This document shows, piece by piece, positions 1-64,000 of a DNA stretch of 64,000 nucleotides. Source of the stretch: Candidatus Levybacteria bacterium RIFCSPHIGHO2_01_FULL_37_17 (GTDB lineage Bacteria > Patescibacteriota > Microgenomatia > Levybacterales > UBA12049); contig MFNL01000001.1 of assembly GCA_001782035.1 (NCBI GenBank), positions 277,012-341,011 of the forward strand, written 5' to 3'. Within the stretch, counting starts at the first letter, position 1, and the number at the start of each line of letters is the position of its first letter. A program made the translations under genes and the position numbers. A model generated the notes under the pieces. That model ran no database searches. It was not told where the DNA came from and was given only the letters and a program-made list of their open reading frames with translations.

Positions 1-1
1 T

Positions 2-892
2 TTGGATAATTCAAAACCAGATGGCGCAGAAGTCGATTACGCTTCGGTCCCAGAGTTTTTAAGAGAAGGAAGTGCAATTTTAGATACCACCAAACCTGAT
101 AGAGTGGTAATAGGTACAGAAAGCAAGAGAGCTCAAGACCTTCTAATAAAGGTTCACGAACCTATTAATGCGCCACTTGTTTTAACTAATTTTGAAACAG
201 CAGAACTAATAAAATACGCGGCTAATTCTTTTTTAGCTATGAAAATTTCCTATGCAAATACGATTGCTAAGCTTTCAGAACTTTTGGGTGCTGACGCTCT
301 ACGTGTTTTAGAAGGAATCGGAAAAGATAAAAGAATTGGCGATATGTTTTTATCGCCTGGCCCAGGGTATGGTGGAAGTTGCTTTCCAAAAGACGTAAAA
401 GCATTGATTTCAATAGCTAAAGATGTAGATTATTCATTTTCACTCCTTGAAGACGTAGAAAACATCAATCATCAAGCAAAAAGAGATATAGTCAAGAAAG
501 CAAGAAAAGCTTTAGGAGACTTAAGAGGTAAAAAAATAGGCATTTTAGGTCTTGCTTATAAAGCAAACACAGATGATATGAGAGATGCTCCTTCCATCGA
601 TATTATTAATTTGCTTCAAAACGATGGCGCGAAAATTACAGCATTTGATCCCAAGGCTCAACAAAATGCAAAAACGGTGTTGAAAGATATTGATTACAAA
701 GAAGATGCTTATTCTGTTGCAGATGGAGTGGATTTATTGATAATTCTAACAGAGTGGAGTGAATTTAAGGAGCTAGACATTAATAACTTAAAGAAAAAAA
801 TGAGAGCACTAAATATAATTGATGGAAGAAACCTTTATGATCCCGAAAGATTAAGAAAAAAAGGATTCAACTATATTGGTATAGGAAGGTAA
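2..892 (+). CDS. ugd: UDP-glucose 6-dehydrogenase (nucleotide-sugar dehydrogenase), 5' end truncated by window edge
   Basis: Catalytic-site motif GGSCFPKD and C-terminal UDPG/MGDP dehydrogenase domain; ORF runs off the window start. Confidence 0.85.
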   Translation: MDNSKPDGAEVDYASVPEFLREGSAILDTTKPDRVVIGTESKRAQDLLIKVHEPINAPLVLTNFETAELIKYAANSFLAMKISYANTIAKLSELLGADALRVLEGIGKDKRIGDMFLSPGPGYGGSCFPKDVKALISIAKDVDYSFSLLEDVENINHQAKRDIVKKARKALGDLRGKKIGILGLAYKANTDDMRDAPSIDIINLLQNDGAKITAFDPKAQQNAKTVLKDIDYKEDAYSVADGVDLLIILTEWSEFKELDINNLKKKMRALNIIDGRNLYDPERLRKKGFNYIGIGR

Positions 893-1848
893 TGAATAAA
901 AAAATTTTAATTACTGGAGCTTCTGGATTTGCAGGAAGTTATTTAGCTCGCACTCTTTCCACAAAAAAAAATAATCAGATATTTGGCACATATCTTAATG
1001 AAAACAGTAAGTTAACGCTTTCAGACTTACCGAATTTAAACCTAATTCAAGTTGACTTAATGGATATACATGCAGTTTTTGATTCCATAAAAGCGATATC
1101 GCCAGATGAAGTTTATCACCTAGCAGCTTTAACATCCCCAAAACAAAGCTTCGAAGAACCTACCAAAGTTTTAACCAATAATATTGAGGCCCAGGTGAAT
1201 CTTTTGGAAGCAGTTAGAAAGCTGAATTTAAGTTCTAAGATTCTAATTGTTTCTTCAGCCGAAGTTTATGGCAAAGTGAATCCCAAAGATATGCCCATAG
1301 ATGAAAAAACTCCTTTAAATCCTACTAGTCCTTATGCTGTTTCTAAAATTGCACAAGACTATTTGGGTTTACAATATTTTCTTTCATATGGCCTTAAAAT
1401 TGTAAGAGCAAGACCGTTTAATCACATAGGGCCTGGGCAAACCGAAACTTTTTCCGTTGCGGCTTTTGCAAAAAAAATAGCAGAAATTGAAAAAGGAAAA
1501 TCAGAACCCGTGCTAAAGGTAGGCAATTTGGAGTCCAAAAGAGATTTTACGGATGTTGAAGACATGGTTAATGCATACCATTTACTTATGCAGCATGGAA
1601 AAGAAGGAGAAGTCTACAATCTTGGTTCAGGAAGAAATTTTAAGATGTCTGAGATTTTGGACATGTTGCTTTCCTTATCTAGTAAAAAAATTGAAGTAAA
1701 AAAAGAACCGAGCCTTTTTCGACCAGGCGATAACCCAGAGCTTGTATGTGACGCAACTAAAATAAACGCACTAACAGGCTGGACAGCTACTATACCAATA
1801 GAAGCAACATTAAAGAAAATTCTGGATTTCTGGAGAGAAAAAGCTTAA
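892..1848 (+). CDS. NAD-dependent epimerase/dehydratase (SDR), probably GDP-4-keto-6-deoxy-D-mannose reductase (Rmd-like) or GDP-fucose synthase-like
   Basis: N-terminal Rossmann motif TGASGFAGSYL, YxxxK-type SDR fold, ~318 aa; sits convergent and adjacent to gmd. Confidence 0.6.
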   Translation: MNKKILITGASGFAGSYLARTLSTKKNNQIFGTYLNENSKLTLSDLPNLNLIQVDLMDIHAVFDSIKAISPDEVYHLAALTSPKQSFEEPTKVLTNNIEAQVNLLEAVRKLNLSSKILIVSSAEVYGKVNPKDMPIDEKTPLNPTSPYAVSKIAQDYLGLQYFLSYGLKIVRARPFNHIGPGQTETFSVAAFAKKIAEIEKGKSEPVLKVGNLESKRDFTDVEDMVNAYHLLMQHGKEGEVYNLGSGRNFKMSEILDMLLSLSSKKIEVKKEPSLFRPGDNPELVCDATKINALTGWTATIPIEATLKKILDFWREKA

Positions 1849-2855
1849 TGTATTTTGAATCGCTCCAAATCGGCGTCAACCATTAATTTCATGAGATCTT
1901 CAAAGGACGTTTTAGGTTCCCAACCCAAATCTTTTTTTGCCTTTAAATAATCTCCTTTAAGCTCTTTAATTTCTGTTGGTCGAAGCAACCCTTTATTTGA
2001 GACAACATGATCTTCCCAATTGAGTCCTACATATTCAAAAGCGATTTTACACGCGTCTTTGACGGAATAAGAAGTATTAGTAGCAATTACGTAATCTTTG
2101 GGCTCTTTATTTTGTAACATAAGCCACATAGCTTCTACATAATCTTTCGCATATCCCCAGTCTCTTTGGGCGTCTAAATTTCCAAGGTGTAATTTACCAG
2201 CTGCATCTACTAAAGGCTCTCCCAATTCGTTTAAAGGAGGGTTTTTAACTCCATTCTTTATGCAGGCCACTGCAGCAGAAATTTTTCTTGTTACGAAATG
2301 TAAGCTTCTTCTTGGGCTCTCGTGATTAAATAGAATTCCTCCGCATGCAAACATTTTATATGATTCTCTGTAACATCTTACCATCATGTGCGCATACGCC
2401 TTAGCAATGCCATAAGGGTTATTTGCATCAAAAAAAGTTTCCTCGTTAGCCGCTTCTGCTTTAATATTGCCATAAATTTCCCTACTAGTTGCCTGGTAAA
2501 ATCTCGCGTCGGGCGCAAAATGCCGAACAGCCTCCAATACTCTTACCGGTCCAAGTCCCGTTACTTCTCCGGTATAAAAAGGATGAGACCAACTATCATG
2601 TGGTACGCTCTGTGATGCTATATTGTAAACCTCATTTGGTTTTGAGACAGTTACAGCACGCGCAAGTGACTCTCCATCTATTAGGTCTGCTGCCTCGATT
2701 TTAATTTTGCCGTAAAGCGGCGTTAAGTTCTCCTGATAAAAATTAGTTGATCTTCTGATTGTGCCCGTAACCTCATAACCCTTTTCTAATAGAAGTTCTG
2801 CAAGGTAAGATCCGTCTTGGGAAGAGACACCAATAATAAGCGCACGTTTGGCCAT
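1845..2855 (-). CDS. gmd: GDP-mannose 4,6-dehydratase
   Basis: N-terminus ALIIGVSSQDGSYLAELLLEKGYEVTG is near-canonical Gmd; length 336 aa. Confidence 0.9.
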   Translation of the reverse strand: MAKRALIIGVSSQDGSYLAELLLEKGYEVTGTIRRSTNFYQENLTPLYGKIKIEAADLIDGESLARAVTVSKPNEVYNIASQSVPHDSWSHPFYTGEVTGLGPVRVLEAVRHFAPDARFYQATSREIYGNIKAEAANEETFFDANNPYGIAKAYAHMMVRCYRESYKMFACGGILFNHESPRRSLHFVTRKISAAVACIKNGVKNPPLNELGEPLVDAAGKLHLGNLDAQRDWGYAKDYVEAMWLMLQNKEPKDYVIATNTSYSVKDACKIAFEYVGLNWEDHVVSNKGLLRPTEIKELKGDYLKAKKDLGWEPKTSFEDLMKLMVDADLERFKIH

Positions 2856-2925
2856 CAGCTAATACTTTAGCAGAGAGTTTTCTTTTCTACAATAGGTTTT
2901 TTAAAATAGATTTGATAGAATAAAT

Positions 2926-3882
2926 TTGATGGAAACTTGCTTAGTAGCAGGAGGTGGTGGATTTATTGGTTCTCATCTGTGTGAAAGTTTACTTGATGAG
3001 AATTTCAGGGTAATTTGTGTCGACAATTTTATTACCGGAGACAAGTCTAATATTAAACACCTTAGCTTAAATAAAAATTTCTTATTAATTGAAGATGATA
3101 TTATAAAAAGGAAAGAATATGACATTGCAAAAACAAACTATATTTTCCATTTGGCCTCTCCCGCTTCTCCAAATTTAAAAAGTAAAAAAAGTTACATTAA
3201 CTTTCCACTTGAGACTCTGCTTGTGAATAGTCTAGGAACTTATAATCTCTTAGAAGTTGCTCTAAAAAGTAATGCCAAATTTCTCTACACATCAACGTCG
3301 GAAGTATATGGAGATCCGGCAATTTCACCACAAACGGAAACATATTTTGGAAATGTAAATCCAAACGGCATAAGATCTCCGTATGATGAGTCTAAAAGAT
3401 TTGGCGAATCAATAACTATGACCTACTTTAGAAAGTTTAACTTGGACAGTCGTATCATAAGAATTTTTAATACGTATGGACCAAGAATGCAAAAGGATGA
3501 CGGTAGAGTGGTTTCTAATTTTATTAACCAAGCATTAGAGAATAGGCCAATAACAATATATGGAGATGGTGCTCAAACAAGAAGTTTTTGCTTTGTGAGC
3601 GACATGGTCGAGGGTATAAAGAGGGCTATGTTTAACGAAGAAACATCAGGAGAGGTAATTAATTTAGGAAACCCAACGGAGAAATCAATTCTTGATTTTG
3701 CAAAATTAATAATACAACTTACCCAATCATCCTCAGAGCTCTTATTTGAAGAGCTTCCACAAGACGATCCTAAAAAAAGAAATCCCGATATAACAAAAGC
3801 AAAAAAAATACTCAATTGGGAGCCAAAAATTGAGCTTGAGAAAGGAATCGTTAAGACAATACAATATTATAAAGAATTATGA
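2926..3882 (+). CDS. UDP-glucuronate decarboxylase (UDP-xylose synthase / ArnA-decarboxylase-like SDR)
   Basis: GGGGFIGSHL Rossmann motif plus VDNFITG motif typical of UXS family; 318 aa; follows ugd. Confidence 0.8.
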   Translation: MMETCLVAGGGGFIGSHLCESLLDENFRVICVDNFITGDKSNIKHLSLNKNFLLIEDDIIKRKEYDIAKTNYIFHLASPASPNLKSKKSYINFPLETLLVNSLGTYNLLEVALKSNAKFLYTSTSEVYGDPAISPQTETYFGNVNPNGIRSPYDESKRFGESITMTYFRKFNLDSRIIRIFNTYGPRMQKDDGRVVSNFINQALENRPITIYGDGAQTRSFCFVSDMVEGIKRAMFNEETSGEVINLGNPTEKSILDFAKLIIQLTQSSSELLFEELPQDDPKKRNPDITKAKKILNWEPKIELEKGIVKTIQYYKEL

Positions 3883-5009
3883 ACGCAACAGTTGTGATAC
3901 CCACATATAATGAGAAGGGAAATGTAGAAAGATTAATAGAAATTCTTGAAAAGGACATTTTTCCGCAAGTTAAAAACTACAATATGAACATTCTTGTGGT
4001 TGACGATAACTCGCCTGATGGTACCCAAGAAGTAGTAAGAGATTTAATAAAAAAATACAAAAATATCGAAATATCAGTGGGTACTAAAAGAGGGCTCGGC
4101 GCTGCGTATGTTAGAGGAATGAACCACGCAATAGAAAACATGAATGCAGACATATTGTTTGAAATGGATGCGGATTTTTTTCATGATCCTAATAAAATTC
4201 CGGAATTTTTGGAAAAAATAGACAAAGGTTTTGATTTTGTTATCGGCACGAGATACAGCCAAGGAGGTTCAATCCCAAAAGATTGGGGACTTCACAGAAA
4301 AATCATGTCTGTATGGGGGAATATTTTTATAAAACTTCTTTTTGGAAGAGAAGGAATTAATGATTGGACAGGTGGATACAGGGCTGTAAAAAAAGAGGTA
4401 TTTTTAAAAGAGAGAGATAAGTTGGGTGCATTTACCGGCTACACTTTTCAGGTTGGCTTTTTGTGGAATGCTGTAAAAGATGGGTTTAAGGTAGCTGAGG
4501 TTCCTTTTAATGCTGAAGATAGAACACATGGTAAATCTAAAATCCCAGGATTTCAAACAATTATACGCACCTTGTCTTTTGTTATTAAGGTTAGGATACT
4601 TGAAGTTGTTTCCGGATCTTTTGGAAAATTTTTGGTGGTAGGAGGAATAGGTTTCACTCTCCAATTTGTAATATATTGGTATTTAGCTCATAATACAAAC
4701 CTTCTTCTTGGCGTTGCCAGTTGGCTTGCGGCGCAGCTTGCTATATTCTCCAATTATAATTTAAATAATTTATGGACCTTTAGGGAAAGAAGAGCTCACT
4801 CATTTTTATCATATTTAATTAAGATGTCTGGATTTTTTATCTCATCCAATATTGGCGTAATTGTAATACAGTCAGGTATTGTGCAATTGAGTGAATTTTT
4901 ATTTGGAAGAAAGTATCCTCTTGTTTATTTTGTTGTTGCAACAGGAGTTTTGCTTTTATACAATTTTACAATGTACAGTAAGGTTATTTGGAGAAGAAAG
5001 CCTCGTTAA
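3879..5009 (+). CDS. GT2 polyprenol-phosphate glycosyltransferase (DPM1/ArnC-like) fused to C-terminal GtrA-like membrane domain
   Basis: VVIPTYNE...VVDDNSPDGT GT-A motifs, DAD (DxD) motif, four C-terminal TM helices like GtrA; start overlaps upstream stop. Confidence 0.8.
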   Translation: MNATVVIPTYNEKGNVERLIEILEKDIFPQVKNYNMNILVVDDNSPDGTQEVVRDLIKKYKNIEISVGTKRGLGAAYVRGMNHAIENMNADILFEMDADFFHDPNKIPEFLEKIDKGFDFVIGTRYSQGGSIPKDWGLHRKIMSVWGNIFIKLLFGREGINDWTGGYRAVKKEVFLKERDKLGAFTGYTFQVGFLWNAVKDGFKVAEVPFNAEDRTHGKSKIPGFQTIIRTLSFVIKVRILEVVSGSFGKFLVVGGIGFTLQFVIYWYLAHNTNLLLGVASWLAAQLAIFSNYNLNNLWTFRERRAHSFLSYLIKMSGFFISSNIGVIVIQSGIVQLSEFLFGRKYPLVYFVVATGVLLLYNFTMYSKVIWRRKPR

Positions 5010-6586
5010 TGCAGCAGAGAATTTCAAAATTAAGACACCTAATAGTAAATAATTTACCTGTCATATTAATTTTAATATTGGCATCTTTTTATCGCCTTTA
5101 CAGAATAGAAGATTATATGACTTTTTTGGGAGATGAGGGAAGAGATGTTTTGGTGGTCTACAATATTTTACATGGAAAGTTGACACTTCTTGGGCCTACT
5201 TCTTCGGTTGGTGGATTTTTTCTTGGGCCTATTTATTATTATTTCATGGCACCTTTCTTGTGGCTTTTTAATTACAACCCGGTTGGGCCTGCTATCGGGG
5301 TAGCGTTAATCGGAATTGCAACAGTTTTTTTGCTTTATAAAATCGCTCTCACCCTTTTTAATAAAAGGATAGCCCTGATTGCTTCATTTCTATATTCCAT
5401 TTCTCCTCTTGTAGTTACTTACTCACGGTCATCTTGGAATCCAAATCCAATGCCTTTTGTTTCACTGCTTACGCTTATAAGCGTATTTTACGCGATTAAA
5501 AAGAATTCACTCAAATTATTTGTAATGTGCGGATTTTTAATGGGAATCGCGTTTCAACTTCATTATCTAGCGTTATTCTTAGGTACAATAGTTCTCTTTT
5601 ATGTCTTATTTACAACTGTATATAAATCAAATCTTAAACGTTCAATAGAACAATTTATTAAACGAGTAGGAGCAATATTCTTAGGATTGATTATCGGTTG
5701 GTCTCCTTTTTTGGCTTTCGAGATAAGACACGATTTTATTGATTTTAAAAATGTATTTAACTTCGTTGTCCATTCTCAGGACACAGGAGTAAGCTCGGGC
5801 CTATTTTCCATAATTTATGATTTATTCTTCAGGCTTTTTGCTCGAACTATTTTTGGATTTCCTCCGATAGAACACACAGGTATATATGGTAACAGCATAC
5901 TTTGGGCCTGGAGTATGCTTGCCTTGGCGATAGGCGTTTTATCAGTTGTGATTTTACTGTCAAATTTTTATAAATCTTTAAAAGTAAAAAATGAGAATTT
6001 TTATAAATATGCACTGCTTACCTTCTGGTTAATTATAGGCATCTCTCTTTTTGGACTTTATAAAAAAGCCATTTATGATTATTACTTAGCGTTTCTATTT
6101 CCATTACCGTTTATTCTTGTTGCAATTTTATTTGACTACATATACCTTAATAAAAAAATTTTAATGCAAAAACTTTTAGTACTAATTCTTATCATTTTAA
6201 TAGTATTTTTGAATTTAAGAAGCATACCTTTTCAATACGAGCCAAACAGACAATTAAACCAGATGAAAAGCATTGCAAAGTTTGTGGAAGATAAAACACA
6301 AGGCAAGCCATTTAATTTCGCACTAATTACAGGAGGAAATTCGGACCATGCCTACAGATATTTTTTTACAATTTGGAATCATGCGCCAATTACAATAGAA
6401 GATCCAGTACACGACCCGCAACGCAAAACCATTACGAGTCAACTTTTTGTAGTATGCGAGAGTCTTCCATGTGAACCATTGGGACATTCATTATGGGAAG
6501 TTGCAGGATTTGGTAGAGCAGAAATTGTAGGAAAATGGAATGTTTCAGTTGTAGAAATTTATAAACTGGTTCATTATAGGGAATGA
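5009..6586 (+). CDS. ArnT/PMT_2-like GT-C membrane glycosyltransferase
   Basis: Polytopic membrane protein ~525 aa with GT-C architecture directly downstream of GT2-GtrA gene; probable start at TAATG overlap (ORF-track ATG at 4988 overlaps upstream gene). Confidence 0.65.
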   Translation: MQQRISKLRHLIVNNLPVILILILASFYRLYRIEDYMTFLGDEGRDVLVVYNILHGKLTLLGPTSSVGGFFLGPIYYYFMAPFLWLFNYNPVGPAIGVALIGIATVFLLYKIALTLFNKRIALIASFLYSISPLVVTYSRSSWNPNPMPFVSLLTLISVFYAIKKNSLKLFVMCGFLMGIAFQLHYLALFLGTIVLFYVLFTTVYKSNLKRSIEQFIKRVGAIFLGLIIGWSPFLAFEIRHDFIDFKNVFNFVVHSQDTGVSSGLFSIIYDLFFRLFARTIFGFPPIEHTGIYGNSILWAWSMLALAIGVLSVVILLSNFYKSLKVKNENFYKYALLTFWLIIGISLFGLYKKAIYDYYLAFLFPLPFILVAILFDYIYLNKKILMQKLLVLILIILIVFLNLRSIPFQYEPNRQLNQMKSIAKFVEDKTQGKPFNFALITGGNSDHAYRYFFTIWNHAPITIEDPVHDPQRKTITSQLFVVCESLPCEPLGHSLWEVAGFGRAEIVGKWNVSVVEIYKLVHYRE

Positions 6587-6867
6587 AAAAAAGTTTTTAC
6601 GATAAATTTACAAAAGAAGAGCTTATTTTAAGAGATCATTTGGCAATAGATAGAACTGTTCTTTCAAATGAGTCTACATTTCTTGCCTATATACGCACAT
6701 CTCTTGCAGTAATTGCGGCTGGAGGAACCTTGATTCATTTCTTTTCGGAAGTTTACATAAAGCTATTTGGCGCATTTTTAATTTTATCCGGAATTTTTAT
6801 TTTATTGTGGGGGTATAGGCGGTTTAAGCAAATGGATAGAGAGATTAAGAGAATAAGAAAAAAATAA
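6583..6867 (+). CDS. DUF202 (YidH-like) small membrane protein
   Basis: DHLAIDRTVLSNESTFLAYIRTSLAV matches the DUF202 signature; two TM helices. Confidence 0.65.
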   Translation: MKKSFYDKFTKEELILRDHLAIDRTVLSNESTFLAYIRTSLAVIAAGGTLIHFFSEVYIKLFGAFLILSGIFILLWGYRRFKQMDREIKRIRKK

Positions 6868-6900
6868 TCCAAATTGCGGCTCAAAGACCCCTGCTGCGAT

Positions 6901-7524
6901 TCATTTATCTAAGGGTTTTGAATAAGATAAATATTTTCCAGGAGCAACATCAAGATAAGTTGTAATACTACCTTTACTAAACTTTGACTCGATGACACGA
7001 TATGGATATGGTTCCCATTGTGAAATTTCAGAAAATAACCTACTAAGTCCCTCCAATACATCTCCTTCTTCAACACTATACTCGCCGATCCATCTTCTCT
7101 GTTTAGGAGGCGCCTCTTCGACTACCGCGTTGGAACTGTTTAAGAGTTCAATGTTTGGTCGACCCGGAAATCCGAGGTTTAAATTTCTTCCCACAAAAAT
7201 ATATTCAGGCTCAGATTTGCTGGAATAAGGAGCTATTTTGCCCAGAATTCTCAACACAACTGTTGTAGTTGAGCCGGGAGTAAATTCTTGAGTATAAAAT
7301 ATTTCTGCATGCCTATCGTCATAAGCATGTACATATCTTCCGCAATGAATAAATCGAGACCCAAAGCCCCCCACATTTACAAAATTGTTTCCTTCTTGGT
7401 TTATTTTGTTTCTAAACGCGTCCATCACTGCCTCGAAATAATCAGCATGCTCCGCGTTTGCTATCCTTTCACCTCTTACTTGTTGAACAATATCTCTTTC
7501 TTTCATAACTAGGGGATTATACAT
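6901..7524 (-). CDS. hypothetical protein (207 aa), no recognised family
   Basis: Long clean ORF, divergent from C39-like peptidase gene; contains R...STT...EPEY ordered motifs (see findings). Confidence 0.5.
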   Translation of the reverse strand: MYNPLVMKERDIVQQVRGERIANAEHADYFEAVMDAFRNKINQEGNNFVNVGGFGSRFIHCGRYVHAYDDRHAEIFYTQEFTPGSTTTVVLRILGKIAPYSSKSEPEYIFVGRNLNLGFPGRPNIELLNSSNAVVEEAPPKQRRWIGEYSVEEGDVLEGLSRLFSEISQWEPYPYRVIESKFSKGSITTYLDVAPGKYLSYSKPLDK

Positions 7525-7647
7525 CCTTATAAATTTATATATTTATATAATATTAATGACCTCAAAATGAGCCATTTTACCTCTTGACAAATAAAATATA
7601 GGCCTAATTTTGCCTCTAGTATATAAATATTTAAAATCTACAATTGA

Positions 7648-8046
7648 GTGATGAAAGCTGTAATGCAGGAACACTTTTCTGGTTGCGCTGTTGCTTGCGT
7701 TGCTTTTATATTGAAAACTAGCTATCGAAAAGCACTCAAAAGTTTTGAAAAGGGAACTGAAAAAGCGAAATTTAAAGGATTCTATTGTAATGAAATCATT
7801 CAAGCACTGAAGAAAAATAGTTATCAATATTCATTTAAATATGTAAAGAGAAGAAAAAATCATGAGTATCCAATTGGAACAATAATTTTCTTACAAAAAG
7901 ATTCAAAGTACCCGGCCGGTCATTTTGTTGCTAATACCTCGATGGGGTGGATGGACCCTTGGATAAACTTCCCGAATTTAAGCGCTAGAGCAGGTTTTAG
8001 AAAAAGAATAAAAGGCATCCCAGTATATGCAATACTTCCAGAGTAA
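7648..8046 (+). CDS. papain-fold cysteine peptidase, C39-like domain (standalone)
   Basis: Q7...GCAVACVAFIL (Cys13)...AGHFVA (His)...WMDPW (Asp-Pro) in the spacing/order of the C39 Q-C-H-D catalytic set. Confidence 0.55.
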   Translation: MMKAVMQEHFSGCAVACVAFILKTSYRKALKSFEKGTEKAKFKGFYCNEIIQALKKNSYQYSFKYVKRRKNHEYPIGTIIFLQKDSKYPAGHFVANTSMGWMDPWINFPNLSARAGFRKRIKGIPVYAILPE

Positions 8047-8097
8047 CAATTCTCTCTTACTCAAGATATACTAGTATATTTGTAGTAAGGAAATTAT

Positions 8098-8131
8098 ATA
8101 AAAAACCCCTTTTCGAAATGAGGGGTTTTTT
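8098..8131. terminator. bidirectional Rho-independent terminator
   Basis: A-run, CCCCT stem, 10-nt loop, AGGGG stem, T6 run (aaaaaaCCCCTtttcgaaatgAGGGGtttttt); lies between convergent genes 7648..8046(+) and 8151..8297(-). Confidence 0.7.
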
Positions 8132-8150
8132 ATGTTCGTAAAAAATTAAA

Positions 8151-8297
8151 TTAAGCCGCGCCGATTCTAAACATCATTGTTCCACAATCCGGACACTTTG
8201 CTTTCATTGCTGGTTTACCATTCTTCATTGTTACTCTCTCCGGATTATCAACCTCTTTCTTTGCTCGGTCTTTTACGCAATACATTGTAACTGCCAT
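8151..8297 (-). CDS. DUF5679 zinc-ribbon mini-protein (48 aa), not in ORF track
   Basis: Manual translation: MAVTMYCVKDRAKKEVDNPERVTMKNGKPAMKAKCPDCGTMMFRIGAA; MYCVK...CPxCGT..FRIG pattern of DUF5679; strong SD GGGGGTGAG 5 nt upstream of ATG. Confidence 0.75.
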   Translation of the reverse strand: MAVTMYCVKDRAKKEVDNPERVTMKNGKPAMKAKCPDCGTMMFRIGAA

Positions 8298-8315
8298 AAG
8301 CTCACCCCCTTTCGA

Positions 8316-8579
8316 CTAATAGGATATTCCCGGTAATTTAATTAAATGATTTTTGAGAATTAAAAATAATATAATTTGTAGTCCTATTATGGTTGATGAA
8401 AGTAATGCAGTTCTTATTAAATCTTTCTTTAAATAAGGATACGCATTAAGCTGAACTTTAATTTCGCTTTGAACTATCGTTGGATTAGCGTCATAAGTAA
8501 GCCGGGGTGATGGATGGTTAAATTGGTGTCGGATATCGGCTAGCTTTTTTTGTTCGCGTGTTTTTCTTTTCCTGCTCAC
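8316..8579 (-). CDS. hypothetical small membrane protein (basic N-terminus, one C-terminal TM)
   Basis: ORF ends 18 nt upstream of the DUF5679 gene on the same strand, so likely co-transcribed. Confidence 0.4.
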   Translation of the reverse strand: MSRKRKTREQKKLADIRHQFNHPSPRLTYDANPTIVQSEIKVQLNAYPYLKKDLIRTALLSSTIIGLQIILFLILKNHLIKLPGISY

Positions 8580-8600
8580 ACTAGAGGCAAGGTTACACTA

Positions 8601-8630
8601 TTGACACAAAGCCTGTCAAGAGGCTAAGAT
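8601..8630 (+). promoter_or_regulatory. candidate sigma70-type promoter (TTGACA-N18-TAAGAT)
   Basis: Hexamers read directly from sequence 11-40 nt upstream of the DUF4446 start. Confidence 0.3.
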
Positions 8631-8640
8631 AAATTTTAAT

Positions 8641-9105
8641 ATGCCTGACAATATACTGTTTCTTCTTTTCGCTAGCGCGTTTGTTTGGCTAGGCGCATTA
8701 ACTTTTTTTTTCATTCGTCTTCTAACCCACTACAACAGTCTTTCTAAGGGGGTAAGTCAGAAAAGCTTAAAATCAATTCTTGAGGATTTGTTAAAAGATG
8801 TAGATTTAAATAAAAAAGATATTGAATATCTAAAGAGCTATGCATCAAAAATAGACAAACAGGGGTCTTTGCATGTACAAAAAATTGGCTTACTCCGATT
8901 TAATCCGTTTAAAGACACTGGTGGTGACCAAAGCTTTATTCTTTCTTTGATAGACGGAAATAACAGCGGAGTAATAATTTCTGCCCTCTATTCAAGATCG
9001 GGTACAAGATGGTATGCTAAAAAGGTGATAGAGGGACAAGGAAGCGAATATGAATTATCGGATGAAGAAAAACAAGTCTTAAAAGATGCTGTCACATTAA
9101 ATTAA
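8641..9105 (+). CDS. DUF4446 family protein
   Basis: N-terminal TM helix and central RFNPFKDTGGDQSF...SALYSRSGTRWYAKKV block characteristic of DUF4446. Confidence 0.65.
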   Translation: MPDNILFLLFASAFVWLGALTFFFIRLLTHYNSLSKGVSQKSLKSILEDLLKDVDLNKKDIEYLKSYASKIDKQGSLHVQKIGLLRFNPFKDTGGDQSFILSLIDGNNSGVIISALYSRSGTRWYAKKVIEGQGSEYELSDEEKQVLKDAVTLN

Positions 9106-9106
9106 C

Positions 9107-10279
9107 ATGAGTTCAAATAACAAATTAATTATTTTTTTTGCTGGCTTAGCATTATATTTCCTATCTGCAGGAATATCTTATTTTGTTTTCGGATCTGTTT
9201 TATCAAAAAATCCTGCCGCTGTCTCCGTTCCCCTTCCGAAGGTGAGCCAAGACGGTCAACTAAATTTTGATGAAAGCTTGCCTAAGACAGAAGAATGTCC
9301 AATCAACGGCGCTAAATATTCAAAACAGCAAGAGGCATGGTGGAACACACACGGGCCTCTTACTGTTATGATAGAAAATCATCAGGAAGCAAGGCCACAG
9401 TCCGGCCTTTCCAAAGCAGATACAATATATGAAATTGTGGCGGAAGGTGGAATTAGCAGATTTCTTACAGTTTTTTATTGCCAGGATCCCGGGCAGCTTG
9501 GTCCAATAAGATCCGCAAGGACATATTTCATAGATTTTGCGTCAGAATACGGTGATTTTCCTCTGTATGTACACGTTGGGGGAGCCAATACTCCAGGTCC
9601 TGCTGATGCTCTTTCGCAATTAACAACATATGGTTGGACTAACCATAATGATTTAAATCAATTCTCAATCGGTTTTCCGACATTTTGGAGAGATTATGAT
9701 AGGCTGGGCCATACTGTAGCAACAGAGCACACTATGTATTCCACTGCAATTAAACTTTGGGAATATGCTGCCAAAGACAGAGAATTAACTAACGTTGATG
9801 AAGATGGAAAGGCTTGGGATACAAGCTTTTCCCCGTATAAATTTACCGACGATCCAAAGCTTTCCGAACGGGCATCAAAACAAGCTATTAATGTCGAGTA
9901 TTGGAATAATTCAGAGTATTTTGTCGATTGGACATATGACACACAAAGCAACAACTACAAAAGAGAAAATGGAGGAAAGTCACATCTGGATAAAAATACG
10001 AGTAAACAGTTAGCTGCTAAAAATATCGTAGTACTTTTTATGAGAGAATCAAACGCAAATGATGGGTATGAAAACAACGTACATCTTTTATACGGTACAA
10101 AAGGAAACGGAAAAGCAATTGTATTCAAAGACGGGAAAAGAATAAATGCGACATGGAAAAAAGCATCAAGAACGTCAAGAACAATTTTAACAGATTCAAG
10201 CGGAAAAGAAATTGCATTCAACAGAGGATTAATTTGGTTTCACGTATTAGCCACCGATGGAGCTGTTACAGCTAAGTAG
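9107..10279 (+). CDS. DUF3048 domain protein (YerB-like secreted/lipoprotein)
   Basis: Signal/TM N-terminus; TIYEIVAEGGISRFLTVFY DUF3048 core; 390 aa. Confidence 0.7.
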   Translation: MSSNNKLIIFFAGLALYFLSAGISYFVFGSVLSKNPAAVSVPLPKVSQDGQLNFDESLPKTEECPINGAKYSKQQEAWWNTHGPLTVMIENHQEARPQSGLSKADTIYEIVAEGGISRFLTVFYCQDPGQLGPIRSARTYFIDFASEYGDFPLYVHVGGANTPGPADALSQLTTYGWTNHNDLNQFSIGFPTFWRDYDRLGHTVATEHTMYSTAIKLWEYAAKDRELTNVDEDGKAWDTSFSPYKFTDDPKLSERASKQAINVEYWNNSEYFVDWTYDTQSNNYKRENGGKSHLDKNTSKQLAAKNIVVLFMRESNANDGYENNVHLLYGTKGNGKAIVFKDGKRINATWKKASRTSRTILTDSSGKEIAFNRGLIWFHVLATDGAVTAK

Positions 10280-10331
10280 TTGCAATTCCCCAATCTTTAT
10301 GATAAAAATTACTCACTTAATTGGATAAAAT

Positions 10332-10907
10332 ATGTTTTCAGATTTAATAACTTCTAAATCAAGAGTTAAGCTACTTTCGGTCTTTTTAGCAAACCCAAAC
10401 GACATGTTCCATGTAAGAGAATTGGTGCGAAGAACAGGGGATGAAATTAATGCTGTCAGACGTGAGCTTGCATTTTTAGAAAATAAGGGGATTCTAAATA
10501 AGGAACCTCGTGCCAACAGGGTTTATTATTCATTTTCCAAAACTTATCCATTTTATTTTGATTTACTTCGCATTGGCTCCAAAAATATGGGGCTTGGTGG
10601 GGATATATTAAAAAATCGTGTCAAACTGGGGAAAATAAAATACGCAATGTTTTCAGGTAAGTTCTTGCGACGAATCAAAGAAAGAGCGGATGAAGTGGAT
10701 TTACTTCTAGTCGGAACAGTGGTTCTTCCCGAGCTTGCGCTTCTTGTACGAGAAGAGGAAAAAAGATTATCAACCGAAATAAACTATACAGTAATGACTG
10801 AGGAAGAGTTTAACTTTAGAAAAAAGAAAAGAGACCCGTTTATTCTATCAATCTTATCAAGCTCAAGAGTTATGCTTCTGGGAGATGAAGAATCTATGCT
10901 TTCATGA
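10332..10907 (+). CDS. winged-helix transcriptional regulator-like protein
   Basis: N-terminal RVKLLSVFLANPNDMFHVRELVRRTG...VRRELAFLENKGIL resembles wHTH DNA-binding domain; C-terminal domain unassigned. Confidence 0.45.
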   Translation: MFSDLITSKSRVKLLSVFLANPNDMFHVRELVRRTGDEINAVRRELAFLENKGILNKEPRANRVYYSFSKTYPFYFDLLRIGSKNMGLGGDILKNRVKLGKIKYAMFSGKFLRRIKERADEVDLLLVGTVVLPELALLVREEEKRLSTEINYTVMTEEEFNFRKKKRDPFILSILSSSRVMLLGDEESMLS

Positions 10908-12196
10908 GAAAAAACCCTAGAACCCTGCTCGCTCTAATAGTAACTCTCACCTTAGTCTCTGTCTTTATAAACCTTCCGAAAGTAGGAAACTTCGATCCAA
11001 ATATCATTTTCCAAAAGTTAAATATTACCAAAGAATTAGCTTTCCGAAAAGGTTTAGACTTGGAAGGTGGAACAAGTCTTATTTTGAGAGCGAATATGAA
11101 AGAGATAGCTTCCTCGCAAAAATCCTCCGCATTGGATAGCGCTAAACTAGTTATAGAAAAAAGAGTTAATCTTTTTGGTGTTTCAGAGCCTCTTGTTCAA
11201 ACTTCAATTGTAAATAACGACTACAGAATTATCGTAGAACTGCCTGGTCTTACCGACATAAATCAAGTAAGACAGCTGATTGGTACAACAGCTCAGCTTT
11301 CATTTTGGGAGGAAGCGAGCTCTTCTGCAAGCATTGCGTCTCCTTCGGCACAGCCGGGGTTTATAAAAACAAGCTTAACTGGAGCGGATATCAAAGATGC
11401 AAGCGTCTCTTTTGACACAAGTACAGGAAAGCCACAAGTTCAGATTAGATTTACAAGTGAGGGATCTAAGAAATTTGCGGATATAACTACGAGAAATGTA
11501 GGCAAGCAGGTTGCAATCGTTTTGGATAATCAGCTAATTGAAAGTCCCGTCGTTAACCAGGCTATTTTAACAGGGGATGCAGTAATTACAGGAAATTTTA
11601 CAGTTGATACAGCAAAGCAATTGTCCACACAGTTGAATGCCGGAGCGCTGCCTGTTCCACTTGAAGTTCTTTCGACTAACGTCATTGAGCCTACTTTAGG
11701 AAGCGCGTCTTTGGCAAAAAGTCTTTTTGCAGGTGTATTAGGATTTATTATAATAATCATTTTTATGATCGGACTTTATGGAAGGCTAGGTGTCGTCGCT
11801 TCTCTTGCGCTTTTTCTCTACGCACTTTTTGTTTTGGCCATTTTTAAAATCAGCTCTATTACTCCATACGGAATCACTTTAACGTTATCAGGAATTGCAG
11901 GCTTTATACTTTCAATCGGAATGGCGGTTGATGCAAATGTTTTAATTTTTGAAAGAACGAAGGAAGAACTTCGAGCAGGTAAAGAAAAAGCTGTTGCAAT
12001 CGAGCTTGGATTTTCAAGAGCTTGGACATCAATTAGGGACTCAAACGTTGCAACTCTAATAACAAGTTTTGTTTTATACCAATTTGGCACAGGAATGGTA
12101 AAAGGCTTTGCTTTAGTTTTAGCAATTGGAGTTTTAGCTTCGATGTTTTCGGCGATTACAATTACTAGAACTTTCATAAGATTTTTATATAAATAA
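10904..12196 (+). CDS. secD: protein translocase subunit SecD
   Basis: LDLEGGTSLIL periplasmic domain and C-terminal SecD/F 6-TM core; ATGA overlap with upstream gene. Confidence 0.9.
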   Translation: MRKNPRTLLALIVTLTLVSVFINLPKVGNFDPNIIFQKLNITKELAFRKGLDLEGGTSLILRANMKEIASSQKSSALDSAKLVIEKRVNLFGVSEPLVQTSIVNNDYRIIVELPGLTDINQVRQLIGTTAQLSFWEEASSSASIASPSAQPGFIKTSLTGADIKDASVSFDTSTGKPQVQIRFTSEGSKKFADITTRNVGKQVAIVLDNQLIESPVVNQAILTGDAVITGNFTVDTAKQLSTQLNAGALPVPLEVLSTNVIEPTLGSASLAKSLFAGVLGFIIIIIFMIGLYGRLGVVASLALFLYALFVLAIFKISSITPYGITLTLSGIAGFILSIGMAVDANVLIFERTKEELRAGKEKAVAIELGFSRAWTSIRDSNVATLITSFVLYQFGTGMVKGFALVLAIGVLASMFSAITITRTFIRFLYK

Positions 12197-12197
12197 T

Positions 12198-13103
12198 ATG
12201 TTTAATATAATTGGCAAAAAATATTGGTTTTTTTTAATATCTACAATTATTATTATTCCCGGTCTTGTGTCACTTTATTTTTATGGCTTAAATCTCTCGA
12301 TTGAGTTTACAGGAGGGTCTAGGCTTTCGTTTGAATTTTCTAAAGAAATAACTAACCAACAAGCGTCAGAAGTAAGAAAAATTTTAGAAGAAAAAAATAT
12401 TAAGGTCTCAACTGTTGAGAAGTCGAATAAAAATCTTTTTATTAGAACTGCACCTCTTTCTCAAAAAGAAAATGTTGAATTGCAAAATGCGCTAAAAAAT
12501 AAATATCCTGATTTTAAACAAATAGGATTTGAAACAATAGGTCCAACAATCGGGCAGGAAATAACCCTTAACGCTTTAAAAGCGATTGCCATCGCATCTA
12601 TTCTGATTGTTTTATATGTAACTTACTCTTTCCGCCAAGTTCCCAAACCCGCAAGTAGCGTCAGGTTTGGAGTAGCCGCAGTTATCGCGCTGGTACACGA
12701 TGTGCTAGTTTTAATAGGAGCTTTTTCAATATTTGGACATTTCTTAAATGTAGAGATTGATAGTCTTTTTGTGACAGCAACTCTGACTGTTATTGGGTTT
12801 TCGGTGCATGACACAATTGTAGTTTTCGATAGAATTAGAGAAAATTTAAAACGGCAAGGAAGTGAGCATTTTGCGGCTACGGTTAATGATTCAATATTGC
12901 AAACTTTTGACCGCTCGCTTAACACATCTCTTACAGTAATTCTTGTTCTTGTTGCTCTTCTTATTTTTGGAGGGGAAACGATAAGATGGTTTGTTGTAGC
13001 GCTTTTGGTTGGAATAATTTCCGGAACCTACTCATCTATTTTCAACGCCGCCCCAATTTTAGTTGTTTGGCAGGAAATTGTCGAGAAGAAAGTTAAGAGG
13101 TAA
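12198..13103 (+). CDS. secF: protein translocase subunit SecF
   Basis: IEFTGGSRLSFEF N-terminal motif and SecF membrane core; immediately follows secD. Confidence 0.9.
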   Translation: MFNIIGKKYWFFLISTIIIIPGLVSLYFYGLNLSIEFTGGSRLSFEFSKEITNQQASEVRKILEEKNIKVSTVEKSNKNLFIRTAPLSQKENVELQNALKNKYPDFKQIGFETIGPTIGQEITLNALKAIAIASILIVLYVTYSFRQVPKPASSVRFGVAAVIALVHDVLVLIGAFSIFGHFLNVEIDSLFVTATLTVIGFSVHDTIVVFDRIRENLKRQGSEHFAATVNDSILQTFDRSLNTSLTVILVLVALLIFGGETIRWFVVALLVGIISGTYSSIFNAAPILVVWQEIVEKKVKR

Positions 13104-13545
13104 GCTTCTCGCTTACTAATTTTGAAACCAGTCCCATATCTGCTTTGCCCTTGAGCTTAGCATTAAGCGCTCCCATAACTTTTCCCATATCTTGCATTGC
13201 TGAGGCTCCAACCTCGTTAATTATTTGTTCAACAACTTTTTGAATCTCTTCCTCACCCATTTGCTCTGGCAAGTATTCTTGTAAGATTTCCAACTCTTTT
13301 TTTTCTTTGTCTGCCAAATCTTGTCTTTGGGCTTTCTCATACTCCGTAATTGAATCGCGTCTTTGTTTTGCCTGAGATTGAATTACCGACAACACATCCT
13401 CTTCTGTCGCACTGTATCCTGCGCCTCCTTTTTGAATTTCATAATAATTTATCGCAGAAAGTAACATTCGCAAAACAGAAGTTTTTAGCTCGTCTTTGGC
13501 AAGCATTGATTCTTTTAATTTTCCCTGTAACTCATCTTTCGTCAT
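13093..13545 (-). CDS. GatB/YqeY domain protein
   Basis: 150 aa, SVLRMLLSAINYYEIQKG...GKVMGALNAKLKGKADMGLVSKLV typical YqeY. Confidence 0.85.
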   Translation of the reverse strand: MTKDELQGKLKESMLAKDELKTSVLRMLLSAINYYEIQKGGAGYSATEEDVLSVIQSQAKQRRDSITEYEKAQRQDLADKEKKELEILQEYLPEQMGEEEIQKVVEQIINEVGASAMQDMGKVMGALNAKLKGKADMGLVSKLVSEKLTS

Positions 13546-13552
13546 AACCTAA

Positions 13553-14947
13553 TTATAGCTCTTTAATTCTTTTTTCTAAATACTCTTTGTTATTTAATTT
13601 TAAATTTTCGTCTACCTCTTCAAAAAGTTTTTTTAATATTTCTCCGACTTTGGGACCAGGTTTAATATTTAAAATTCTCATTACGTCCTTTCCATTAACA
13701 GCTAAATCGTTCATCGAGAATGGTTTTGGAGCAAGTTCCCCTGCGACTCTTTCTTTGAATTTTTTTAATCTCCAGCTTTCTGCTTTTTGGGTTCCTCCGC
13801 CGAGCCTGTCTCCAATTCTAAGGTCCATCATATCAGCAACATTTTCAACCCCAATTCTTCTTATAAATCGCCTTACCGCTGAATCAGTTAAGTTCTCGTT
13901 AACAGAAAACATGTGCCAGCGCACTAAAGTTATAACTTTATCCCTATCTTTTTTTGAAAACTTAAGCCTGTCACATAATTCCCCCGCAATTTTTGCGCCG
14001 GCTACCTCGTGGTTATAAAAAATGACCAATCCCTTATCATCCTTTGAGGCGACTTGTGGTTTTCCAATATCGTGAATTAGAGCGGCAAACTTAACAATTG
14101 GGTTTGTAGACGGACAAAACTTTAAAGATAAAACATTATGAGTAAAAACATCTTCGGTATGGTGTCTTCCGGCTCTTGCCTGAGACAGTCCAATGCCCTC
14201 TAAAAGCTGCGGAATAATATATTTTAAAAGCCCGCTTTCGTATAGCATTATTGCGCCTTCGTATGCAAACTCCGACTTCAAAATCCTCAAAAGTTCTGCT
14301 TGCACTCTTTCTTTTGAGATGTGTTCCAAGAGCTTCGCATCACTTTTTATACTTTTCCATGTTTTCTCTTCGATTGTAAACTGCAGCTCTGTTGCAATTC
14401 GAATTCCCCGCATAAGTCTTAATGCATCTTCTTTAAATCTTAAGTTTGGATTTCCAACTGCTCTTACAATTTTTTCTTTTAAATCCTTTTCCCCGTCGAG
14501 TGGGTCGATGATTTTATATTCTCCGTTTTTTATTTCAAGAGCAATAGCGTTTATCGTAAAGTCCCTTCTTGATAAATCGTCTTCTATGGTTTTCCCCCAT
14601 TCAATTTTTTCGGGTTTATGGGTGGGAGACTCGCTCCATTCTTTTCTAAATGTAGTAATTTCTGCAATCTTTTTCTCGCCCTTTAACTCAAAAGATACCC
14701 CAACTGTTCCAAACTGGTTATCGTAAAATCCATTTTGGAAAACTTTTAATATTTGTTCTGGTGTCGCATTCGTTGTTAGATCCCAGTCTTTTACGGAGTT
14801 GCTCAGCAGTAAGCTTCGTACGCATCCTCCTACGAAATAAACTTCAAAATTAGCTTTTTGTAGTTTTTTATAAATTTCAATAACTTCGTTTGGAATATCT
14901 TTCTGCATAGCTTGTTCGGTTAAGCTTACTTTGCTATAGTATAGCAA
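13553..14947 (-). CDS. cca: CCA tRNA nucleotidyltransferase with HD domain
   Basis: YFVGGCVRSLLL...DWDLTT polymerase-beta head motifs; HD motif LIHDIGKP; 464 aa. Confidence 0.85.
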   Translation of the reverse strand: MLYYSKVSLTEQAMQKDIPNEVIEIYKKLQKANFEVYFVGGCVRSLLLSNSVKDWDLTTNATPEQILKVFQNGFYDNQFGTVGVSFELKGEKKIAEITTFRKEWSESPTHKPEKIEWGKTIEDDLSRRDFTINAIALEIKNGEYKIIDPLDGEKDLKEKIVRAVGNPNLRFKEDALRLMRGIRIATELQFTIEEKTWKSIKSDAKLLEHISKERVQAELLRILKSEFAYEGAIMLYESGLLKYIIPQLLEGIGLSQARAGRHHTEDVFTHNVLSLKFCPSTNPIVKFAALIHDIGKPQVASKDDKGLVIFYNHEVAGAKIAGELCDRLKFSKKDRDKVITLVRWHMFSVNENLTDSAVRRFIRRIGVENVADMMDLRIGDRLGGGTQKAESWRLKKFKERVAGELAPKPFSMNDLAVNGKDVMRILNIKPGPKVGEILKKLFEEVDENLKLNNKEYLEKRIKEL

Positions 14948-14957
14948 GTTTTAAGAG

Positions 14958-16616
14958 ATGAAAAAATGGAACTTGCTCCATCAAGTTGAAAGTCAAAATT
15001 CAAAAGTCAAAAACGATGATATTCTTGACATCCTTCTAGAGAACAGAGGAATTAAGACTAAAAAAGAAAAAGAAAATTTCCTTACCCCAAAATTTAAAGA
15101 AGTAACAATTGCTTCTGTGGAAATTGACAAAAAACACCTCAAAAAAGCAACAGCAAGAATTAAAAAAGCAATTAATAATAAAGAGAAAATAATTATTTTT
15201 GGGGATTACGATGTAGATGGAATAGCCGCATCTGCAATTCTTTGGGAAACATTAAATAATTTAGGGGCGAATGTTTTGCCTTATATTCCATCAAGATTTG
15301 AAGAGGGATACGGACTAAGCATTAAAGGAATTGATAATGTTCTTGCTCAAAATTCAGATTTAAAATTGATAATAACAGTGGATAACGGAATTGTCGCAAA
15401 CGTTGCAATTGATTATGCAAATAAAAAAGGAGTTGATGTTATTATTACAGATCATCATGTAAAACCTGTTAATTCTAAGCTTCCAAAAGCCTTTGCAATA
15501 ATTCATACTACGCTTCTTTGTGGCGCAGGCGTTGCATATTTTCTGTCAAAAGACTTAAAAAACGAGACAATTGATTTTCCTGACAGCCATCTAGAGCTTG
15601 TTGCGCTGGCAACTATTGCAGATTTAGTTTCGCTTAAGGATGGAAACAGGGTATTTGTTCGTTTTGGAATTGAGGCCTTGAGGAAAACCAAAAGACCGGG
15701 TCTTCTTTCGCTTTTTTCCAAGGCTGACATTGATAAAGATGAAATTGGTGTTTATCAAGTAGGCCATATAATTGCACCTAGATTAAATGCTATGGGAAGA
15801 CTCACGAATGCAATGGATAGCTTAAGACTCATTTGCACTTCCAGCGTGCAAAGGGCGAATGATTTAGCTAATACTCTGGCAAAGACAAATTTGGAAAGAC
15901 AAGAAATCACAGCGGGAACACTCGATCATGCCTTAAGCGGTGCAAAGAAAAACTTGCTTAAAAAATTAATTTTTATAGCAGACAAATCCTATAAAGAGGG
16001 TGTAATTGGTTTAGTCGCGGGCAGGCTAGTTGAAGAATATTATTTACCTTCTATTGTTATTTCAAAAGGCAAAAAATATAGCAAAGCCTCCGCAAGAAGT
16101 GTTTTAGGGTTCAATATAGTCGAGTTTTTAAGGGAAGCATCAGATTTACTTGTGGACGTAGGGGGACATCCTATGGCAGCAGGATTTACTGTGGAAACGA
16201 AAAACTTAGCAAAGCTGGAGAAATTTTTATATGAAAAGGTTTCAAAGCTTATTAGCAAAGATCATTTAGAACGCAAGCTAAATATAGACTTAATTTTACC
16301 TGAGGATTTAATAGGTTTGGATTTATATTCTTATATTCAAAAATTGTCTCCTTTTGGAATGGCAAATCCGGAACCTACTTTTCTTACACACAATTTGAGG
16401 ATCTTTGAAATAAAAAAAGTCGGCAGAGATGGCAAACATCTTAAGCTAAAATTAAATACTATTAATGGAGCGCGCCTTGATGCCATTGCGTTTGGAATGG
16501 GTGATTCTAAGTTAAAAATAGGAGATGCTATAAATGTTGTCTATACTTTTTCGGTAGATGAATGGAACGGAAATAAAAAGCTCCAGCTAAAAGTAAAAGA
16601 TTTTAAAACTATCTAG
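14958..16616 (+). CDS. recJ: single-stranded-DNA-specific exonuclease RecJ
   Basis: DHH family motifs (IIFGDYDVDGIAASAIL, ITDHHV), DHHA1 and C-terminal OB-like region. Confidence 0.85.
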   Translation: MKKWNLLHQVESQNSKVKNDDILDILLENRGIKTKKEKENFLTPKFKEVTIASVEIDKKHLKKATARIKKAINNKEKIIIFGDYDVDGIAASAILWETLNNLGANVLPYIPSRFEEGYGLSIKGIDNVLAQNSDLKLIITVDNGIVANVAIDYANKKGVDVIITDHHVKPVNSKLPKAFAIIHTTLLCGAGVAYFLSKDLKNETIDFPDSHLELVALATIADLVSLKDGNRVFVRFGIEALRKTKRPGLLSLFSKADIDKDEIGVYQVGHIIAPRLNAMGRLTNAMDSLRLICTSSVQRANDLANTLAKTNLERQEITAGTLDHALSGAKKNLLKKLIFIADKSYKEGVIGLVAGRLVEEYYLPSIVISKGKKYSKASARSVLGFNIVEFLREASDLLVDVGGHPMAAGFTVETKNLAKLEKFLYEKVSKLISKDHLERKLNIDLILPEDLIGLDLYSYIQKLSPFGMANPEPTFLTHNLRIFEIKKVGRDGKHLKLKLNTINGARLDAIAFGMGDSKLKIGDAINVVYTFSVDEWNGNKKLQLKVKDFKTI

Positions 16617-17079
16617 CCCACTCAAAGACTACGCCTCGCCTTGACAATTTTGTAGATTCAGAAACAGCAGCTTCTATACTATCGACTTGCGCAGATACAT
16701 CAGGCATTTCATATATTCCTTCTACCTTAGCTGTTTTAAGCTCCTCATCTCTTTCTGCTAAAGCTATTGGATCGGTTAAGTATCTAACATGTCTTTCTAT
16801 GTCCGGCTCAGTAACATTAAACCTTATCAATGCGGCTTTGTATGCCTCAACATGGCTAGAGGTTAGTTGAGATACAGGCTCTTCTCTTGTTACTGTCAAG
16901 CAATGAATACCATTTCTTTCTTTGATTGACCTTGGTTTTTCTCCTACACTGTGTATTTTTAGCCTTCGTATTCCACTTTCAATAAAGTTTCTCATAAAAA
17001 ATTTCCGCAAAAAAACTTCCTTTCTGAAGCACAAAAATGGCTTCGTAGGGAAGTTAATCAATAATCTTATTAAATGCAA
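16609..17079 (-). CDS. hypothetical protein (start uncertain; internal Met MRNFIESG plausible)
   Basis: ORF convergent with recJ and overlapping its last 8 nt; no family recognised. Confidence 0.35.
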   Translation of the reverse strand: MHLIRLLINFPTKPFLCFRKEVFLRKFFMRNFIESGIRRLKIHSVGEKPRSIKERNGIHCLTVTREEPVSQLTSSHVEAYKAALIRFNVTEPDIERHVRYLTDPIALAERDEELKTAKVEGIYEMPDVSAQVDSIEAAVSESTKLSRRGVVFEWAR

Positions 17080-17150
17080 GTGATTTCATAAATATTAATT
17101 CCATATCAAATCGTATCACCTAAAAATTAGCTTGTCAAGAGCTTAGGAGG

Positions 17151-18521
17151 ATGATATCATCAAGATTAATGAGTAGGGTTTTAGCCACAGATGCGAAGGA
17201 TTTTGTAGAAAAAGAAATATCTATAAAAGGGTGGGTAAGGTTAAGGCGAGATCACGGAAAGCTGATTTTTCTTGATATTAGGGATAGGAGTGGAATTATT
17301 CAGGTGGTGGTTAATCCTCAAGTTTCGCAATCTGCTTATAAAAATGCTCAAGCGCTGGGGGTTGAATATGCGGTTGAAATTAAAGGAAGAGTAAATAAAC
17401 GCCCGGAAAATTCCATTAATAAAGATCTAGAAAGCGGCAGAGTTGAGCTTGAGGCAACAGAAATAAAAATACTGGCTAAGGCTCCTGTTTTACCCTTTGA
17501 TATGGGAGGGGAAGATTTGAAACTTGAGCTGCCAACTCTTCTTGACCACAGGGGTCTGACTCTACGTCACCCTAAAATAGCCGCAATTTTTAAAGTCCAG
17601 GCAGTTATCATAGATGAGTTTAGAAATTATCTTAAAAGGGAGGGTTTTGTTGAGTTCCAGGCTCCTTCAATTGCTCCTGCGGTAGCTGAAGGCGGAGCTG
17701 CCGTTTTTGAGGTTGATTATTTTGGAAATAAAGCATATCTTTCCCAGAGCCCCCAGCTTTATAAGCAGATTGTAATGTCTGCATTCGAGCGCGTTTTCTC
17801 TGTAAATAAGGTGTTCAGAGCAGAACCCTCAGTTACTACAAGGCATTTGACCGAGGTGGTTTCTTTGGACGCTGAAATGGCATTCATAGAGTCTTGGGAG
17901 GATGTAAAGGATATGGCGCAGTCTACTGTTAGAACAATTTTAAAAAGACTTGAGAAAGAGTGCGCAAAAGAGCTTAAAATGTACAAGGTCGAGCTTCCTA
18001 AAATGATTGAAAAGACTCCATATTTAAGCCTTAGAGATGCCCAGGAAAAAATTTTCAAACATTCAGGCCGAGACGCGCGAGGCGAAAAAGACCTAAACCC
18101 TCAAGATGAGCGCGAGATTTGCGAAATAATCAAAAAGGAAACAGGCTCCGATTTTGTATTTATTTACGGATATCCAACAAAAGAGAAACCATTTTATGTT
18201 TATCCAAATCCCGACAATCCTGAGTATAACGAGGGCATGGATTTACTCTGTAAAGGTCTTGAGTGGGCATCAGGAGGCAGAAGGGTAAATGACTATGACC
18301 AGCTGATGGAGCACGTTAAAAAATGGAAACTTAACCCAGCCAAAATCAAGCTTTTTCTCGAAACATTTAAGTACGGAATACCTCCCGAAGGAGGATTTGC
18401 GTTGGGGGCAGAAAGAATGACTATGCAGATTTTAGAGCTGTCTAACGTACGTGAGGCTAGTATATTTCCAAGAGATATTGAAAGAATTGATGAAAGGCTT
18501 ACCTCTAAAAAAAGGTCCTAA
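17151..18521 (+). CDS. aspS: aspartate--tRNA ligase, archaeal/eukaryotic-type class IIb (AspRS; AsnRS not fully excluded)
   Basis: N-terminal OB anticodon-binding domain, class II motifs incl. FRAE and LSQSPQLYKQ; 456 aa; AGGAGG SD upstream. Confidence 0.75.
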   Translation: MISSRLMSRVLATDAKDFVEKEISIKGWVRLRRDHGKLIFLDIRDRSGIIQVVVNPQVSQSAYKNAQALGVEYAVEIKGRVNKRPENSINKDLESGRVELEATEIKILAKAPVLPFDMGGEDLKLELPTLLDHRGLTLRHPKIAAIFKVQAVIIDEFRNYLKREGFVEFQAPSIAPAVAEGGAAVFEVDYFGNKAYLSQSPQLYKQIVMSAFERVFSVNKVFRAEPSVTTRHLTEVVSLDAEMAFIESWEDVKDMAQSTVRTILKRLEKECAKELKMYKVELPKMIEKTPYLSLRDAQEKIFKHSGRDARGEKDLNPQDEREICEIIKKETGSDFVFIYGYPTKEKPFYVYPNPDNPEYNEGMDLLCKGLEWASGGRRVNDYDQLMEHVKKWKLNPAKIKLFLETFKYGIPPEGGFALGAERMTMQILELSNVREASIFPRDIERIDERLTSKKRS

Positions 18522-19422
18522 AGAGTTCTATAAAATTTATTCACTGATTTTATTTTCAATATTTCTTGTGCTTTTTTCTCTAAGTATAATACTTAAGTTT
18601 TGGATTATAAATTACTCAACTAACGATATTCCAATCAAACCTAGGGCCGACTTTAAGTACCCAGTGCTTAAGGCTGAGTTCAACCCGCAAATAAGCGCAA
18701 CCGGTGCAATTATCATGGACGGCAAAACAAAAGCACTTATTTACTCAAAAAATCCCAAATTAAGGTTTTCCCCAGCCTCGACTACTAAAATTATGACAGC
18801 AATAGTTGCCTTGGACAGCTTTAAGCTCAACGATATTTTGACCGTAAAAGAAGCAACTACTGAGGGCTCCATTCTTGGACTTTATCCCGGAGAGCAGCTT
18901 AGCTTAGAATCACTTCTCTACGCACTGCTTCTTCCCTCGGCCAATGATGCTGCTTTAACCATTGCTCAAAATTATCCGGGTGGAGAAAAGAAATTTATTG
19001 ATAAAATGAACGAAAAAGCAAAATTATTTATGCTTGAAAATACTCATTTTGGAGACCCGGCAGGACTTGAAGATAGCAAAAACTTTACTACCCCGTTTGA
19101 TTTAGCCAGACTTGCGTCGTTTGCGATGGAAAATTCTGATTTTGCAAAAATTGTTTCAACTCAGTACAAAATCATAACAGACATGAGTGGCGCTTCGGTT
19201 TATTTTTTGGAAAACTTAAACAAGCTTTTAGGCACAGATAACATAACAGGAATAAAAACCGGATACACACAGGAGGCAGGGCAGGTTTTAGTTATCTCAA
19301 AGGTTGAAAGCGGCAACACCATAATTTTGGTCGTTATGGGAAGTGAAGATAGATTCCTTGATACTCAGAAGCTCTTAAGCTTAATTAGTGGAAATCTTAC
19401 TTACTTATCCATTCATCCGTAA
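18490..19422 (+). CDS. D-alanyl-D-alanine carboxypeptidase (peptidase S11, PBP5/DacB-like)
   Basis: SxxK (ASTTK), SxN (SAN) and KTG (KTGYT) motifs in canonical order; ORF track start 18451, Met at 18490 chosen to reduce overlap with aspS. Confidence 0.8.
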   Translation: MKGLPLKKGPKEFYKIYSLILFSIFLVLFSLSIILKFWIINYSTNDIPIKPRADFKYPVLKAEFNPQISATGAIIMDGKTKALIYSKNPKLRFSPASTTKIMTAIVALDSFKLNDILTVKEATTEGSILGLYPGEQLSLESLLYALLLPSANDAALTIAQNYPGGEKKFIDKMNEKAKLFMLENTHFGDPAGLEDSKNFTTPFDLARLASFAMENSDFAKIVSTQYKIITDMSGASVYFLENLNKLLGTDNITGIKTGYTQEAGQVLVISKVESGNTIILVVMGSEDRFLDTQKLLSLISGNLTYLSIHP

Positions 19423-20482
19423 CTGCAGGTAAATAAGCAAGAAATCCATCATTTCCTTCAAATACTACGATAGGGTACAAATAATCTTGCTCTTTTTCAC
19501 CCATATAATATGCAAGAAAAATATCCTTAATTTTAATACTATTTCCGGCACCGTAATAGGATGCGATATATGCCTTGCCCTCTTTGAGTTCTTCAAAAGC
19601 AGCACCCGAAGTTTTTATTGGATATGTTGAGCTTTCGCCTGACACCCTTTGCATAGAATAATTTGCTCTTACTATTTGAGGGCCGTCAGTTCCGCCTGTG
19701 ACGATTAAATTAATATTAGATTCAATCGGTTTTCCATAAAATATGGGTAAATTATTTATATCCTTTTGATAAAAGTTAATTCTATAAGCCCGTGTGGAGC
19801 CTTGACTTGTAGCAGCAAGAAGCTGTCCGTCCTTTACGGAAAGCAATATGGTTCTGGTCTTAGACGTGTCTAAGTCACCGGTTGGATAGTTCATGTCGTA
19901 TAAGAAATCTCTTGCTTTACTTACCGCATCAGCCTGTTTAGGAAGGTTTTTGCCGGAAAGTACATCGCTTTGAAAATAAAATGGAGAAAACAGAGTAAAA
20001 TCACGACTTTTAATATTAACCCTTATAGTTTTTAAAAATTGTCCGCTGCTATTTGTCCAAAAATAAGAATCATCAGATACCTTAAAAGGACCATTTTCAA
20101 ATCCGACATTTTTAACGTCTTGACCAATTTTCTTTAATGCCAGAAGGTCTGCCTTAGGTTTTTCGATTTCATAAATTTTAATCTGGTCTTTAAACAGTGG
20201 AACTTTTCCCGAAATTGTATCAAGGGAATATTTATAATTTTCATTAACAGCAGAAGTCGGAAATGAGATAGCCGGAAGTTTTCCAAATGCTATCGTAGGC
20301 TTTGGAGGGGGAGTAGGAAAGAAAGTCTCTTTTAGAAGAACAAGAGCCCTATAGGCAAGTATTAATACAAAAATAGCCGCAACTACAATTCCTGCCCATT
20401 TTAGAATGAGTTTAGTTTCTTTGCTTGCAGCTGTTAAAGTGAGCATATATTGAGTATAAGAAAACTTTGAGCTACAATGCAA
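19397..20482 (-). CDS. hypothetical membrane-anchored extracellular protein
   Basis: N-terminal TM (IVVAAIFVLILAY) then ~300 aa soluble domain; alternative start MLTLTAAS at 20446. Confidence 0.45.
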   Translation of the reverse strand: MHCSSKFSYTQYMLTLTAASKETKLILKWAGIVVAAIFVLILAYRALVLLKETFFPTPPPKPTIAFGKLPAISFPTSAVNENYKYSLDTISGKVPLFKDQIKIYEIEKPKADLLALKKIGQDVKNVGFENGPFKVSDDSYFWTNSSGQFLKTIRVNIKSRDFTLFSPFYFQSDVLSGKNLPKQADAVSKARDFLYDMNYPTGDLDTSKTRTILLSVKDGQLLAATSQGSTRAYRINFYQKDINNLPIFYGKPIESNINLIVTGGTDGPQIVRANYSMQRVSGESSTYPIKTSGAAFEELKEGKAYIASYYGAGNSIKIKDIFLAYYMGEKEQDYLYPIVVFEGNDGFLAYLPAVTDEWISK

Positions 20483-20599
20483 CTAAAGGGGTCCTGTCCC
20501 GGGTTTCCCTCCCGCCAGTGCTCACTCGAATATTTTCTTCGAAAATAGCTCGTTGCGCGCTGTCAGGAGCCTTTCCACCCGTGCCACCCCTCAATAAAT

Positions 20600-21835
20600 A
20601 TGGTTAGAGTAAGGTTTGCACCAAGTCCAACAGGAATACAACATATCGGAGGAATAAGGACAGCGCTTTATAATTATTTGTTCGCGAAGAAAAATCAAGG
20701 AGAGTTTTTACTTAGAATCGAAGATACCGACCAAAAAAGGCTGATCAAAGAAGCAGAAGGGGCACTTCTTGAGATGCTTAGATGGCTTGAAATAGAGCCA
20801 AAAGGAAATATTGTCCACCAGTCAAAACGTCTTGATATTTATAAAAAATACGCAAAAGAGCTTGTTTCAAAAGAACTAGCTTATGAAAAAGATGGCGCAA
20901 TCTGGGTTAAAATGCCGGAAAGTAAGAGCTTTGAATGGACTGATTTAGTAGGAAACAAGCATATTAGATTTGAGGGAAAAGATCAAAAAGACTTTGTGAT
21001 TTTAAAATCCGACGAATTTCCGACCTATCATTTTGCAAATGTAGTCGACGACCACTTATTTGAAATAACACACGTTTTTAGAGGCGAAGAATGGATATCA
21101 TCTACTCCTAAACACCTGTATCTATATGAAAGTTTTGGATGGAAAAGACCTGAATTTGTTCATCTCCCTGTAATTTTAGGAAGCGATCATACCAAGCTTT
21201 CCAAAAGACATGGTGCAAAATCAGTTTTGGATTACAGGAGTCAAGGTTATTTAAAGGAAGCTGTACTAAATTACATGGCGCTTCTTGGTTGGAATCCGGG
21301 TGGGGACAGAGAAAAAATGAGCCTAGATGAGATGATTGAGCTATTTAAGATAGACCATATTAATAGTGCAAATCCTATTTTTGATCAAACTAAATTTGAA
21401 TGGCTAAACGGTGTTTGGATACGCAGTATTTCGACAAAAGACTTGCAAGAAAGACTAATTGAGTTCTACTCAGATGATAAAGAGGTTACAGAAACTCTTA
21501 AAAGTTCAAAATCGCCTGATTTAGTAAAGGTTGCAGCCTCAAGAATGAAAACCTTGATGGATTTCAAAAGTTTGGTTTCTAAAACTTCTCAAAGAGAAAA
21601 AACTCGGGAGGAAATTAAAATAGCGAAAAAACTAAAAACATTTTTGACCCAAAATCTAAAAACATGGGAAGACGCAGAGCTGCTTAATGCAATAAAGGAA
21701 TTTAGTAAAGAAGAAGATATTCCATTTAAGACAATTTTTTTCCTGCTAACCGGAAAGGAACAGGGAATTGGAATTTTAGAGTTAAATCAAATCTACGGAA
21801 AAGACTTTTTGATATCAAATTTAGAGGGCAAATAA
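20600..21835 (+). CDS. gltX: glutamate--tRNA ligase (short form, 411 aa)
   Basis: HIGG (HIGH) motif in RFAPSPTGIQHIGGIRTAL, KLSKR (KMSKS) motif; C-terminal anticodon-binding region shorter than canonical ~470-490 aa. Confidence 0.9.
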   Translation: MVRVRFAPSPTGIQHIGGIRTALYNYLFAKKNQGEFLLRIEDTDQKRLIKEAEGALLEMLRWLEIEPKGNIVHQSKRLDIYKKYAKELVSKELAYEKDGAIWVKMPESKSFEWTDLVGNKHIRFEGKDQKDFVILKSDEFPTYHFANVVDDHLFEITHVFRGEEWISSTPKHLYLYESFGWKRPEFVHLPVILGSDHTKLSKRHGAKSVLDYRSQGYLKEAVLNYMALLGWNPGGDREKMSLDEMIELFKIDHINSANPIFDQTKFEWLNGVWIRSISTKDLQERLIEFYSDDKEVTETLKSSKSPDLVKVAASRMKTLMDFKSLVSKTSQREKTREEIKIAKKLKTFLTQNLKTWEDAELLNAIKEFSKEEDIPFKTIFFLLTGKEQGIGILELNQIYGKDFLISNLEGK

Positions 21836-22318
21836 AAGAACTGCTATCCCAAGAAGAACTATAGCTATTCCACCGATTCCAAGGCCAAGTATTGTAGCGT
21901 TGGGTCCAGCTTCTGGTAAGCCTGCTGCGCTTGCCAAATTAGTGCTCACGGTACTTGACCAAGGACCGGTTGCGCAGCCATTAGTTGCCAACACCTTAAA
22001 AAAATAGTTTGTTTTAGGGAATAAGTCGTTTACTTTGTATTTAACAGCCCCATCAATTTTTCCCATACTAAACTTTACTGAATACGCATCTGCGCTAGAT
22101 GTTAGACCATACGATATTACATAACCATCAAAAGCAGATGTTGGCTGGACAAAGTATAAAGTTGCAGATGAAGAGCTCATAGAAACAGAGTAGAGATTTG
22201 GAGCATCTGCAGGTGGAGTTGCTGAGCATTCTTGTGCAAAAGAAAGCTTGGGAGATAGCCCTGCTAAGGATATTAAGGTGATTAGAATAAATCCGAAGGC
22301 CAAAAACTTAAATTTCAT
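21821..22318 (-). CDS. secreted fibronectin-III-like protein with C-terminal LPEAG plus hydrophobic anchor
   Basis: Signal peptide MKFKFLAFGFILITLISLAG; FN3-like strand pattern (YVISYG...NYFFKVLATNG); C-terminus LPEAGPNATILGLGIGGIAIVLLGIAVLLFAL; start trimmed to Met with signal peptide. Confidence 0.5.
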   Translation of the reverse strand: MKFKFLAFGFILITLISLAGLSPKLSFAQECSATPPADAPNLYSVSMSSSSATLYFVQPTSAFDGYVISYGLTSSADAYSVKFSMGKIDGAVKYKVNDLFPKTNYFFKVLATNGCATGPWSSTVSTNLASAAGLPEAGPNATILGLGIGGIAIVLLGIAVLLFAL

Positions 22319-22413
22319 GCCTTTAGTATAGAATATCTCTTTTTTAGAGCCATTTTGCAATAGGCACATTAATATAAGGTGACTTTTAAGCACAAATCTT
22401 ATAGAATAGGGTG

Positions 22414-22457
22414 TATTGCCGAGTCGCCTGCCTGCGCAGGCAGGTCTAATGGTAGGA
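22414..22457 (+). repeat. partial duplicate of the 5' 26 nt of tRNA-Gln split by an 18-nt perfect palindrome (CCTGCCTGCGCAGGCAGG)
   Basis: TATTGCCGAGTCG[palindrome]TCTAATGGTAGGA is identical to 22711..22737 (tRNA 5' end) apart from the inserted hairpin; seen directly. Confidence 0.7.
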
Positions 22458-22461
22458 TAAA

Positions 22462-22710
22462 ATGTGGCACGTTTACATTTTAAGAAGTAAAATTAAGAGA
22501 TGGTATTACGTAGGAAGTACAAATAGGCTTCAAAAGAGAATTCTCGAACATAATTCAGGTAATACTGTCTCAACAAAAGCGTATAGACCTTTTGACTTGA
22601 TATTTAATAAAACTTTTAAATATGAAATTGATGCAAGAAAATACGAAAGAAAACTTAAAGACAAAAGAATAGAAAAAGAACAAATAATAAAAGAAACTGA
22701 AGACAAATAA
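22462..22710 (+). CDS. GIY-YIG nuclease family protein (82 aa)
   Basis: VYILRS...RWYYVGSTNRLQKRILEHN is the GIY-YIG catalytic module; lies between the tRNA-fragment repeat and intact tRNA-Gln. Confidence 0.85.
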   Translation: MWHVYILRSKIKRWYYVGSTNRLQKRILEHNSGNTVSTKAYRPFDLIFNKTFKYEIDARKYERKLKDKRIEKEQIIKETEDK

Positions 22711-22714
22711 TTAT

Positions 22715-22785
22715 TGCCGAGTCGTCTAATGGTAGGACAACGGATTCTGGATCCGTTTATTGGGGTTCGAATCCCTGCTCGGCAG
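22715..22785 (+). tRNA. tRNA-Gln (anticodon CTG)
   Basis: Manual fold: 7-bp acceptor TGCCGAG/CTCGGCA, D-stem GTCT/GGAC, anticodon stem ACGGA/TCCGT with loop TTCTGGA, T-loop TTCGAAT, discriminator G; CCA not encoded. Confidence 0.85.
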
Positions 22786-22873
22786 CAAGCACGTGCAGGT
22801 ATAGTACGGTACCCTCTCTATTCACGTCCTCAATTCGCTGGAGATCTTTTACGGATATGGTTATCAGCTGATA

Positions 22874-23230
22874 ATGCCTTCTTTTATGAAGAAAGCTGGA
22901 GAAGAACAATGGGGTATGTATGAAGGATACAGAGATGACGCTCAATATTTAATCGATATTGCTGATCAGAAAGTGCCAAGCGACCAGATCACTGGAAATT
23001 CCAAAGCAAGAGATAAAAGGGACAAGGCTATACAAAAATATACTGAAGAACTTGATAGGCTATCAAATATTAAAGACTGGAGAATTCCTATTATTTCGCA
23101 GCCTTTACCAAAAGAATGTAATAAGGATAATTTATTTATTCCTGAAACTTCTGGCTCAATTGATTGGACGGGAGAAGAAGATAAAGAAACTCCCATCCCT
23201 GGGCCTTTTAATTTCGAACCATTATCTTAA
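22874..23230 (+). CDS. hypothetical protein (118 aa)
   Basis: ORF immediately 3' of tRNA-Gln; acidic, no family recognised. Confidence 0.4.
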   Translation: MPSFMKKAGEEQWGMYEGYRDDAQYLIDIADQKVPSDQITGNSKARDKRDKAIQKYTEELDRLSNIKDWRIPIISQPLPKECNKDNLFIPETSGSIDWTGEEDKETPIPGPFNFEPLS

Positions 23231-23232
23231 AA

Positions 23233-23627
23233 TGAATATTAAACCAAATCCAAATATTCCTACAGACCAAAAATTACTGGATCTTCTTAAAGACGCATAT
23301 ACGAAAAACTTTGAGTGTTATAAAGCTTTGATAAAATTTGATGCAATAAAACCGTTTTCAAATTATGTTCCCGAGATAATAAGAGGAGACTTAGATAGAT
23401 TTGCTAAAGAGGAGGAAAAACAGCAGTTCCATTACCTTTTTGTTTATCAAGAGGGGGATAAATTTATTATGAGCGACGATTATAAAGCATACTATTGCTA
23501 TAAGATAATCGGTACCAATGAAGTTCCTTGCGTCGTTCTAGGAGAACCTAAGGGAGAAAACGTCACATTTAAAGGAAAACCATTCCTTCTCGAAGCTCCA
23601 CAAATAAAGATTACAAAAAATGAATAA
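23233..23627 (+). CDS. ParB-like nuclease domain protein (131 aa)
   Basis: IKPNPNIP N-terminal motif and ...YQEGDKFIMSDDYKAYYCYKIIGTNEVPCVVL resemble the ParB N-terminal/sulfiredoxin-fold core; start set at Met after the upstream stop (ORF track 22959 start overlaps previous gene in another frame). Confidence 0.45.
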
Positions 23628-24102
23628 CAAAAATCAAGGAACCTTGATACTACTAGCTTTTTTCGGTGTATTAATTTTGGTTTTTGCACTTTTTATGGTA
23701 AATCAAATGTCTGTCGATAAGGGTTCGGATGGAAACAACCCACTGCCAAAGGGACTCCAGAATGACCCTTTTAAGCCTGACGATTCTCAGGCATGTGAAG
23801 ATCAAGAAATTGAATTGGCAAGTATACTTGCTAAATCAATAAATGTTCTTGAATCAAGAGATGAAAATGACTACGAAGATACAATGAGCAAAGTGGAAGA
23901 GGCGCTAAATTATTTGGATATAAACTTTAATAAATACCACTCAGAATTTTACTATGTAGTTGAAGCAGCGGTTGACGGAAGACACCAGTTAGAAATGGTA
24001 GGAATAGATGATTATCAGGATTCACTTTATAGAATAAGCGAGGCTAACACTTCATTACGTCATGCGCATGAGAATCTCATTAATGTGTGTAACTCAGAAT
24101 AA
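23620..24102 (+). CDS. hypothetical membrane-anchored acidic protein
   Basis: N-terminal TM LILLAFFGVLILVFALFMV then 130-aa Asp/Glu-rich domain. Confidence 0.4.
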   Translation: MNNKNQGTLILLAFFGVLILVFALFMVNQMSVDKGSDGNNPLPKGLQNDPFKPDDSQACEDQEIELASILAKSINVLESRDENDYEDTMSKVEEALNYLDINFNKYHSEFYYVVEAAVDGRHQLEMVGIDDYQDSLYRISEANTSLRHAHENLINVCNSE

Positions 24103-24140
24103 AAGGTAATAACCCTTTTATAGTGTCTCATTTGTCTCGT

Positions 24141-24170
24141 TTGAGCCTGTATATGAGACACTGCTATAAT
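24141..24170 (+). promoter_or_regulatory. candidate promoter TTGAGC-N18-TATAAT overlapped by a 10-bp inverted repeat (AGTGTCTCAT...ATGAGACACT)
   Basis: Read directly; ~75 nt upstream of the NUDIX gene. Confidence 0.3.
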
Positions 24171-24245
24171 GACTAAACGGGTCTAGACCAACCCGCTCAG
24201 CATTCTGCTCGCCATTTATCGGTTCAAAGGGTATATAATGTATTT

Positions 24246-24644
24246 ATGGCAGATATCTCCTCGAGTCTAATACTATTGACATATAAAGGTAAAATACTTC
24301 TAATGCACAAAACTAATGGCGTTTTAGACCCAGTAGTTCATCCATGGTCCTTAATAGGGGGAGAACGTCGGGAGAAAGAATCTTTTGAGGAAGCAATGAG
24401 CAGAACTGTAGAAAAAGAAACAGGTATAAAAATTGAAAATATTGAGCGTATATCGGATTTTAAGTATCATGCTGCACTTACAGATGATAATATAAACAAA
24501 ATCCAGCGAGGAGAATTTCAGTTACTCGATTTTTTTGCACCAAAAGATTTACAGAAACTTTTGCTATCTGACTCAACACAAGAATTCGTATCTAATTACA
24601 GTTACCTTACCGACAATACATCCTTAGTAAGTGCTATTAAATAG
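24246..24644 (+). CDS. NUDIX hydrolase (small)
   Basis: Nudix box GGERREKESFEEAMSRTVEKETGI fits Gx5Ex7REUxEExGU. Confidence 0.7.
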   Translation: MADISSSLILLTYKGKILLMHKTNGVLDPVVHPWSLIGGERREKESFEEAMSRTVEKETGIKIENIERISDFKYHAALTDDNINKIQRGEFQLLDFFAPKDLQKLLLSDSTQEFVSNYSYLTDNTSLVSAIK

Positions 24645-24799
24645 CTAATTTGTTCCCTTCGTGGTATAATATACTCAGTTGCAGATCGTATATAAATACA
24701 TCTGCTTAATGATTGATTTAGTTTTAAATAGAAAGAAAGATCCAATTTTCCACATTACATCTTCTTAAACTTTAACAACGTCATTTTGAGCAGAGGTAT

Positions 24800-25999
24800 A
24801 TGTATTACGATTCAATAAGAAAACCTAATTATAGAAATAAAACAAAAAATTTCTATGGAAAGAAAAGCAATGGTTATTCCAGATTTCGACAAATAAAAAA
24901 GCTAGACCCGAACCTTTTTATAAAAAGTGCTCAAATAACGGAATTACCTCATGAGCAAGAATCTTTAGCAAGATTTGTCGATTACTCAATAGACGAAAAG
25001 ATAAAAAGAAATATTGTAGAGCACGGATACACAATCCCTACTTTAATACAAGAGCAGTCTATTCCCCACATACTTTCAGGAAGAGATATTATTGGAATCG
25101 CCAATACCGGAACAGGCAAAACCGCAGCATTTTTAGTTACTCTTATTAACAAGTCTCTTATAGATAGAAATCAAAGAACATTGATTTTAGTGCCGACACG
25201 GGAACTAGCTGTTCAAATTAAAGACGAGTTTAAAATATTTGCCAAGGGTACAAATCTTGAAGCAGTAGCAGCAATCGGAGGCATAAATATTAAAAGCCAA
25301 ACTTACGCATTAAGACACAAACCGCATTTTGTTGTCGCAACTCCAGGAAGACTTAAGGATTTAATCCAGAGAAGACAGATAAACCTTTTTCATTTTCAAA
25401 ATGTAGTACTCGATGAAGTAGATAGAATGGTAGACGTAGGGTTTTTAAATGAAATAAAGTATATTATTTCTCTACTTCCAAAAACTCGGCAGTCTTTATT
25501 CTTTTCCGCAACCGTTGACAGAAAAACAGAGGAAATAGTAAATAGTTTTGTTACCAACCCCGTGAAAATTTCTGTTAAAAGGCAGGAAACCGGAGAAAAC
25601 ATAAATCAGGATATTATCAAAATAGGTAAAAATTTATCTAAAATAGACACCTTGCATGATTTACTTGTTAAGCCCGGTTTTGAAAAGGTTTTGGTTTTTG
25701 GAAAAACAAAATGGGGAGCCGAGAAATTGTCAAAAGCCCTGATAGAAAGAGGTTTTAAGACCGCTGCGATTCATGGAAATAAATCCCAAAACCAAAGATT
25801 AAGAGCCTTGCAGGAGTTTAAAGAAAATAGACTGCAGATTTTAATCGCAACAGACGTTGCCTCAAGAGGCCTTGATATAGAAAATGTAACCCATGTAATT
25901 AATTACGATGCACCAACATCTTATGAGGAATATATTCATCGAATAGGAAGAACAGGCAGGGCAGGTAAAACGGGAAACGCCCTGACTTTTATAGACTAA
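24800..25999 (+). CDS. DEAD-box ATP-dependent RNA helicase
   Basis: Q-motif/PTLIQ, Walker A ANTGTGKT, DEVD (DEAD variant), SAT, HRIGRTGRAG motifs. Confidence 0.9.
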   Translation: MYYDSIRKPNYRNKTKNFYGKKSNGYSRFRQIKKLDPNLFIKSAQITELPHEQESLARFVDYSIDEKIKRNIVEHGYTIPTLIQEQSIPHILSGRDIIGIANTGTGKTAAFLVTLINKSLIDRNQRTLILVPTRELAVQIKDEFKIFAKGTNLEAVAAIGGINIKSQTYALRHKPHFVVATPGRLKDLIQRRQINLFHFQNVVLDEVDRMVDVGFLNEIKYIISLLPKTRQSLFFSATVDRKTEEIVNSFVTNPVKISVKRQETGENINQDIIKIGKNLSKIDTLHDLLVKPGFEKVLVFGKTKWGAEKLSKALIERGFKTAAIHGNKSQNQRLRALQEFKENRLQILIATDVASRGLDIENVTHVINYDAPTSYEEYIHRIGRTGRAGKTGNALTFID

Positions 26000-26096
26000 G
26001 GATTATGAATGTCTAATTTATTAGTAGGAGTTAGTTCGAAGCAATATTAAAATGTTACTAATTAAGCCTCAAATGATATAATTAACCATAAGAAAC

Positions 26097-26489
26097 ATGA
26101 AAAAAATGCCAGAAGATTATTGGAAGAAAAAACTAACTCCAGAGCAATACAGGGTTTTGAGAGAAAAGGGGACAGAGCCTGCTTTTTCTGGGGCACTCTA
26201 TGATAACCACGAAGATGGAATGTATAAATGCGCGGCATGTGGGGCAGAACTATTTTCTTCCGATACAAAATTTGATTCAGGAACGGGCTGGCCAAGTTTT
26301 GATAACCCGGTGAATAAAGAAAATGTTATTTTGCAAGATGACAATTCTTATGGAATGCGAAGAACCGAGGTAATTTGCAAAAACTGCGGTTCACACTTGG
26401 GTCACCTGTTCAACGATGGACCAAAAGAAACAACAGGGCAAAGATATTGTATAAATTCCTGTGCTCTAGATTTTAATCCTCAAAAATAA
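26097..26489 (+). CDS. msrB: peptide-methionine (R)-S-oxide reductase MsrB
   Basis: CxxC...CxxC zinc motifs and catalytic RYCINS, GWPSF signature. Confidence 0.9.
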
Positions 26490-26491
26490 GA

Positions 26492-27070
26492 TTATCGGGC
26501 TATAATCAGAAGTCGTTTGTAGGTTGTGCCTGCGGGCCAGCAAGTCATTAAGGTAAGGGTTTTTTCTCCTGGTTTAGGATTAAGGTAGGAAACATCTTTA
26601 GCGTCCACTATTTTTGTGTCAATTACTTTATATTCATACCTTATATTTTTGTAATAAACAAAAATCTCATCATCCTTTTTAAGTTTTGAGAGTAAATAAA
26701 ATACTGAGTTGTATCTTGTAGCTTCTAAAATATTGACGGATGAATGGGAAAACAAAAACATGTTGCCAAGTTGACTTGGTAAGGCAGTACCCCTTGCTTG
26801 GGCAACTCCTTTTGTTAAGGCAAGCTGATAAGTATTGGAATTGTAAGGATCTACGTTTGCAACAATTTTGGCATTTGCCCCGATTTTGGGTATTACAATT
26901 CCAAATTCTTTATCAAGAGGTTTTATTTGACTAATCGTTTTTTTAGGCTCGTTAAGTCTATAATTAATTTCTACTTTTGCAACGGGTGCAAATATATAAA
27001 TTAAAAGCACAAGAGAGGAAAATATTAAAATTATTCCTGCACCAATTAGAATTTGGGGAAGTTTCTTCAC
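26492..27070 (-). CDS. sortase (transpeptidase)
   Basis: N-terminal TM anchor, catalytic His in FLFSHSS, TLMTC catalytic Cys motif (TLxTC) and downstream Arg. Confidence 0.8.
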   Translation of the reverse strand: MKKLPQILIGAGIILIFSSLVLLIYIFAPVAKVEINYRLNEPKKTISQIKPLDKEFGIVIPKIGANAKIVANVDPYNSNTYQLALTKGVAQARGTALPSQLGNMFLFSHSSVNILEATRYNSVFYLLSKLKKDDEIFVYYKNIRYEYKVIDTKIVDAKDVSYLNPKPGEKTLTLMTCWPAGTTYKRLLIIAR

Positions 27071-27081
27071 AAGAATTATTT

Positions 27082-28050
27082 TTATTGAGTATTTCTATTG
27101 CGGTAAACGTAATAGGCAATTGCGGCAATAAGTATAAGAAGAGAAAGTGCTAGAATCCAATTTTTTGCAATCCAATTCATGGGTGCAGTTAAAGGATTTT
27201 TAGACATCTCTTCTGATTCTTCGGGCTCTGATGGTTGTGCACTTTCTGTTGCCAAGACTTCTCCACCTTGGCCTGTTGCTTCTGCTCCCTCTCCTAAAAC
27301 CGAACCCGTACCAGTTCCCCCTACAGGGATAGCTCCTTGCGTAACAGTCGTTGTCGGGTTGACTATTGTAGTAGTAACATTTGAATCTCCTATAACACCT
27401 GAGCCGTTTCCATAGGTATCGAAGGCTCTAATAACATAATAATATGTAGTATTACAATTTGGCGAAACGTTATCTGTCATGCTTCCATCGGTATTTGAGC
27501 CTATATTGACACTGTTTACTTGATGAGCTGAGTCAACGTTAAAGCTTGTATCAGAGGATCTATATAAATTCACCTTCACAGTTTTTCCGCCATCATCTGC
27601 TGTTCTAAACGATATTTTATAGGTACAATCATCCTGCTTTGATTTACTATAATTAGTTGGAGTTCCTGGAGTAGAATTGTTGAAATCTGTACTTACTGTT
27701 GAGCTTGTTGAGCTTGAAGTTCCTTGTGCAGTTGCATAAAAGCTATACGTACCGTTTCCTTGATTTAAAGAAACGTCGCATGTGTCTGTATTCCCACCTG
27801 CTGAGGTTACAATGTCGCTTCCAAATTGCGAGAAGCTGCCGCTATCACCCGGACCTGATTTAAAACATTTAACCGTAATAGTCTGTGAGGAATCTGTATC
27901 AAGAGCAACGAATGTTAATGTAAATGAGTCATCGTTTGTTTGGCTTGGGGGAGTCTGAAGTCTTACTGAAGTTGCAGCAAAACTTGTCCCAACAAAGACA
28001 AACAATGCAAAAATTGAAAGCAATAATGATTTAATTATCTTATTTTTCAT
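27082..28050 (-). CDS. secreted Ser/Thr-rich surface protein with two FN3-like domains and C-terminal hydrophobic anchor plus basic tail (putative sortase substrate)
   Basis: Signal peptide; FN3 patterns (TYSFYATAQG; TYYYVIRAFDTYGN); C-terminus ...NPLTAP...WILALSLLILIAAIAYYVYRNRNTQ. Confidence 0.55.
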   Translation of the reverse strand: MKNKIIKSLLLSIFALFVFVGTSFAATSVRLQTPPSQTNDDSFTLTFVALDTDSSQTITVKCFKSGPGDSGSFSQFGSDIVTSAGGNTDTCDVSLNQGNGTYSFYATAQGTSSSTSSTVSTDFNNSTPGTPTNYSKSKQDDCTYKISFRTADDGGKTVKVNLYRSSDTSFNVDSAHQVNSVNIGSNTDGSMTDNVSPNCNTTYYYVIRAFDTYGNGSGVIGDSNVTTTIVNPTTTVTQGAIPVGGTGTGSVLGEGAEATGQGGEVLATESAQPSEPEESEEMSKNPLTAPMNWIAKNWILALSLLILIAAIAYYVYRNRNTQ

Positions 28051-31000
28051 ATCTTTTCTTTAATCTAAGTCCTAAAAGCAAGCTTCCTGTTCCAGTGCCC
28101 AGTAATAGAGCTGCCATTATAACCCAAATCGTATTTTCTCCAGTAGCAGGTAGTTCAGTAGATGCTCCCAAAACCTCCTGGGTCGCTTTATACTCGGCGC
28201 TTGGTTGGCTAGTGTTAACAAGTGAAACTTCTGTTCCGACAAAATTGCTATCCGGGTCTGCCGTATCCAAGTCTCCAGGGTTAACCGCAAGCGCCAAAAT
28301 CAGGCTTGATGGATCTCCGATGGGTGTGCCCTTAGCCCATGCATTATCATAGTATGTTCCGGCTGCTTGCCCGCTGCCTATTGTAGCTTTGTATATTAAA
28401 GTGAATACGTCGCCCGGATTTGCACTACCAAGAGTCCACGTTCCGGGAGATGCATACGTAGGCTCACTTATACTTCCGGTTATATCGGTTGTTGCTCCTA
28501 AATATGGTGTATAGAGAACTTGGTACGAACCACCATTATAAGAGAATCCATCAGGAAGAAGATCGGTAGCCGTTATATTGTCTCCCGGTCCTTGATCTGG
28601 ATCAACTGTTAAGGTCAATGTGTATGTAACAACGTCTCCAGTATTTTTATCCCCAACTGCATCATTTTCCTTAGAAATCGTGAGAAGAGGTTCAGCGTTA
28701 TGATTAAGGATTTGGCAAAATACTGTTTGTCCAGAGCTAACGAAAAGATCAAGCGTATCGTCTTCGTTTATCGCTACTTCTTGACCACAGCTAATTGCAG
28801 TTTGTTCCCATCCATCCTGTAAATTTTCGCCTAATGTGTATGTTCCTGGAATAAGATTATTAAACGTCACTGTTCCAGTAGGATCTGTTAGTTGTGAAGT
28901 TTGTCCTGTTAAATTTATTGTCCAGTCCGAAAGAACAGGATCTTCTCCTTCTAATAGTCCGTTTCCATCTTCATCATTGTATTTCGTAACAATAACTTGA
29001 CCTTCCTGTGTATTAATAAAGGTATAAGACTCATTTTGTCCGCTCGTGGGTGTTTCAAAATCGTGCGTTGAATCATTTAATGGCGTCCATCCATCTCTGT
29101 CTTCTTCGGTTACAGAATAATTATGATTTGGTCCAAGATTTGTAAATGTGTAGCAGCCGTCTTCTCCGGTCGTTTGCGCACTTCCACTTGCAACACCGTC
29201 TACATTAAGTGTCATTTCCCATCCTTGTACATCACTTTGGTCTTCGTCCGTCTCTGGATCTCCGTCAACATCTTCCACCTTACATACAGTAATGTCGATA
29301 TTTTTAAAGTTGACAAAATCTTGTCCCGTAATTGTATCTCCGGCAGTAAGAGTAATGTTATAAAAAAGAGAAGTTAATGCTGTCCATCCAGCTTGAAGCA
29401 CCTCTCTTACCTGATAATAATCTGGGATAAGGTCAGTAAAGCTATAAGAACCATCAGAAAGAGTATTTGTTGTTAAGTAGAAAACACAGCCAATAAAATC
29501 GAATCCACAATTGTTGTAAAGATCAATCACCCAATTTTCAAGTCCAGTTTGATCTCCTGTTGTGTCCGTGTCGCCATCGGCATCTTCAAATTTAGACCCC
29601 AAGACTGAGCCCAGCTTGGTATTATATATTGTGCACTCAGCTGTTTGTCCTGAGGCAACTGCTACTTCCTGACAATCGCTTTCATCTTCGCTCCACCCGG
29701 ATTGTGCCTCCTCATTAACGTCGTATGTCCCTGGTGTGACTGTGAAAGACTCTGAATGGTTTGTAGCAAGCGTTGTTCGGGTTGCCGGAGCAGTTATTGT
29801 TCCAGATCCAGTTGCAGTAATGGTGAATTCGGTTAGATCATTGGTCGGATCTGTAACTTTATGAACAATTAAAGTCCCGTTGTCGATCGCATTACAAATA
29901 GTAATTTCATTAGTTTCACCGGGTTCAACCTCAATCACTGCCGGTAATGTATGATAAGCCGCTGGTTCAGGAAGGCTCTCACAACTATAGTCTTGGTTTG
30001 AAGGGAACCATCCAACAAAGTGGTAACCGGAAACGCTACTCTCATCAACTGAGTGTTCTCCTGGCTCAACATCGTTAACTGGAGAGCCCATTGTGTTAGT
30101 ACCTGACCCATCAAGGCTCCAGCTAAATCCTAACCCATCTGCTTCTGTATTTTCATCATCAGTAGATCCCTCATCGCTAAATCCGTTGGCATTTCCGTCT
30201 ACAATTTTATTTACCTTAACCGAGCCTGTTTCTGGCTCACAACCGTTGAGATCAATCGTTGCGCTATCTGAATTATTAGAGGTTGTTCCCTCTTCTGTAG
30301 CAGCACTAACACTGACCTCATTTATTAAAGCCGGACAATCATCCTCGGTTGTCACTCTTGTAACGGTATAAGTACGGCTTCCAGATACTCCAAGATCAAT
30401 ATTGGTACATTGGAAACTTCCAGTTGCGTTTTGATCACAAGCTGAGCCGCCTGTATAGTTTACAGCCCAGGTTCCGGGTGGAAGAATATCGTCAAGAACA
30501 ACATCGTTTATACTTTCGCCTCCGACAGAAGAAACGACGATTGTAAATTGGGCCGAATCTCCGACATTGATTGGTCCGTTCCCCACTTTCGTAACTTCGA
30601 CATCTTTACAAGCGAGAGTTATACTTTGTGAGTCAGAGTTATTTGCACTATTACCATCATTTAAGACGGTAATTGTTGCCGTATTATCAATTACACCACA
30701 GTCATCAATATCAGTAGTAGCTTTTACTTGAATTGTCTTTGAGGCTCCAGAGGCTAAGCTGTTGATAGTGCAAGTAAGGAGGTTTCCAACGATAGTACAG
30801 CTTGTCCCCGTAGGAAATCCACTCGCTCCGTCCTCTTCCCAAACTAATCCGCTTGTACCACTTGGAAGATTGTCGGTAAGAGTAAAATTTCCGCTAGCTT
30901 GATCACTTTCATTCTTAACAATTATGTTGTAATGTGCAACAGCCCCTGCACTTATACTTGCATCATCAGCTGTTTTATTTACGCTTACGTCAATGCAGTC

Positions 31001-32122
31001 TTCGACTGTAATCTTATTGTTATTGTCGGAAGCATTAAGTGTATTTCCGTTTCGACTATTAATTGCGGTGGCGCTAGCGTCGTTTGAGATTACTCCGCAG
31101 AATCCGGTCGTATCTTGACTTACGGTAATCGTCTTTGTTTGTCCTTTTGGCATATCGCCAAAGTTACAAGTTAAAAGATTGCTGCCGTTGATACTACAAG
31201 AAGCTGCATCAGCTCCTCCTAAAGTCCAAGAACCGACTGGGAGCTGGTCTGTCAAAACTACGTTTTGGGCCGTTGTGCCAGTGGCGCTTGCATCTGTGTC
31301 TACTGATATCGTGTATGTTGCTGTATCACCTGAATTAATGGTTGAATCCGCAGCTGTCTTGGTTACGTCGATCTTTGCGTCTGTGTCAGTAAAGGTGATA
31401 GATGCAACTAAAATATTTGAAGAATCAAAAACCTCAACTTTATAGTTCAACCTCTCGATCCCGTCCAGCTGATAAGCGTAAATAAAACTTCCTTCCTCAT
31501 TCGAATTAACATCATCTTCAAAATGTACAGGGGGAAGATCTTCAGAAGATATAATTATTTTGTAAGTAGTATTGGGAAAAAAGTTTCTACCGGTGATAAA
31601 AACAGCATCATCTGGAAAATAATCAGCCTTATCTGTAACAAGACTTGCGCTTTTTTCAGAAGTTAATATCGTGTCGCTATTTAAAAGCTCTGAGGAGCCG
31701 GAATTTATTGATTCTGCGGAAACATTATCAAGTATTACCATGTTAAGTTCTGTATTTAAATCTGTTTGTTCCAGCTCTGAACCTGAAGAGGCTTGATTTT
31801 CTAAGGCACTTGTTGACGAAGGAGGAGACAGATTGTCAACCTGAGTAGTATCGTTAGCGGTTGGTGAATCAGTCGGCTCTTGTGAAACAGTTTCTGATTG
31901 CGTGTCGCTTGGTGTGGGGGTAATTGTGTGTGTCGGTGTACCTTGCTCTACAACGGGAGTTGGAGTTGGTGCATCCGTTGGTGTTGATTGATCAACCGTT
32001 TCGGCGGGTGTTTCAGTTGTCGTTACTTCTTGGGCAGAAACCACATAAGGACTAATCGATTGGGCAATAAGCGATAATACTGCGACAAAAACAATAAATT
32101 TTTTAATTAATGTTTGTTTCAC
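28040..32122 (-). CDS. giant LPXTG-anchored cell-surface protein / adhesin (1360 aa) with repeated DUF11-like and Cna-B/SpaA-like beta-sandwich domains
   Basis: Signal peptide MKQTLIKKFIVFVAVLSLIAQS; T/P-rich linker; repeated ...VxKTAxxxxIxxGxxAxYxIxVxN...LxDxLPxG and GxYxFxxLxPGxYxxxE modules; C-terminus LPATGE plus hydrophobic stretch plus RLKKRYEK. Confidence 0.8.
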   Translation of the reverse strand: MKQTLIKKFIVFVAVLSLIAQSISPYVVSAQEVTTTETPAETVDQSTPTDAPTPTPVVEQGTPTHTITPTPSDTQSETVSQEPTDSPTANDTTQVDNLSPPSSTSALENQASSGSELEQTDLNTELNMVILDNVSAESINSGSSELLNSDTILTSEKSASLVTDKADYFPDDAVFITGRNFFPNTTYKIIISSEDLPPVHFEDDVNSNEEGSFIYAYQLDGIERLNYKVEVFDSSNILVASITFTDTDAKIDVTKTAADSTINSGDTATYTISVDTDASATGTTAQNVVLTDQLPVGSWTLGGADAASCSINGSNLLTCNFGDMPKGQTKTITVSQDTTGFCGVISNDASATAINSRNGNTLNASDNNNKITVEDCIDVSVNKTADDASISAGAVAHYNIIVKNESDQASGNFTLTDNLPSGTSGLVWEEDGASGFPTGTSCTIVGNLLTCTINSLASGASKTIQVKATTDIDDCGVIDNTATITVLNDGNSANNSDSQSITLACKDVEVTKVGNGPINVGDSAQFTIVVSSVGGESINDVVLDDILPPGTWAVNYTGGSACDQNATGSFQCTNIDLGVSGSRTYTVTRVTTEDDCPALINEVSVSAATEEGTTSNNSDSATIDLNGCEPETGSVKVNKIVDGNANGFSDEGSTDDENTEADGLGFSWSLDGSGTNTMGSPVNDVEPGEHSVDESSVSGYHFVGWFPSNQDYSCESLPEPAAYHTLPAVIEVEPGETNEITICNAIDNGTLIVHKVTDPTNDLTEFTITATGSGTITAPATRTTLATNHSESFTVTPGTYDVNEEAQSGWSEDESDCQEVAVASGQTAECTIYNTKLGSVLGSKFEDADGDTDTTGDQTGLENWVIDLYNNCGFDFIGCVFYLTTNTLSDGSYSFTDLIPDYYQVREVLQAGWTALTSLFYNITLTAGDTITGQDFVNFKNIDITVCKVEDVDGDPETDEDQSDVQGWEMTLNVDGVASGSAQTTGEDGCYTFTNLGPNHNYSVTEEDRDGWTPLNDSTHDFETPTSGQNESYTFINTQEGQVIVTKYNDEDGNGLLEGEDPVLSDWTINLTGQTSQLTDPTGTVTFNNLIPGTYTLGENLQDGWEQTAISCGQEVAINEDDTLDLFVSSGQTVFCQILNHNAEPLLTISKENDAVGDKNTGDVVTYTLTLTVDPDQGPGDNITATDLLPDGFSYNGGSYQVLYTPYLGATTDITGSISEPTYASPGTWTLGSANPGDVFTLIYKATIGSGQAAGTYYDNAWAKGTPIGDPSSLILALAVNPGDLDTADPDSNFVGTEVSLVNTSQPSAEYKATQEVLGASTELPATGENTIWVIMAALLLGTGTGSLLLGLRLKKRYEK

Positions 32123-32297
32123 TCAAGCAAAACCCTCATCCATCCAAATTTAGATGTCGCGATAGTACCACCAACAGTAATAAAGTACAATACCCTATAG
32201 TAGTAATAAAACAAAGGCAATTTTATAGACCTATAGCTATGTTTCAAGACGTTTAAATTTGACAATATTATTATTGTTTGGTAGTATTTTTTTAACA

Positions 32298-32879
32298 ATG
32301 AAAATTAAGATTGTTTTTCTAATTTTCATCCTTCTTTTTACCTTATCTATATTTCCTGTATTTGCTCAAGATGAGAACTCGACCATAACTCCAACTACAA
32401 AAAGAATTGAAGTGAGACAAAAAACTCAAGAAAGAATTGAGACGGTTAAAGAAAATATTGCCCAAAGACTGGAAGGAATAAAATTACGATCCTGTCAAGC
32501 AAGAGAAAATGCAATAAATAACAGAATAAACAGCCTAACCAGACTTACCGGAAATATGGAAGTAAAATTTGCGAGCATCTCGGCAAGAGTGCAAGAGTAC
32601 TATAGCAGTACTCTAGTTCCGGATGGAAAAACCCTTTCTAACTACGATAGTCTGCTATCTGATATTTCGGCAAAAAAAGATGCAGTAGATGCAGCATTAG
32701 CGACAGCTAAAGCATTGGGTGAGGATTTTTCGTGTCAGGCGGACAATCCAAAAAGTTTATTTACAACTTTTAGAGAAAACATGCAGGCAGTTAAAAGTGC
32801 GCTAAAAGAATACAGAACATCAATAAAAAATTTAATAGTTGCGATTAGAACCTTAAACTCGGAAGAAAATTCAGAATAA
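32298..32879 (+). CDS. hypothetical secreted coiled-coil protein
   Basis: Signal peptide MKIKIVFLIFILLFTLSIFPVFA; start trimmed from ORF-track 32259. Confidence 0.4.
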   Translation: MKIKIVFLIFILLFTLSIFPVFAQDENSTITPTTKRIEVRQKTQERIETVKENIAQRLEGIKLRSCQARENAINNRINSLTRLTGNMEVKFASISARVQEYYSSTLVPDGKTLSNYDSLLSDISAKKDAVDAALATAKALGEDFSCQADNPKSLFTTFRENMQAVKSALKEYRTSIKNLIVAIRTLNSEENSE

Positions 32880-32880
32880 C

Positions 32881-33117
32881 ATGAAACCTAATTATCTGAC
32901 ATTAATTTTAACAGCTGTTATAGTGCTTATAGTTTTAGTTGGAGCATATCTTTTTTTAAGCAAGGGCAATACGTATGCCCCCACGACTCAAAATGAAGTA
33001 ACAGTAATTGAAAATCCTCAAGACTTAAACGAGGCTAATAGTGCATTAGATAGCGAGGATCTAGACAATATAGACTCATCTTTGGACCAACTTGATTTGG
33101 AAGCTGCAAGCTTTTAG
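32881..33117 (+). CDS. hypothetical small membrane protein (78 aa)
   Basis: Single N-terminal TM, acidic C-terminus; start overlaps previous stop. Confidence 0.35.
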   Translation: MKPNYLTLILTAVIVLIVLVGAYLFLSKGNTYAPTTQNEVTVIENPQDLNEANSALDSEDLDNIDSSLDQLDLEAASF

Positions 33118-33119
33118 GC

Positions 33120-34211
33120 TTATATCCACCTCTTAATACGGAAGTAAAAAAGCATTATAAGAATAGGTACAATTGAAATTATACAAATTAAGATAAATGT
33201 TGTGTAGGGTCCCCAAAAGTCCCATGGTCCAGTTTCAATTCCACCAGGCAAAAGGATGTTCATGCCAAAAAAAGTCCCAAAAACAGTAGCAGGAATGGTT
33301 AAGGTAAATATTATAGTAAGAAATGCAATTATTTCATTATTTTTAGAATTTATAAGAGATTCGTTGCTTTCGGAAATACCTTCAATTAGCTCACGGTTGT
33401 TTTCCAGTCTTTCAGATAAAGTTTGAATGTGATCTAAAACGTTGCCCCAATAAGACTTCATGGTCCCGTTAAAAACTTCGTATTTTCCCTCTTCAAGCTG
33501 TTTTAGGATTGGTAAAACGGCTCGAATCATTGTATGAAAATAAACTATATTCCTTCTGGTTACAGATATATCTTCCAATATGTCTTGAGATTTCTTGGTT
33601 TCAAGATGCCTGTCTATTCTTTCAATTTTCGCAGAGAGCTCATTAACAATAGGAAAACACATATCAACTAAAGCATCAATTATCCTATATCCAAAAAAAA
33701 TCGGGCCTTTGCCCATAAAATCGTCTCTACTTGAAATATTCTTTTCGCAAATCTTAAAAATCTCATCCAAAATAGGTATTTCATTGTCGTGGAGAAGTAT
33801 TAAATACCCCTTTCCCATAAAAAGATATACTTGACTATAAAATATTCTTTTTTTCTCTGGATGAGCTTGTTTTGGGAGAGTGTAGGAAAGAGCTTTAGTG
33901 GGAAGCGTAAGAATATTACTAATAGTACTTTTAACAAATTTTAATGGTCGCTTTACATATGGAGTGCTTGGAAGATCTTCACCAAGTCTTTCTATATAGT
34001 TTTTAGCAGTTGTTAGAACAGGAAAGTCCAAAACTATGAGGCTGTAATCCTCATAAACTTCTATTTTGGAAATCTGAGTTTTATTCTCAAAATCCTCAAG
34101 GTCTAGAGGATTAAACTTATATGCTTTAATTAGCTTTTTAAGAACCTCGTCTCTTGGGTTTGCAATACTTAGGAATTGAAAATTCTTATGGTTTATTCTT
34201 TTGATATCCAT
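33120..34211 (-). CDS. corA: CorA-family magnesium/cobalt transporter
   Basis: Two C-terminal TM helices with GMN signature (FFGMNILLPG); 363 aa. Confidence 0.85.
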   Translation of the reverse strand: MDIKRINHKNFQFLSIANPRDEVLKKLIKAYKFNPLDLEDFENKTQISKIEVYEDYSLIVLDFPVLTTAKNYIERLGEDLPSTPYVKRPLKFVKSTISNILTLPTKALSYTLPKQAHPEKKRIFYSQVYLFMGKGYLILLHDNEIPILDEIFKICEKNISSRDDFMGKGPIFFGYRIIDALVDMCFPIVNELSAKIERIDRHLETKKSQDILEDISVTRRNIVYFHTMIRAVLPILKQLEEGKYEVFNGTMKSYWGNVLDHIQTLSERLENNRELIEGISESNESLINSKNNEIIAFLTIIFTLTIPATVFGTFFGMNILLPGGIETGPWDFWGPYTTFILICIISIVPILIMLFYFRIKRWI

Positions 34212-34313
34212 AATTAAATATTAAACTTACACTAAATTATGCCGGCTAAAAAGACACAATACTTTAATTTTAGTTTCGTTATATAATTAGTGTCAACCCG
34301 CAATATTAAGGGC

Positions 34314-34348
34314 TTGACATTCTAGCAGATGATATGATAGAGTGCTAA
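34314..34348 (+). promoter_or_regulatory. TTGACA -35 box plus CIRCE-like inverted repeat (cTAGCAgat-N9-GAGTGCTAA) upstream of lon
   Basis: Right half-site is a perfect match to CIRCE GAGTGCTAA, left half 5/9; ends 7 nt before lon ATG. Confidence 0.35.
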
Positions 34349-34354
34349 TAGAAA

Positions 34355-36718
34355 ATGCAAAGAGTTGTTCCGATAATACCAATTAGAGATGGAATAATAT
34401 TCCCCTATACCGATTCGGTATTAACCTTCGGCAGGCCAAAGAGCCTAGCTGCGCTTGAATATTCTTTTGCACAGGAGCGAATAGTCGGATTTGTTTTGCA
34501 GAAAAACGCAAAATTGAATGAACCTTCTTCTTCCGACCTCTACGCTATAGGCACCTTGTCCCACATCGAGCGAATGATAAAAAGTGAAGGAGAAATTAAT
34601 GCTCAAGTTAAGGGTTTATCAAGAATTAAAATACTTGAATATCTCCAAGATACCCCCTATTTAATGGCAAGAGTGGAAGAAGTAGAAGATACATTCCAAG
34701 ATACCCCAGAAATAAAAGCTCTTACAAACCACTTAATTACAGAGTTTAGAAAAGCAGTAAACTTGGGCAAATTTGTGGATTTTCTGGTTTTTATGAATGT
34801 TATGTCTGACAACAGCGCTACTCAACTTGCTGATCTGGTAGCCTCCGTTCTTGATCTAAAACCAAGCGAGAAGCAAGAAATTTTAGAGGAGAAAGATGTA
34901 AAGAAAAGACTAGAAAAAATAATTGAAATTCTTTCAAAAGAAATTAAGGTTTTGGAACTTGAGAAAAAGATTGCATCAAAGACGCAAGAAAGATTTGAGA
35001 AAGGCGCAAGAGAGGTAATGCTTCGCGAAAGACTTAAGACTATAGAAAAAGAGCTTGGGGAAAATGAAGAAGACGGTGAAATAAGAGAACTTTATACGAA
35101 GCTAAAAGAAGCCAAAATGCCTGAAGACACAGAGGAAAAGGCCAAGAAAGAAATAAAAAAGCTTTCCCAAATGAACCAGTTTAATCCGGAGTCCGCGTAC
35201 ATCAGAAATTATTTGGATTGGCTACTTTCACTTCCATGGTCGCTTGAAAGTAAAAATAGCGTAGATATAAAGCAGGCTGAGAAAATTCTTGATGAAGATC
35301 ATTATGGGCTTGATAAAGTTAAAGAAAGAATCACTGAATATTTAGCAGTACACAAATTGGCCGGTAAAATGAAAGGTCCGATCCTTTGCTTTGTAGGACC
35401 GCCGGGGGTGGGAAAAACTTCTATTGGCAAATCTATTGCTAGAGCACTAGGAAGACAATTTGTTAAAGTTTCATTAGGAGGAATAAGAGATGAAGCGGAA
35501 ATCAGAGGACACAGAAGAACTTACGTTGGGGCTTTGCCTGGAAGAATAATACAAGGTATTAAAGATGCTAAAACCAAAAACCCGGTTTTTATGCTTGATG
35601 AGATAGACAAGGTTGGAATCGACTTTAGGGGAGACCCCTCCTCTGCATTGCTTGAGGCCTTAGATCCTGAACAAAACCACGCATTTTCAGACCACTATTT
35701 AGAAGTACCATTTGATCTTTCTGACGTAATGTTTGTTACGACTGCAAATATTTTGGATACTATCCCCCCGGCACTTCGCGATAGATTGGAAGTAATTAAT
35801 TTTGCAGGATATACCCAAGATGAAAAATTCAAAATAGTTAAAGACTTTCTTCTTAAAAAACAAATGGAAGCTCACGGATTAAAACCTTCTGATATCGAAA
35901 TAACAGATAAGGCAATTAAATTTGTAGCAGAACATTATACCAGAGAAGCTGGAGTAAGAAGCCTGGAGCGGGAAATTGCGGCATTATTTAGAAAAGTTGC
36001 AAAACAAGTAGCAGAAGGGAAAAAGAAAAAAGTTATCATTACAGAGAAAAATGTGCCAAAGTTTTTAGGACCAATTAAAATTAGTTCTACTTTAATTGAA
36101 AAGAAAGATGAAACCGGTATGTCTACAGGACTGGCGTGGACGGAGGCAGGTGGAGACGTACTATTTATAGAAGTTGCTTTAATGCCTGGGAAGGGAAATT
36201 TAATTCTAACAGGACAACTTGGGGAGGTAATGAAAGAATCTTGCCAAGCAGCAATGAGCTATATAAGAGCAAGAGCAAGAGCACTGGGCTTGGATGAAAA
36301 GTTTTACCAGAGACTTGATATTCATGTGCACGTTCCTGAAGGCGCGGTTCCCAAAGACGGTCCCTCGGCCGGTATCGCAATTACAACTGCAATTGCATCA
36401 GCCCTCACCAAAATTCCGGTAAACAGAAAAGTTGGTATGACAGGTGAAGTAACTTTAAGAGGAAGAGCTTTAGAAATTGGAGGAGTCAAAGAAAAAGTAA
36501 TAGCAGCTCATAGAGCAGGGCTAAAAACCGTAATTTTACCCAAGGAAAATAAGAAAGACTTGGAAGATGTTCCAAAAGAAGTAATAAAAGACCTTAGCTT
36601 TAAGTTTGTTTCACATATGGATGAGGTATTAGATGTTGCGCTAACTCAGCATGTTCAAAAACAGCAAGAGCATTTTCAACGACCTGTTTTACATGCAACT
36701 CCTCCGCAAGTAGATTAG
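34355..36718 (+). CDS. lon: ATP-dependent protease Lon
   Basis: Lon N-domain, Walker [10 protein letters not shown], catalytic Ser in [10 protein letters not shown] and Lys in [10 protein letters not shown]...GGVKEK. Confidence 0.95.
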
Positions 36719-36720
36719 TG

Positions 36721-36794
36721 TACCCCGTATGGGAATCGAACCCATGATCTCGACATTGAGAATGTCGCGTCCTGGACCGCTAGACGAACGGGGC
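36721..36794 (-). tRNA. tRNA-Glu (anticodon CTC)
   Basis: Reverse complement GCCCCGTTCGTCTAGCGGTCCAGGACGCGACATTCTCAATGTCGAGATCATGGGTTCGATTCCCATACGGGGTA folds as cloverleaf; D-arm near-identical to bacterial tRNA-Glu. Confidence 0.85.
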
Positions 36795-36823
36795 ATGTCT
36801 ATATTTTACCTCAAACTGGCAGT

Positions 36824-36852
36824 TTAGACAATTGAGCTTGTTTTGCTATAAT
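36824..36852 (+). promoter_or_regulatory. candidate promoter TTAGAC-N17-TATAAT for the glycosylation gene array
   Basis: Hexamers and spacing read directly; 7 nt upstream of first GT2 gene start. Confidence 0.4.
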
Positions 36853-36858
36853 CAATGA

Positions 36859-37614
36859 GTGGATAATGTTTATTTAAGCGTTGTTATTCCCTCATATAAC
36901 GAAATCGCAAATCTTCGGAAAGGGACACTAGATAAGGTCCAGCACTTTTTGGAAAAGCAAACTTATTCTTATGAAGTATTAATTGTTGATGATGGCTCAA
37001 CAGATGGAAGCTTAGAGTTTGTAGAAAAGTTCATATTGGAAAATCCCAAGTTCAAAATATTGAAAAATCAGCATTTGGGAAAAGCAGGTGCAGTTACCTC
37101 GGGCATGCTAAATGCAAAAGGAGAACTGCGCCTTTTTACAGATATGGACCAGGCAACTCCGATTGAGGAAGTTAATGAGCTGACCCCTTTTACTAAAAAG
37201 GGATACGACGTGGTAATTGGCTCAAGAAGTTCGCATAGAGAAGGTTCTCCCCTGACTCGTCAATTCATATCATTATCCGCAATACTGTTGCGAAGAGTAC
37301 TCGTTGGCTTGAATGAAATATCGGATACCCAATGCGGATTCAAGTTGTTCACAAGAGATGCGGCAGATTTGCTTTTTAATAAAATAAGCGATATTCATCA
37401 TGGTTTCCATAAGATATCGGGCTCTGCAGTTACAGCAGGTTTTGATGTTGAGCTTTTATATTTAGCAAAAATTGAAGGTTTAAAAGTTAAAGAAGTTCCG
37501 GTCGACTGGCTATATGTTGAGACAAGAAGAGTGAGTCCAGTATCAGATTCTGTTAATGGGTTCTTAGATTTTGTAAGAATAGGTATTAATAGATTTAGGG
37601 GTAAATATAGATGA
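36859..37614 (+). CDS. GT2 glycosyltransferase, Dol-P/Und-P-sugar synthase-like (DPM1/GtrB-like)
   Basis: LSVVIPSYNE...VLIVDDGSTDGS, DxD (TDMD), soluble 251 aa. Confidence 0.8.
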   Translation: MDNVYLSVVIPSYNEIANLRKGTLDKVQHFLEKQTYSYEVLIVDDGSTDGSLEFVEKFILENPKFKILKNQHLGKAGAVTSGMLNAKGELRLFTDMDQATPIEEVNELTPFTKKGYDVVIGSRSSHREGSPLTRQFISLSAILLRRVLVGLNEISDTQCGFKLFTRDAADLLFNKISDIHHGFHKISGSAVTAGFDVELLYLAKIEGLKVKEVPVDWLYVETRRVSPVSDSVNGFLDFVRIGINRFRGKYR

Positions 37615-38798
37615 AATTATTTAAGCTGATAGCGAGTTTATATTTTATTACTCTTGTTTCTTTATTTTTTTACTCTTTTACTCAGGTTGATTTAAGTCTT
37701 ACTCTAACCCAAGCGTCAATCTTCAAAGATATAATTTCCACTCTGCAATATTTGGGGTTTTTTCAGAGGGAACTATCCGCTATAATTTTTGCCCTAATAA
37801 GTTTTTTGCTTTTTTTATTCTATTTCCTTTTTCTTAATCAGTCCAAAAAAATCTCAGGGAAAATGCTTTTTTCATTAATTTGTGGTATCTTTTTCATTCT
37901 AGTTTTATCGTACAACGCTTTTTCTTATGATCTTTTTAATTATATTTTCGATGCCAAAATTTTAACTTTTTATCATCAAAACCCCTATCTTTTCAAGCCG
38001 CTGGATTTTATAGGAGACCCAATGCTTACTTTTATGCGCTGGACTCATAGGGTCTACCCTTATGGTCCAAGTTGGCTAGCTCTTACAGTTCCACTATCAT
38101 TCATAGGATCAAATATTTTTCTTGTGACCTTCTTCTTATTTAAGCTTATGATTGGACTAAGTTTTCTAGGAAGTGCTTTCCTTATTTATAAAATTTCAGA
38201 GTTAGTTAGTCCAGAAAATAAGATATTTAATACTTTATTTTTTGCACTTAACCCATTGGTATTAATAGAAGGGCTTGTTTCTGCGCATAATGATTTTCCT
38301 TTGGTATTTTTTGCCCTGCTTTCTTTCTACCTTTTTATAAGAAAGAAAAAAGTTTTTTCTTTTGTCTCTCTTGCTTTCTCAATTGGTATTAAATATTTAT
38401 CTTTTATACTACTTCCTATTTTTGGATATCTGATGATTTTAGAAAATAAAAAGATTAAGATTAACTGGGATAAAATTTTCCTTTTATCCCTTGCTCTCTC
38501 CTTAGTTACCCTTGCTCTCGTAACTTTTAGAACTAATTTTCAACCATGGTATCTTATATTTCCCATGAGTCTTGCTGCATTTAATGCAAAAAGACCCTAC
38601 GTCTTTCTTCCTGTTATAGTAGCATCTTTATCTATGATTGCCGTTTACTATTTTTATGTACTTCTTACAGATTATGCGCCTAATTATCCTGCAGTAATTA
38701 CAAGAGTTGAGACTTTGGCACTTTTTGCTGTTATTGTTTCTTTTATTATTGGTTTTTTATTTAAAAAAAGATTATTTAAGCTTTTGAATAACAGCTAG
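37611..38798 (+). CDS. polytopic membrane protein, GT-C-like (DUF2029/GT87-like?)
   Basis: ~10 TM helices, loop motifs YPYGP and NPLVLIEGLVSAHND; ATGA overlap with upstream GT2. Confidence 0.45.
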   Translation: MKLFKLIASLYFITLVSLFFYSFTQVDLSLTLTQASIFKDIISTLQYLGFFQRELSAIIFALISFLLFLFYFLFLNQSKKISGKMLFSLICGIFFILVLSYNAFSYDLFNYIFDAKILTFYHQNPYLFKPLDFIGDPMLTFMRWTHRVYPYGPSWLALTVPLSFIGSNIFLVTFFLFKLMIGLSFLGSAFLIYKISELVSPENKIFNTLFFALNPLVLIEGLVSAHNDFPLVFFALLSFYLFIRKKKVFSFVSLAFSIGIKYLSFILLPIFGYLMILENKKIKINWDKIFLLSLALSLVTLALVTFRTNFQPWYLIFPMSLAAFNAKRPYVFLPVIVASLSMIAVYYFYVLLTDYAPNYPAVITRVETLALFAVIVSFIIGFLFKKRLFKLLNNS

Positions 38799-38816
38799 AT
38801 ATTATATAATTCATGT

Positions 38817-40331
38817 ATGGGTTTTATCCGCAAATGGAGAACTGAAATCATTTTTGCGTTGCTTATTGCAGTAGCTTATTTTCTCTCCCGTATTGTACTT
38901 CTTGGTAATCTCCCTATTTTTACAGATGAGGCAATTTACACTAGATGGGCTCAAATAGCATTAAACGATCCCCAGTGGCGTTTTATTTCCCTAACAGATG
39001 GAAAACAACCGATGTTTGTTTGGCTAGCCATGATTTTTATGAAATTTATAGAAGACCCGCTAGTTGCCGCAAGGCTTGTTTCGGTTGCCTCAGGCTTTTT
39101 TACTCTAGTGGGACTTTGGTTTTTAACCTTAGAGCTTTTTAAAAGTAGAAAGGTAGCGTTTATCTCCTCGCTTCTTTATGTCGTCTATCCTTTTGCCGTA
39201 GTGCTTGACCGCATGGCACTATACGACAGTATGGTAGCAACATTTTTTGTTTGGGCGCTTTATTTCTCAGTTCTTTTAGTAAGAAGAATTAGACTAGATA
39301 TTGCCTATACGCTTAGTTTGATTATTGCAGGAGGAATGCTGACTAAAACCGCTAATTTCTTCAGTATATATCTGCTTCCTTTTTTGCTGATCCTTTTTAA
39401 CTTTAGAAAAAAGAATTGGCAGTTTGATTTGAGAAGATTTGTTTTATTTGCCGCTTTCTCAGCTGGCATAGCTTTTTTCTTATACAATGTTTTGCGACTT
39501 TCCCCATTTTTCCATATTATTGATCAAAAGAATGCCGTTTTCGTTTATCCATTCTCAGAGTGGATAAAGCAGCCATTTACTTTTTTCCCTGGAAATCTTT
39601 CAGGACTACTTAACTGGTTGTATGAGTATTTAAAAATTCCAGTCATTGTTTTAATCTTGATTTCACTTGTAAAGTATAAAGAGTTTACGAGAGAGAAATT
39701 ATTGCTTCTTGTTTATTTCTCTGCGCCATTTATTGCGTTGGCCCTCTTTGGAAGACTGGTTTACCCTCGTTATATTTTCTTTATGAGCCTAATGCTTCTT
39801 CCTCTTGCTTCTTTGGGTCTTACATATCTTGTTGATTACGTCATTAAGAAGTATAAAGTTTCAAAAAATTTAGCTTTTTACTTAATCACTGCATTGTTTA
39901 TTGCATATCCTGCTTTTGTTTCATGGCAGTTTATTTTTGATCCTGTAAACGCAAGAATAGCAACAGCGGATAACAGGCAGTATGTAAATGGTTGGCCCGT
40001 CGGATGGGGAGTTAGGGAAAGCGTTGAGTTTTTCAGAAATGAAGCAAAGAACGAAAAGATTTACGTAGCAACAGCTGGAACTTTTGGGCTTCTTCCGGCA
40101 GCTTTAGAGATATATTTAGTTGAGAACAAAAATATTGAGATAAAGGGGCACTGGCCGGTAGATGTATTGCCTAAAGAACTTTTGCAAAAGGCAGAAGATA
40201 TGCCTACCTTTTTAATTACATATCAGAAAGAAAACTTAAATCTAGACGATAACCCAAATTTAAATCTCGTGTTTCAGATAAGACAGGGAAACACAGACTT
40301 TTTTTATAAGGTATTTAGGGTAGAACCATGA
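38817..40331 (+). CDS. ArnT/PMT_2-like GT-C glycosyltransferase (GT39/GT83-like)
   Basis: First extracytoplasmic loop FTDEAIYTRWAQIAL (DE motif), 504 aa polytopic. Confidence 0.65.
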   Translation: MGFIRKWRTEIIFALLIAVAYFLSRIVLLGNLPIFTDEAIYTRWAQIALNDPQWRFISLTDGKQPMFVWLAMIFMKFIEDPLVAARLVSVASGFFTLVGLWFLTLELFKSRKVAFISSLLYVVYPFAVVLDRMALYDSMVATFFVWALYFSVLLVRRIRLDIAYTLSLIIAGGMLTKTANFFSIYLLPFLLILFNFRKKNWQFDLRRFVLFAAFSAGIAFFLYNVLRLSPFFHIIDQKNAVFVYPFSEWIKQPFTFFPGNLSGLLNWLYEYLKIPVIVLILISLVKYKEFTREKLLLLVYFSAPFIALALFGRLVYPRYIFFMSLMLLPLASLGLTYLVDYVIKKYKVSKNLAFYLITALFIAYPAFVSWQFIFDPVNARIATADNRQYVNGWPVGWGVRESVEFFRNEAKNEKIYVATAGTFGLLPAALEIYLVENKNIEIKGHWPVDVLPKELLQKAEDMPTFLITYQKENLNLDDNPNLNLVFQIRQGNTDFFYKVFRVEP

Positions 40332-41977
40332 AATTTCTAAAAAAGAATTTATTGCTTGTACTTCTTTCCTTAATTTTTGCTCTAAGTCTTTTTTTAAGGC
40401 TTTATCAACTAGAGTCTTTTCCAGTTGGATTTCACCAGGATGAAGCAGCCTTAGGTTACAACGCATATTCACTTCTTTTAACAGGGAAGGATGAAAATGG
40501 ACAAAGTTTACCATTGTACATCAATAAGTTTGGTGATAATAATCCCAGCGGATATCATTATCTAGCTATTTTATCTGTAAAATTTTTTGGACTTAATGAG
40601 TTTTCTACCAGGCTTCCCGCAGCTCTTGCGGGGGCAATGCTTATTCTAGCAATATATTTTCTTAGCTTTACAATTTCTAAAAACACCTTGATTAGTTTGT
40701 TTGCCGCTTTTTTTAGTGCCGTTGCCCCATGGAGCATAGTGCTTTCTCGAACTAGTGCTGAAACAATAGTTGCATTATTTTTTGCAATATTAGGTTTTGC
40801 TTTATTTATTCATTTTTTTAGAAACAAGAACATTTTATTTTTATCCGGAAGTGTTTTGTTGTGGATAGCATCGTTTTTAACATATCCAGCACCTCGTTTA
40901 TATGTACCTCTTTTAGTTTTAGCAACGGGAATATATGTATTTAAATATATAAGAGAGAAAAAATTACTAGTACCTTCGTTTGTTTCTTTCACAATACTTA
41001 TTGCTGTTCTTCTATTTCTTATTCTAGGAGTATCAGGAGGTATCGGTCGATTCTCTCAGGTAAGTATATTTACCCATCCTGAAACGAAGCTTGTTTTAGA
41101 AGAGCAAATCAGAGAAGACGGAATGGAGCAAATTCCTCCAACAGTTGTTAGAGCTTTTCACAATAAAATTATCAATCATTCTTATACATTTTTACTAAAT
41201 TATTCTTCTTATTTTTCCCTGGAGTATCTTTTCTTGAAAGGCGGACAACCATTACTCCTTAACGTGCCCCACATAGGGCTATTGTATTTAGTAGAGCTGC
41301 CTTTCATATTAATAGGAATTTATTCAGTAATAAGATCGAAAAATCACTTCTCCAAGCTTCTTTTGATTTGGCTTCTGCTTGCTCCAGCTACTGCAGCTAT
41401 AACATTTGATGATAGTCCAAATGTAAGAAGGGCTTTGGTAATGTTTCCTTTTATAGAAATTCTTGCAGGATACGGAATGCTTTTTTCTATTAAAAAAATT
41501 ACAGAAGAGAAGAATAAAAAAATATTTATTTCTATCTTTATGTTATTTCTTCTGTACAATTCTGTATATTTCCTACATCAATATTTTGTTCACACAAAAG
41601 TTCATAAACCATGGTTTAGAGATGTTGGAGTAAAAGAGATGGTAGCGGAGATAAAAAATTCATATCAAAACTATGACAAAGTTATTGTCACAAATGCTAC
41701 TAGAGGAATACATCCTTTAATCCTCTTTTACATGAAATATGATCCTGTGACGTATCAAAAAGAAGGTTCAGCCAAAGACGCGGATTATAGCGGATTTGGA
41801 AAATTCTTTTTTGTTCCACAGGACTGCCCGTCAGTAAATAGGGATCCTGATTTTCCTGATTTTAAATCTGCAATTTTTATAGATAAAGGAGTCTGCCCGT
41901 TTATTGAGGGGAAAAACTACGAAATAATATATCGAGGTGATAAAACCCCCGTGTATAGAATTGTCTATGAAGATTAA
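40328..41977 (+). CDS. ArnT/PMT_2-like GT-C glycosyltransferase, paralog A1
   Basis: GFHQDEAALGYNAYSLLLTGKDENGQSLPLYINKFGDNNPSGYHY loop-1 motif; 549 aa. Confidence 0.75.
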   Translation: MKFLKKNLLLVLLSLIFALSLFLRLYQLESFPVGFHQDEAALGYNAYSLLLTGKDENGQSLPLYINKFGDNNPSGYHYLAILSVKFFGLNEFSTRLPAALAGAMLILAIYFLSFTISKNTLISLFAAFFSAVAPWSIVLSRTSAETIVALFFAILGFALFIHFFRNKNILFLSGSVLLWIASFLTYPAPRLYVPLLVLATGIYVFKYIREKKLLVPSFVSFTILIAVLLFLILGVSGGIGRFSQVSIFTHPETKLVLEEQIREDGMEQIPPTVVRAFHNKIINHSYTFLLNYSSYFSLEYLFLKGGQPLLLNVPHIGLLYLVELPFILIGIYSVIRSKNHFSKLLLIWLLLAPATAAITFDDSPNVRRALVMFPFIEILAGYGMLFSIKKITEEKNKKIFISIFMLFLLYNSVYFLHQYFVHTKVHKPWFRDVGVKEMVAEIKNSYQNYDKVIVTNATRGIHPLILFYMKYDPVTYQKEGSAKDADYSGFGKFFFVPQDCPSVNRDPDFPDFKSAIFIDKGVCPFIEGKNYEIIYRGDKTPVYRIVYED

Positions 41978-43595
41978 AAAGCATTTCTTATTCCTTCTTT
42001 TAATTCTTGCCATAGCTTCAATATTGCGTCTATGGCAACTGGGAGTAAATCCTCCGAGTCTTGATTGGGACGAAGCCTCACTGGGTTACAATGCCTATTC
42101 AATTCTTAAGACCGGAGCAGATGAATATGGGAATTTTCTTCCAACTTCCATAAGGTCTTTCAATGATTATAAACCTGCAGCATATGTATATTTAACAATT
42201 CCATCTGTTTTTATATTCGGGCTCAACGAATTTGCCGTTCGTCTTCCGTCCGCAGCCTTGGGGATACTAACTGTTCTTTTCACATATCTTTTAGTCAAAG
42301 AACTATTCAAAGCTAAAAATTTACAATTTGCCGAAGCCGCAGCGCTTGTCAGCGCATTGCTACTGGCAATTTCTCCCTGGCATCTACAATTTAGTAGGTC
42401 AGCTTTTGAAGGAAACGTTGGGGTTTTCTTTTTTGTCGGAGGAATATATTTTTTACTTAAAGCTTTAAATAAAGGATTATTTTTTGCGCCTGCTTTTATT
42501 TTTTTCGTACTTACTTTTTACTCCTATCATAGTTTTCGGTTGGTAACTCCATTGTTTCTGTTGTTTTCCATATTTTATTTTAGAAAGGAAATATTGGAGA
42601 AAAAAAAGCATTTTCTTGTTTCCGCACTGTTTGCCTTGATCTTAACCCTGCCTTTATTGCTTAGTATTTTTACCAACTTAGCCCGTTTTTCAAGCGTTAC
42701 CATTTTTAATTCTTCAGGAATTCTCGATACATCTATAAAGCAGCTGGAACTAGATAGAGAAAGAGAAAATGTTCTTGGAGAGATTTTCCATAACAGAAGA
42801 GTGGTCTACGCGCAGAACATTTTAGATGGCTATCTTTCACATTTTGATCCTGTTTTCCTTTTTCTAAGGGGAGATTCGGTGGAACGGCATCATGCAATAG
42901 GAATGGGAATGCTTTATATAATTGAACTTCCATTTTTACTAGTGGGAATTTTTTATCTTTCGCGAAAAAAAGATACCGGAAGGCTTATTTTACTCATCTG
43001 GCTCTTAGCTGCACCTGCCGCAGCTTCCTTAGCAACGGGGACTCCCCATGCAATACGCGCTATTGCCATGATTCCTGTATTGCAAGTTATTACGGCTATT
43101 GGCATTGTCGCTTTCTACGAGTGGAATAAAAAGGCAAAATTAGGAAAATTTATTATTTTTACATTTTCCGCTTTGTTTTTATTAAATGCTCTTTACTATT
43201 TGGATATGTATTATGTCCACACACCTATTGAAAATTCAAAATACTGGCAATATGGATACAGACAAGTGTTTGAATATGCAAAGGAAAGGCAAGATAAGTA
43301 TGACAAAATAATCGTAACTTACAAATACGACCAACCATACATCTATTATTTGTTTTTTAATAAAATTGAACCGTCTTGGTACCAGAAGAATTGGGATTAT
43401 AACAATGATGGAGAAATAGAAAGAATGACCAGAATTATCGGAAAATACGAATTTAGAAATATTGATTACGCAGTAGATTCAAAGGCAAAAAATGTTTTGT
43501 TAATCGGGACACCTGATGAGATATCGCAGAATGCAAGCATAAAAGAAATAAATTTTTTGGATGGAACCGTTGCATTTAGGATAGCAGAAAGTTAA
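41967..43595 (+). CDS. ArnT/PMT_2-like GT-C glycosyltransferase, paralog A2
   Basis: LDWDEASLGYNAYSILKTGADEYGNFLPTSIRSFNDYKPAAYVY; start set at ATG overlapping upstream stop (ORF track 41937). Confidence 0.75.
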   Translation: MKIKKHFLFLLLILAIASILRLWQLGVNPPSLDWDEASLGYNAYSILKTGADEYGNFLPTSIRSFNDYKPAAYVYLTIPSVFIFGLNEFAVRLPSAALGILTVLFTYLLVKELFKAKNLQFAEAAALVSALLLAISPWHLQFSRSAFEGNVGVFFFVGGIYFLLKALNKGLFFAPAFIFFVLTFYSYHSFRLVTPLFLLFSIFYFRKEILEKKKHFLVSALFALILTLPLLLSIFTNLARFSSVTIFNSSGILDTSIKQLELDRERENVLGEIFHNRRVVYAQNILDGYLSHFDPVFLFLRGDSVERHHAIGMGMLYIIELPFLLVGIFYLSRKKDTGRLILLIWLLAAPAAASLATGTPHAIRAIAMIPVLQVITAIGIVAFYEWNKKAKLGKFIIFTFSALFLLNALYYLDMYYVHTPIENSKYWQYGYRQVFEYAKERQDKYDKIIVTYKYDQPYIYYLFFNKIEPSWYQKNWDYNNDGEIERMTRIIGKYEFRNIDYAVDSKAKNVLLIGTPDEISQNASIKEINFLDGTVAFRIAES

Positions 43596-43608
43596 ACTTT
43601 AAAAGTTA

Positions 43609-45036
43609 ATGGCAAAAAGTAAAAAAGAAGTCGTCGTTTTAGGAGCAGGTCTTGCAGGGTTAGCATCTGCTCACGAATTAGCAAAAGCCGGTTACAAGGT
43701 TAGAGTTTATGAAATGTTTGATTTTATAGGTGGTTTGGCGGCTACCATAAGAAAAGGAGAATTCGCATTTGATACAGGTCCTCACCGCTGGTTTGCAAAA
43801 TCAGATTTCGTGAATAACTGGATGCTTGATTTAATGAAAGGCGAGATAAAAAGCGTCAAGCGGCTTACCAGAATTTATTTCGACAACAAGTACTTCTTTT
43901 ATCCTATTAAAATCTCAAATGCCCTTTTAGGTATTGGTCCAATTAAGGCTTTTATGGCTATTTTTGACTATGGTGTTTACAGAATACGAGCAAGAGTACT
44001 AAAGCCAAAAATTGTTTCTCTTGAAGACGGATTTGTAAATCAATTCGGCAGAACTTTATACAATACTTTCTTCAAAAGATACTCTGAAAAGCTTTGGGGG
44101 AGGCCCAATACACAGATTTCAGCAGATTGGGCAGGACAAAGAACTAGAGGTTTTAACCTTTTAACCGTAGTAAAAGATTCTCTATTTAAATCCAAAAAAA
44201 TTGTTTCTTTTGTTGATGAATTTCAGTATCCGGAAAAAGGCGTTGGAAGAATAGCGGAAAAACTAGCCGAAGAAGTTGAAAAAATGGGCGGAAAAATTTA
44301 CCTGAATGCAAAAGCAGTCTCTTTTAATGCAAACGGAAAAAACAAAATGACAGGTGTAGAAATAGAGGTAAAGGGAAAAAGGATAATGGAAACAGCCGAC
44401 TTTTATATAAACACAATTCCATTGCCACACCTGATTAAATTTATGAATCCGAAAGCACCAAAAGAAATTATCAAGGAAAGTGAAACGTTAAAATTTAGAT
44501 CCGAAGTACAAGTGGCACTATTTATTAAAAAAACTAATATTACACCTGATGTGTGGATTTATGTACATTCGAAAGAAATATCATTCATGAGGTTTATGGA
44601 AATGGATAATTGGAGTAATGTTCTTTCTCCCAAGGGTACTACTACTTTAGTTTTTGAAGTTGCTTGTAACGAAGATGATGAAACCTGGAACAAAAGCGAC
44701 AAAGAGCTTATTGAAATGGTTAAAAATGACTACATTAAAGAGTTTAAAACAATTGAGCAGAAAGATGTTTTAGGAGGTTATGTCCATCGTGTTCCCTTTG
44801 AATACCCTGTTTACCATATCGGCTACACCGATTCTTTGGATAAAATAAAAGAGTTCTTAGATAATTTTACAAACCTTCAGACAATAGGAAGAAACGGGAT
44901 TTTCAGATATAACAACATGGACCATTCAATAGAAATGGGCCTTTATGCAGCCTGGAATATAATTGAAGGTAAAAGGAAACATGATCCTTACTTGGTTAAT
45001 ATTGAAAGGGAATATCTTGAAGAAAAGAAGCTCTAG
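43609..45036 (+). CDS. FAD-dependent oxidoreductase (amine-oxidase/UDP-galactopyranose-mutase-like fold)
   Basis: N-terminal dinucleotide-binding VVVLGAGLAGLASAHELAKAGYKVRVYE...IGG; 475 aa soluble. Confidence 0.65.
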   Translation: MAKSKKEVVVLGAGLAGLASAHELAKAGYKVRVYEMFDFIGGLAATIRKGEFAFDTGPHRWFAKSDFVNNWMLDLMKGEIKSVKRLTRIYFDNKYFFYPIKISNALLGIGPIKAFMAIFDYGVYRIRARVLKPKIVSLEDGFVNQFGRTLYNTFFKRYSEKLWGRPNTQISADWAGQRTRGFNLLTVVKDSLFKSKKIVSFVDEFQYPEKGVGRIAEKLAEEVEKMGGKIYLNAKAVSFNANGKNKMTGVEIEVKGKRIMETADFYINTIPLPHLIKFMNPKAPKEIIKESETLKFRSEVQVALFIKKTNITPDVWIYVHSKEISFMRFMEMDNWSNVLSPKGTTTLVFEVACNEDDETWNKSDKELIEMVKNDYIKEFKTIEQKDVLGGYVHRVPFEYPVYHIGYTDSLDKIKEFLDNFTNLQTIGRNGIFRYNNMDHSIEMGLYAAWNIIEGKRKHDPYLVNIEREYLEEKKL

Positions 45037-46643
45037 TGAAAAAAGTTTATATTTATATTTTTATCCTTATAGCCTTGTCGCTTTTAGTCATTGGCCCTTT
45101 TTTTAAACCGGGATTTTTCGAGACCCATGATGGTGGCTGGGCAGTAGTACGCTTAGGGGCAATGCACAGAGCCTTTGCCGACCTTCATCTTCCGGCAAGA
45201 TGGGCAGGAGAGCTTAACTTCGGATATGGATATCCTCTTTTTGAATTTACCTATCCGCTACCCTATTATCTTGGTGAAGTTATAAACCTTTTAGGTCTTG
45301 GCTTAGTGGATTCAATAAAGGCAGTATTTGTCTTTAGTGTGCTTACCTCTGTAGTAGTGATGTTTTTTCTGTCAAGAAGAATATTTGGAAACCTAGGAGC
45401 ATTTATTTCTGCCGGTTTTTATTTATTCGCAAATTACAGATTAGTTAACCTTTACGTCAGGGGTTCTATTGGAGAATCCTTGTCTCTTGTTTTATTTCCT
45501 ATGCTCTTCTTTCTTGTTTTGTCTAGCATAAGTAAGCCTACAGCGGTAAAGACCTCTCTCTTTGCATTGTCTTTTGCTGCACTACTACTTACCCACAATG
45601 TTACTGCCTTGATTTTCAGTCCTTTTTTGCTTGCTTTCTATTTATTCCTGCTTTATCGGCAAAGAAATAGAGAAAATATTATACATATGATTTTAGGCTT
45701 TGGATTAGGCGGACTTATGTCATCTTTTTTTCTGTTTCCTGCGCTTCTTGAGAAAAATTATATAAGCCTGGGCGTTAATGCTATTAGTAACATAAAAGAG
45801 CATTTTTTATCTGTCCAGTCACTTATTTCAACTCCCTGGAACTACGGAGCCTTTGCCTCTTCTGAAAGATTTTCGGCTGAAATCGGGGCCTTCCCTCTGC
45901 TGGCATTTGTCTTAGCAATTTCTGTTCTTATAAAAATGAAAGATAGCTTAACCCGCAACGTTTTTTTGTTTTCATTCTTCAGCGTTATAATCCTTATTTT
46001 TCTGATGCTACCCTTTTCTTATTCTTTTTATAAACTTCCTCTTTTTTCAAATATCGATTTCCCCTGGAGACTCCTTACTCCTCTGATTTTTTTCCTCAGT
46101 TTTTCTCTTGGAATATTGGGAATGAAAAAAATATGGGGTTTAATAGGCCTGCTTTTGCTTATGGCAACTGCAATAATAAATCTTCCACATGCAAAGCCAA
46201 ATAATTACATTTCTTACCCGGATGAATATTACCTTACAAACCAGGCAACAACAACATCAAACGATGAGCTTATGCCTATTTGGGTAGAGAAAAAGCCAAA
46301 GCAACGGTACGAAAGAAAAGTTGAAGTATTGTCGGGAGATGCGGGTGTAAATGTTATTTCGCAAGAAACGGCAAAGACAGTTTTTGAAATAAATGCAGAA
46401 GAAGAAAGTAGAATTGCTCTTAATACAATATATTACCCTGGGTGGGAGTTAAAAGAGAATGGAAGTAAAATTGATTTCAGTTATGATAATCCAGAAGGTA
46501 TAATTGAGTTTGACATCAGAGAGGGGACGCATAGGATAACTGCAGAATTCAAAAACACGTCCTTAAGAAGCTTTGCTAATTTCCTATCGATACTGGGCAT
46601 CGCGGGGGTAATAATATTATGGGGGAAAAAGTTCGTAAAATAA
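45036..46643 (+). CDS. large polytopic membrane protein, PTPS-related (PF10131-like) family, putative GT-C-type transferase, paralog B1
   Basis: N-terminal FFETHDGGWAVVRLGAMHRAF...PARWAGELNFGYGYPLFEFTYPLPYY block; >12 TM plus C-terminal beta-rich domain. Confidence 0.5.
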   Translation: MKKVYIYIFILIALSLLVIGPFFKPGFFETHDGGWAVVRLGAMHRAFADLHLPARWAGELNFGYGYPLFEFTYPLPYYLGEVINLLGLGLVDSIKAVFVFSVLTSVVVMFFLSRRIFGNLGAFISAGFYLFANYRLVNLYVRGSIGESLSLVLFPMLFFLVLSSISKPTAVKTSLFALSFAALLLTHNVTALIFSPFLLAFYLFLLYRQRNRENIIHMILGFGLGGLMSSFFLFPALLEKNYISLGVNAISNIKEHFLSVQSLISTPWNYGAFASSERFSAEIGAFPLLAFVLAISVLIKMKDSLTRNVFLFSFFSVIILIFLMLPFSYSFYKLPLFSNIDFPWRLLTPLIFFLSFSLGILGMKKIWGLIGLLLLMATAIINLPHAKPNNYISYPDEYYLTNQATTTSNDELMPIWVEKKPKQRYERKVEVLSGDAGVNVISQETAKTVFEINAEEESRIALNTIYYPGWELKENGSKIDFSYDNPEGIIEFDIREGTHRITAEFKNTSLRSFANFLSILGIAGVIILWGKKFVK

Positions 46644-48277
46644 TACCTTTATTAATACTTTTAGTGCTTACAATTCCTGCATTTATGCCAGTGCTTGCTC
46701 CCGGATTTTTCCCAATGCATGATAATACTCAACCTTCAAGAGTATTTGAAATGGCAAAGGCCTTAATGGATGGTATGTTTCCTGTTAGATGGAGTGCTGA
46801 CTTGGGGTTTGGTTATGGTTATCCTCTTTTCAATTATTATGCTCCACTAGTATATTATGTTGGAGCTACCTTTAACCTAGCAGGATTTAACGCTTTAGAC
46901 GCAACAAAGATATTACTTGCCTTAGGATTTATTTTATCTGCATTAGCCATGTACATTTTTGCCAAAGAGTTTTTAGGCAAGCTTGGAGGAATTATAGCCG
47001 CACTTTTTTATGTTTATGCACCATATCACGCAGTGAATATATATGTTAGGGGAGCAGTTTCTGAGTTTTGGGCTTACGGGTTTATCCCACTTGCTTTTTG
47101 GGGGCTTTATAAGATTCATCAGACAGAAAAATTTAAGTATGTAGCTTTTACAGCCCTATTCTTTGCTCTTATTGTTCTTTCTCACAATTTGGCGGCGTTT
47201 ATCACTGCACCTTTTCTTCTTCTTTACTCATTTTTTCTTTTCTTTAAAAAAAGAAATATAAAACTATTTTATTCAGTTGGTATTGGTTTGCTGCTTTCCG
47301 CTTTTTATTGGGTCCCGGCTTTAATAGAAATCCCCTTTTTTAATGTCATGTCTCAAATAGGACCCGAGAAGGACATACGCTTTCATTTTGTGTGCTTACA
47401 GCAGCTCTGGACGAGCCAGTGGGGATTTGGCGGATCAATACCAGGGTGCGTTGATGGAATGTCCTATATGATAGGAAAATATCATATTCTTGCAGCAATT
47501 TTGGCTGTTATGGTAGCACTTCTGGAGTATAAAAATAAGAAAGTCGAGAAGGGTATTTTTCAAAACATTGTCCTATTCTTCGCTTTTGGAGTTTTAAGCA
47601 TTTTCTTGATGACGTCATACTCTCAATTTATTTGGGAGCTTGTTTCCCCTATGAGGTTTATTCAGTTTCCCTGGAGGTTTCTCCTGATAACGTCTTTTAC
47701 ATTTTCATTTGTTGCAGGATCATTATTTTACCTTTTTAGAAAGAGATTAAACTCTTTTTCGTATATCATACTTGCGTTAATAGTTTCGATTGCAATAGTC
47801 TTTCTCTATTCGAAGTTTTTTGTTCCTCAGGAGGCAAACTCTAAAAATGCCTCAGATTATGTTTCAAAAAATGCGTTAAATTACAATATTTCTAAAATAT
47901 CACACGAATTTATGCCAAGTAACTTCAAAATACCCGGAAATATAAATGAGGTTTCTAATCTCAATAATATTGAAGATGAAAGTATTGTAGTAGTTAATTC
48001 TAAAAAAAGGACTGGAAGAATCGAATTAAACTTAAGAGTTGAAAAAGAAACCAAAGCTGTTATTCCCATAGCTTATTTTCCCGCATGGAAAGCTTACGTT
48101 AACGGAGAGGAAGTTCCAGTCGAGAAGAATCCTCGCGGAATAAAAGTAAAATTGCCGGAAGGTAAAGTGATGCTAGAGTTTCTCTTCAGAGAAACTCTTC
48201 TGGAAAAATTTGCCAATGTCCTGAGCCTGGCTGGCGTACTAATACTGGCTTACGGTATAATAAGGAAGCCTAAATGA
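46619..48277 (+). CDS. large polytopic membrane protein, PTPS-related family, paralog B2
   Basis: FFPMHDNTQPSRVFEMAKAL...PVRWSADLGFGYGYPLFNYYAPLVYY, same architecture as 45036..46643. Confidence 0.5.
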   Translation: MGEKVRKIIPLLILLVLTIPAFMPVLAPGFFPMHDNTQPSRVFEMAKALMDGMFPVRWSADLGFGYGYPLFNYYAPLVYYVGATFNLAGFNALDATKILLALGFILSALAMYIFAKEFLGKLGGIIAALFYVYAPYHAVNIYVRGAVSEFWAYGFIPLAFWGLYKIHQTEKFKYVAFTALFFALIVLSHNLAAFITAPFLLLYSFFLFFKKRNIKLFYSVGIGLLLSAFYWVPALIEIPFFNVMSQIGPEKDIRFHFVCLQQLWTSQWGFGGSIPGCVDGMSYMIGKYHILAAILAVMVALLEYKNKKVEKGIFQNIVLFFAFGVLSIFLMTSYSQFIWELVSPMRFIQFPWRFLLITSFTFSFVAGSLFYLFRKRLNSFSYIILALIVSIAIVFLYSKFFVPQEANSKNASDYVSKNALNYNISKISHEFMPSNFKIPGNINEVSNLNNIEDESIVVVNSKKRTGRIELNLRVEKETKAVIPIAYFPAWKAYVNGEEVPVEKNPRGIKVKLPEGKVMLEFLFRETLLEKFANVLSLAGVLILAYGIIRKPK

Positions 48278-48990
48278 GTAAATTTGCGGAGTTATCGATT
48301 TTTTTTCCTTTCTGGAATGAGGCGGAAAATTTAGAAAGAGTCATAGAAAAAACAATCCCGGTGGCAGAAAAAGTTGCAGACAAGTGGGAAATAATTATGG
48401 TAGATGATGGCTCCTCTGACTCAACTTTGCAAATAATGCAAAAATTATCGGCAAAAGATAATCGCCTTATTGCGGTCTCCCACGATAAAAACCGTGGTTA
48501 CGGTGCAGCTTTGAAAACTGGTTTTGAAAAAGCAAGATATGAATATATAGTATTTAATGACGGAGATGGGCAGTTTGATTTTTCTGAAATTACAAAATTT
48601 ATGGATAAAATTGATAGGGCAGACGTAGTTATCGGCTACCGAAAGACAAGACACGACCATCCTTTTCGGCATGTCTTAATGAACTTGTTAAAAATTTGGG
48701 ATTATATTTTTTTCGGTTTTAGGTTTAAGGATATAGATTGCGGTTTTAAATTATTCAAAAGGCAAGCAATACAAAGGATAATTCCGCTTTCTTCGGAAGG
48801 CGCAATGATAACAACAGAGATTCTTGCAAGGGCAAAAAAGGCCAACCTTAACATTCTTGAGACAGAGGTTCATCATTATCCAAGATTATACGGCGACCAA
48901 AGCGGAGGGAACTTAAGGGTAATTTTGCGGGCGGTCAAAGAAAGTCTGCTTCTTTGGAAAGATTTAAATTTTAATCATGCAAGAAATTGA
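48274..48990 (+). CDS. GT2 glycosyltransferase, polyprenol-phosphate sugar synthase-like
   Basis: LSIFFPFWNE...IIMVDDGSSDST, DxD (NDGD); 238 aa. Confidence 0.8.
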   Translation: MSKFAELSIFFPFWNEAENLERVIEKTIPVAEKVADKWEIIMVDDGSSDSTLQIMQKLSAKDNRLIAVSHDKNRGYGAALKTGFEKARYEYIVFNDGDGQFDFSEITKFMDKIDRADVVIGYRKTRHDHPFRHVLMNLLKIWDYIFFGFRFKDIDCGFKLFKRQAIQRIIPLSSEGAMITTEILARAKKANLNILETEVHHYPRLYGDQSGGNLRVILRAVKESLLLWKDLNFNHARN

Positions 48991-50431
48991 CATAGCTGCA
49001 GTAAAGCAGAAATCTATTCATGGAATAATCGCTTTAACATCGCGAACATTTTTTATTCAGCTTGTAAATTTTTCGGCTAGTTTACTTCTCACAATTTTTC
49101 TGGCCCCTGCCATTTTTGGTGTTTTTTTTATCGTTTCAGCTGTTATTGCTTTTCTCACATATTTCTCCGATATAGGATTGGCTGCTGCTTTGATACAAAA
49201 AAAAGAAAGCTTAACAAAAGAAGATTTAAAAACAACATTCACAATCCAGCAGGCTCTAGTATTGTCCCTTGTTACTCTCGCGCTTTTATTTTCAGAGCGA
49301 ATAGGTTACTTTTACAATCTAGGAGAAGATGGTGTATTTCTATTTCAAGCATTAGCAATTTCATTTTTTCTATCTTCTTTAAAGACCATTCCCTCAATAA
49401 TTTTAGAACGTGATTTAAACTTTACAAAACTTGTAATTCCGCAGATTGTTGAAACTGTGTTTTTTAACGTTATTGCTGTAGGTCTTGCAATTAATGGATT
49501 TGGAATTGCAAGTTTTAGTTATGCAGTATTGGCACGAGGCTTTTCAGGTCTTGTAGCAATTTATTTAATAAGCCCTTGGAAGCCGGCATTAGGGTTTTCT
49601 TCCGTAAGCGCAAAAAAGCTTTTATCTTTTGGCGTACCTTTTCAGCTCAATAGTTTTCTTGCACTTATTAAGGACGATTTGTTTATCGCATTTTTGGGAA
49701 AAATACTTCCATTTGCCCAAGTTGGTTACATCGGATTTGCTCAAAAATGGGCATTTATGCCGTTGCGTCTCGTCATGGACAATGTAATAAGGATAACGTT
49801 CCCTTCATTCTCAAGGCTTCAAGATGAAAAGGAGATTTTAGGCAAAGCAATAGAAAAATCTGTATTTGCAGCAAGTTTTATCATTTTTCCCGCTCTGGCC
49901 GGTCTTTTTGTATTGTCGCCTTATTTCATAGAAATCATTCCGAGATACACAAAATGGGAGCCGGCACTTTTATCTGTATGGTTTTTCTCTTTGAGCGCCG
50001 CGCTTTCTTCTGTTTCAACACCCCTTACAAACGCACTTAATGCCATAGGCAAAATTAAGATTACCCTTTATCTTATGGTTTTTTGGACAATTGCTACATG
50101 GTCATTAACCCCGCTACTAATTTTTCTAATGGGATTTAACGGTGTTGCAGTCGCATCGGCAATAATTGCGGTTTCAACGATTGTGGTTGTATTTATAGTA
50201 AAAAGGCTTATTCAGTTTAATATAATAAATGCCCTAACCAATCCAGTAGCAGGGTCTATTATCATGGGAGCTATCCTTTTCTTTATAAGTCCTTATTTTG
50301 TACAGGGCTTGTTTAGTCTCATTTCCGTTATTGTATTCGGAGCTGTGATATACTTTTTAACAGTTTATATTCTAGGGCGGGATCAAATTAAGAAAGATTT
50401 TGTTTTAATCAGACAAAATCTAAGGAGTTAA
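48977..50431 (+). CDS. Wzx-like oligosaccharide flippase (MOP superfamily polysaccharide biosynthesis protein)
   Basis: 484 aa, ~12-14 TM helices with Wzx-like N-terminal pattern; embedded in GT cluster. Confidence 0.6.
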   Translation: MQEIDIAAVKQKSIHGIIALTSRTFFIQLVNFSASLLLTIFLAPAIFGVFFIVSAVIAFLTYFSDIGLAAALIQKKESLTKEDLKTTFTIQQALVLSLVTLALLFSERIGYFYNLGEDGVFLFQALAISFFLSSLKTIPSIILERDLNFTKLVIPQIVETVFFNVIAVGLAINGFGIASFSYAVLARGFSGLVAIYLISPWKPALGFSSVSAKKLLSFGVPFQLNSFLALIKDDLFIAFLGKILPFAQVGYIGFAQKWAFMPLRLVMDNVIRITFPSFSRLQDEKEILGKAIEKSVFAASFIIFPALAGLFVLSPYFIEIIPRYTKWEPALLSVWFFSLSAALSSVSTPLTNALNAIGKIKITLYLMVFWTIATWSLTPLLIFLMGFNGVAVASAIIAVSTIVVVFIVKRLIQFNIINALTNPVAGSIIMGAILFFISPYFVQGLFSLISVIVFGAVIYFLTVYILGRDQIKKDFVLIRQNLRS

Positions 50432-50432
50432 A

Positions 50433-51350
50433 ATGGCAAAACTTTCAGCAGTAGTAAGCGTTTACAACGAAGAAAAAAATATTGAAAAATGTCTAAAATC
50501 CCTCCAGTTTGCTGATGAAATTATTGTAGTAGACAATGGTTCAACAGATAAAACTGCAGAAATTGTCAAAAAATATACAGATAAAATCTTTTCACAAAAA
50601 AACGAACCTCAAAAGATTGATATTCTCAAAAATTTCGGTATCGAGAAAGCTACTAGTGAATGGATACTTATTATTGACGCGGACGAACAGGTAACTCCCG
50701 AACTAGCCAACGAAATCCGTTCAATACTCAAAGAACAAAGAACAAAGAACAAAGAACAAATTACTGGTTATTGGATACCTAGAAAAAATTATATTTTTGG
50801 AAAATGGATTCAGAACGCTGGCTGGTATCCTGATTTACAGCTAAGGCTAGTAAAAAGGGGTAAGGGAAAATATAATTCATTACACGTCCATGAGCCCTTG
50901 AAAGTGGAAGGAGACACAAAACAGCTCTCGCAATTTATAAACCATAACAACTACGAAAATATTTCTCAATTTCTTTCTAAAACTGCTGTTTATGCCCGAA
51001 ATGAAGCGGATTCTATTTTAAAAAATGATTATAACTTTTCTTATCTTGATGCAATAAGGTTTCCAATAAAAGAGTTTTTAAGCAGGTTCTTTGCAAGAAA
51101 AGGATATAAAGACGGACTTCACGGATTAATGCTTTCAATGCTTATGGCTTTTTACCATTTTATCATTTTTGCCTTCATATGGGAGAAGAAGGGATTTACA
51201 GAAGAAAACGCCGATAATTTCCTAGAAGAGGTAGGCGCTGAACTTAAAAGAGGTGGAAATGAAATAGATTACTGGATAAAAAAAGAAAAATACGACAATA
51301 TAAAAAACCCTCTTAAGAGAAGCCTCGCAAAAATTAAAGGAAAAATATAG
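50433..51350 (+). CDS. GT2 glycosyltransferase (subfamily with YWIPRKNY...PDxQLRL motif), contains heptanucleotide SSR
   Basis: LSAVVSVYNEEKNIEKCL...IIVVDNGSTDKT, DAD motif (IDADEQ). Confidence 0.8.
   Translation: MAKLSAVVSVYNEEKNIEKCLKSLQFADEIIVVDNGSTDKTAEIVKKYTDKIFSQKNEPQKIDILKNFGIEKATSEWILIIDADEQVTPELANEIRSILKEQRTKNKEQITGYWIPRKNYIFGKWIQNAGWYPDLQLRLVKRGKGKYNSLHVHEPLKVEGDTKQLSQFINHNNYENISQFLSKTAVYARNEADSILKNDYNFSYLDAIRFPIKEFLSRFFARKGYKDGLHGLMLSMLMAFYHFIIFAFIWEKKGFTEENADNFLEEVGAELKRGGNEIDYWIKKEKYDNIKNPLKRSLAKIKGKI
50729..50760 (+). repeat. (CAAAGAA)x4.5 heptanucleotide tandem repeat inside GT2 coding sequence
   Basis: caaagaacaaagaacaaagaacaaagaacaaa read directly; in-frame as KEQRTKNKEQ; unit length not a multiple of 3. 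Confidence 0.85.
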
Positions 51351-51353
51351 CTA

Positions 51354-52262
51354 GTGAAAAAAGTTTTTATTTCAATTCTTACTTTTAACGACAATAAGTC
51401 TACGTCAGAATGCTTGGATAGTATAGAAAATCTTAAGAAGCAAGACTTCGGGCTTTTTGTAGTAGTAGTGGACAACGCATCAGCAAACGCTTTTTCTGCT
51501 AAAAAAACGTACAAGAATTTTAGCCTAAAAATAATCAGAAATGAAAATAATCTTGGCTTTTCAGGGGGACACAATGTAGGAATTAACCATGCACTTTCTC
51601 AAGACGCAGATTTTGTAGTAATTCTAAATAACGATACAGTTCTTGGTAATAATCTGATAGTAAATATGCTAAGTGGATTTGATAAAGAGGTAGGAGTAGT
51701 TGTTCCTAAAATTTATTTTGCCAAGGGACACGAATATCATAAGGAAAAGTATACAGAGGCTGATTTGGGAAAAGTAATATGGTATGCAGGTGGAAAAATG
51801 GACTGGAAAAATATTTACGGTCAGCATATAGGAGTAGATGAAGTTGATAGTGAAAAATTTAATAAGGAAGAGGAAACAGAACTCGCAACAGGTTGCTGCA
51901 TGATGGTTAAGAGGGAGGTGTTTGGGAAAGCAGGTCTTCTAAATGAAAAATACTTTCTCTATTACGAGGATGCCGATTTTAGCATGAAAGCAAAAAGAAA
52001 AGGCTTTAAAATAATATATAAGCCGGATGCTTTTCTTTGGCACATAAATGCAGCTTCTACGGGAGGCTCTGGTTCCGAGCTTCAGGACTATTATATAACA
52101 AGAAACAGATTATATTTCGGTGTCAGACACGCTCCCTTAAGGGCAAAGGCAGCTTTATTTAGAGAAAGCCTAAGACTAGCAAGATCTGGAAGAAAATGGC
52201 AGAAAGAGGCTGTGAAAGACTTTTACAAAGGCATTATGGGTAAGGGGAGATATAAAAAATGA
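51354..52262 (+). CDS. GT2 glycosyltransferase (rhamnosyltransferase/WbbL-like)
   Basis: VVVVDNASAN motif, DxD (YEDAD), 302 aa. Confidence 0.8.
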   Translation: MKKVFISILTFNDNKSTSECLDSIENLKKQDFGLFVVVVDNASANAFSAKKTYKNFSLKIIRNENNLGFSGGHNVGINHALSQDADFVVILNNDTVLGNNLIVNMLSGFDKEVGVVVPKIYFAKGHEYHKEKYTEADLGKVIWYAGGKMDWKNIYGQHIGVDEVDSEKFNKEEETELATGCCMMVKREVFGKAGLLNEKYFLYYEDADFSMKAKRKGFKIIYKPDAFLWHINAASTGGSGSELQDYYITRNRLYFGVRHAPLRAKAALFRESLRLARSGRKWQKEAVKDFYKGIMGKGRYKK

Positions 52263-53014
52263 GTACTGTTGAAGTTTCAGTAATAATAATTGCACGAGAT
52301 GAAGAAGAAAGAATCAGGGAGTGTATTGAAAATTTATCTTTTTGCAAAGAAATCATCCTTGTAAATAACGATTCTCAAGACAAAACGCCCCAAATTGCTG
52401 AAAGCCTTGGCGCAAAGGTCGTAAATTTTAAAAGCAGTAATTTTTCAGAACTTCGCAATTTAGGATTAAAACAGGCGAGTTACAAGTGGATACTCTATAT
52501 AGACGCTGATGAAAAAGCGGATGAAACTCTTAAAAAAGAAATAGGCAGAGCAATAAATTCAGATGAATTTAACGCATATTTTATAAAGAGGAAGAATTAC
52601 TATTTAGGCAGTAACGAATGGCCATACGCAGAAAAAATACAAAGGTTATTTAAGAAAGATAAACTAGGTGGCTGGTTTGGACAACTTCACGAAAGTCCAA
52701 GCGTAGAGGGTAAGGCAGGGGAATTACAAGGTTTTCTTCTCCATAAAACCCACAGAAGCCTGGAGGAAATGGTAGATAAGACAAACGAATGGTCTGAAAC
52801 AGAGGCGTTTCTTAGATACAAAAATAATCATCCAAAAATGAGCTGGTGGAGATTCCCAAGAGTAATGATTACGGCTTTCCTTAGTTCATATATTGCCCAG
52901 GGGGGATATAAAGCAAAAGGAGTGGGCTTAATTGAGAGCATATACCAGGCGTTTAGTGCGTTTGTTACCTATGCTAAGCTTTGGGAATTACAAAAAAAAG
53001 AGGAAAAAAATTAG
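52259..53014 (+). CDS. GT2 glycosyltransferase (same subfamily as 50433 and 61604 genes)
   Basis: VSVIIIARDEEERIRECI...ILVNNDSQDKT, DAD (IDADEK), YFIKRKNYYLG. Confidence 0.75.
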   Translation: MSTVEVSVIIIARDEEERIRECIENLSFCKEIILVNNDSQDKTPQIAESLGAKVVNFKSSNFSELRNLGLKQASYKWILYIDADEKADETLKKEIGRAINSDEFNAYFIKRKNYYLGSNEWPYAEKIQRLFKKDKLGGWFGQLHESPSVEGKAGELQGFLLHKTHRSLEEMVDKTNEWSETEAFLRYKNNHPKMSWWRFPRVMITAFLSSYIAQGGYKAKGVGLIESIYQAFSAFVTYAKLWELQKKEEKN

Positions 53015-53247
53015 TTCTTATTTTCCCAGAATTTTAATTCGGAAAACTTCATTCGCTTATTGGCAAAATAGAATAGATATGCAAGTTCCAAAATTCCCAA
53101 TGTATTTAAAACTAAAATAGCAACGAACCAATTCCTCTGTTTTAAATTTGCTGCTCTCCAAAGAGCTATTCCTTTCCAAAGCAATGTCCAAAGATAAGCG
53201 ACAAAAAGCAGAAAAGAGGGAAGCTGGGGCAATATAAATGATTCCAT
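53011..53247 (-). CDS. small two-TM membrane protein, DUF5652-like
   Basis: LWTLLWKGIALWRAANLKQRNWFVAILVLNTLGILELAYLF resembles DUF5652 consensus from memory; only minus-strand gene inside the GT array. Confidence 0.4.
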   Translation of the reverse strand: MESFILPQLPSFLLFVAYLWTLLWKGIALWRAANLKQRNWFVAILVLNTLGILELAYLFYFANKRMKFSELKFWENKN

Positions 53248-53311
53248 AGATAAATTATAAATAAATATCTCTTCTTATGCAACGAGGGATGAAAGTTGAT
53301 AAAATAAATAT

Positions 53312-54364
53312 ATGAAAATAGGATTTTACGATCCATATCTTGATACCTTAGGTGGTGGAGAAAAATATATTTTTGATTTGGCGTTATGTCTTTCAAATGA
53401 TAACTCGGTTTATATTTTCTGGAACGATGCTTCAATTTTACAAAAAGCAGAAGAACGTTTTGGAAAAAAACTAAATAAGATTTCTCTTGTGCCAAATACA
53501 TTTTCTAAAGGAGCATCTTTATTTTCAAAATATAGACAAACCTCCAAATACGATTGTATTTTTTATATAAGCGATGGTAGCATTCCTCTTCTGTTTGCTG
53601 AGAAAAATATCCTTATCTTTCAGTTTCCAATACCTTGGATAAGAAAAACTTGGCTTTCAAATCTAAAACTAAAAAACATCAATAATGTAATTTGTTACTC
53701 CAACTTTGTTAAAGAGAATATCGACAAAATTCTAAATGTTAACTCTACAGTTCTTCCACCGCTTGTTGAGAAAATAAGTTCAAAAGAAAAAAAACAAAAC
53801 TTAATTGTTTCGGTAGGAAGATTTACAAAAGGCATGAACAAAAAAAAGCAAGAAGTGTTAGTTGAGGTTTTTAAAGAAATGGTAGATGACGGACTAAAAA
53901 ACTGGAAGTTAGTTTTAATAGGCTCTCATCTTGCAGGTGATTTGGATTTTGTAGAAAGCTTAATAAAACAATCTAATGAATACCCAATAGAAATACATAC
54001 AAACGTAAAATACGATGAACTTAGGGATGTATATGCCAAATCAAAAATTTACTGGCATGGCGCAGGCTTTGGAGAGAATCTTGAAAGATCACCTCAATTT
54101 GCAGAGCATTTTGGAATTACTACAGTTGAAGCTATGAGCGCAGGCTGTGTTCCGGCAGTTTTCAATGCCGGTGGACAGAAAGAAATAGTTACAAATGAAA
54201 AGAATGGAATTTTGTGGAATACGACTGTTGAGCTCAAGGAAAAAACAAAAAAGCTCATTGATGATGAAAAACTTCTGAACGAACTGTCTTTGAATGCTAG
54301 AAAAAGCTCTGAAAAATTTTCAGGTGATAATTTTTGCAAAGAAGCAAGAGACATAGTTCTTTAA
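53312..54364 (+). CDS. GT4 glycosyltransferase (GT-B, RfaG-like)
   Basis: C-terminal EHFGITTVEAMSAGCVPAV...GG motif (EX7E-type) typical of GT4. Confidence 0.8.
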   Translation: MKIGFYDPYLDTLGGGEKYIFDLALCLSNDNSVYIFWNDASILQKAEERFGKKLNKISLVPNTFSKGASLFSKYRQTSKYDCIFYISDGSIPLLFAEKNILIFQFPIPWIRKTWLSNLKLKNINNVICYSNFVKENIDKILNVNSTVLPPLVEKISSKEKKQNLIVSVGRFTKGMNKKKQEVLVEVFKEMVDDGLKNWKLVLIGSHLAGDLDFVESLIKQSNEYPIEIHTNVKYDELRDVYAKSKIYWHGAGFGENLERSPQFAEHFGITTVEAMSAGCVPAVFNAGGQKEIVTNEKNGILWNTTVELKEKTKKLIDDEKLLNELSLNARKSSEKFSGDNFCKEARDIVL

Positions 54365-56634
54365 TGAAGAAATATTTAGGGGTGGTTTTATTAATATTTA
54401 TTGTTTTAATTTTCTTTTGGAATTTTTTCATCCGTGGATTTTTACCAATCCCGGCTGACACCATTGTTGGTCTTTACCATCCTTTCAGGGATTTTTATGC
54501 AAAAGAATACCCCAGAGGAATTCCTTTTAAGAATTTTCTAATTACAGATCCTGTTAGACAGCAAATTCCATGGAAAAATTTAGCTATAGAACTCGAAAAG
54601 AAATTAAATTTACCACTTTGGAATCCTTATAATTTTACAGGTACCCCACTTTTGGCAAATTTTCAGTCTGGTGTATTTTATCCATTTAACCTTATCTTTT
54701 TTGTGATTCCTTTTGCCTACGGCTGGAGTTTATTTATTGTTATTTCTTCCATACTTGCTGCTATATTCACTTATTTTTATCTAAAGAATTTAAAACTCGA
54801 TTCTCTTTCCTCATTTTTTGGTGCAATAGTCTTCACATTTTCTGGTTTTGCAGTTTCATGGATGGAGTGGGGAAATATAATGCACACTGCTGCATGGCTT
54901 CCGCTTATTCTTCTTTCAGTAGATAAGCTATATGAACAGAAACTGAATAATAAAAATCAAAGTGTAAAGATCTGGTTTTTGATCTTACTTTTATCAACTG
55001 TATTTTCTTTCTTCTCAGGTCATCTTCAGATTTTTTTCTACGTTCTTTTAGTATCTTTTGCGTACGTCATTTTTAGATGGTTTTTGAACGGCAAAAAACG
55101 AGAGCATCTTTTGCTGTTTACTGCCTATTATTTATTGTTTATCGCAGTTACTGCAATACAGTGGATTCCGACACTCCAGTTTATAAATCTTTCGGCAAGA
55201 GCAATAGATATTATAGATTGGAGAACAGCAGGTTGGTTTATTCCATGGCAGAACATCGTGCAGTTTATTGCGCCTGATTTTTTCGGCAACCCAGCAACCC
55301 TAAATTATTTTGGAGTTTTCAACTACGGAGAGTTCATAGGCTATGTGGGAGTACAGCCTTTAGTTTTTGCTGTATTCTCTATTTTTAAAAGAGATAAAAC
55401 AGCAATTTTCTTTTGGGGCATATTGGCAATCTCAGTTCTTTTTGCTTTTCAAAACTTAATTTCAGAACTACCATATAGACTTTCTATTCCTTTTATTTCA
55501 ACATCTCAGCCCACGAGATTAATTTTTCTTATAGATTTCTCCCTGAGCATTTTAGCTGCAATTGGTTTTAATCATTTTCTTAAAACTAAAGAGAGAAGAA
55601 GGATATTCCTATCTTTATCATTTTTTTCAATAATATTTATCTCACTATGGTTATTTGTTTTGTACTTTGGGAAAAATTATCTGGAGATAGAGAATCTAGT
55701 TGTTTCCCAGAGAAACCTTATACTTCCTACAATTATTTTCATCATATCCTCTTTAATCCTTTTTCTTTATGTAATTTTTGAGAAGAGATTAAAGACTTTG
55801 AAATACAATATACTTCTGGTTTTATGCTACCTGCTTCTGGCAATCGTATTGTTTGATCTTTTCCGTTTTGGATGGAAATATATTACTTTTTCGGAAAGTA
55901 AGTATATGTACCCTGATACAAAAGTAACGAAATTTTTACAGGAAAATTTAGGAGATCACAGGGTAATGTCCACAGATTCCAGAATTTTTCCACCTAACTT
56001 CTCAGCTATGTATAGAATACAGTCAGTAGACGGGTACGACCCATTATTTTTACAAAGATATGCAGAGCTTATAGCTGCAAGTGAAAGAGGGGTGGCAGAT
56101 ATATCAGCCCCATACGGTTTCAATCGCATCATAACTCCTCAGCATTATAGAAATGAAATTGTTAATTTATTAGGAGTTAAATATCTGCTAACTTTTTCAG
56201 AACCAGACAAGGAGCATTTTAAGAAAGTATTTTCAGAGGGAGAAACACAGGTTTACGAAAATACAAATGTATTACCAAGAGCCTTTTTTGTAGAAAACCT
56301 ACTTTTAGCAGTTACTAAACAAGATGTAATAGAAGCTATTTATAGAAATAAAGATAATCTAAAGAATATTGCAGTAGTAGAAGGAAACAATAATCTTAAT
56401 AAATCGTGGAACAAGGGAATTGTGAAAATAGTTAATTATTCTGAGAATAAGGTTGTAATACAAACGGAAAATGAGAAAGACGGTTTTCTTGTTCTAACTG
56501 ACAGTTTTTACCCCACATGGAAAGCTTTTGTTGATGATAAACCTACTCACATTTACTTGACCGATTACAACTTTCGAGGCATAATTGTTCCCGAAGGAAC
56601 ACATAAAATAGTGTTTGAAAATAACTTGTTTTAA
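54364..56634 (+). CDS. YfhO-family polytopic membrane protein (GT-C-like glycosyltransferase)
   Basis: ~750 aa, N-terminal multi-TM region plus C-terminal soluble beta domain (...ENTNVLPRAFFVENL...); start set at TAATG overlap (ORF-track start 54334 overlaps GT4). Confidence 0.6.
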   Translation: MKKYLGVVLLIFIVLIFFWNFFIRGFLPIPADTIVGLYHPFRDFYAKEYPRGIPFKNFLITDPVRQQIPWKNLAIELEKKLNLPLWNPYNFTGTPLLANFQSGVFYPFNLIFFVIPFAYGWSLFIVISSILAAIFTYFYLKNLKLDSLSSFFGAIVFTFSGFAVSWMEWGNIMHTAAWLPLILLSVDKLYEQKLNNKNQSVKIWFLILLLSTVFSFFSGHLQIFFYVLLVSFAYVIFRWFLNGKKREHLLLFTAYYLLFIAVTAIQWIPTLQFINLSARAIDIIDWRTAGWFIPWQNIVQFIAPDFFGNPATLNYFGVFNYGEFIGYVGVQPLVFAVFSIFKRDKTAIFFWGILAISVLFAFQNLISELPYRLSIPFISTSQPTRLIFLIDFSLSILAAIGFNHFLKTKERRRIFLSLSFFSIIFISLWLFVLYFGKNYLEIENLVVSQRNLILPTIIFIISSLILFLYVIFEKRLKTLKYNILLVLCYLLLAIVLFDLFRFGWKYITFSESKYMYPDTKVTKFLQENLGDHRVMSTDSRIFPPNFSAMYRIQSVDGYDPLFLQRYAELIAASERGVADISAPYGFNRIITPQHYRNEIVNLLGVKYLLTFSEPDKEHFKKVFSEGETQVYENTNVLPRAFFVENLLLAVTKQDVIEAIYRNKDNLKNIAVVEGNNNLNKSWNKGIVKIVNYSENKVVIQTENEKDGFLVLTDSFYPTWKAFVDDKPTHIYLTDYNFRGIIVPEGTHKIVFENNLF

Positions 56635-56636
56635 TT

Positions 56637-57536
56637 ATGGATGTTAGTGTTGTTATCCCAAATTACCAAGGACAAGAACTTTTAAAAAATAATCTGCCCA
56701 AGTTAATAAAAGAGCTCGAAAATTACAAGGATCTAAAAACCGAAATTATTCTGGTGGATGATGGATCAACGGATAATTCGGTTAATACAGCAAAAAGTTT
56801 TCCTCGAGTTAAAGTTTTGCAAAACGAAAAAAACTCCGGTTTTTCAACAACCGTAAATAAAGGCGTGAGGCAGGCAAAGGGAAAAATTCTCTTGCTTCTA
56901 AATACAGACGTCTATCCGGAAAGTGGATTTTTAACTCCTCTTCTTAAACACTTTAGGGATGAAAGTATTTTTGCTGTAGGATGCATGGATAAAAGTAATG
57001 AGGGAAGGGGAATGGGTTTATGGAGAAGAGGGTTCTTAGTGCACCAAAAAGGAGAGATAGATAAAAACGATACGTTATGGGTTAGTGGAGGAAGCGGAGC
57101 ATTCAGGAAGTCTATCTGGGATAAATTAGGAGGTTTAAGACAAATCTATAGCCCGTTTTACTGGGAAGACATAGACCTTTCTTATAGAGCACAAAAAGCC
57201 GGTTACAAAGTTTTGTTTGAGAAAGACAGCGTTGTTTATCACGAACACGATAAGGGCGCTATAAAGAAAAAATTTTCAGCAGGGTTTGTAAGAGGCATAG
57301 TTTTTAGGAATCAATTTATATTTGTCTGGATAAACTTAACAGACAGAAATTTAATGGTTGGGCATTTCCTATGGCTTCCTTATCATTTTGTTAAAACACT
57401 TTTAAATTTAGATTTTGCTTTTTATCTTGGCTTTTTCAAGGCATTGTTAAAACTTCCGGAGGTTTTAAAAGTAAGGGAGGAAAACAAAAAACTGTTTAAA
57501 CTTACAGACAGAGCAGTTGTTGAAAGGTACAGTTGA
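56637..57536 (+). CDS. GT2 glycosyltransferase
   Basis: VSVVIPNYQG...IILVDDGSTDNS, DxD (NTDV / EDID), 299 aa. Confidence 0.8.
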   Translation: MDVSVVIPNYQGQELLKNNLPKLIKELENYKDLKTEIILVDDGSTDNSVNTAKSFPRVKVLQNEKNSGFSTTVNKGVRQAKGKILLLLNTDVYPESGFLTPLLKHFRDESIFAVGCMDKSNEGRGMGLWRRGFLVHQKGEIDKNDTLWVSGGSGAFRKSIWDKLGGLRQIYSPFYWEDIDLSYRAQKAGYKVLFEKDSVVYHEHDKGAIKKKFSAGFVRGIVFRNQFIFVWINLTDRNLMVGHFLWLPYHFVKTLLNLDFAFYLGFFKALLKLPEVLKVREENKKLFKLTDRAVVERYS

Positions 57537-57564
57537 TGAATCCCGTTAAAGACGGAATTAGCTT

Positions 57565-58275
57565 ATGAAGTTATCCATTATCATTCCTGCTTTTAACGAA
57601 GAAAAAACAATTGTGCAGGCAATTAAACGTGTTGTAGAACAAAAAATAGATGGTGTGCAAAAAGAAGTAATAGTAGTAGACGACGGGTCAACAGATAATA
57701 CAGTGTTTAAGATTAAAGATCTAAGATCTAAGATTAAAGGTATAAAATTTTTCCAGCATAAAGAAAATTCAGGAAAGGGAGCTGCAGTTAGAACAGGAAT
57801 AAAAAACGCTAAAGGTAATTATATTCTTATTCAGGATGCAGATTTAGAATATCATCCTAAATATATAAATGATCTTATTAAGCCTATTGTGGGGAAAAAA
57901 GCAGATGTAGTTTATGGTACAAGAATAAAAAGATTCCCGAATTTAAAAGGGGAGGAAAAGACCTTGCAATTTCTGACACACTATTTAGGCAACAGATTTT
58001 TAAGTTTGGTAACGAGTATTTTATATGGGCAGTGGATTACAGATATGGAAACAGGCTATAAGCTTTTTCCTAAAAATGCGTTTTCAAAATTTACAATTCT
58101 AGCTAAAGGTTTTGAATTTGAACCTGAAATAACGGCTAAGCTGATGAAATCAGGGCACAAGATTTTAGAAATTCCGATAAAAACAGTTCCTAGAGGTTAC
58201 AATGAAGGAAAAAAGATTGATACAATAAAAGATGGATTAAAAGCATTAGTGCATTTAATTAAATATAGATTCTAA
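57565..58275 (+). CDS. GT2 polyprenol-phosphate glycosyltransferase (DPM1/CsbB-like)
   Basis: LSIIIPAFNEEKTI...VIVVDDGSTDNT, DAD (QDADLEY), 236 aa. Confidence 0.8.
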   Translation: MKLSIIIPAFNEEKTIVQAIKRVVEQKIDGVQKEVIVVDDGSTDNTVFKIKDLRSKIKGIKFFQHKENSGKGAAVRTGIKNAKGNYILIQDADLEYHPKYINDLIKPIVGKKADVVYGTRIKRFPNLKGEEKTLQFLTHYLGNRFLSLVTSILYGQWITDMETGYKLFPKNAFSKFTILAKGFEFEPEITAKLMKSGHKILEIPIKTVPRGYNEGKKIDTIKDGLKALVHLIKYRF

Positions 58276-58277
58276 AG

Positions 58278-59936
58278 ATGTTTAAAAAATTTCTAAATTG
58301 GAAACTGTTGCTTTTTTCGATTACGATATTAGCGGCAATATTGCGATTTTATCAGTTGGGAAGTAATCCCCCTTCTTTAACATGGGACGAAGTGGCATGG
58401 GGATACAATGCTTACTCATTATCAGTAGATGCAAAAGATGAATTTGGAAAATTTCTTCCCATAACATATCTTGAGTCTTTTGGCGATTTTAAACCTCCGG
58501 CTTACGCTTATTTAACAGTAATACCGGTAATGTTTTTTGGTCTTAGCGAATTTGCTGTAAGGTTTCCTTCAGCACTTTTTGGAACGTTAACGGTTCTTCT
58601 TACTTACTTCTTAGTTATTCGTATTTTCCCAAATTCCAAGAACAAGGAATTAGTAGCAATATTATCTGCTCTTTTTCTTGCCATATCGCCTTGGCATATT
58701 ATGCTCTCCCGTGCTGCTTTTGAAGCAAACGTTGCCAACTTTTTTATAGTAACAGGAATATGGGCCTTTTTAGGTGGAGTACAAGGAAAAAAATGGCTTT
58801 TGCTTGTCTCAGCGGTTTCTTTTGCCTTGTCCTTTTACGCTTTTAATACTGCAAGAATTATTTCGCCTCTTTTGGTAATTCTTCTTGCATTTGTTTTCAG
58901 GAAAAGATTGTTCGAGCTAAAAAAAACCACACTTTATTCAATATTACTTGGACTTATAATTGTTGTCCCATTAGTGCCATTTTTATTTACTCCACAAGCA
59001 CAGCTTCGGTTTAAAGAAGTTAATATTTTTACAGATTCACAGGTGATTGAAACCGCAAATAAGTATATAGAGCAAAACGGTGGAGCAGCATGGTCAAACA
59101 TAATGCATAACAGAAGAATTTTATTCTCTCTTGAGTATGTTAAGCATTATCTCGACCATTTTTCTCCTGCATTTCTTTTTATAAGCGGAGATGAGAATCC
59201 TAAGTTTTCAGTTCAAGATGTCGGACAGATGTACATTTGGGATATTTTATTCCTTGTTACGGGTATAATTTTTCTATTCAAAAGAAAAGAAGGACTGTAC
59301 TACATAATTCCGCTTTGGTTGTTGGTAGGAATTATTCCTGCTGCAACAGCCAGAGAAACTCCACACGCACTTCGTATTGAAACAACACTTCCCACCTGGC
59401 AAATCATAACAGCTTATGGTTTTGTAGTATTTTTGGAATGGGCGAGAAAATTAAATATAAAAATTAGAGATTATAAATTAAAAGCAGCTTATGCACTTCC
59501 TCTCATAGTCTTCTTCTTTTTATTTATTAACGTTCTATACTTCCTACACAATTACTACGCGCATTATCCAAAAACCTGGTCTGGAGAGTGGCAATACGGC
59601 TATAAGGAGGCAATAGACTACGTTAAATCAGTTGAGGAAAATTACGATAAGATTGTAGTAACAACTGCTCTAGGAAGGCCGTATGCTTACTTTCTCTTCT
59701 ACAATAAAACAAATCCAGAATTATTTAGAAAAACTGCTGTTGTAGAAAGAGATCCGTTCGGTTTTGTTACAGTGAATAGTTTTGGAAAATATCATTTTTC
59801 GGGGCAATTTGATCAATTCGAACAAGACGGTGATAAAAACCTATATATAAATATTGCAGCACCTGATTCAGCTGATATTAAAAAGACTTTTTATCTATTA
59901 AATGGAAACCCTGTTTTAGTTGCGTATGAATTTTAA
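58278..59936 (+). CDS. ArnT/PMT_2-like GT-C glycosyltransferase, paralog A3
   Basis: LTWDEVAWGYNAYSLSVDAKDEFGKFLPITYLESFGDFKPPAYAY. Confidence 0.75.
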   Translation: MFKKFLNWKLLLFSITILAAILRFYQLGSNPPSLTWDEVAWGYNAYSLSVDAKDEFGKFLPITYLESFGDFKPPAYAYLTVIPVMFFGLSEFAVRFPSALFGTLTVLLTYFLVIRIFPNSKNKELVAILSALFLAISPWHIMLSRAAFEANVANFFIVTGIWAFLGGVQGKKWLLLVSAVSFALSFYAFNTARIISPLLVILLAFVFRKRLFELKKTTLYSILLGLIIVVPLVPFLFTPQAQLRFKEVNIFTDSQVIETANKYIEQNGGAAWSNIMHNRRILFSLEYVKHYLDHFSPAFLFISGDENPKFSVQDVGQMYIWDILFLVTGIIFLFKRKEGLYYIIPLWLLVGIIPAATARETPHALRIETTLPTWQIITAYGFVVFLEWARKLNIKIRDYKLKAAYALPLIVFFFLFINVLYFLHNYYAHYPKTWSGEWQYGYKEAIDYVKSVEENYDKIVVTTALGRPYAYFLFYNKTNPELFRKTAVVERDPFGFVTVNSFGKYHFSGQFDQFEQDGDKNLYINIAAPDSADIKKTFYLLNGNPVLVAYEF

Positions 59937-61581
59937 GACCTCAAGGATACTTCTTTTTCTTATTGTTTTGGTTGCAGCTGTTTTAAGACTGTGGCAGCTT
60001 GGAAGCATTCCTCTTTCACCAAACTGGGATGAGGTCTCGTTGGGTTATAATGCCTATTCAATTCTTTTGACAGGGAAAGACGAATATGCAAGTTTTCTGC
60101 CTCCGGTTCTTCGTTCTTTCGATGACTATAAGCCGGCTCTATATTCATATCTTGCGATTCCTTCAGTAGCATTTTTTGATCTCAATACATTTGCGACCAG
60201 ACTGCCATCCGCTTTATTTGGAATTATCAGTGTAGTCGCAGTTTACTTTTTAGTTAAAGAATTATTTCCAAAACTAAATCCTAAAAACAAAATTAATAGA
60301 GAAGCTTTAGCTCTTTTAAGCGCAATGTTTCTTGCGATTTCTCCCTGGGCTATTCAGTTTTCAAGGGTAGCCTATGAGGCAAATGTTGGTGTTACTTTAA
60401 ATATTCTAACAGTGTTATTTTTCCTAAAAGGACTTAAAAAGCCATACCTTTTAATGTTTAGTGCAGCCTTTGCTGCGCTTGCTATTTATGCATACCAAAG
60501 TGAAAAGGTTTTCGTGCCGCTTCTGGTTTTATTACTTGTTCTAGCTTATCGGAAGGATCTTTTTGCTGTAGGAAAAAAATATATAATTTCAGCAGCTATT
60601 CTCGGATTTTTTCTGCTTTCTCCAATGTTTTTTTATTTATCTACCAATAGCGGTGCTTTTTTAAGGGTGACAGCAACCAGTGTTTTTTCATACAAATCAG
60701 AATTTCTTCCGACTTATAATGCAAGACTTGTTGAAGACAGCCAAAGAGGCGACGCGATAGGAGCACTTCTTGAAAACAAGCGGATAGTTTACGCAAAAAA
60801 AGTTGCAGAGGGGTATCTCTCGCATTTTAGCCCGAACTGGCTTTTTACAAGTGGAGATATACAAAGACACCATGCACCAAATATGGGAAACTTATATTTT
60901 TTTGAACTTCCATTGATTCTTCTTGGCATTTATTTTTTGATCTTTGGAAACGTAAACAAAAAAACAAAACTCTTAATTTTTGGATGGCTTCTTCTTGCAC
61001 CTCTTCCTGCTTCAATAACGGTTCAGGTACCTCATTCAGTACGCACCTTAAATTTCTTGCCTACATGGCAAATTTTAACAGCTTTAGGGGTTGTTTATGC
61101 CTATCAGCTTATAAGTAATTTCCGTTTTAGAAAAATAGCGATTGGGAGCTTTTTGGTTCTTGCTGTTTTTAATGTTTTATTTTATTTAAATATGTATTTT
61201 GTTCAACTCAATTACTTTCACGGATACGAATGGCAGTACGGATGGAGACAGGCCGTTGAATATGTGAAAGAGCATGGCGGAAAATACGATCAAATACTTA
61301 TCACAGACGCAGAGCCCTTGGAAAAATCATATATGTTTTTTTTATTTTATTTGAAATATACTCCTTCGGAGTATCAGACAATAGGCAAATATAGCTCTGG
61401 AGGTTTTGAGTCTCACCATAGTTTTGACAAATATTCTTTCAGACCAATTGACTGGGAAAAAGATTCATTACTCCCTGACAGCCTTTTTATCGGAAAACCA
61501 ACTGAGATACCTGAGTCGAGAGCAATTAAAACGATCTATAATCCAGATGGCACTGCCGCTATAAGAATAGCTGGAACTTAA
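59926..61581 (+). CDS. ArnT/PMT_2-like GT-C glycosyltransferase, paralog A4
   Basis: PNWDEVSLGYNAYSILLTGKDEYASFLPPVLRSFDDYKPALYSY; start set at ATG overlapping upstream stop (ORF track 59920). Confidence 0.75.
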   Translation: MNFKTSRILLFLIVLVAAVLRLWQLGSIPLSPNWDEVSLGYNAYSILLTGKDEYASFLPPVLRSFDDYKPALYSYLAIPSVAFFDLNTFATRLPSALFGIISVVAVYFLVKELFPKLNPKNKINREALALLSAMFLAISPWAIQFSRVAYEANVGVTLNILTVLFFLKGLKKPYLLMFSAAFAALAIYAYQSEKVFVPLLVLLLVLAYRKDLFAVGKKYIISAAILGFFLLSPMFFYLSTNSGAFLRVTATSVFSYKSEFLPTYNARLVEDSQRGDAIGALLENKRIVYAKKVAEGYLSHFSPNWLFTSGDIQRHHAPNMGNLYFFELPLILLGIYFLIFGNVNKKTKLLIFGWLLLAPLPASITVQVPHSVRTLNFLPTWQILTALGVVYAYQLISNFRFRKIAIGSFLVLAVFNVLFYLNMYFVQLNYFHGYEWQYGWRQAVEYVKEHGGKYDQILITDAEPLEKSYMFFLFYLKYTPSEYQTIGKYSSGGFESHHSFDKYSFRPIDWEKDSLLPDSLFIGKPTEIPESRAIKTIYNPDGTAAIRIAGT

Positions 61582-61603
61582 GTATAATTAGTATAATAAC
61601 AGT

Positions 61604-62404
61604 ATGAAATTATCAATTGTTCTTTCAACGTTTAACGAAGAAAAAAACATGCCGGATTTTTTTGAAAACGTCAAAGATATTGCTGACGAAGTCATTTTAG
61701 TGGATGGAAGCTCTAAAGACAAAACAGTTGCAATTGCAAAGGAATACGGGGCTAAAATAAAAATTACAGATAACCCTCCAATATTTTTAATAAATAGGCA
61801 AAAAGCAATTGATATGGCAGATGATGGATGGCTTCTTAATCTAGATGCCGATGAAAGATTGTCACCAGAGCTTAAACAAGAGATAAGAGATAAGATAAAA
61901 GACATAAGTAAGCCTCTTAAATCTTCTGACTTAAATCATACTTCTGAAATCGCCGGTTACTGGATCCCCAGAAAAAATTTATTTTTAGGAAGGTTTTTAA
62001 TGAAAGGCGGACAATACCCCGACTATCAGCTAAGACTGTACAGGAAAGACAAAGTTCATTTTAAACTCGAGGACGTACACGAGCAGGCAATAGTAGAGGG
62101 TAAGACAGAATATTTACAAAACGCGATGCTGCATTATCCCTATTCTAATTTTTCCCACTATCTTAAAAAATGGAATGTTTATAATAACGCTTTAGCAGAC
62201 CAGATTACCAAAGAGCAAAAAACTAGAAATAGATTTCAAAAGGTCATCTATGGTTTTATGTACCTTTTGATAAAACCTTCCCACTGGTTGTTCACTACTT
62301 ATTTAAGGCATAAAGGTTTTATGGACGGCTGGCAGGGTTTTGTCTTCTCATTTTTTTCAGCACTTCGCTTTCCGGTTTCATACGTTTTATATTTGAGCAA
62401 ATGA
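61604..62404 (+). CDS. GT2 glycosyltransferase (YWIPRKN...PDYQLRL subfamily)
   Basis: LSIVLSTFNEEKNM...VILVDGSSKDKT, DAD (LDADER). Confidence 0.8.
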   Translation: MKLSIVLSTFNEEKNMPDFFENVKDIADEVILVDGSSKDKTVAIAKEYGAKIKITDNPPIFLINRQKAIDMADDGWLLNLDADERLSPELKQEIRDKIKDISKPLKSSDLNHTSEIAGYWIPRKNLFLGRFLMKGGQYPDYQLRLYRKDKVHFKLEDVHEQAIVEGKTEYLQNAMLHYPYSNFSHYLKKWNVYNNALADQITKEQKTRNRFQKVIYGFMYLLIKPSHWLFTTYLRHKGFMDGWQGFVFSFFSALRFPVSYVLYLSK

Positions 62405-63984
62405 GTTTTAATAAGCTTTTGAAGCACCGTTTGTTTGTGCCTGCATTATTTCTACTGGTGTTTTTAGCTGCCTTTCTTCTTAGATCCTACATGTTTATTA
62501 ACGGTGATTTTTTTTATTTGGTAGACCAGGCAAGAGACTTACTTTTGGCTAAGTCGGTTGCGGTAGATCAGGATTTAACTCTTATAGGAGGACGTACGGG
62601 CTTTGGGGGGTTGTTCCATGGAGTTTTATGGATATACGTTATAGTTCCCTTTTTTATCTTGGCGGGAGGAAACCCATATTTTAGCCTTGTTCCGCTTTTT
62701 CTTTTGGTCAATTTAGGAATTATTGTAGCCGGTTTTATTGTAGGATGGAAGCTTTATAACAAATGGATAGGATTGCTTGTTGCTTTTTTTCTCACTATAT
62801 CAGGCGAGCTTGTCGCATCTGCTCTAATTACCACCAACGCCCAGGTACTTCCCATTGTGTTTCTTTTATATCTTTTTTCAATTGTTAAATTTATCAGAGG
62901 GGAGGAAAAATATTTTGTACTTGCAATCTTTTCAATAGGGCTAGGTTTCCAATTTGAGTCAGCATTTTCTGTTCTTCTTGTGCCGGTAACTGTTTTAGCT
63001 ATTTTTTTTGCTGGAAAAATTCCGAAGATTAAATACTTATTTTTAGGGTTTCTAAGCGCTCTCTTGGCAGTATCCACTTTTATTCTTTTCGATCTAAGGC
63101 ATCAGTTCTTAATGACATCTTCTGCGTTTAGATTATTCACAAATACACATAAACCGCTTCCCGGTTACGAGGAGTATTCGGATATTATATTTAGAGTAGG
63201 TAATAGAGTAAGTGCTTTGTGGGACAGTTTTTTCTCGCCTTTATATGAAAAGAATCTTTTTTTAGAAATATTATTAATTTCTATCATCTTTTCTGCAATT
63301 TTCTTTTTAACAAGAAAAATTAGAACCTCAAAAATGGATAAGTTTGATAAAGAGTTTATTTTCCTTTTATTTTCTCCCGTCTTGATCTTTGGTTTTTATA
63401 TAATTTACCCTTTTCCTTTATGGTCTCACTATCTTCTTCCAATTGCTGTAATTTTTTCTTTTATATTAACCTTATCAATAAAAAGCATTTGGCAAACTTC
63501 ATCACTGCGTATCTTAGCTCTGGCCTTTCTTTTATTGGCAGCTTTACCGCCTTTGAATTATTTCAGTACGGTATATCTTCAAAATCAAGAATATAAATCA
63601 GTAAGCGACGGAACTTACATAAATCAAAAAAAGGTAGCAGAATGGGTTGTCGCCGACTCGATGAACAAGGGCTTCTCACATTTTGTTTATTCACCGGGCA
63701 TTCTAACTTATAATATGGATTATCTTCTTTGGTACTTTGCAAAAGAAAAAAACAGCAAACAACCCGAGAATATAAAATCAATCGATACTTATTTAATATT
63801 GTATCAGCCACGCCAGGGTGATGAAAACGCGCACATGTTTTGGAAAGAAAATGTAATTAGAACAGAAGCGATACCTGTGAGAATAAAAAGATTTGACAGT
63901 GGCATTATTGTTGAGAAAATAGACCTTTCTAAGGATAAACTAGAGGTAGACCCAAATTATTTTCAGAATTTAATTTTCAGATGA
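62401..63984 (+). CDS. polytopic membrane protein, putative GT-C-type glycosyltransferase
   Basis: 527 aa, >10 TM helices, first loop FYLVDQARDLLLAKS; ATGA overlap with upstream GT2. Confidence 0.4.
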   Translation: MSFNKLLKHRLFVPALFLLVFLAAFLLRSYMFINGDFFYLVDQARDLLLAKSVAVDQDLTLIGGRTGFGGLFHGVLWIYVIVPFFILAGGNPYFSLVPLFLLVNLGIIVAGFIVGWKLYNKWIGLLVAFFLTISGELVASALITTNAQVLPIVFLLYLFSIVKFIRGEEKYFVLAIFSIGLGFQFESAFSVLLVPVTVLAIFFAGKIPKIKYLFLGFLSALLAVSTFILFDLRHQFLMTSSAFRLFTNTHKPLPGYEEYSDIIFRVGNRVSALWDSFFSPLYEKNLFLEILLISIIFSAIFFLTRKIRTSKMDKFDKEFIFLLFSPVLIFGFYIIYPFPLWSHYLLPIAVIFSFILTLSIKSIWQTSSLRILALAFLLLAALPPLNYFSTVYLQNQEYKSVSDGTYINQKKVAEWVVADSMNKGFSHFVYSPGILTYNMDYLLWYFAKEKNSKQPENIKSIDTYLILYQPRQGDENAHMFWKENVIRTEAIPVRIKRFDSGIIVEKIDLSKDKLEVDPNYFQNLIFR

Positions 63985-64000
63985 GGTAAAATAGAAGAAT

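Follow-up and report, generated by a model that had tools for sequence, protein, structure and literature searches.

The tRNA-Gln gene in the stretch of DNA analyzed here (64 kb, referred to as the window) probably houses a mobile, selfish cassette of the Patescibacteria (CPR), which rides the promoter of the tRNA gene and restores the tRNA with a 5' segment of its own. At least 41 species, spread over CPR lineages, carry the cassette. In its behavior it resembles a selfish element, and a search of the literature on tRNA-Gln and GIY-YIG in CPR found no prior description of it. The preliminary description of the locus had seen in it the footprint of an insertion event; what we found is not private to this locus but a conserved cassette of three parts. 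In the window, these parts and their surroundings are as follows.

22379..22407, plus strand: candidate promoter of the resident tRNA-Gln gene, GTGACT-17-TAGAAT; a pattern match only, from a consensus scan that gave 3 sites versus 2.0 expected
22414..22426, plus strand: part a of the displaced 5' fragment, TAT TGCCGAGTCG, that is, 3 leader bases and tRNA-Gln positions 1-10; identical to 22712-22724
22427..22444, plus strand: PAL, a perfect 18-nt palindrome, CCTGCCTGCGCAGGCAGG, which splits the displaced fragment at tRNA position 10/11
22445..22457, plus strand: part b of the displaced 5' fragment, TCTAATGGTAGGA, tRNA-Gln positions 11-23
22451-22457, plus strand: GGTAGGA, the end of part b, 4 nt before the ATG; a putative ribosome-binding site, by position
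22462..22710, plus strand: minimal GIY-YIG ORF of 82 aa, Slx1/UPF0213 type, stop codon included
22712..22737, plus strand: replacement copy of leader and tRNA positions 1-23, forming the 5' part of the functional tRNA
22715..22786, plus strand: intact tRNA-Gln, anticodon CTG (ARAGORN; Rfam RF00005, 59.2 bits, full model)

A direct reading of 22414-22426 gives TATTGCCGAGTCG, and the 26 nt of the displaced fragment stand uninterrupted at 22712-22737. The 26-nt segment from the 5' end of tRNA-Gln indeed occurs twice, as had been described, although the second copy starts at 22712 and the earlier coordinate, 22711, was one base off; the perfect palindrome was also correctly placed exactly between the two halves. 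ARAGORN starts the tRNA at 22715, and therefore the repeat comprises the 3 leader bases and tRNA positions 1-23, with PAL at 10/11. The ORF, again as reported before, begins 4 nt past the upstream copy; it stops 4 nt short of the tRNA, and its membership in the GIY-YIG superfamily is clear (Pfam PF01541, 55.9 bits versus a cutoff of 22.6, E = 5.6e-15). With as many as 2 substitutions allowed, the 13-mer TCTAATGGTAGGA is found at two places in the 64 kb, as is the 10-mer TGCCGAGTCG when matched exactly, in each case only at this locus; near-matches of the 10-mer with two substitutions are present elsewhere in the 64 kb. PAL is expected 0.01 times by chance in the window, and a chance origin of repeat plus palindrome is excluded. 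Neither a second GIY-YIG copy nor a second half-tRNA was detected elsewhere in the 64-kb window.

Compared with an empty tRNA-Gln gene, the filled gene has 298 additional bases between positions 10 and 11, in the order PAL, copy of positions 11-23, GIY-YIG ORF, and copy of the leader and positions 1-10. What remains upstream in the filled allele is the resident promoter with the original first 10 bases of the tRNA, which are interrupted by PAL and non-functional. The complete tRNA is a composite of the 5' segment supplied by the element and the resident 3' part. Thus, the earlier proposal of a GIY-YIG gene inserted into the 5' part of tRNA-Gln, where a duplicated 5' segment preserves a complete tRNA, holds.

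Integrative elements are commonly housed in tRNA genes, and the insert is bounded by direct repeats of tRNA sequence, as might be expected of a classical island of the integrase type. However, the only ORF in the 298-bp insert is that of 82 aa, a recombinase is absent, and it is the 5' end of the tRNA that is duplicated, not the 3' end. Group I introns are commonly hosted by tRNA genes of Patescibacteria (PMC13011429); the paper that describes them does not mention Gln, GIY-YIG, or palindromes (PMC13011429). Since the downstream tRNA is complete without splicing and an Rfam search of 22200-23000 at E values up to 1 gave only the tRNA and no ribozyme, the insert is not an intron, in agreement with the preliminary description. 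An assembly artifact is contradicted by the data of NCBI, ENA, JGI, and Logan, in which independent assemblies arrived at the identical structure. Intron, integrase-type island, and assembly artifact together are left with a virtually negligible probability.

A genome scan with the alignment of the protein, which used two peptide patterns only, returned 43 loci, and a metagenome scan gave at least 120 loci. The homologous ORF adjoined a tRNA-Gln gene (CTG or TTG) and a redundant, PAL-bearing copy in 41/41 evaluable loci of Patescibacteria. The adjoining tRNA was intact by ARAGORN in 38 of the 41, the contig ending first in the other three (L024, L039, and L050). In the homologous loci, the ATG follows the D-arm remnant by 0 to 13 nt. 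Cassettes of the same design were also found elsewhere, one next to a gene for tRNA-Leu (L084) and one within the gene for RNase P RNA (L104). If the locus were a passive relic, that is, a decayed tandem duplication of tRNA-Gln in which an unrelated ORF and a palindrome lodged between the copies and which does not move as a unit at present, tandem copies would fit: two or three of them stand at L023, L026, L030, and L034, and duplication can yield direct repeats. But all 41 of 41 loci, with 12 different acceptor sequences among them, combine the three parts in one order and one register, PAL sits at the same nucleotide in all of them, and a near-identical block is found in different flanks and species, all of which makes a relic of this kind highly improbable.

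A mobile cassette is supported by related genomes, in which the check for an empty site, suggested earlier, was positive: the two closest readable relatives are empty. In L185, the closest relative (GluRS 80% identical), the fn3 gene is followed by approximately 105 nt and then by TTTGCCGAGTCGTCTAATGGTAGGACAACGG, with neither PAL nor ORF. In L183 (GluRS 79%), a second upstream context is followed by ATTGCCGAGTCGTCTAATGGTAGGACAA. Because the same promoter there leads into uninterrupted tRNA sequence, empty sites exist. The same site is thus filled in the window and in L181 and empty, with homologous upstream DNA, in L185 and L183, whose contigs end within the tRNA at position ~27-30. Ordinary, cassette-free tRNA-Gln genes were found in L084 and L141. 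Among contigs with the exact neighboring protein, no strain-level empty site was found, the contigs breaking at the tRNA, and in L184 and L186 no tRNA-Gln adjoins the fn3 gene.

The expected sign of mobility is present as well: species differ far less in the cassette than in the flanking DNA. The window and its sister species L181 share a cassette that is 93.8% identical over 372 bp, with 96% identity of the ORF protein, whereas the syntenic flanking DNA is only 72 to 76% identical and the flanking proteins 66 to 85%. Likewise, L033 and L035 are 97.1% identical in the cassette versus 83.2% in the nearest alignable flank, the immediate flanks being unalignable. The flanks of one and the same ORF, upstream and downstream, came in four combinations, and homology between the flank contexts extends from the start of the displaced fragment (AT/TGCC) to the 3' end of the tRNA. 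Some of these four combinations could be assembly joins across the repeat; the SNP phases lie within read or k-mer length.

The alleles of the cassette form mosaics, and the tRNA of L010 is a chimera in which the 5' strand of the anticodon stem is window-type and the 3' strand sister-type. Both observations are compatible with co-conversion and also with ordinary recombination. In L011 and L016, the tRNA is local and the upstream fragment has a foreign acceptor sequence, and therefore the fragment travels with the element; the recombination junctions are at tRNA positions 1-5, not 10/11. This finding makes it doubtful that each event was repaired by duplication of the tRNA 5' half, as had been suggested. 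Taken together, these data demonstrate that the cassette is transferred from genome to genome and that recombination takes place within the tRNA. The wide distribution at 50 to 70% protein identity could in part reflect old vertical inheritance together with repeated precise loss via the direct repeats.

In 23 homologues of the encoded protein, Y5, Y16, V17, G18, R26, E29, H30, N31, and E62 are invariant, residues for which homology predicts catalytic roles. The AlphaFold2 model (pLDDT 85) has the order strand-strand-helix-strand-helix-helix, which fits the three-stranded sheet with flanking helices of GIY-YIG domains. A profile search against the PDB found the UPF0213 structures 1zg2 (E = 2.7e-8) and 1ywl (E = 1e-7) and Slx1 (E = 1e-4). 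Foldseek superimposed the model on the nuclease domain of Slx1 with an rmsd of 2.0 to 2.4 Å over 69 to 72 alignment columns and ranked UPF0213 and Slx1 ahead of I-TevI and UvrC. By sequence and fold, the nearest relatives are therefore the Slx1/UPF0213 (YhbQ) clade. The catalytic domain takes up residues 1-69 of the 82 aa, and a separate DNA-binding domain like that of I-TevI, which lends known GIY-YIG homing enzymes a long recognition site and hence their specificity, is absent; the NCBIfam model for group I intron endonucleases gave 22.7 bits, below its cutoff of 56. The C-terminal zinc-finger/RING domain of Slx1 proper is absent too, the protein stopping after the nuclease domain and one helix. 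Small GIY-YIG proteins of this Slx1/UPF0213-like kind form a family of 3001 clusters at E ≤ 1e-10. Several database proteins have N-terminal extensions that are translated palindrome. ORF homologues are broken in L032, L034, and L051, a decay that is typical of selfish nuclease genes.

Such decay also bears on the reading that the half-tRNA and the hairpin are a promoter, leader, or processing element of benefit to the host and that the GIY-YIG protein is a vertically inherited housekeeping protein. One architecture in so many species of many CPR lineages, strong conservation of PAL and the fragment, and an ORF that is mostly intact with conserved residues would all be expected from a host leader. 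However, broken ORFs are tolerated, the closest relatives have empty sites in which the same promoter leads straight into the tRNA, and other CPR-like sequences have tRNA-Gln genes free of the cassette. Moreover, between species the cassette greatly exceeds its flanks in similarity, either isoacceptor (CTG or TTG) is used, and homologous cassettes are found at tRNA-Leu and RNase P RNA. A structured leader RNA was rejected as well, the fold of 22408-22480 being no better than that of shuffled sequence (z = -0.88). We therefore consider a host-beneficial leader quite improbable.

PAL consists of two inverted halves of 9 nt, has no stop codon in any frame, and within coding sequence is mostly read as LPAQAG. 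It is the sole GC-rich palindrome of at least 12 nt in the window, with a predicted DNA hairpin of -6.5 kcal/mol. Of the 41 homologous loci, 32 have an exact PAL, 5 a slight variant, and 4 a nested form; it always lies at 10/11 of the redundant tRNA-Gln copy and never in the functional tRNA, and none of the 41 had a cassette without PAL, as a "young" insertion might. PAL is a fixed cis component of the cassette. PAL also occurs alone, as an in-frame insertion in the core genes rpoB, uvrA, topA, rnj, and ychF of many uncultured bacteria; in YchF it is a clean, lineage-specific insertion of 18 nt that is missing from relatives 74 to 83% identical. The contigs that bear PAL span 30% to 67% GC, and PAL is physically linked to the nuclease gene family.

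The earlier suggestion that the palindrome could be a processing or termination hairpin is not supported, at least for a generic hairpin of this kind: no terminator-like site was called, no T-run follows PAL, its sequence is invariant across lineages, and solo in-frame copies reside in core genes. An abundant genomic repeat or uptake-type sequence was rejected with one copy and no other half-sites in the window. A REP or MITE-like element was rejected on the single copy in 64 kb and the lack of a consistent target duplication at 119 sites; a transposon with target duplication was rejected with flanking repeats of at least 3 nt at only 4/119 sites, all in locally repetitive DNA. PAL with tRNA flanks was not found in a viral collection, and phage carriage was rejected. 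A literature search on the PAL string, LPAQAG, and palindromic in-frame insertions returned nothing relevant. Our preferred guess is that the nuclease uses PAL as a structural handle or as its cleavage substrate, and that PAL also prevents the displaced fragment from acting as a tRNA.

PAL might also be a repair scar or an immunity mark. The nuclease would cut tRNA-Gln DNA at 10/11, the redundant copy would be healed by an 18-mer that destroys the site, the essential copy would survive only by exact repair, and solo PALs would be scars at other breaks. This is a sub-hypothesis on PAL and compatible with the main explanation. It would account for PAL at 10/11 in every redundant tRNA-Gln copy and in no functional one, for additional PAL-like inserts in redundant full-length copies (anticodon loop of L023, T-loop of L034), for the nesting of PAL in PAL, for the clean insertion in YchF, and for the lack of target-site duplication at PAL sites. 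But addition of a fixed 18-mer is not known from any repair pathway, no cassette lacking PAL was seen among the 41 loci, and the junctions of L011 and L016 are not at 10/11. Furthermore, PAL lies a constant 12 to 30 nt upstream of the ORF in non-Gln contexts as well, and this constant spacing suggests a cis function linked to the ORF. On balance, we regard a repair scar as possible but doubtful.

Also conceivable, although rather unlikely, is that PAL is itself an 18-nt mobile DNA, able to enter loops of DNA hairpins as well as coding sequence without duplicating its target, and is mobilized in trans by minimal Slx1-like GIY-YIG nucleases specific for structures (hairpins or cruciforms). The autonomous partners would then be the cassettes of PAL plus ORF, at home in tRNA-Gln, tRNA-Leu, and RNase P RNA genes, and the solo PALs of core genes would be the non-autonomous ones. 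A nuclease that cuts hairpins or cruciforms and not a long sequence would explain how a protein of 82 aa can be "site-specific." If true, PAL mobilized in trans would be the smallest known mobile DNA.

For the tRNA-resident selfish cassette, which we favor, the following mechanism may be envisaged. The ORF appears to have no convincing promoter of its own and would be expressed from the resident tRNA promoter; the site at 22379..22407 probably drives fragment, ORF, and tRNA as a single transcript. Judged by its position, the D-arm remnant GGTAGGA may act as the ribosome-binding site, and a cut by RNase P at the 5' end of the tRNA would part mRNA and tRNA. Empty tRNA-Gln alleles would be replaced by the filled allele via recombination, with universally conserved tRNA sequence as the homology. 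The most likely trigger would be a break set by the nuclease in the empty gene or in a DNA hairpin formed by it, and we infer that homing is nuclease driven. Since the protein is a bare catalytic domain of the Slx1/UPF0213 type, a DNA structure (hairpin or cruciform) would be a likelier target than a long sequence. The functional tRNA keeps an unaltered 5' region, and a nuclease aimed there would therefore also cut its own allele; an immunity mechanism for the filled allele is not evident.

If correct, the cassette would add a new lifestyle for a selfish nuclease gene in an essential gene: entry into a tRNA gene, borrowing of its promoter, and a spare 5' segment, all in less than 300 bp. The small Slx1/UPF0213-like GIY-YIG proteins would be placed in the context of a mobile element, and tRNA-Gln DNA and the PAL hairpin would be substrates on which they could be tested. 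In the annotation of CPR genomes, gene callers can be misled by displaced fragments, by chimeric tRNAs, and by ORFs that continue into a tRNA. The in-frame 18-mer in rpoB, uvrA, topA, rnj, and ychF points to an unrecognized insertion process.

Homing-endonuclease genes of fungal mitochondria, such as the Allomyces atp6 element and the rps3 insertions, bring a duplicate of the gene end that they displace. The logic is shared: a nuclease gene inside an essential gene, a replacement copy, a pseudo-fragment, and a hybrid gene. The fungal elements, however, have protein-coding hosts, act on 3' ends, and encode much larger nucleases, whereas the cassette has a tRNA host, replaces the 5' end, inserts 298 bp, and marks the displaced piece by a palindrome. 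Slx1 is a structure-specific nuclease that acts on branched DNA and stem-loops. The cassette protein differs from it in having neither a zinc-finger or RING domain nor an Slx4 partner, but we infer that its cutting may be structure specific as well. For the UPF0213/YhbQ proteins, a search of the literature on their function gave nothing relevant, with neither an established function nor a mobile context found. Rickettsia palindromic elements and the GC clusters of yeast mitochondria are short palindromic insertions that are tolerated, in frame, in protein-coding or RNA genes, and the solo PALs in core genes resemble them. Those elements are roughly 40 to 150 bp long and restricted to a lineage, whereas PAL has 18 bp, is free of stops, and crosses a wide range of GC contents.

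SegB of phage T4 is a free-standing GIY-YIG homing endonuclease in a tRNA gene cluster, and its target is ~27 bp centered on the T-psi-C motif of many tRNA genes (PMC2330249). Like the cassette ORF, it is a free-standing GIY-YIG gene among or next to tRNA genes. SegB targets conserved sequence in tRNA genes and spreads by recombination in which flanking tRNA sequence is co-converted (PMC2330249), and the cassette may resemble it in these respects. But SegB is a full-length homing enzyme and not a bare catalytic domain of 82 aa, and it sits between genes, without partial tRNA duplication and without a palindrome. The cassette, in turn, is tied to tRNA-Gln, its nuclease activity is putative, and its protein is closer to Slx1/UPF0213 than to enzymes of the I-TevI type. 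Within the same host group, rRNA genes of CPR contain non-intron insertion sequences that encode GIY-YIG proteins (PMC11270868). These inserts are alike in having small GIY-YIG ORFs inside genes for structured RNA and in being neither group I nor group II introns (PMC11270868), and the insert in the RNase P RNA gene of L104 is of the same kind. The paper on the rRNA inserts mentions neither tRNA genes nor palindromes (PMC11270868). What sets the tRNA-Gln cassette apart from them is that it is site-specific and recurrent, with empty and filled alleles and an excess of similarity between species.

As the preliminary description had stated, the tRNA-Gln locus of the window contains a duplicated tRNA-Gln 5' segment with an inserted palindrome and a GIY-YIG ORF between the two copies. 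The parts are as follows (window positions; the upstream copy is called the displaced fragment and the palindrome PAL).

22379-22407: promoter-like match GTGACT-17-TAGAAT, from a sequence pattern match
22414-22426: first part of the displaced fragment, TATTGCCGAGTCG
22427-22444: PAL, CCTGCCTGCGCAGGCAGG, a perfect palindrome
22445-22457: second part of the displaced fragment, TCTAATGGTAGGA
22462-22710: single ORF between the copies, 82 aa, Pfam GIY-YIG at 55.9 bits
22712-22737: second copy of the same 26 bases, uninterrupted
22715-22786: intact tRNA-Gln(CTG), called by ARAGORN and matching the Rfam tRNA model end to end (59.2 bits)

Since the tRNA is called at 22715-22786, the repeat covers tRNA positions 1-23 and the three leader bases before them, with PAL exactly between positions 10 and 11 (10/11). 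The 13-mer TCTAATGGTAGGA, with 2 substitutions allowed, and the 10-mer TGCCGAGTCG as an exact match are both confined to these two places in the 64-kb window; PAL, with a chance expectation of 0.01 occurrences, is its only GC-rich palindrome of at least 12 nt. Compared to an uninterrupted (empty) allele, the filled allele has 298 extra bases at 10/11. They begin with PAL and a copy of positions 11-23; TAAA leads on to the ORF, after which four bases and a copy of positions 1-10 complete the insert. The gene directly upstream (20600-21835) encodes a short GluRS-type synthetase of 411 aa; since it adjoins tRNA-Gln(CTG) in this flank context only, the adjacency looks coincidental.

A profile search of solved structures with the ORF product gave UPF0213 proteins BH0048 (E=2.7e-8) and EF2693 (E=1e-7), followed by Slx1 (E=1e-4). 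Its AlphaFold2 model (pLDDT 85) fitted the Slx1 nuclease domain (2.0-2.4 A over 69-72 alignment columns) more closely than it did I-TevI or UvrC. The 82-aa protein has no second domain, and its score with the NCBIfam group I intron endonuclease model was far under threshold. The family comprises 3001 clusters at an E of 1e-10 or less.

To compare the locus among relatives, as had been proposed, we located them via the neighbouring GluRS gene, and empty sites were indeed found. The closest relative (L185, GluRS 80%) has the fn3 gene and about 105 nt of homologous upstream DNA, followed by TTTGCCGAGTCGTCTAATGGTAGGACAACGG; neither PAL nor the ORF is present at its tRNA-Gln, inside which the contig ends. 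Locus L183 (GluRS 79%) has the upstream region typical of the sister species L181, followed by ATTGCCGAGTCGTCTAATGGTAGGACAA, and again the contig ends inside the tRNA. Both sequences are continuous across 10/11 and beyond position 23, and therefore the genes are uninterrupted even though the contigs end within them. Thus, the displaced fragment of the window is the 5' end that the resident gene had originally, and it follows that gene's promoter.

The sister species L181 (GluRS 78% identical, synteny up to the fn3 gene) carries the filled allele, and its cassette is 93.8% identical to that of the window over 372 bp (ORF 96% at the protein level), an excess over the flanking DNA at 72-76%. A second species pair, L033 and L035, showed the same: the cassettes are 97.1% identical, the nearest flank that can be aligned is 83.2% identical, and the immediate flanks do not align. 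Between the fn3 gene and the cassette, L181 has a 4.5-kb block (9172-13620; a methyltransferase, three ABC-transporter genes and a 266-aa ORF) that is absent from the window (22394-22413), and the genes on the downstream side are likewise different up to tRNA-Glu and a GT2 gene (window 36720-37287). Synteny therefore breaks at the cassette, and the edges of the break are also those of the cassette.

An identical ORF was found in all four combinations of two upstream with two downstream contexts, which share homology from AT|TGCC of the fragment to the tRNA 3' end. Cassette alleles are mosaic, with recombination junctions inside the tRNA: in L010, the anticodon stem is window-type on its 5' side and sister-type on its 3' side. 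The fragments of L011 and L016 have a foreign acceptor sequence next to a local tRNA. The fragment thus moves with the element and is not duplicated anew at each insertion, which makes the earlier proposal of repair by duplication doubtful for each single event.

Nor is the arrangement a private, one-off footprint. Some database homologues of the ORF have N-terminal extensions, SPACAGRSNGR or LPAQAGLTVG, that are translated PAL plus tRNA D-arm; a translated PAL lies in the N-terminal extension of 8 of the 150 best representatives, some in non-Gln contexts. A scan with the protein alignment, one genome per species, gave 43 loci, of which one Acidobacteriota outgroup and one locus cut by a contig end were left out. 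The remaining 41 come from many CPR lineages, and in every one the ORF lies beside tRNA-Gln (anticodon CTG or TTG) as well as a redundant copy of tRNA-Gln with PAL at 10/11. ARAGORN finds the adjoining tRNA intact wherever the contig reaches far enough (38 loci; 3 contigs stop short). The arrangement of the window, with a 5' fragment ahead of the ORF as the redundant copy, is seen in 38 loci; in 3 (L023, L026, L030) the copy is full-length and downstream, and L034 has both. PAL never occurs in the functional tRNA-Gln of the 41 loci. In the redundant copy, 32 loci have the exact PAL and 5 a version with 1-2 changes, and in 4 a second PAL-like insert enlarges it; in contrast to this conservation, the ORF proteins are just 50-70% identical. 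There are twelve different acceptor sequences, and in roughly three loci out of four the fragment and the local tRNA share their first ten bases. In about a dozen loci, the ORF extends into the tRNA, where the TAA of the D-loop is its stop codon. The cassette is conserved with occasional decay, the ORF being broken in three loci (L032, L034, L051).

In five loci (L023 2757-2960, L026 2757-2935, L030 2760-2945, L034 2769-2970 and L048), 5-9-bp inverted repeats flank the functional tRNA-Gln and lengthen its acceptor stem (e.g., GCAGAGC-tRNA-GCTCTGC), and a full-length pseudo-tRNA with PAL at 10/11 follows; further PAL-like inserts are found in some pseudo-tRNAs, in the anticodon loop of L023 or the T-loop of L034. 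L014 has a second, more distant UPF0213-like GIY-YIG ORF of 84 aa (1493-1747) about 130 nt downstream of the cassette tRNA-Gln, and a solo PAL in a GC-rich stretch at 2731.

A metagenome scan for the bare 18-mer gave at least 120 loci (L061-L180), and none of those listed had a tRNA-Gln context; a related GIY-YIG gene was present on 4. Among the matches listed, contigs with a stand-alone PAL ranged from 30% to 67% GC, and 65 of 122 PAL sites were on contigs below 46% GC, where we estimate chance occurrence to be negligible. Examples of the stand-alone, in-frame insertion are L078 2227, L062 4237, L151 8356, L094 5076 and L162 10056. PAL has no stop codon in any frame, and 85 sites among the matches listed were inside long open frames, with a strongly biased reading phase (61 LPAQAG, 14 PACAGR, 10 CLRRQ; chi-square p = 5e-13); host genes include those for RpoB, UvrA, topoisomerase I, RNase J and YchF. 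In YchF, the query and an 84% identical relative have the six PAL residues, which relatives of 74-83% identity lack; this makes PAL a genuine insertion that is lineage-specific. Together with the nuclease-linked loci, these sites show that PAL accompanies this nuclease clade as a fixed partner and also exists as a mini-insertion on its own. Other short GC-rich inserts in low-GC core genes, such as FSAQGASVQDGPASG in UvrA (L062 4255-4330) and LPTGQAG, GPGRPS and one of 17 residues in YchF relatives P0145, P0150 and P0153, suggest a wider class of such mini-insertions.

PAL sites favour G before and C or T after, and no target duplication was seen among the matches listed. A spanning stem of at least 7 bp was found at 11.9% of PAL sites versus 1.9% of control positions, about a six-fold enrichment, and nested PAL-like inserts are always at position 7/8 of the outer PAL. 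By our reading, the positions at which the variants appear to differ from PAL would pair if the hairpin register were shifted (5-9 with 14-18). DNA folds fit this register for some variants only, as the minimum-energy fold for one; another folds in a 1-5:10-14 register. The suggestion of a termination hairpin did not hold, since PAL is not a terminator, and the fold of the RNA leader with PAL was not unusually good.

Two of the 4 loci with a related GIY-YIG gene are informative. In L084 (11150-11900), the whole cassette design is repeated at a tRNA-Leu(GAG) gene. There, PAL splits the tRNA-Leu 5' part after GGTAGA, and the GIY-YIG ORF that follows runs into the intact tRNA-Leu (11640-11724), after which comes a second, PAL-interrupted tRNA-Leu 3' copy; the ordinary tRNA-Gln of this contig (8065-8138) has no cassette. 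In L104 (9154-9802, minus strand), a gene for bacterial RNase P RNA is extended to 649 nt (full-model match to Rfam class A at 84.6 bits, under the gathering score of 100) and contains PAL (9679-9696) and a GIY-YIG ORF (9288-9569) held between 14-bp inverted repeats. The small GIY-YIG ORFs of L100 (4880-5440), L104 and L162 (11900-12400) all lie between long inverted repeats, i.e., in hairpin loops. The L162 insert directly follows the start codon of a downstream gene, presumably that of ribosomal protein S6 by its N-terminal sequence, with ATGTCAG duplicated on both sides.

We propose that the ORF and the tRNA would be cotranscribed from the tRNA promoter, with the D-arm remnant GGTAGGA as a putative ribosome-binding site, and that RNase P would release the tRNA. 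The encoded nuclease probably initiates spread. Since the enzyme consists of an Slx1-like domain alone, and hairpin contexts are where both ORFs and PALs tend to lie, we favour structure-directed cutting over recognition of a long sequence. PAL may be the structural handle of the enzyme and may also disable the displaced fragment. The direct repeats predict two deletion products: one is precise loss, which would restore the empty gene, and the other a full-length tRNA that retains a solo PAL, the form found downstream in L023, L026 and L030.

Neither the cassette nor PAL was found to be described in full-text searches. In fungal mitochondria, nuclease genes bring a duplicate of the displaced gene end, and these are among the nearest known systems. 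So are T4 SegB, a GIY-YIG homing enzyme aimed at tRNA genes (PMC2330249), and, in CPR, inserts of rRNA genes that encode GIY-YIG proteins but are not introns; homing was judged not to be the way in which these inserts spread (PMC11270868). None of these systems unites a minimal Slx1-type nuclease with both a replaced tRNA 5' segment and a fixed palindrome.

Follow-up and report, generated by a model that had tools for sequence, protein, structure and literature searches.

Positions 26492-32122 of the window, the 64,000-nucleotide stretch of Levybacteria DNA analysed here, contain a genuine sortase operon of an ultra-small bacterium. It encodes a giant adhesin-like protein of 1360 amino acids (aa), a second protein of 322 aa (p322) and a sortase. 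The features, all on the minus strand, are as follows:

32220..32247 (-), promoter-like TTGAAA-16-TAAAAT, about 100 nt upstream of the adhesin gene (weak evidence)
28040..32122 (-), adhesin gene, encoding the 1360-aa secreted surface protein
32033..32122 (-), adhesin signal peptide, about aa 1-30, ending ...VVSA before QE, inferred by eye from the sequence
28157..28174 (-), VLGAST extension just upstream of the sorting motif
28139..28153 (-), LPATG, predicted sortase cleavage motif, aa 1324-1328
28043..28138 (-), hydrophobic segment, aa 1329-1352, and basic tail RLKKRYEK, aa 1353-1360
28040..28050 (-), 11-nt overlap ATGAAAAATAA of the end of the adhesin gene with the start of the p322 gene
27082..28050 (-), p322 gene, 322 aa
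27679..27972 (-), p322 FN3-like domain 1, aa 27-124, with Cys62 and Cys91 conserved at or near 100%
27364..27657 (-), p322 FN3-like domain 2, aa 132-229, with Cys142/Cys199 and a RAFDxYGNGSG loop
27196..27348 (-), p322 disordered stalk, aa 235-285, pLDDT < 50
27286..27303 and 27241..27261 (-), VLG-type motifs SVLGEG and EVLATES of the stalk
27184..27198 (-), NPLTA in p322, aa 285-289, ahead of the TM segment and RNRNTQ
27085..27159 (-), p322 TM helix core, aa 298-316, and basic tail RNRNTQ
26492..27070 (-), sortase gene, 192 aa
26990..27052 (-), sortase N-terminal TM anchor, aa 7-27
26744..26746, 26540..26542 and 26513..26515 (-), sortase catalytic residues His109, Cys177 and Arg186

Much of what an earlier note had read from this DNA is borne out. 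The three co-linear minus-strand genes with short overlaps or gaps that it described were found, the gap between p322 and the sortase being 11 nt. The signal peptide, LPATG, hydrophobic stretch and RLKKRYEK tail that it attributed to the giant protein are all seen in the 1360-aa ORF, the third gene is indeed a sortase with a TLMTC active site, and the fold of the two FN3-like domains proposed for p322 is supported by structural modelling, though without a Pfam fn3 match. What that first reading overlooked is the principal feature, a strict module of three genes that also exists in polyprotein form.

The overlap between the adhesin and p322 genes suggests translational coupling. A promoter and terminator scan of the region gave site counts equal to chance expectation, with the promoter-like site listed above as the only well-placed one. 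Elsewhere in the window, a D-Ala-D-Ala carboxypeptidase is encoded at 18451-19422 (Pfam 1.4e-51), and therefore peptidoglycan is taken to be present. Genes for PMT-type glycosyltransferases are neighbours of the module. The inventory of sortases and substrates refers to the 64-kb window, which is the part of the source genome covered.

The adhesin consists of a signal peptide, a Thr/Pro-rich N-terminus, four DUF11 domains, prealbumin-like domains of the SpaA/SdrD_B type and a C-terminal sorting signal. Its Pfam matches are DUF11 (four copies) and SpaA/SpaA_2/SdrD_B, and it matches the NCBIfam isopeptide-forming fimbrial domain TIGR04226. No YPK or PK[NT] pilin motif is present in the 1360 aa, and no sequence relatives with solved structures were found for the adhesin. 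The protein ends in ...EVLGASTELPATG, followed by the hydrophobic stretch and RLKKRYEK, so that a complete LPXTG-type signal, LPATG-ENTIWVIMAALLLGTGTGSLLLGL-RLKKRYEK, lies at the extreme C-terminus. The segments of this sorting signal read VLGASTELPATGEN and VLGASTELPATG. Against the curated profiles the signal scores 15.8 bits for TIGR01167 (cut-off 15.9) and 13.8 bits for PF00746 (Gram_pos_anchor; cut-off 20). Orthologs of the adhesin, 535 to 3070 aa in length, are present at 76 of 80 related loci, and the tripartite signal (E/Q)VLGASTxLPxTG, TM and basic residues is conserved among them. The (E/Q)VLGAST(E) extension is kept in essentially all, and the motif itself is LP[A/S/G/E/Q/D]TG or, rarely, MPxTG. 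Across the ORFs of related loci, about 1.3 Mb in all, no other LPXTG-type signal was found apart from chance matches. VLG is enriched approximately 50-fold in the last 90 aa of the adhesin and p322 compared with other ORFs.

The second protein, p322, begins with a signal peptide and two FN3/Ig-like domains; a Thr-rich, disordered stalk then leads to the TM helix and the basic tail at the C-terminal end. It has no Pfam or NCBIfam match, the fn3 profile being matched by none of 31 family members, and no sequence relatives with solved structures were found for it. In the AlphaFold2 (AF2) model (pLDDT 80), two beta-sandwich domains, each modelled at a pLDDT of about 90 or higher, precede a disordered stretch and a TM helix. 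The best Foldseek matches in the PDB are tandem FN3 pairs (integrin beta4, Ihog, RbmA; E ~1e-7). Each domain holds one conserved Cys pair. Domain 2 opens with P128-G-x-P131-x-N-Y-x-K136, of which Lys136 is conserved in 97% of 327 sequences; no other Lys of the protein is near-invariant. The family comprises about 500 clusters at 50% identity.

The sortase matches PF04203 at 3e-24 (85.6 bits, cut-off 26.6) and TIGR01076 at 54.1 bits (cut-off 39.35). TLMTC is at aa 173-177, and His109, Cys177 and Arg186 are invariant across an alignment of 27 sequences. The AF2 model (pLDDT 81) has a helix at 4-39 followed by the beta strands of a sortase beta-barrel fold, and its Foldseek matches in the PDB are sortases throughout, with E values down to 5.6e-10. 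Assignment to a class was attempted and rejected, as every class model scores far below its cut-off: class C (NF033745) 67.3 bits against 160, class D 61 against 165, SrtD 63 against 140, class E 39.5 against 160, class F 14.7 against 166 and class GN 29.9 against 158. No class A or B model is among the matches listed, and class A gives no match at E <= 0.001. All 27 family members match the class C model weakly (best E 3.4e-21), structures of classes C, A, D and E all match the model alike (E 6e-10 to 3e-8), and in a PDB sequence search the best match, class D 4d70 of C. perfringens, and the class C enzymes that follow are all weak. There is neither a lid segment nor a C-terminal TM: about 16 residues separate the TM helix from beta1, the protein ends 6 residues past Arg186, and the DPY at aa 74-76, although of the DP[F/W/Y] type seen in class C lids, sits after beta2, outside the lid position. 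None of the curated classes, A-F and GN, fits the sortase by its profile scores.

The order adhesin, p322, sortase on one strand is a fixed module. Homologs of the three are found at 76, 79 and 75, respectively, of 80 Microgenomates loci, whilst the genes flanking the module in the window recur in only 0 to 7 of the 80 and the flanks are not syntenic. Where a sortase is adjacent (76 loci), the p322 and sortase genes are -226 to +54 nt apart, all but five of the loci falling within ±75 nt. Of 43 unfused loci, 27 have the start of p322 and the stop of the adhesin overlapping by 8 nt (ATGnnTAA), and in relatives the codons of the adhesin's basic tail, AGGAG(A/G), are also the Shine-Dalgarno sequence. 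In 31 of the 80 loci the adhesin and p322 form a single ORF, one of which (locus L054) was checked directly, and 91 of 145 database representatives, called independently, show the same fusion. That the fusions arise from misassembly or wrong gene calls was considered and rejected, the 31 loci coming from many independent assemblies and the 91 proteins having been called independently. In the fused ORFs the full VLGASTxLPxTG, TM and basic signal is internal and is followed by the p322 signal peptide; an internal VLG..[L/M]PxTG with TM just before the p322 module is kept in 85 of the 91 fused proteins. Many relatives encode the adhesin and p322 as one polyprotein with a sortase signal mid-protein. 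On the sortase tree the fused loci group within a single major clade, and parsimony counts about five changes in fusion state, at least two of which are probably contig-end truncations.

The likely interpretation of the locus is a self-contained surface-display module of the Microgenomates, in which a giant adhesin is accompanied by a TM-anchored partner, p322, and is anchored by a dedicated minimal sortase. The adhesin, p322 and the sortase would be exported or inserted via Sec, and the hydrophobic segment and basic tail would hold the adhesin in the membrane. The sortase, through Cys177, His109 and Arg186, would then cut VLGASTELPATG between Thr and Gly, and the adhesin would be transferred to an amine, the default acceptor being the peptidoglycan precursor, as in Gram-positive bacteria. 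p322 would remain a type-I membrane protein by means of its own TM helix and basic tail. The start/stop overlap or gene fusion may ensure that p322 and the adhesin are made in fixed proportion, and the two would be partners at the cell surface. In the fused relatives, sortase would cut the internal LPxTG and signal peptidase the internal signal peptide, generating two proteins. We infer the cleavage of the adhesin, its acceptor and the role of p322 from gene order, motifs, folds, conservation and fusions. Simple wall anchoring leaves the obligate presence of p322 directly beside the sortase unexplained.

It had been suggested in the earlier note that the NPLTA of p322 is a non-canonical sorting signal, and that either one sortase handles LPATG, NPLTA and LPEAG or the variants are anchored differently. 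On the first of these options, a promiscuous sortase would also cut p322 at NPLT/A, as in SrtB/SrtD-like NPxTx or LPxTA signals, and a small FN3 protein of the window at LPEA/G. It is true that p322 carries a hydrophobic segment and basic tail like those of a sorting signal, and that a QNP[V/I/L] element is found at the same place in its close relatives. However, NPLTA, which in the window lies within MSKNPLTAPMNW, occurs in just one of 194 non-redundant p322 C-termini, that of the window itself. NP is present in 66 of the 194 (34%), leaving 128 without NP before the TM, and these NP-less members, two thirds of the family, still keep the TM helix and basic tail. The close relatives read QNPV[A/S/T]x, so that the Thr is not conserved; A, S and T are about equally frequent at position 4, and position 5 is free to vary. 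In addition, the element and the TM are about 10 residues apart, and in close relatives HKK lies in between. A TM helix with at least two basic residues is kept in 190 of the 194 C-termini. A SrtB/SrtD-like signal is rejected on this pattern of conservation, and NPLTA is judged to have arisen by chance and not to be a new sorting signal. As the TM and basic tail are kept and NPLTA is not conserved, p322 is predicted to be a type-I membrane protein and not a sortase substrate. The one LPxTG found among the 194 C-termini is likewise a chance match, because its close relatives have APVAG or APSSG. A decayed sorting signal in the p322 stalk, with VLG-x(3-6)-P in register with VLGASTxLP, was also rejected: only the Levybacteria clade keeps the Pro, and no Pro occurs within 13 residues in 190 of 316 sequences, in a test whose regular expression is confounded by xLG matches inside TM helices.

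The other substrate invoked by a promiscuous sortase is encoded outside the three-gene module:

21821..22318 (-), 165-aa secreted protein with a single FN3 domain; LPEAG at 21905-21919

This protein has a Pfam fn3 match of 1.5e-8 and ends in AAGLPEAGPN and a hydrophobic C-terminus. The LPEAG and hydrophobic segment without a basic tail that had been reported are thus seen; its description as a second FN3 paralog did not hold, kinship to p322 being undetectable (BLASTP E = 1.2). Among 21 homologs, 17 have LP[E/V/A]TG, three LPEAG and one LPEVG, LPxTGP is conserved in the family, and all 21 have a hydrophobic C-terminal segment without basic residues. The window copy has Ala at motif position 4. 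Because 17 of the 21 have LPxTG, its LPEAG is better read as a Thr to Ala variant of the LPETG-type motif of the family. The family is a plausible sortase substrate, albeit without a charged tail, and its conserved motif speaks for the promiscuous sortase, against which LPEAG lacks both the nucleophile-accepting Thr and the charged tail. In relatives the gene is unlinked to the module and travels with gltX and a gene for a 349-aa protein. Taken with the p322 comparisons, cleavage of all three motifs by one sortase is extremely improbable, and for p322 the comparative data favour the other option, that the variants are anchored differently.

A different role for p322 would be that of covalent acceptor, with the sortase joining the Thr carboxyl of LPAT to the epsilon-amine of Lys136 in the manner of a pilin motif. 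The product, instead of or before wall attachment, would be a two-part adhesin tethered by the p322 TM helix. This is attractive in light of the strict co-inheritance and repeated fusion of the three genes, the near-invariance of Lys136 within P-G-x-P-x-N-Y-x-K, the pilus-type class C enzymes that are the nearest sortase profiles and structures, and the G(E/Q)VLG common to the adhesin signal and the p322 stalk. It is rather unlikely all the same, as the enzyme falls far short of class C (67 against 160 bits, with no lid and no C-terminal TM), Lys136, lying in a seemingly ordinary FN3 A-strand, may have a structural role, the adhesin is missing the YPK pilin motif, and the conventional acceptor, peptidoglycan, is present. 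A low probability is also given to a surface organelle in which the internal sortase signal is resolved and the adhesin ligated onto Lys136, with G(E/Q)VLG as a docking element. If true, Lys136 ligation would provide bacteria living attached to other cells with a two-part, membrane-tethered adhesin, and the polyprotein or coupled-pair route would be a mode of surface-organelle assembly not described before. p322 could instead be an accessory factor, a scaffold or pseudo-substrate whose VLG stalk docks on the sortase and positions or regulates it relative to the adhesin or to sites of wall synthesis. The p322 gene always abuts that of the sortase, and the G(E/Q)VLG linear motifs of its disordered stalk are the motif that precedes the LPxTG of the substrate. 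Yet no characterised sortase system is known to use such a factor. A few unrelated surface ORFs of related loci also have VLG ahead of their anchors, so that it may be a general motif of stalks, glycosylation or processing, and two well-folded disulfide FN3 domains look more like a displayed surface protein. An accessory factor is therefore quite improbable.

The surface-display module, with the adhesin as the anchored protein and p322 as its TM-anchored partner, resembles the SrtA paradigm of S. aureus in the tripartite C-terminal signal of its substrate (LPATG, hydrophobic, basic), in its membrane-anchored sortase with a His-Cys-Arg triad and TLxTC, and in the peptidoglycan enzymes of the organism. 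It differs in that the sortase reaches no class cut-off, that of class A included, and is encoded with a single dedicated substrate and a third conserved gene, and in that the adhesin signal has the VLGAST extension and can be internal in a polyprotein. The class C pilus operons (C. diphtheriae SpaA-SrtA, A. oris FimA-SrtC2) likewise combine a sortase with large proteins of the isopeptide-domain type (TIGR04226, SpaA-type), and their enzymes are the nearest profile and structural match. Unlike these operons, the Levybacteria locus has one LPXTG gene, whose product has no YPK motif, a second protein that is TM-anchored and has no LPXTG, and a sortase without lid or C-terminal TM. The class GN 'marine' sortase of Proteobacteria (TIGR03784) has, by its NCBIfam/TIGRFAMs description, one dedicated target and an OmpA-like partner. 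That layout, a sortase beside one dedicated LPXTG-type target and a conserved third protein, is similar; however, the two systems are not homologous at the family level (29.9 against 158 bits) and differ in partner, lineage and envelope type.

The window sortase very probably belongs to fam000526, a sortase family that is near-ubiquitous in the Microgenomates according to a study of CPR protein families (Meheust et al. 2019, PMC6744442). The passages on fam000526 in that paper deal with presence and absence only and mention no substrate, p322 partner, module or fusions. In the titles and abstracts of the literature searched, PMC6744442 and PMC7143001 included, no description of the three-gene module was found, nor of the targets of the Microgenomates sortase. 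Here the predicted target is one giant, fast-evolving adhesin-like protein per locus, and a putative extended recognition signal, VLGASTxLPxTG, is defined. The obligate third component is a new, Pfam-less family of tandem-FN3 membrane proteins. A minimal, lid-less sortase of 150 residues with an extended motif could interest protein-ligation engineers.

Substrate and partner have repeatedly been encoded in nature as a polyprotein with the sorting signal mid-way, and we know of no earlier report of an internal sorting signal within a sortase-substrate polyprotein. To our knowledge, the host-attachment machinery of ultra-small episymbiotic bacteria is largely unknown, and the module is a concrete, testable candidate for host attachment in these organisms.

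Three minus-strand open reading frames in the window, from a genome of Candidatus Levybacteria (Microgenomates/OP11, CPR), make up the sortase module, and they were found exactly where the earlier note had placed them:

28040-32122, minus strand, large surface protein, 1360 aa
27082-28050, minus strand, tandem-FN3 membrane protein (p322), 322 aa
26492-27070, minus strand, sortase, 192 aa

The large-protein gene shares 11 nt (ATGAAAAATAA) with the p322 gene, and 11 nt lie between the p322 and sortase genes. The note's description of a giant LPATG surface protein, a 322-aa protein with two FN3-like domains and a sortase with a TLMTC site is borne out by Pfam, NCBIfam, AlphaFold2 and Foldseek. 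The large protein has an N-terminal signal peptide, matches to four DUF11 domains and to SpaA, SpaA_2 and SdrD_B prealbumin-like domains (Pfam) and to the isopeptide-forming fimbrial domain TIGR04226 (NCBIfam), and the C-terminal end ...QEVLGASTELPATG-ENTIWVIMAALLLGTGTGSLLLGL-RLKKRYEK. Its orthologs in related loci are 535 to 3070 aa long, a spread that fits a fast-evolving modular adhesin.

A genome scan identified 80 related loci, spanning Levy-, Davies-, Gottesman-, Collier-, Pace-, Shapiro-, Roizman- and Woesebacteria. Homologs of the sortase are present in 75, of p322 in 79 and of the large protein in 76, the missing genes being cases at contig ends. The order large protein, p322, sortase on a single strand is kept without exception. 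No other gene at 14-44 kb in the window has homologs in more than 7 of the 80 loci. The trio is therefore a unit that is mobile yet not divisible. Across the open reading frames of the related loci taken together (approximately 1.3 Mb), convincing LPXTG-type signals are found only in the large-protein orthologs, one per locus. All of these orthologs carry the extended signal (E/Q)VLGAST(E)LP[A/S/G/E/Q/D]TG, followed by a TM helix and R(R/K)KY(A/E). Variants of the cleavage motif, with the rest of the signal conserved, occur in L021, L029, L030, L043 (fused ORFs) and the database representatives P0347 and P0406. They include MPATG or MPSTG in a Shapirobacteria-like clade and one case of FPATG; the signal of one representative lacks LP (EVLGAATGTNTTW).

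The large protein and p322 are closely coupled. For 27 of the 43 unfused loci, the p322 ATG and the upstream stop overlap by exactly 8 nt (ATGnnTAA), and 6-8 nt upstream the basic tail's Arg codons, AGG AGA or AGG AGG, form a Shine-Dalgarno sequence for p322. AGGAGA/AGGAGG has a double role in most unfused relatives, as charged tail of the sorting signal and as Shine-Dalgarno sequence (window region 28040-28066). This coding overlap with the p322 Shine-Dalgarno and ATG probably explains the conserved adhesin endings ...RRKY[A/E] and ...RRLHA. No stop separates the two genes in 31 of the 80 loci, where the large-protein reading frame continues through its complete sorting signal into the p322 signal peptide and on to the p322 C-terminus. 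Direct translation confirmed this in L054, where ...GEVLGASTSLPATGGNALWVILASILSFFGLIFMVLGLLLKKKNFNFKIFGKALTVFIVGLAFVLVVPTSANA is followed at the junction by ANLSVRLEQPKSP... Searching 1.84 billion representatives with a profile returned 1222 p322 family members (507 at E <= 1e-30). Among the 145 new top matches, 91 carry the p322 module at the C-terminal end of a long protein (3052 aa at most), and 85 of these 91 have an internal VLG..[L/M]PxTG and TM helix just upstream of that module. On the sortase tree, the fusions fall in one major clade, with one or two isolated cases outside it. The fused protein has a coherent topology: the LPxTG is outside, the first TM helix runs out to in, the basic loop is cytoplasmic, the signal-peptide-like helix with its AxA site runs in to out, the FN3 domains are outside, and the final TM helix runs out to in. 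Sortase and signal peptidase could therefore split the fused protein into its two parts.

The 192-aa protein, 100% identical to NCBI "hypothetical protein A2798_01770", is a sortase. It matches Pfam PF04203 (3e-24), exceeds the TIGR01076 cut-off, and has H109, C177 (TLMTC) and R186, which are invariant in an alignment of 27 homologs. In its AlphaFold2 model (pLDDT 81) a sortase barrel is joined to a single TM helix at the N-terminus, and all Foldseek matches of the model are sortases. Class C is the best-scoring class model for all 27 family members, at about 67 bits against a cut-off of 160, followed by SrtD/class D (approximately 61-63), class E (39.5), class GN (29.9) and class F (14.7); every one of these scores is far under its cut-off. 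The structural neighbours are class C, A, D and E enzymes with near-equal scores. Neither the class C lid nor a C-terminal TM helix was found in the sequence or model, nor a YPK pilin motif in the 1360-aa protein. A class C (pilus) assignment was rejected on these grounds, and the enzyme is filed outside the curated classes. One locus (L073:10966-12168) has a tandem pair of sortase genes 3' of p322, the first with TLMTTYPPGT, in which Thr replaces the catalytic Cys; it may be an inactive paralog.

p322 has no match in Pfam, NCBIfam or PDB sequences. In its model (pLDDT 80) a signal peptide precedes two FN3/Ig-like sandwiches, at aa 27-124 and aa 132-229, and a disordered stalk (aa 235-285) leads on to the TM helix (aa 288-321). 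Structurally, the model is closest to tandem FN3 pairs. The database search gave 179 homologs. The closest relatives have QNP[V/I/L]-[A/S/T]-x-x-x-NW..THKK before the TM helix (for example QNPVADITNW, QNPVSNAISW and KNPLTQSANW), an element wholly missing from more distant members. A census of 194 non-redundant C-termini gave:

TM helix and at least 2 basic residues, 190/194
"NP" anywhere before the TM helix, 66/194
NPxT[G/N/A/S], 7/194
NPLTA, 1/194 (the window's own copy)
LPxTG, 1/194

The lone LPxTG is a chance match, since the same position in its close relatives reads APVAG or APSSG. NPLTA had been proposed as a non-canonical sorting signal. This was rejected: the Thr of the would-be scissile bond varies freely between A, S and T, and two thirds of the family lack the element, so NPLTA is not a sorting signal. 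p322 is best understood as a type-I membrane protein anchored through its own TM helix.

Two further window genes concern the cell envelope:

21821-22318, small FN3 protein ending in LPEAG, one Pfam fn3 domain (1.5e-8)
18451-19422, plus strand, D-Ala-D-Ala carboxypeptidase

The small protein had been taken for a second FN3 paralog of p322; BLASTP detects no similarity between them (E = 1.2). Its 21 homologs, all from Levybacteria where the source is named, conserve [S/N]LP[E/V/A]TGP before a hydrophobic C-terminus. Seventeen have LPxTG, three LPEAG (including the window copy) and one LPEVG, so that LPEAG is a T-to-A variant of a family-level LPXTG-type motif. None of the 21 has a basic tail. 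The family is plausibly a sortase substrate of unusual form, and the window copy may be impaired as one. In relatives its gene is unlinked to the sortase and neighbours gltX, a 349-aa unknown gene and a D-Ala-D-Ala carboxypeptidase. A 361-aa protein with an N-terminal TM anchor and no family match (window 19397-20482, minus strand) adjoins gltX, the small LPxTG-type FN3 gene and the carboxypeptidase in the Levybacteria contigs L081 and L082; these may form a small conserved envelope gene neighbourhood. Between the small FN3 gene and the module, an 82-aa ORF (22462-22710, plus strand; MWHVYILRS...YYVGST...HN), with homologs in 2 of the 80 loci, resembles by eye a GIY-YIG-type nuclease.

A further motif, G(E/Q)VLG, averages about one copy per protein in the C-terminal 90 residues of the large protein and p322, against 0.02 per protein in other ORFs. 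It is present in 192 of 194 p322 C-termini, usually as two copies in the disordered stalk; the copies in the window p322 are SVLGEG and EVLATES, the latter a VLA variant. A short conserved motif in a disordered segment, common to the substrate signal and the partner, suggests that one factor recognises both, which could be the sortase, a protease or a glycosyltransferase. VLG is also found in a few unrelated surface ORFs of related loci. Predicted surface proteins near the module at L012:5540-6961, L070:1158-2600 and L077:35-1750 have (K/Q)VLG approximately 40-60 residues ahead of a hydrophobic anchor at the C-terminus. VLG may thus serve Microgenomates surface proteins in general, as a stalk, processing or glycosylation motif, and not be specific to the sortase module. 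A large surface-glycosylation island (window 892-6586 and 36859-63984) lies near the Ser/Thr-rich surface proteins:

892-3882, three GDP-mannose-dehydratase/epimerase genes
3879-5009 (with GtrA domain) and 36859-37614, GT2 enzymes
4988-6586, 38817-40331, 41937-43595, 58278-59936 and 59920-61581, among six PMT/PMT_2-type GT-C glycosyltransferase paralogs
45036-48277, two PTPS_related membrane proteins
48977-50431, flippase
54334-56634, YfhO

Further GT-C paralogs of approximately 550 aa, with no Pfam match, are probably present. O-glycosylation of surface-protein stalks is plausible.

The module probably works through a dedicated sortase that would cleave the large adhesin between Thr and Gly of LPATG and attach it to the cell wall, while p322 would stay in the membrane as a TM-anchored partner produced in fixed proportion with the adhesin. 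The D-Ala-D-Ala carboxypeptidase indicates that peptidoglycan metabolism is present. It is conceivable, at rather long odds, that p322 is instead the acceptor for the adhesin, through Lys136. This is the sole near-invariant Lys of p322 (97% of 327 sequences) and is part of the P-G-x-P-x-N-Y-x-K element with which the second FN3 domain begins. Less likely than either wall anchoring or p322 as acceptor are the two remaining explanations: that p322 has an accessory or docking function, which is improbable, and that a single promiscuous sortase handles LPATG, NPLTA and LPEAG, as proposed in the earlier note, which is the least probable of all.

In its chemistry the module is almost certainly an ordinary sortase system. 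Meheust et al. 2019 (PMC6744442) report a near-ubiquitous Microgenomates sortase family (fam000526), to which this enzyme very probably belongs. A Microgenomates genome paper (PMC7143001) notes only the presence of a sortase, and in the literature searched no title or abstract described the substrate, the p322 family, the module or the internal sorting signal. What is new is the three-part architecture, the extended sorting signal and the polyprotein form, and the natural variation in the cleavage motif could be used to map the specificity of this sortase clade.

What the first reader, a model, noticed from the sequence alone, without database searches (positions are those of the whole stretch)
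36859..63984. 27-kb array of polyprenol-phosphate sugar synthases (GT2) and 10+ GT-C membrane transferases
About 26 consecutive + strand genes. Many have 4-nt or 1-nt stop/start overlaps. Only one small minus-strand gene interrupts them.
At least 9 GT2 enzymes have the NE...DDGS/DNGS...DxD layout of Dol-P/Und-P-sugar synthases.
They sit next to 5 ArnT/PMT_2-like GT-C genes, 2 PTPS-related giant membrane proteins, a YfhO-like protein, 2 further GT-C-like membrane proteins, a Wzx-like flippase, a GT4 and an FAD oxidoreductase.
Known lipid-linked extracytoplasmic glycosylation systems pair one GT2 with one GT-C. Examples are ArnC/ArnT, GtrB/GtrC, CsbB/YfhO and Dpm1/Pmt.
Having about ten such pairs in one operon-like array is far beyond those systems. 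It suggests combinatorial decoration of a surface substrate, such as the LPXTG/FN3 proteins, an S-layer, pili or a wall polymer, rather than a single O-antigen pathway.
No polymerase/ligase pair (Wzy/WaaL), initiating phosphoglycosyltransferase or ABC exporter was recognised. That argues against a conventional Wzy-dependent capsule locus.
Basis: partly seen in the sequence, partly recalled or inferred. Interest (0 to 1): 0.8.

Follow-up and report, generated by a model that had tools for sequence, protein, structure and literature searches.

The report
Conserved GT-C glycosylation supercluster in Levybacteria
A tiny-genome groundwater bacterium (Candidatus Levybacteria) has a tightly packed, lineage-conserved block of 22 genes, ten of which are membrane enzymes that attach sugars outside the cell, which points to an unusually elaborate surface sugar coat that I could not find described and that is almost wholly annotated as 'hypothetical'.

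Summary
The array is real. Window 36859-63984 holds 21 plus-strand genes and one small minus-strand gene. It is 99% coding, with gaps of -41 to +28 nt apart from one 297-nt gap.

Ten genes encode GT-C-type membrane glycosyltransferases from seven subfamilies: four ArnT/PMT-like paralogues, one distant PMT_2, two PTPS_related, one YfhO, one ALG3/PimE-like and one divergent. The rest are eight GT2, one GT4, a Wzx-like flippase and a UDP-galactopyranose-mutase-like flavoenzyme.

The 'ten GT2/GT-C pairs' reading fails. Only three GT2 (g01, g09, g17) look like polyprenyl-phosphate-sugar synthases. Three are GmaR/SunS-like and two are rhamnosyltransferase/EpsD-like.

The cluster runs at least 10 kb past the window end and adds two more GT-C-like genes. 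Its gene order is conserved in other Levybacteria. Among 54 related Microgenomates loci of about 21.6 kb, the median is 8 GT-C-like genes (range 6-13) and one synthase.

The best model is that a few lipid-phosphate sugar donors feed many non-redundant GT-C enzymes that build or branch an envelope glycan outside the membrane, the same logic as mycobacterial arabinogalactan/LAM. Glycosylation of surface proteins is a serious rival.

No Wzy, WaaL, priming transferase or ABC exporter was found. I rate this a new variant of a known kind.

The parts
36825..36852 (+). Promoter-like site (TAGACA-16-TATAAT with an upstream TG) in the 140-nt Lon/g01 gap. It may be the start of the first operon.
   Evidence: This is the best match in the region (11 of 12). 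The total number of promoter-like sites does not exceed the shuffle expectation, so the evidence is weak.
36859..37614 (+). g01: GT2 of 251 aa with no TM helix. S family, a Dpm1/ArnC/PgfS-like candidate polyprenyl-phosphate-sugar synthase.
   Evidence: Pfam Glycos_transf_2, 83 bits. NCBIfam PgfS, ArnC and PpgS (positions 4-202 of 226), all far below the equivalog cut-offs. 27-29% identical to g17 and g09.
37611..38798 (+). g02: 395-aa membrane protein with about 10 TM helices. GT-C fold of the ALG3/PIG-M/PimE type (M family).
38817..40331 (+). g03: 504-aa GT-C, PMT_2 (P family), with a 'TDE' motif after TM1.
   Evidence: Pfam PMT_2 42.3 bits against a cut-off of 26.1. Profile-profile P-A 99.2%.
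40328..41977 (+). g04: 549-aa GT-C, A-family paralogue.
   Evidence: Pfam PMT and PMT_2 hits are below threshold. It is 32-33% identical to g05, g18 and g19 over most or all of its length, E 1e-58 to 1e-66. The DE motif is invariant.
41937..43595 (+). g05: 552-aa GT-C, A family (ArnT/PMT-like).
   Evidence: Pfam PMT_2 46.4 bits and PMT 33.1 bits, both above their cut-offs. The A-family profile hits ArnT 5ezm (E 1.6e-4) and STT3 (E 7e-4).
43609..45036 (+). g06: 475-aa FAD enzyme resembling eukaryote-type UDP-galactopyranose mutase (U).
   Evidence: NCBIfam NF005548 436 bits against a cut-off of 389, named 'hypothetical protein'. PDB: T. cruzi UGM 4dsg, E 4e-19, residues 7-451 against 11-451. 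A. fumigatus and bacterial UGMs follow. There is no Pfam GLF hit.
45036..46643 (+). g07: 535-aa GT-C, PTPS_related (T family).
   Evidence: Pfam PF10131 35.5 bits against a cut-off of 26.4. 32% identical to g08.
46619..48277 (+). g08: 552-aa GT-C, PTPS_related (T family), with a C-terminal beta-sandwich and a final TM helix.
48274..48990 (+). g09: GT2 of 238 aa with no TM helix. S family, a candidate polyprenyl-phosphate-sugar synthase.
   Evidence: Pfam 98 bits. NCBIfam ArnC 87.6 bits over positions 5-216 of 316, plus PgfS, AglJ and PpgS.
48977..50431 (+). g10: 484-aa MOP/Wzx-type flippase.
   Evidence: Pfam Polysacc_synt_3, E 4e-50. It lies directly after an S gene in 16 related loci.
50433..51350 (+). 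g11: GT2 of 305 aa, b family (GmaR/SunS-like GT-A domain plus a C-terminal hydrophobic helix).
   Evidence: Pfam. The b-family profile hits GmaR 22ao at E 2.9e-32 over the whole GT domain and SunS at 1e-18. DPMS, GtrB and ArnC match only over the N-terminal ~100 residues.
51354..52262 (+). g12: GT2 of 302 aa, rhamnosyltransferase-like (r family).
   Evidence: NCBIfam TIGR01556 rhamnosyltransferase 72.7 bits, below its cut-off. Weak GlfT1 hit of 27.7 bits.
52259..53014 (+). g13: GT2 of 251 aa, b family.
   Evidence: 34% identical to g11.
53011..53247 (-). 78-aa DUF5652 small membrane protein, the only minus-strand gene in the array. Role unknown.
   Evidence: Gene call. Pfam PF18893, E 1e-20.
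53312..54364 (+). g14: GT4 (GT-B fold) of 350 aa.
   Evidence: Pfam Glycos_transf_1 84 bits.
54364..56634 (+). g15: YfhO-family GT-C of 756 aa. A TTG start at 54334 would give 766 aa.
   Evidence: Pfam YfhO 77.2 bits against a cut-off of 28.5. Gene call. Profile-profile T-Y 99.5%.
56637..57536 (+). g16: GT2 of 299 aa, EpsD/rhamnosyltransferase-like (r family).
57565..58275 (+). g17: GT2 of 236 aa with no TM helix. S family, and the best candidate polyprenyl-phosphate-hexose synthase.
   Evidence: Pfam 133 bits. NCBIfam AglJ 120.7 bits over residues 3-233. PDB Pyrococcus DPMS 5mlz, E 3e-16, residues 1-233 against 23-248.
58278..59936 (+). g18: 552-aa GT-C, A family.
   Evidence: Pfam PMT_2 46.4 bits and PMT 42.7 bits, both above their cut-offs.
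59926..61581 (+). g19: 551-aa GT-C, A family.
   Evidence: Pfam PMT_2 40.1 bits. 42% identical to g05.
61604..62404 (+). g20: GT2 of 266 aa, b family.
   Evidence: 37% identical to g11.
62401..63984 (+). g21: 527-aa GT-C-like protein with many TM helices (Q family).
   Evidence: Pfam PMT_2 reaches only 19.6 bits, below its cut-off. Profile-profile A-Q 98.2%, Q-T 96.2%, P-Q 95.1%.

Best explanation
This is the core of a conserved envelope-glycan assembly supercluster of at least 37 kb in Candidatus Levybacteria (Microgenomates, CPR).

Proposed mechanism:
1. Three soluble Dpm1/ArnC-like GT2 enzymes (g01, g09, g17, plus a fourth-candidate GT2 just past the window end) load monosaccharides from nucleotide sugars onto polyprenyl phosphate at the inner face of the membrane. 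This step is inferred from homology.
2. MOP/Wzx-type flippases (g10, plus a second one downstream) move lipid-linked sugars or oligosaccharides across the membrane. This is inferred. The conserved synthase-flippase adjacency resembles GacI-GacK.
3. Ten GT-C transferases from seven old, non-redundant subfamilies transfer those few donor sugars onto extracytoplasmic acceptors, each presumably with its own acceptor or linkage. The GT-C fold is shown here. Donors and acceptors are inferred.
4. The remaining GT2 (b and r families) and the GT4 act in the cytoplasm and build the lipid-linked core or primer of the glycan. The UGM-like flavoenzyme g06 and neighbouring epimerases supply unusual sugars, possibly a furanose.

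The acceptor is most likely a wall- or membrane-anchored heteropolysaccharide that is elongated and branched outside the cell. In logic this is the counterpart of mycobacterial arabinogalactan/LAM assembly: few lipid donors, many GT-Cs and no Wzy. It is not ten independent GT2/GT-C decoration pairs.
For: GT-C identity:
- Seven of the ten pass Pfam thresholds.
- g04 is a full-length paralogue of the A family.
- g21 is linked to the other families by profile-profile comparison at 95-98%.
- Invariant acidic residues follow TM1.

Donor-to-transferase ratio:
- Only g01, g09 and g17 align over their full length with DPMS, AglJ, PpgS or ArnC. The b family is nearest to GmaR/SunS instead.
- The window has 3 S for 10 GT-C. 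The 80 related loci have 83 S for 596 GT-C-like genes.

Non-redundancy and conservation:
- Paralogues are 32-42% identical to each other, while positional orthologues in other Levybacteria are 45-74% identical and in the same order.
- In another Levybacteria genome the two halves of the cluster lie on one contig (L014 and L066).

Operon-like packing.

Polysaccharide flavour:
- There are 5 non-synthase GT2 and 1 GT4 here.
- Downstream lie an epimerase, 2 GT4, 2 GT2 (one of them the synthase-like d05), a second Wzx and a PS_pyruv_trans gene.
- g06 is UGM-like.

No Wzy, WaaL, PGT or ABC exporter was found in ~74 kb. The S-W adjacency is conserved in 16 loci. A Wzx-type flippase for a C55-P-sugar is known (GacK, PMC8035078).
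Against: - No biochemical or expression data exist. Donors, acceptors and sugar identities are all inferred.
- No priming phosphoglycosyltransferase and no LCP-type ligase was seen in the ~74 kb examined, so the start and the anchoring of a polymer are unaccounted for. They may lie elsewhere in the genome.
- The A family passes Pfam's PMT threshold (g05, g18) and has the PMT/ArnT-type DE motif, which fits protein O-glycosylation equally well.
- The nearest solved relatives of the b-family GT2 are protein or peptide glycosyltransferases.
- All S-family scores are far below the NCBIfam equivalog cut-offs, so 'synthase' is a family-level call only.
- The b family has a C-terminal hydrophobic helix and often lies next to T genes (T-b adjacency 39 times). 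It could be a second, unrecognised kind of lipid-sugar synthase, which would raise the donor count.
- The related loci were selected for containing an A-family gene and were classified only by BLAST against the window proteins.
Confidence: 0.45

Rival explanations
1. This is a protein O-glycosylation machine. The PMT/ArnT-like A-family paralogues, and perhaps the other GT-Cs, transfer lipid-phosphate sugars onto Ser/Thr-rich regions of secreted or surface proteins such as sortase substrates, pilins or S-layer proteins. Each paralogue would have its own substrate range, as yeast PMT1-7 do with a single Dpm1, or as the streptococcal PgfS/PgfM systems do.
For: - g05 and g18 exceed Pfam's gathering score for PMT (PF02366), and the DE motif is invariant.
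- g01 and g09 have PgfS among their best NCBIfam hits.
- The b-family GT2 are closest to GmaR (flagellin O-GlcNAc transferase) and SunS (peptide S-glycosyltransferase).
- A sortase, a 322-aa Ser/Thr-rich protein and a 1360-aa LPXTG protein with a Thr/Pro-rich N-terminal region lie 5-9 kb upstream.
- GT-C-dependent glycosylation of Ser/Thr-rich disordered regions of membrane-associated proteins has been reported in streptococci (abstract of PMC12041528).
Against: - It does not explain the five non-synthase GT2, three GT4, two Wzx-type flippases, the UGM-like enzyme and the pyruvyltransferase in the same conserved cluster.
- The T, Y and Z families have a glycan-enzyme-like beta-sandwich (modelled for g08), and YfhO relatives act on teichoic acids (PMC5836110 and PMC8035078).
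- The link to the upstream surface proteins is proximity only, with Lon and CorA in between.
- This reading could hold for a subset of the GT-Cs alongside the best explanation.
Confidence: 0.3
2. This is the first reader's model: about ten independent GT2/GT-C decoration pairs, each a three-component system with its own lipid-sugar donor, placed together to decorate a surface substrate combinatorially.
For: - Some local adjacencies look like pairs: g01-g02 (S-M, seen 9 times in related loci), g08-g09 (T-S, 14 times), g17-g18, g20-g21, and T-b (39 times).
- A classical pair does exist elsewhere in the window: a GT2 fused to a GtrA_DPMS_TM domain at 3879-5009 followed by a PMT_2 gene at 4988-6586.
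- If the b family were an unrecognised kind of synthase, the donor count would rise to 6.
Against: - Only 3 of the 8 GT2 are synthase-like.
- The ratio is 3 to 10 here and 83 to 596 across 80 loci. Runs of up to 7 tandem A genes occur with only one or two synthases in the same ~21.6-kb locus.
- No GtrA-type flippases are present in the array.
- Gene order is stable across species rather than shuffled as a combinatorial island would be.
Confidence: 0.1
3. This is an ordinary Wzx/Wzy-dependent capsule, EPS or O-antigen-type locus whose Wzy, priming transferase and export genes were missed or lie just outside the stretch examined.
For: There are two Wzx-like flippases, several GT2 and GT4, sugar-nucleotide enzymes and a pyruvyltransferase. 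Two multi-TM proteins downstream (385 aa and 663 aa) have no Pfam hit.
Against: - No Pfam hit to Wzy_C, O-antigen polymerase, Bac_transf, Glycos_transf_4 (WecA/MraY-type), Wzz or ABC exporters in ~74 kb.
- The unassigned membrane proteins link to GT-C families: R-P 96.9%, Z-Y 98.6%.
- Base composition matches the flanks, and gene order is conserved across species. Serotype-variable islands behave differently.
- Ten GT-Cs have no place in a standard Wzy pathway.
Confidence: 0.05

Closest known systems
Multi-component (three-component) transmembrane glycosylation systems: GtrA/GtrB/GtrV, ArnC/ArnT, CsbB/GtcA/YfhO, GacI/J/K/L, L. lactis CsdAB/CD/EF (review PMC8035078)
   Same: The enzyme classes are the same: a GT-A (GT2) enzyme that makes a C55-P-sugar, a flippase, and a multi-TM GT-C that transfers the sugar outside the membrane. 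A YfhO-family member (g15) and PMT_2/ArnT-like members are present. A Wzx-type flippase lies next to a synthase, as with GacK.
   Different: Known systems pair about one synthase with one GT-C and add a single decorating sugar. Here 3 synthase-type GT2 accompany 10 GT-Cs of seven subfamilies in one co-oriented block, or 4 and 12 with the downstream part. No GtrA-type flippase is present. The synthases lack TM segments. Extra cytoplasmic GT2 and GT4 enzymes are interleaved.
Corynebacterineae arabinogalactan / LM / LAM assembly: Ppm1 and DPA donors feeding EmbA/B/C, AftA-D, MptA-D, PimE and Pmt (established knowledge, not tested here)
   Different: The proteins are not orthologous. There are no Arabinose_trans/Emb or AftA Pfam hits, and no DPA pathway genes (UbiA, DprE1/E2) were seen. 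The organism is a roughly 1-Mb CPR bacterium with no mycolate envelope. The GT-Cs here are clustered far more densely: 10 in 27 kb.
Protein O-mannosyltransferases (GT39): fungal PMT1-7 with a single Dpm1, and actinobacterial Pmt
   Same: The A family reaches Pfam PMT thresholds and has the loop-1 Asp-Glu motif. Several paralogues share few donors. Thr/Pro-rich surface proteins are encoded nearby.
   Different: No MIR domain or PMT_4TMC hit was found. Instead there is a distinct C-terminal soluble domain of about 130 aa. By profile against solved structures the closest match is ArnT (E 1.6e-4), not PMT. Acceptors are unknown.
Wzx/Wzy-dependent polysaccharide loci
   Same: MOP flippases, GT2 and GT4 genes, sugar-nucleotide enzymes and a pyruvyltransferase are present.
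   Different: No Wzy, priming PGT, chain-length regulator or exporter was found. GT-C genes dominate the locus. Gene order is conserved across species.

Membership tests
GT-C superfamily (Pfam clan CL0111) | Polytopic membrane protein with 8-13 or more TM helices | tested here: met
   Hydropathy gives 9-16 segments for all ten proteins. The AF2 models of g02 and g08 are all-helical bundles.
GT-C superfamily (Pfam clan CL0111) | Sequence membership of a clan family (PMT, PMT_2, PTPS_related, YfhO, GT87 and others) | tested here: met
   g03, g05, g07, g08, g15, g18 and g19 are above the Pfam gathering scores. g04 qualifies by full-length paralogy. g21 qualifies by profile-profile comparison at 95-98%. 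g02 has only weak MptA/MptB hits. PTPS_related is listed in CL0111 in PMC7801869.
GT-C superfamily (Pfam clan CL0111) | GT-C fold by structure comparison | tested here: met
GT-C superfamily (Pfam clan CL0111) | Conserved acidic residue(s) in the first extracytoplasmic loop | tested here: met
   A family: D45-E46 invariant. T family: H34-D35 invariant. g02: D27 invariant. g03 has 'TDE' and g21 has 'VDQARD' in their own sequences. Topology was not tested experimentally.
GT-C superfamily (Pfam clan CL0111) | Uses a polyprenyl-(di)phosphate-linked sugar donor | not testable with these tools
   This needs enzymology.
Polyprenyl-phosphate sugar synthases (Dpm1, DPMS, GtrB, ArnC, AglJ, PpgS type GT2) | Homology across the whole catalytic domain, including the part after the DxD motif, to characterised synthases | tested here: met
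   Met only for g01, g09 and g17. g17 matches DPMS 5mlz over residues 1-233 (E 3e-16) and AglJ over 3-233. g09 matches ArnC positions 5-216. g01 matches PpgS positions 4-202. All scores are below the equivalog cut-offs.
Polyprenyl-phosphate sugar synthases (Dpm1, DPMS, GtrB, ArnC, AglJ, PpgS type GT2) | The same full-domain homology, applied to the other five GT2 (g11, g12, g13, g16, g20) | tested here: not met
   The b-family profile matches DPMS, GtrB and ArnC only over the N-terminal ~100 residues. Its best solved relatives are GmaR (E 2.9e-32) and SunS. g12 and g16 are best matched by rhamnosyltransferase, EpsD and MftF models.
Polyprenyl-phosphate sugar synthases (Dpm1, DPMS, GtrB, ArnC, AglJ, PpgS type GT2) | Membrane anchoring (C-terminal TM helices or a GtrA-like domain) or a membrane partner | tested here: not met
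   No TM segment is predicted in g01, g09 or g17. Soluble members exist (human DPM1, the Ppm1 catalytic domain; established knowledge), so this does not exclude them.
Three-component transmembrane glycosylation system | About one synthase per GT-C, plus a GtrA-type flippase | tested here: not met
   There are 3 synthase-type GT2 for 10 GT-Cs. No GtrA (PF04138) gene lies in the array. Only the separate pair at 3879-6586 has a GtrA_DPMS_TM domain.
Wzx/Wzy-dependent polysaccharide locus | Priming phosphoglycosyltransferase (WbaP/Bac_transf or WecA/Glycos_transf_4) | tested here: not met
   None was found by Pfam in the window or in the 10 kb downstream. The rest of the genome was not searched.
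Wzx/Wzy-dependent polysaccharide locus | Wzy polymerase or WaaL-type ligase | tested here: not met
   No Wzy_C or O-antigen-polymerase Pfam hit was found. The unassigned membrane proteins resolve as GT-C-like.
Wzx/Wzy-dependent polysaccharide locus | Wzx (MOP) flippase | tested here: met
   g10 hits Polysacc_synt_3 at E 4e-50. A second copy lies downstream.
UDP-galactopyranose mutase | Full-length homology to characterised UGMs, and the GLF domain | tested here: inconclusive
   The T. cruzi UGM match is full length at E 4e-19, and other UGMs fill the top 17 PDB hits. TIGR00031 reaches 50.9 bits, well below its 303-bit cut-off. There was no Pfam GLF hit. Active-site residues were not checked.
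Protein O-mannosyltransferase (GT39) | PMT domain with the loop-1 DE motif | tested here: met
   g05 scores 33.1 bits and g18 42.7 bits against a cut-off of 22.7. The DE motif is invariant. ArnT (GT83) shares these features.
Protein O-mannosyltransferase (GT39) | PMT_4TMC and MIR modules, and protein acceptors | tested here: not met
   No such Pfam hits were found. The nature of the acceptor cannot be tested here.

The most novel reading that the evidence does not exclude
Microgenomates (Levy-, Gottesman-, Roizman- and Woesebacteria) may build their main envelope glycan almost entirely outside the membrane. The builder would be a Wzy-independent assembly line of 8-13 clustered GT-C enzymes fed by one to four lipid-phosphate sugar donors. 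This would be an independent evolutionary counterpart of mycobacterial arabinogalactan/LAM synthesis in organisms with genomes of about 1 Mb. Within it, the uncharacterised PTPS_related family (PF10131) would be the transferase of a conserved epimerase / UGM-like / synthase / PTPS_related module. That module would use a polyprenyl-phosphate furanose such as Galf, a donor I could not find described.
Probability: 0.2. Interest if true: 0.8.

Novelty: new variant of a known kind. Interest (0 to 1): 0.6.

Why it matters
CPR/Patescibacteria are described as metabolically stripped down, and one comparative study reports reduced polysaccharide metabolism in them (PMC7137472). Here, one conserved locus of at least 37 kb, and over 40 kb in a related genome, goes to extracytoplasmic glycosylation. 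If Levybacteria genomes are about 1 Mb, which is my estimate and was not measured here, that is several percent of the genome.

The density of GT-C genes (10 in 27 kb, and up to 13 in 21.6 kb in relatives) exceeds anything I know from model bacteria.

The surface is where these mostly episymbiotic cells meet hosts, phages and minerals. This glycan machinery is therefore a strong candidate for what determines attachment and host range.

The locus also gives genomic context, and so testable hypotheses, to families of unknown function: PTPS_related, the CPR ArnT/PMT-like A family, and the g02 and g21 families. In the public record 9 of the 10 proteins whose annotation I looked up are named 'hypothetical protein', and a g02 homologue carries the same name.

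Tried and rejected
- Relaxed Pfam scans of g02, g21 and the two downstream membrane proteins added nothing. The precomputed accession PF26314 on g02 homologues is missing from the local Pfam copy, so I could not identify it.
- I considered that the array might be a horizontally acquired, variable island. I rejected this because GC matches the flanks and gene order is conserved across species.
- The promoter and terminator scan was not informative overall, because counts equal the shuffle expectation.
- Ten literature searches found no description of CPR GT-C arrays or of lipid-phosphate Galf donors. One of them was badly framed and wasted. The only related remark was '29 genes of glycosyl transferases' in one Microgenomates genome (PMC7143001).
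- The first MAFFT run timed out and was repeated with faster settings.

Full report
WHAT IS THERE

ORF listing, Pfam scans and the gene calls on identical metagenome contigs agree. Window 36859-63984 holds 21 co-oriented plus-strand genes and one 78-aa minus-strand gene (DUF5652, 53011-53247). The block is 99% coding. Junctions run from -41 to +28 nt, with five 4-nt and two 1-nt overlaps. The exception is the 297-nt gap that holds the DUF5652 gene. The best promoter-like site in the region lies in the 140-nt gap between Lon and the first gene, but the scan as a whole is no better than shuffled sequence. GC content (0.33-0.37) matches the rest of the window.

The source is Candidatus Levybacteria bacterium RIFCSPHIGHO2_01_FULL_37_17 (Microgenomates/CPR, Rifle aquifer), locus tags A2798_01810 to A2798_01915. 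Of the ten array proteins whose annotation I looked up, nine are 'hypothetical protein' and g17 is 'glycosyl transferase'. g02 and g08 are also 'hypothetical protein'.

INVENTORY

GT-C-type membrane proteins, ten in all:
- g03 is PMT_2.
- g04, g05, g18 and g19 form one paralogous 'A' family. They are 32-42% identical. g05 and g18 also pass Pfam's PMT threshold.
- g07 and g08 are PTPS_related (PF10131).
- g15 is YfhO.
- g21 has only a sub-threshold PMT_2 hit.
- g02 has no Pfam hit in the local copy and weak MptA/MptB hits in NCBIfam.

AlphaFold models of g02 (pLDDT 88.6, pTM 0.90) and g08 (pLDDT 89.1, pTM 0.91) settled the fold:
- For g02, the top hits are ALG3 19.2, PIG-M 19.1, ALG6 17.2, ArnT 16.2 and PimE 15.3. 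No Wzy- or WaaL-type protein appears among the 60 listed hits.

Invariant acidic residues follow TM1 in each aligned family. PMC7801869 lists PTPS_related in Pfam's GT-C clan with function unknown.

Other genes:
- g10 is a MOP/Wzx flippase (E 4e-50).
- g14 is a GT4.
- g06 is an FAD enzyme. Its best solved relatives are UDP-galactopyranose mutases: T. cruzi 4dsg over the full length at E 4e-19, then fungal and bacterial UGMs. It passes only an NCBIfam model named 'hypothetical protein' and has no Pfam GLF hit. I therefore call it UGM-like and do not claim it is a UGM.

THE GT2 GENES ARE NOT ALL LIPID-SUGAR SYNTHASES

There are eight GT2 genes, in three groups.

1. The S family (g01, g09, g17) is 236-251 aa with no TM helix. 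These align end to end with characterised polyprenyl-phosphate-sugar synthases. g17 matches Pyrococcus DPMS 5mlz over residues 1-233 (E 3e-16) and AglJ (120.7 bits). g09 matches ArnC positions 5-216. g01 matches PgfS, ArnC and PpgS.

2. The b family (g11, g13, g20) shares only the N-terminal ~100 residues with DPMS, GtrB and ArnC. A family profile hits Listeria GmaR across the whole GT domain (E 2.9e-32), followed by SunS.

3. The r family (g12, g16) resembles rhamnosyltransferase, EpsD and MftF-type GT2.

The synthase-to-GT-C ratio is therefore 3 to 10, not about 1 to 1.

THE ARRAY IS LARGER THAN THE WINDOW

On contigs identical to the window (11598 of 11600 bases in the overlap) the block continues with these genes:
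- a GalE-like epimerase;
- a 385-aa protein with 11 TM helices (R family, GT-C-like by profile);
- a GT4;
- a second Wzx;
- a 246-aa GT2 whose best match among the window proteins is the S family (d05);
- another GT4;
- a 663-aa membrane protein on the minus strand (Z family, YfhO/PTPS-like);
- a GT2;
- a PS_pyruv_trans gene.

That makes 12 GT-C-like genes in about 37 kb.

A separate classical module sits at the start of the window: Ugd, three epimerase/dehydratase genes, a GT2 fused to a GtrA_DPMS_TM domain (3879-5009) and a PMT_2 gene (4988-6586).

No priming phosphoglycosyltransferase, Wzy, WaaL, Wzz, LCP ligase or ABC exporter appears anywhere in the ~74 kb examined.

CONSERVATION

A scan of species-representative genomes with the A-family alignment found 557 loci. 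By record title, most of the best 80 are Microgenomates or unclassified Patescibacteria. About 30 are labelled 'uncultured Gammaproteobacteria' (or Pseudomonadales), one Bacteroidota and one Paceibacterota, although they show the same gene order and a similar level of identity to the window proteins.

I classified their ORFs by BLAST against the window proteins. The 54 loci of more than 20 kb (about 21.6 kb each) carry a median of 8 GT-C-like genes (range 6-13) and a median of 1 S-type GT2. Over all 80 loci there are 596 GT-C-like genes, 83 S, 72 b and 33 r.

Other Levybacteria keep the same order: g01-g02-g03-(Y)-g04-g05-g07-g08-g09-g10-g11-g12-g13, and then g15 through the downstream genes. 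Each gene is most similar to its positional counterpart (45-74%), which is more than the paralogues resemble each other. In one genome both halves lie on a single contig (L014 and L066). The paralogues are therefore old and individually retained.

Gottesmanbacteria show a variant with six or seven tandem A genes followed by the module e-U-S-T-b-4-S-r.

Recurrent adjacencies are A-A (168), T-b (39), S-T (20), U-S (17), e-U (17), S-W (16), T-S (14) and S-M (9).

Two caveats apply. The loci were chosen because they contain an A gene, and the classification is by best BLAST hit only.

HOW IT MOST LIKELY WORKS

Shown:
- ten GT-C-fold or GT-C-family proteins;
- three synthase-like GT2;
- operon-like packing;
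- deep conservation;
- absence of Wzy-pathway hallmarks in the stretch examined.

Inferred:
- The S enzymes charge polyprenyl phosphate with a few different sugars.
- Wzx-type flippases move lipid-linked sugars outward. The conserved S-W adjacency recalls GacI/GacK, where a Wzx-type protein flips a C55-P-sugar (PMC8035078).
- The many non-redundant GT-Cs each install a specific linkage on extracytoplasmic acceptors.
- The b and r GT2 and the GT4 build the cytoplasmic core.

Because few donors serve many GT-Cs, the closest functional analogy is the Corynebacterineae arabinogalactan/LM/LAM pathway, not GtrB/GtrV-type decoration pairs. I rest this on established knowledge.

RIVALS

Protein O-glycosylation is a serious alternative (0.3) and could be true for a subset of the GT-Cs. 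The A family passes PMT thresholds and has the DE motif. PgfS is among the best hits of g01 and g09. The b family is nearest to protein or peptide glycosyltransferases. A sortase, a Ser/Thr-rich 322-aa protein and a 1360-aa LPXTG protein with a Thr/Pro-rich N-terminal region lie 5-9 kb upstream.

It would gain ground if the b family turned out to be a new kind of lipid-sugar synthase, since T-b adjacency is frequent.

A conventional Wzx/Wzy locus gets 0.05.

COMPARISON WITH WHAT IS KNOWN, AND NOVELTY

All the enzyme classes are known, and so is the principle of extracytoplasmic glycosylation from lipid-phosphate sugars. What differs is the scale and the organisation: 10 to 13 GT-Cs of up to eight subfamilies in one conserved, co-oriented block, in genomes usually described as minimal.

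Ten full-text searches found no description of this. The nearest remark is '29 genes of glycosyl transferases' in one Microgenomates genome (PMC7143001). Another comparative paper stresses reduced polysaccharide metabolism in Patescibacteria (PMC7137472). Two recent Patescibacteria papers do not mention glycosyltransferases. The library is incomplete, so I may have missed prior mentions.

I rate this a new variant of a known kind, with interest 0.6.

The most novel reading still open is a Wzy-independent GT-C assembly line with a conserved epimerase / UGM-like / synthase / PTPS_related module using a polyprenyl-phosphate furanose donor. I give it a probability of about 0.2. I found no literature on such a donor, though the one search on this mostly returned 'UDP-Galf' matches and the one review I then checked does not mention lipid-linked donors.

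Noticed in passing
window 2-6586: A separate sugar-activation and lipid-sugar module sits at the start of the window. It comprises UDP-glucose dehydrogenase (truncated at the window start), three epimerase/dehydratase genes (one on the minus strand and strongly GDP-mannose-4,6-dehydratase-like), a 376-aa GT2 fused to a GtrA_DPMS_TM domain (3879-5009), a PMT_2 GT-C (4988-6586) and a DUF202 gene. It is a classical one-synthase/one-GT-C pair, Arn-like in layout.
   Followed up: partly
window 26492-32122 (minus strand): Three surface-related genes lie together: a sortase (26492-27070), a 322-aa signal-peptide protein with a Ser/Thr-rich stretch and a C-terminal TM helix (27082-28050), and a 1360-aa DUF11/SpaA-repeat protein (28040-32122). 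The last has a Thr/Pro-rich N-terminal region and a C-terminal LPATGE sorting signal. They are possible O-glycosylation substrates. This stretch also has higher GC (0.42) than the rest of the window.
   Followed up: partly
window 53011-53247 (minus strand): A 78-aa DUF5652 small membrane protein is the only gene on the opposite strand, and it splits the array into two putative operons. It might be a small membrane partner of the soluble synthases, analogous to GacJ. That idea is speculation.
   Followed up: no
L001 11599-21584 (continues from window 63999 onward): The cluster goes on past the window end with an epimerase, a 385-aa GT-C-like protein (motif 'EVPPFGKYL'), a GT4, a second Wzx, a 246-aa GT2 that best matches the S family, another GT4, a 663-aa YfhO/PTPS-like protein on the minus strand, a GT2 and a polysaccharide pyruvyltransferase.
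   Followed up: partly
window 43609-45036 (g06) versus loci L009, L014, L047, L012, L045: The UGM-like gene is missing at this position in the syntenic Levybacteria loci. Yet it is 58-61% identical to the copies in Gottesmanbacteria loci, more than the flanking genes are (about 30-50%). This suggests lateral acquisition or unusually strong constraint.
   Followed up: no
loci L012, L016, L018, L020 and about 25 others: Many public MAG records titled 'uncultured Gammaproteobacteria', and single ones titled 'Pseudomonadales' and 'Bacteroidota', carry loci whose gene order and level of identity to the window proteins resemble those of named Levy- and Gottesmanbacteria. Their taxonomic labels look wrong.
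   Followed up: no
window 37611-38798 (g02) and its homologues P0001-P0120: The protein database's precomputed annotation assigns PF26314 to all listed g02 homologues. The local Pfam-A copy returns no hit even at E 10. I could not determine which family the accession refers to.
   Followed up: partly
window 41937-41977 and 46619-46643: The overlaps between g04 and g05 (41 nt) and between g07 and g08 (25 nt) are unusually long and depend on a GTG start and an upstream ATG start. Internal ATG starts, such as MKIKK... in g05, would shorten them. The true starts are uncertain.
   Followed up: no
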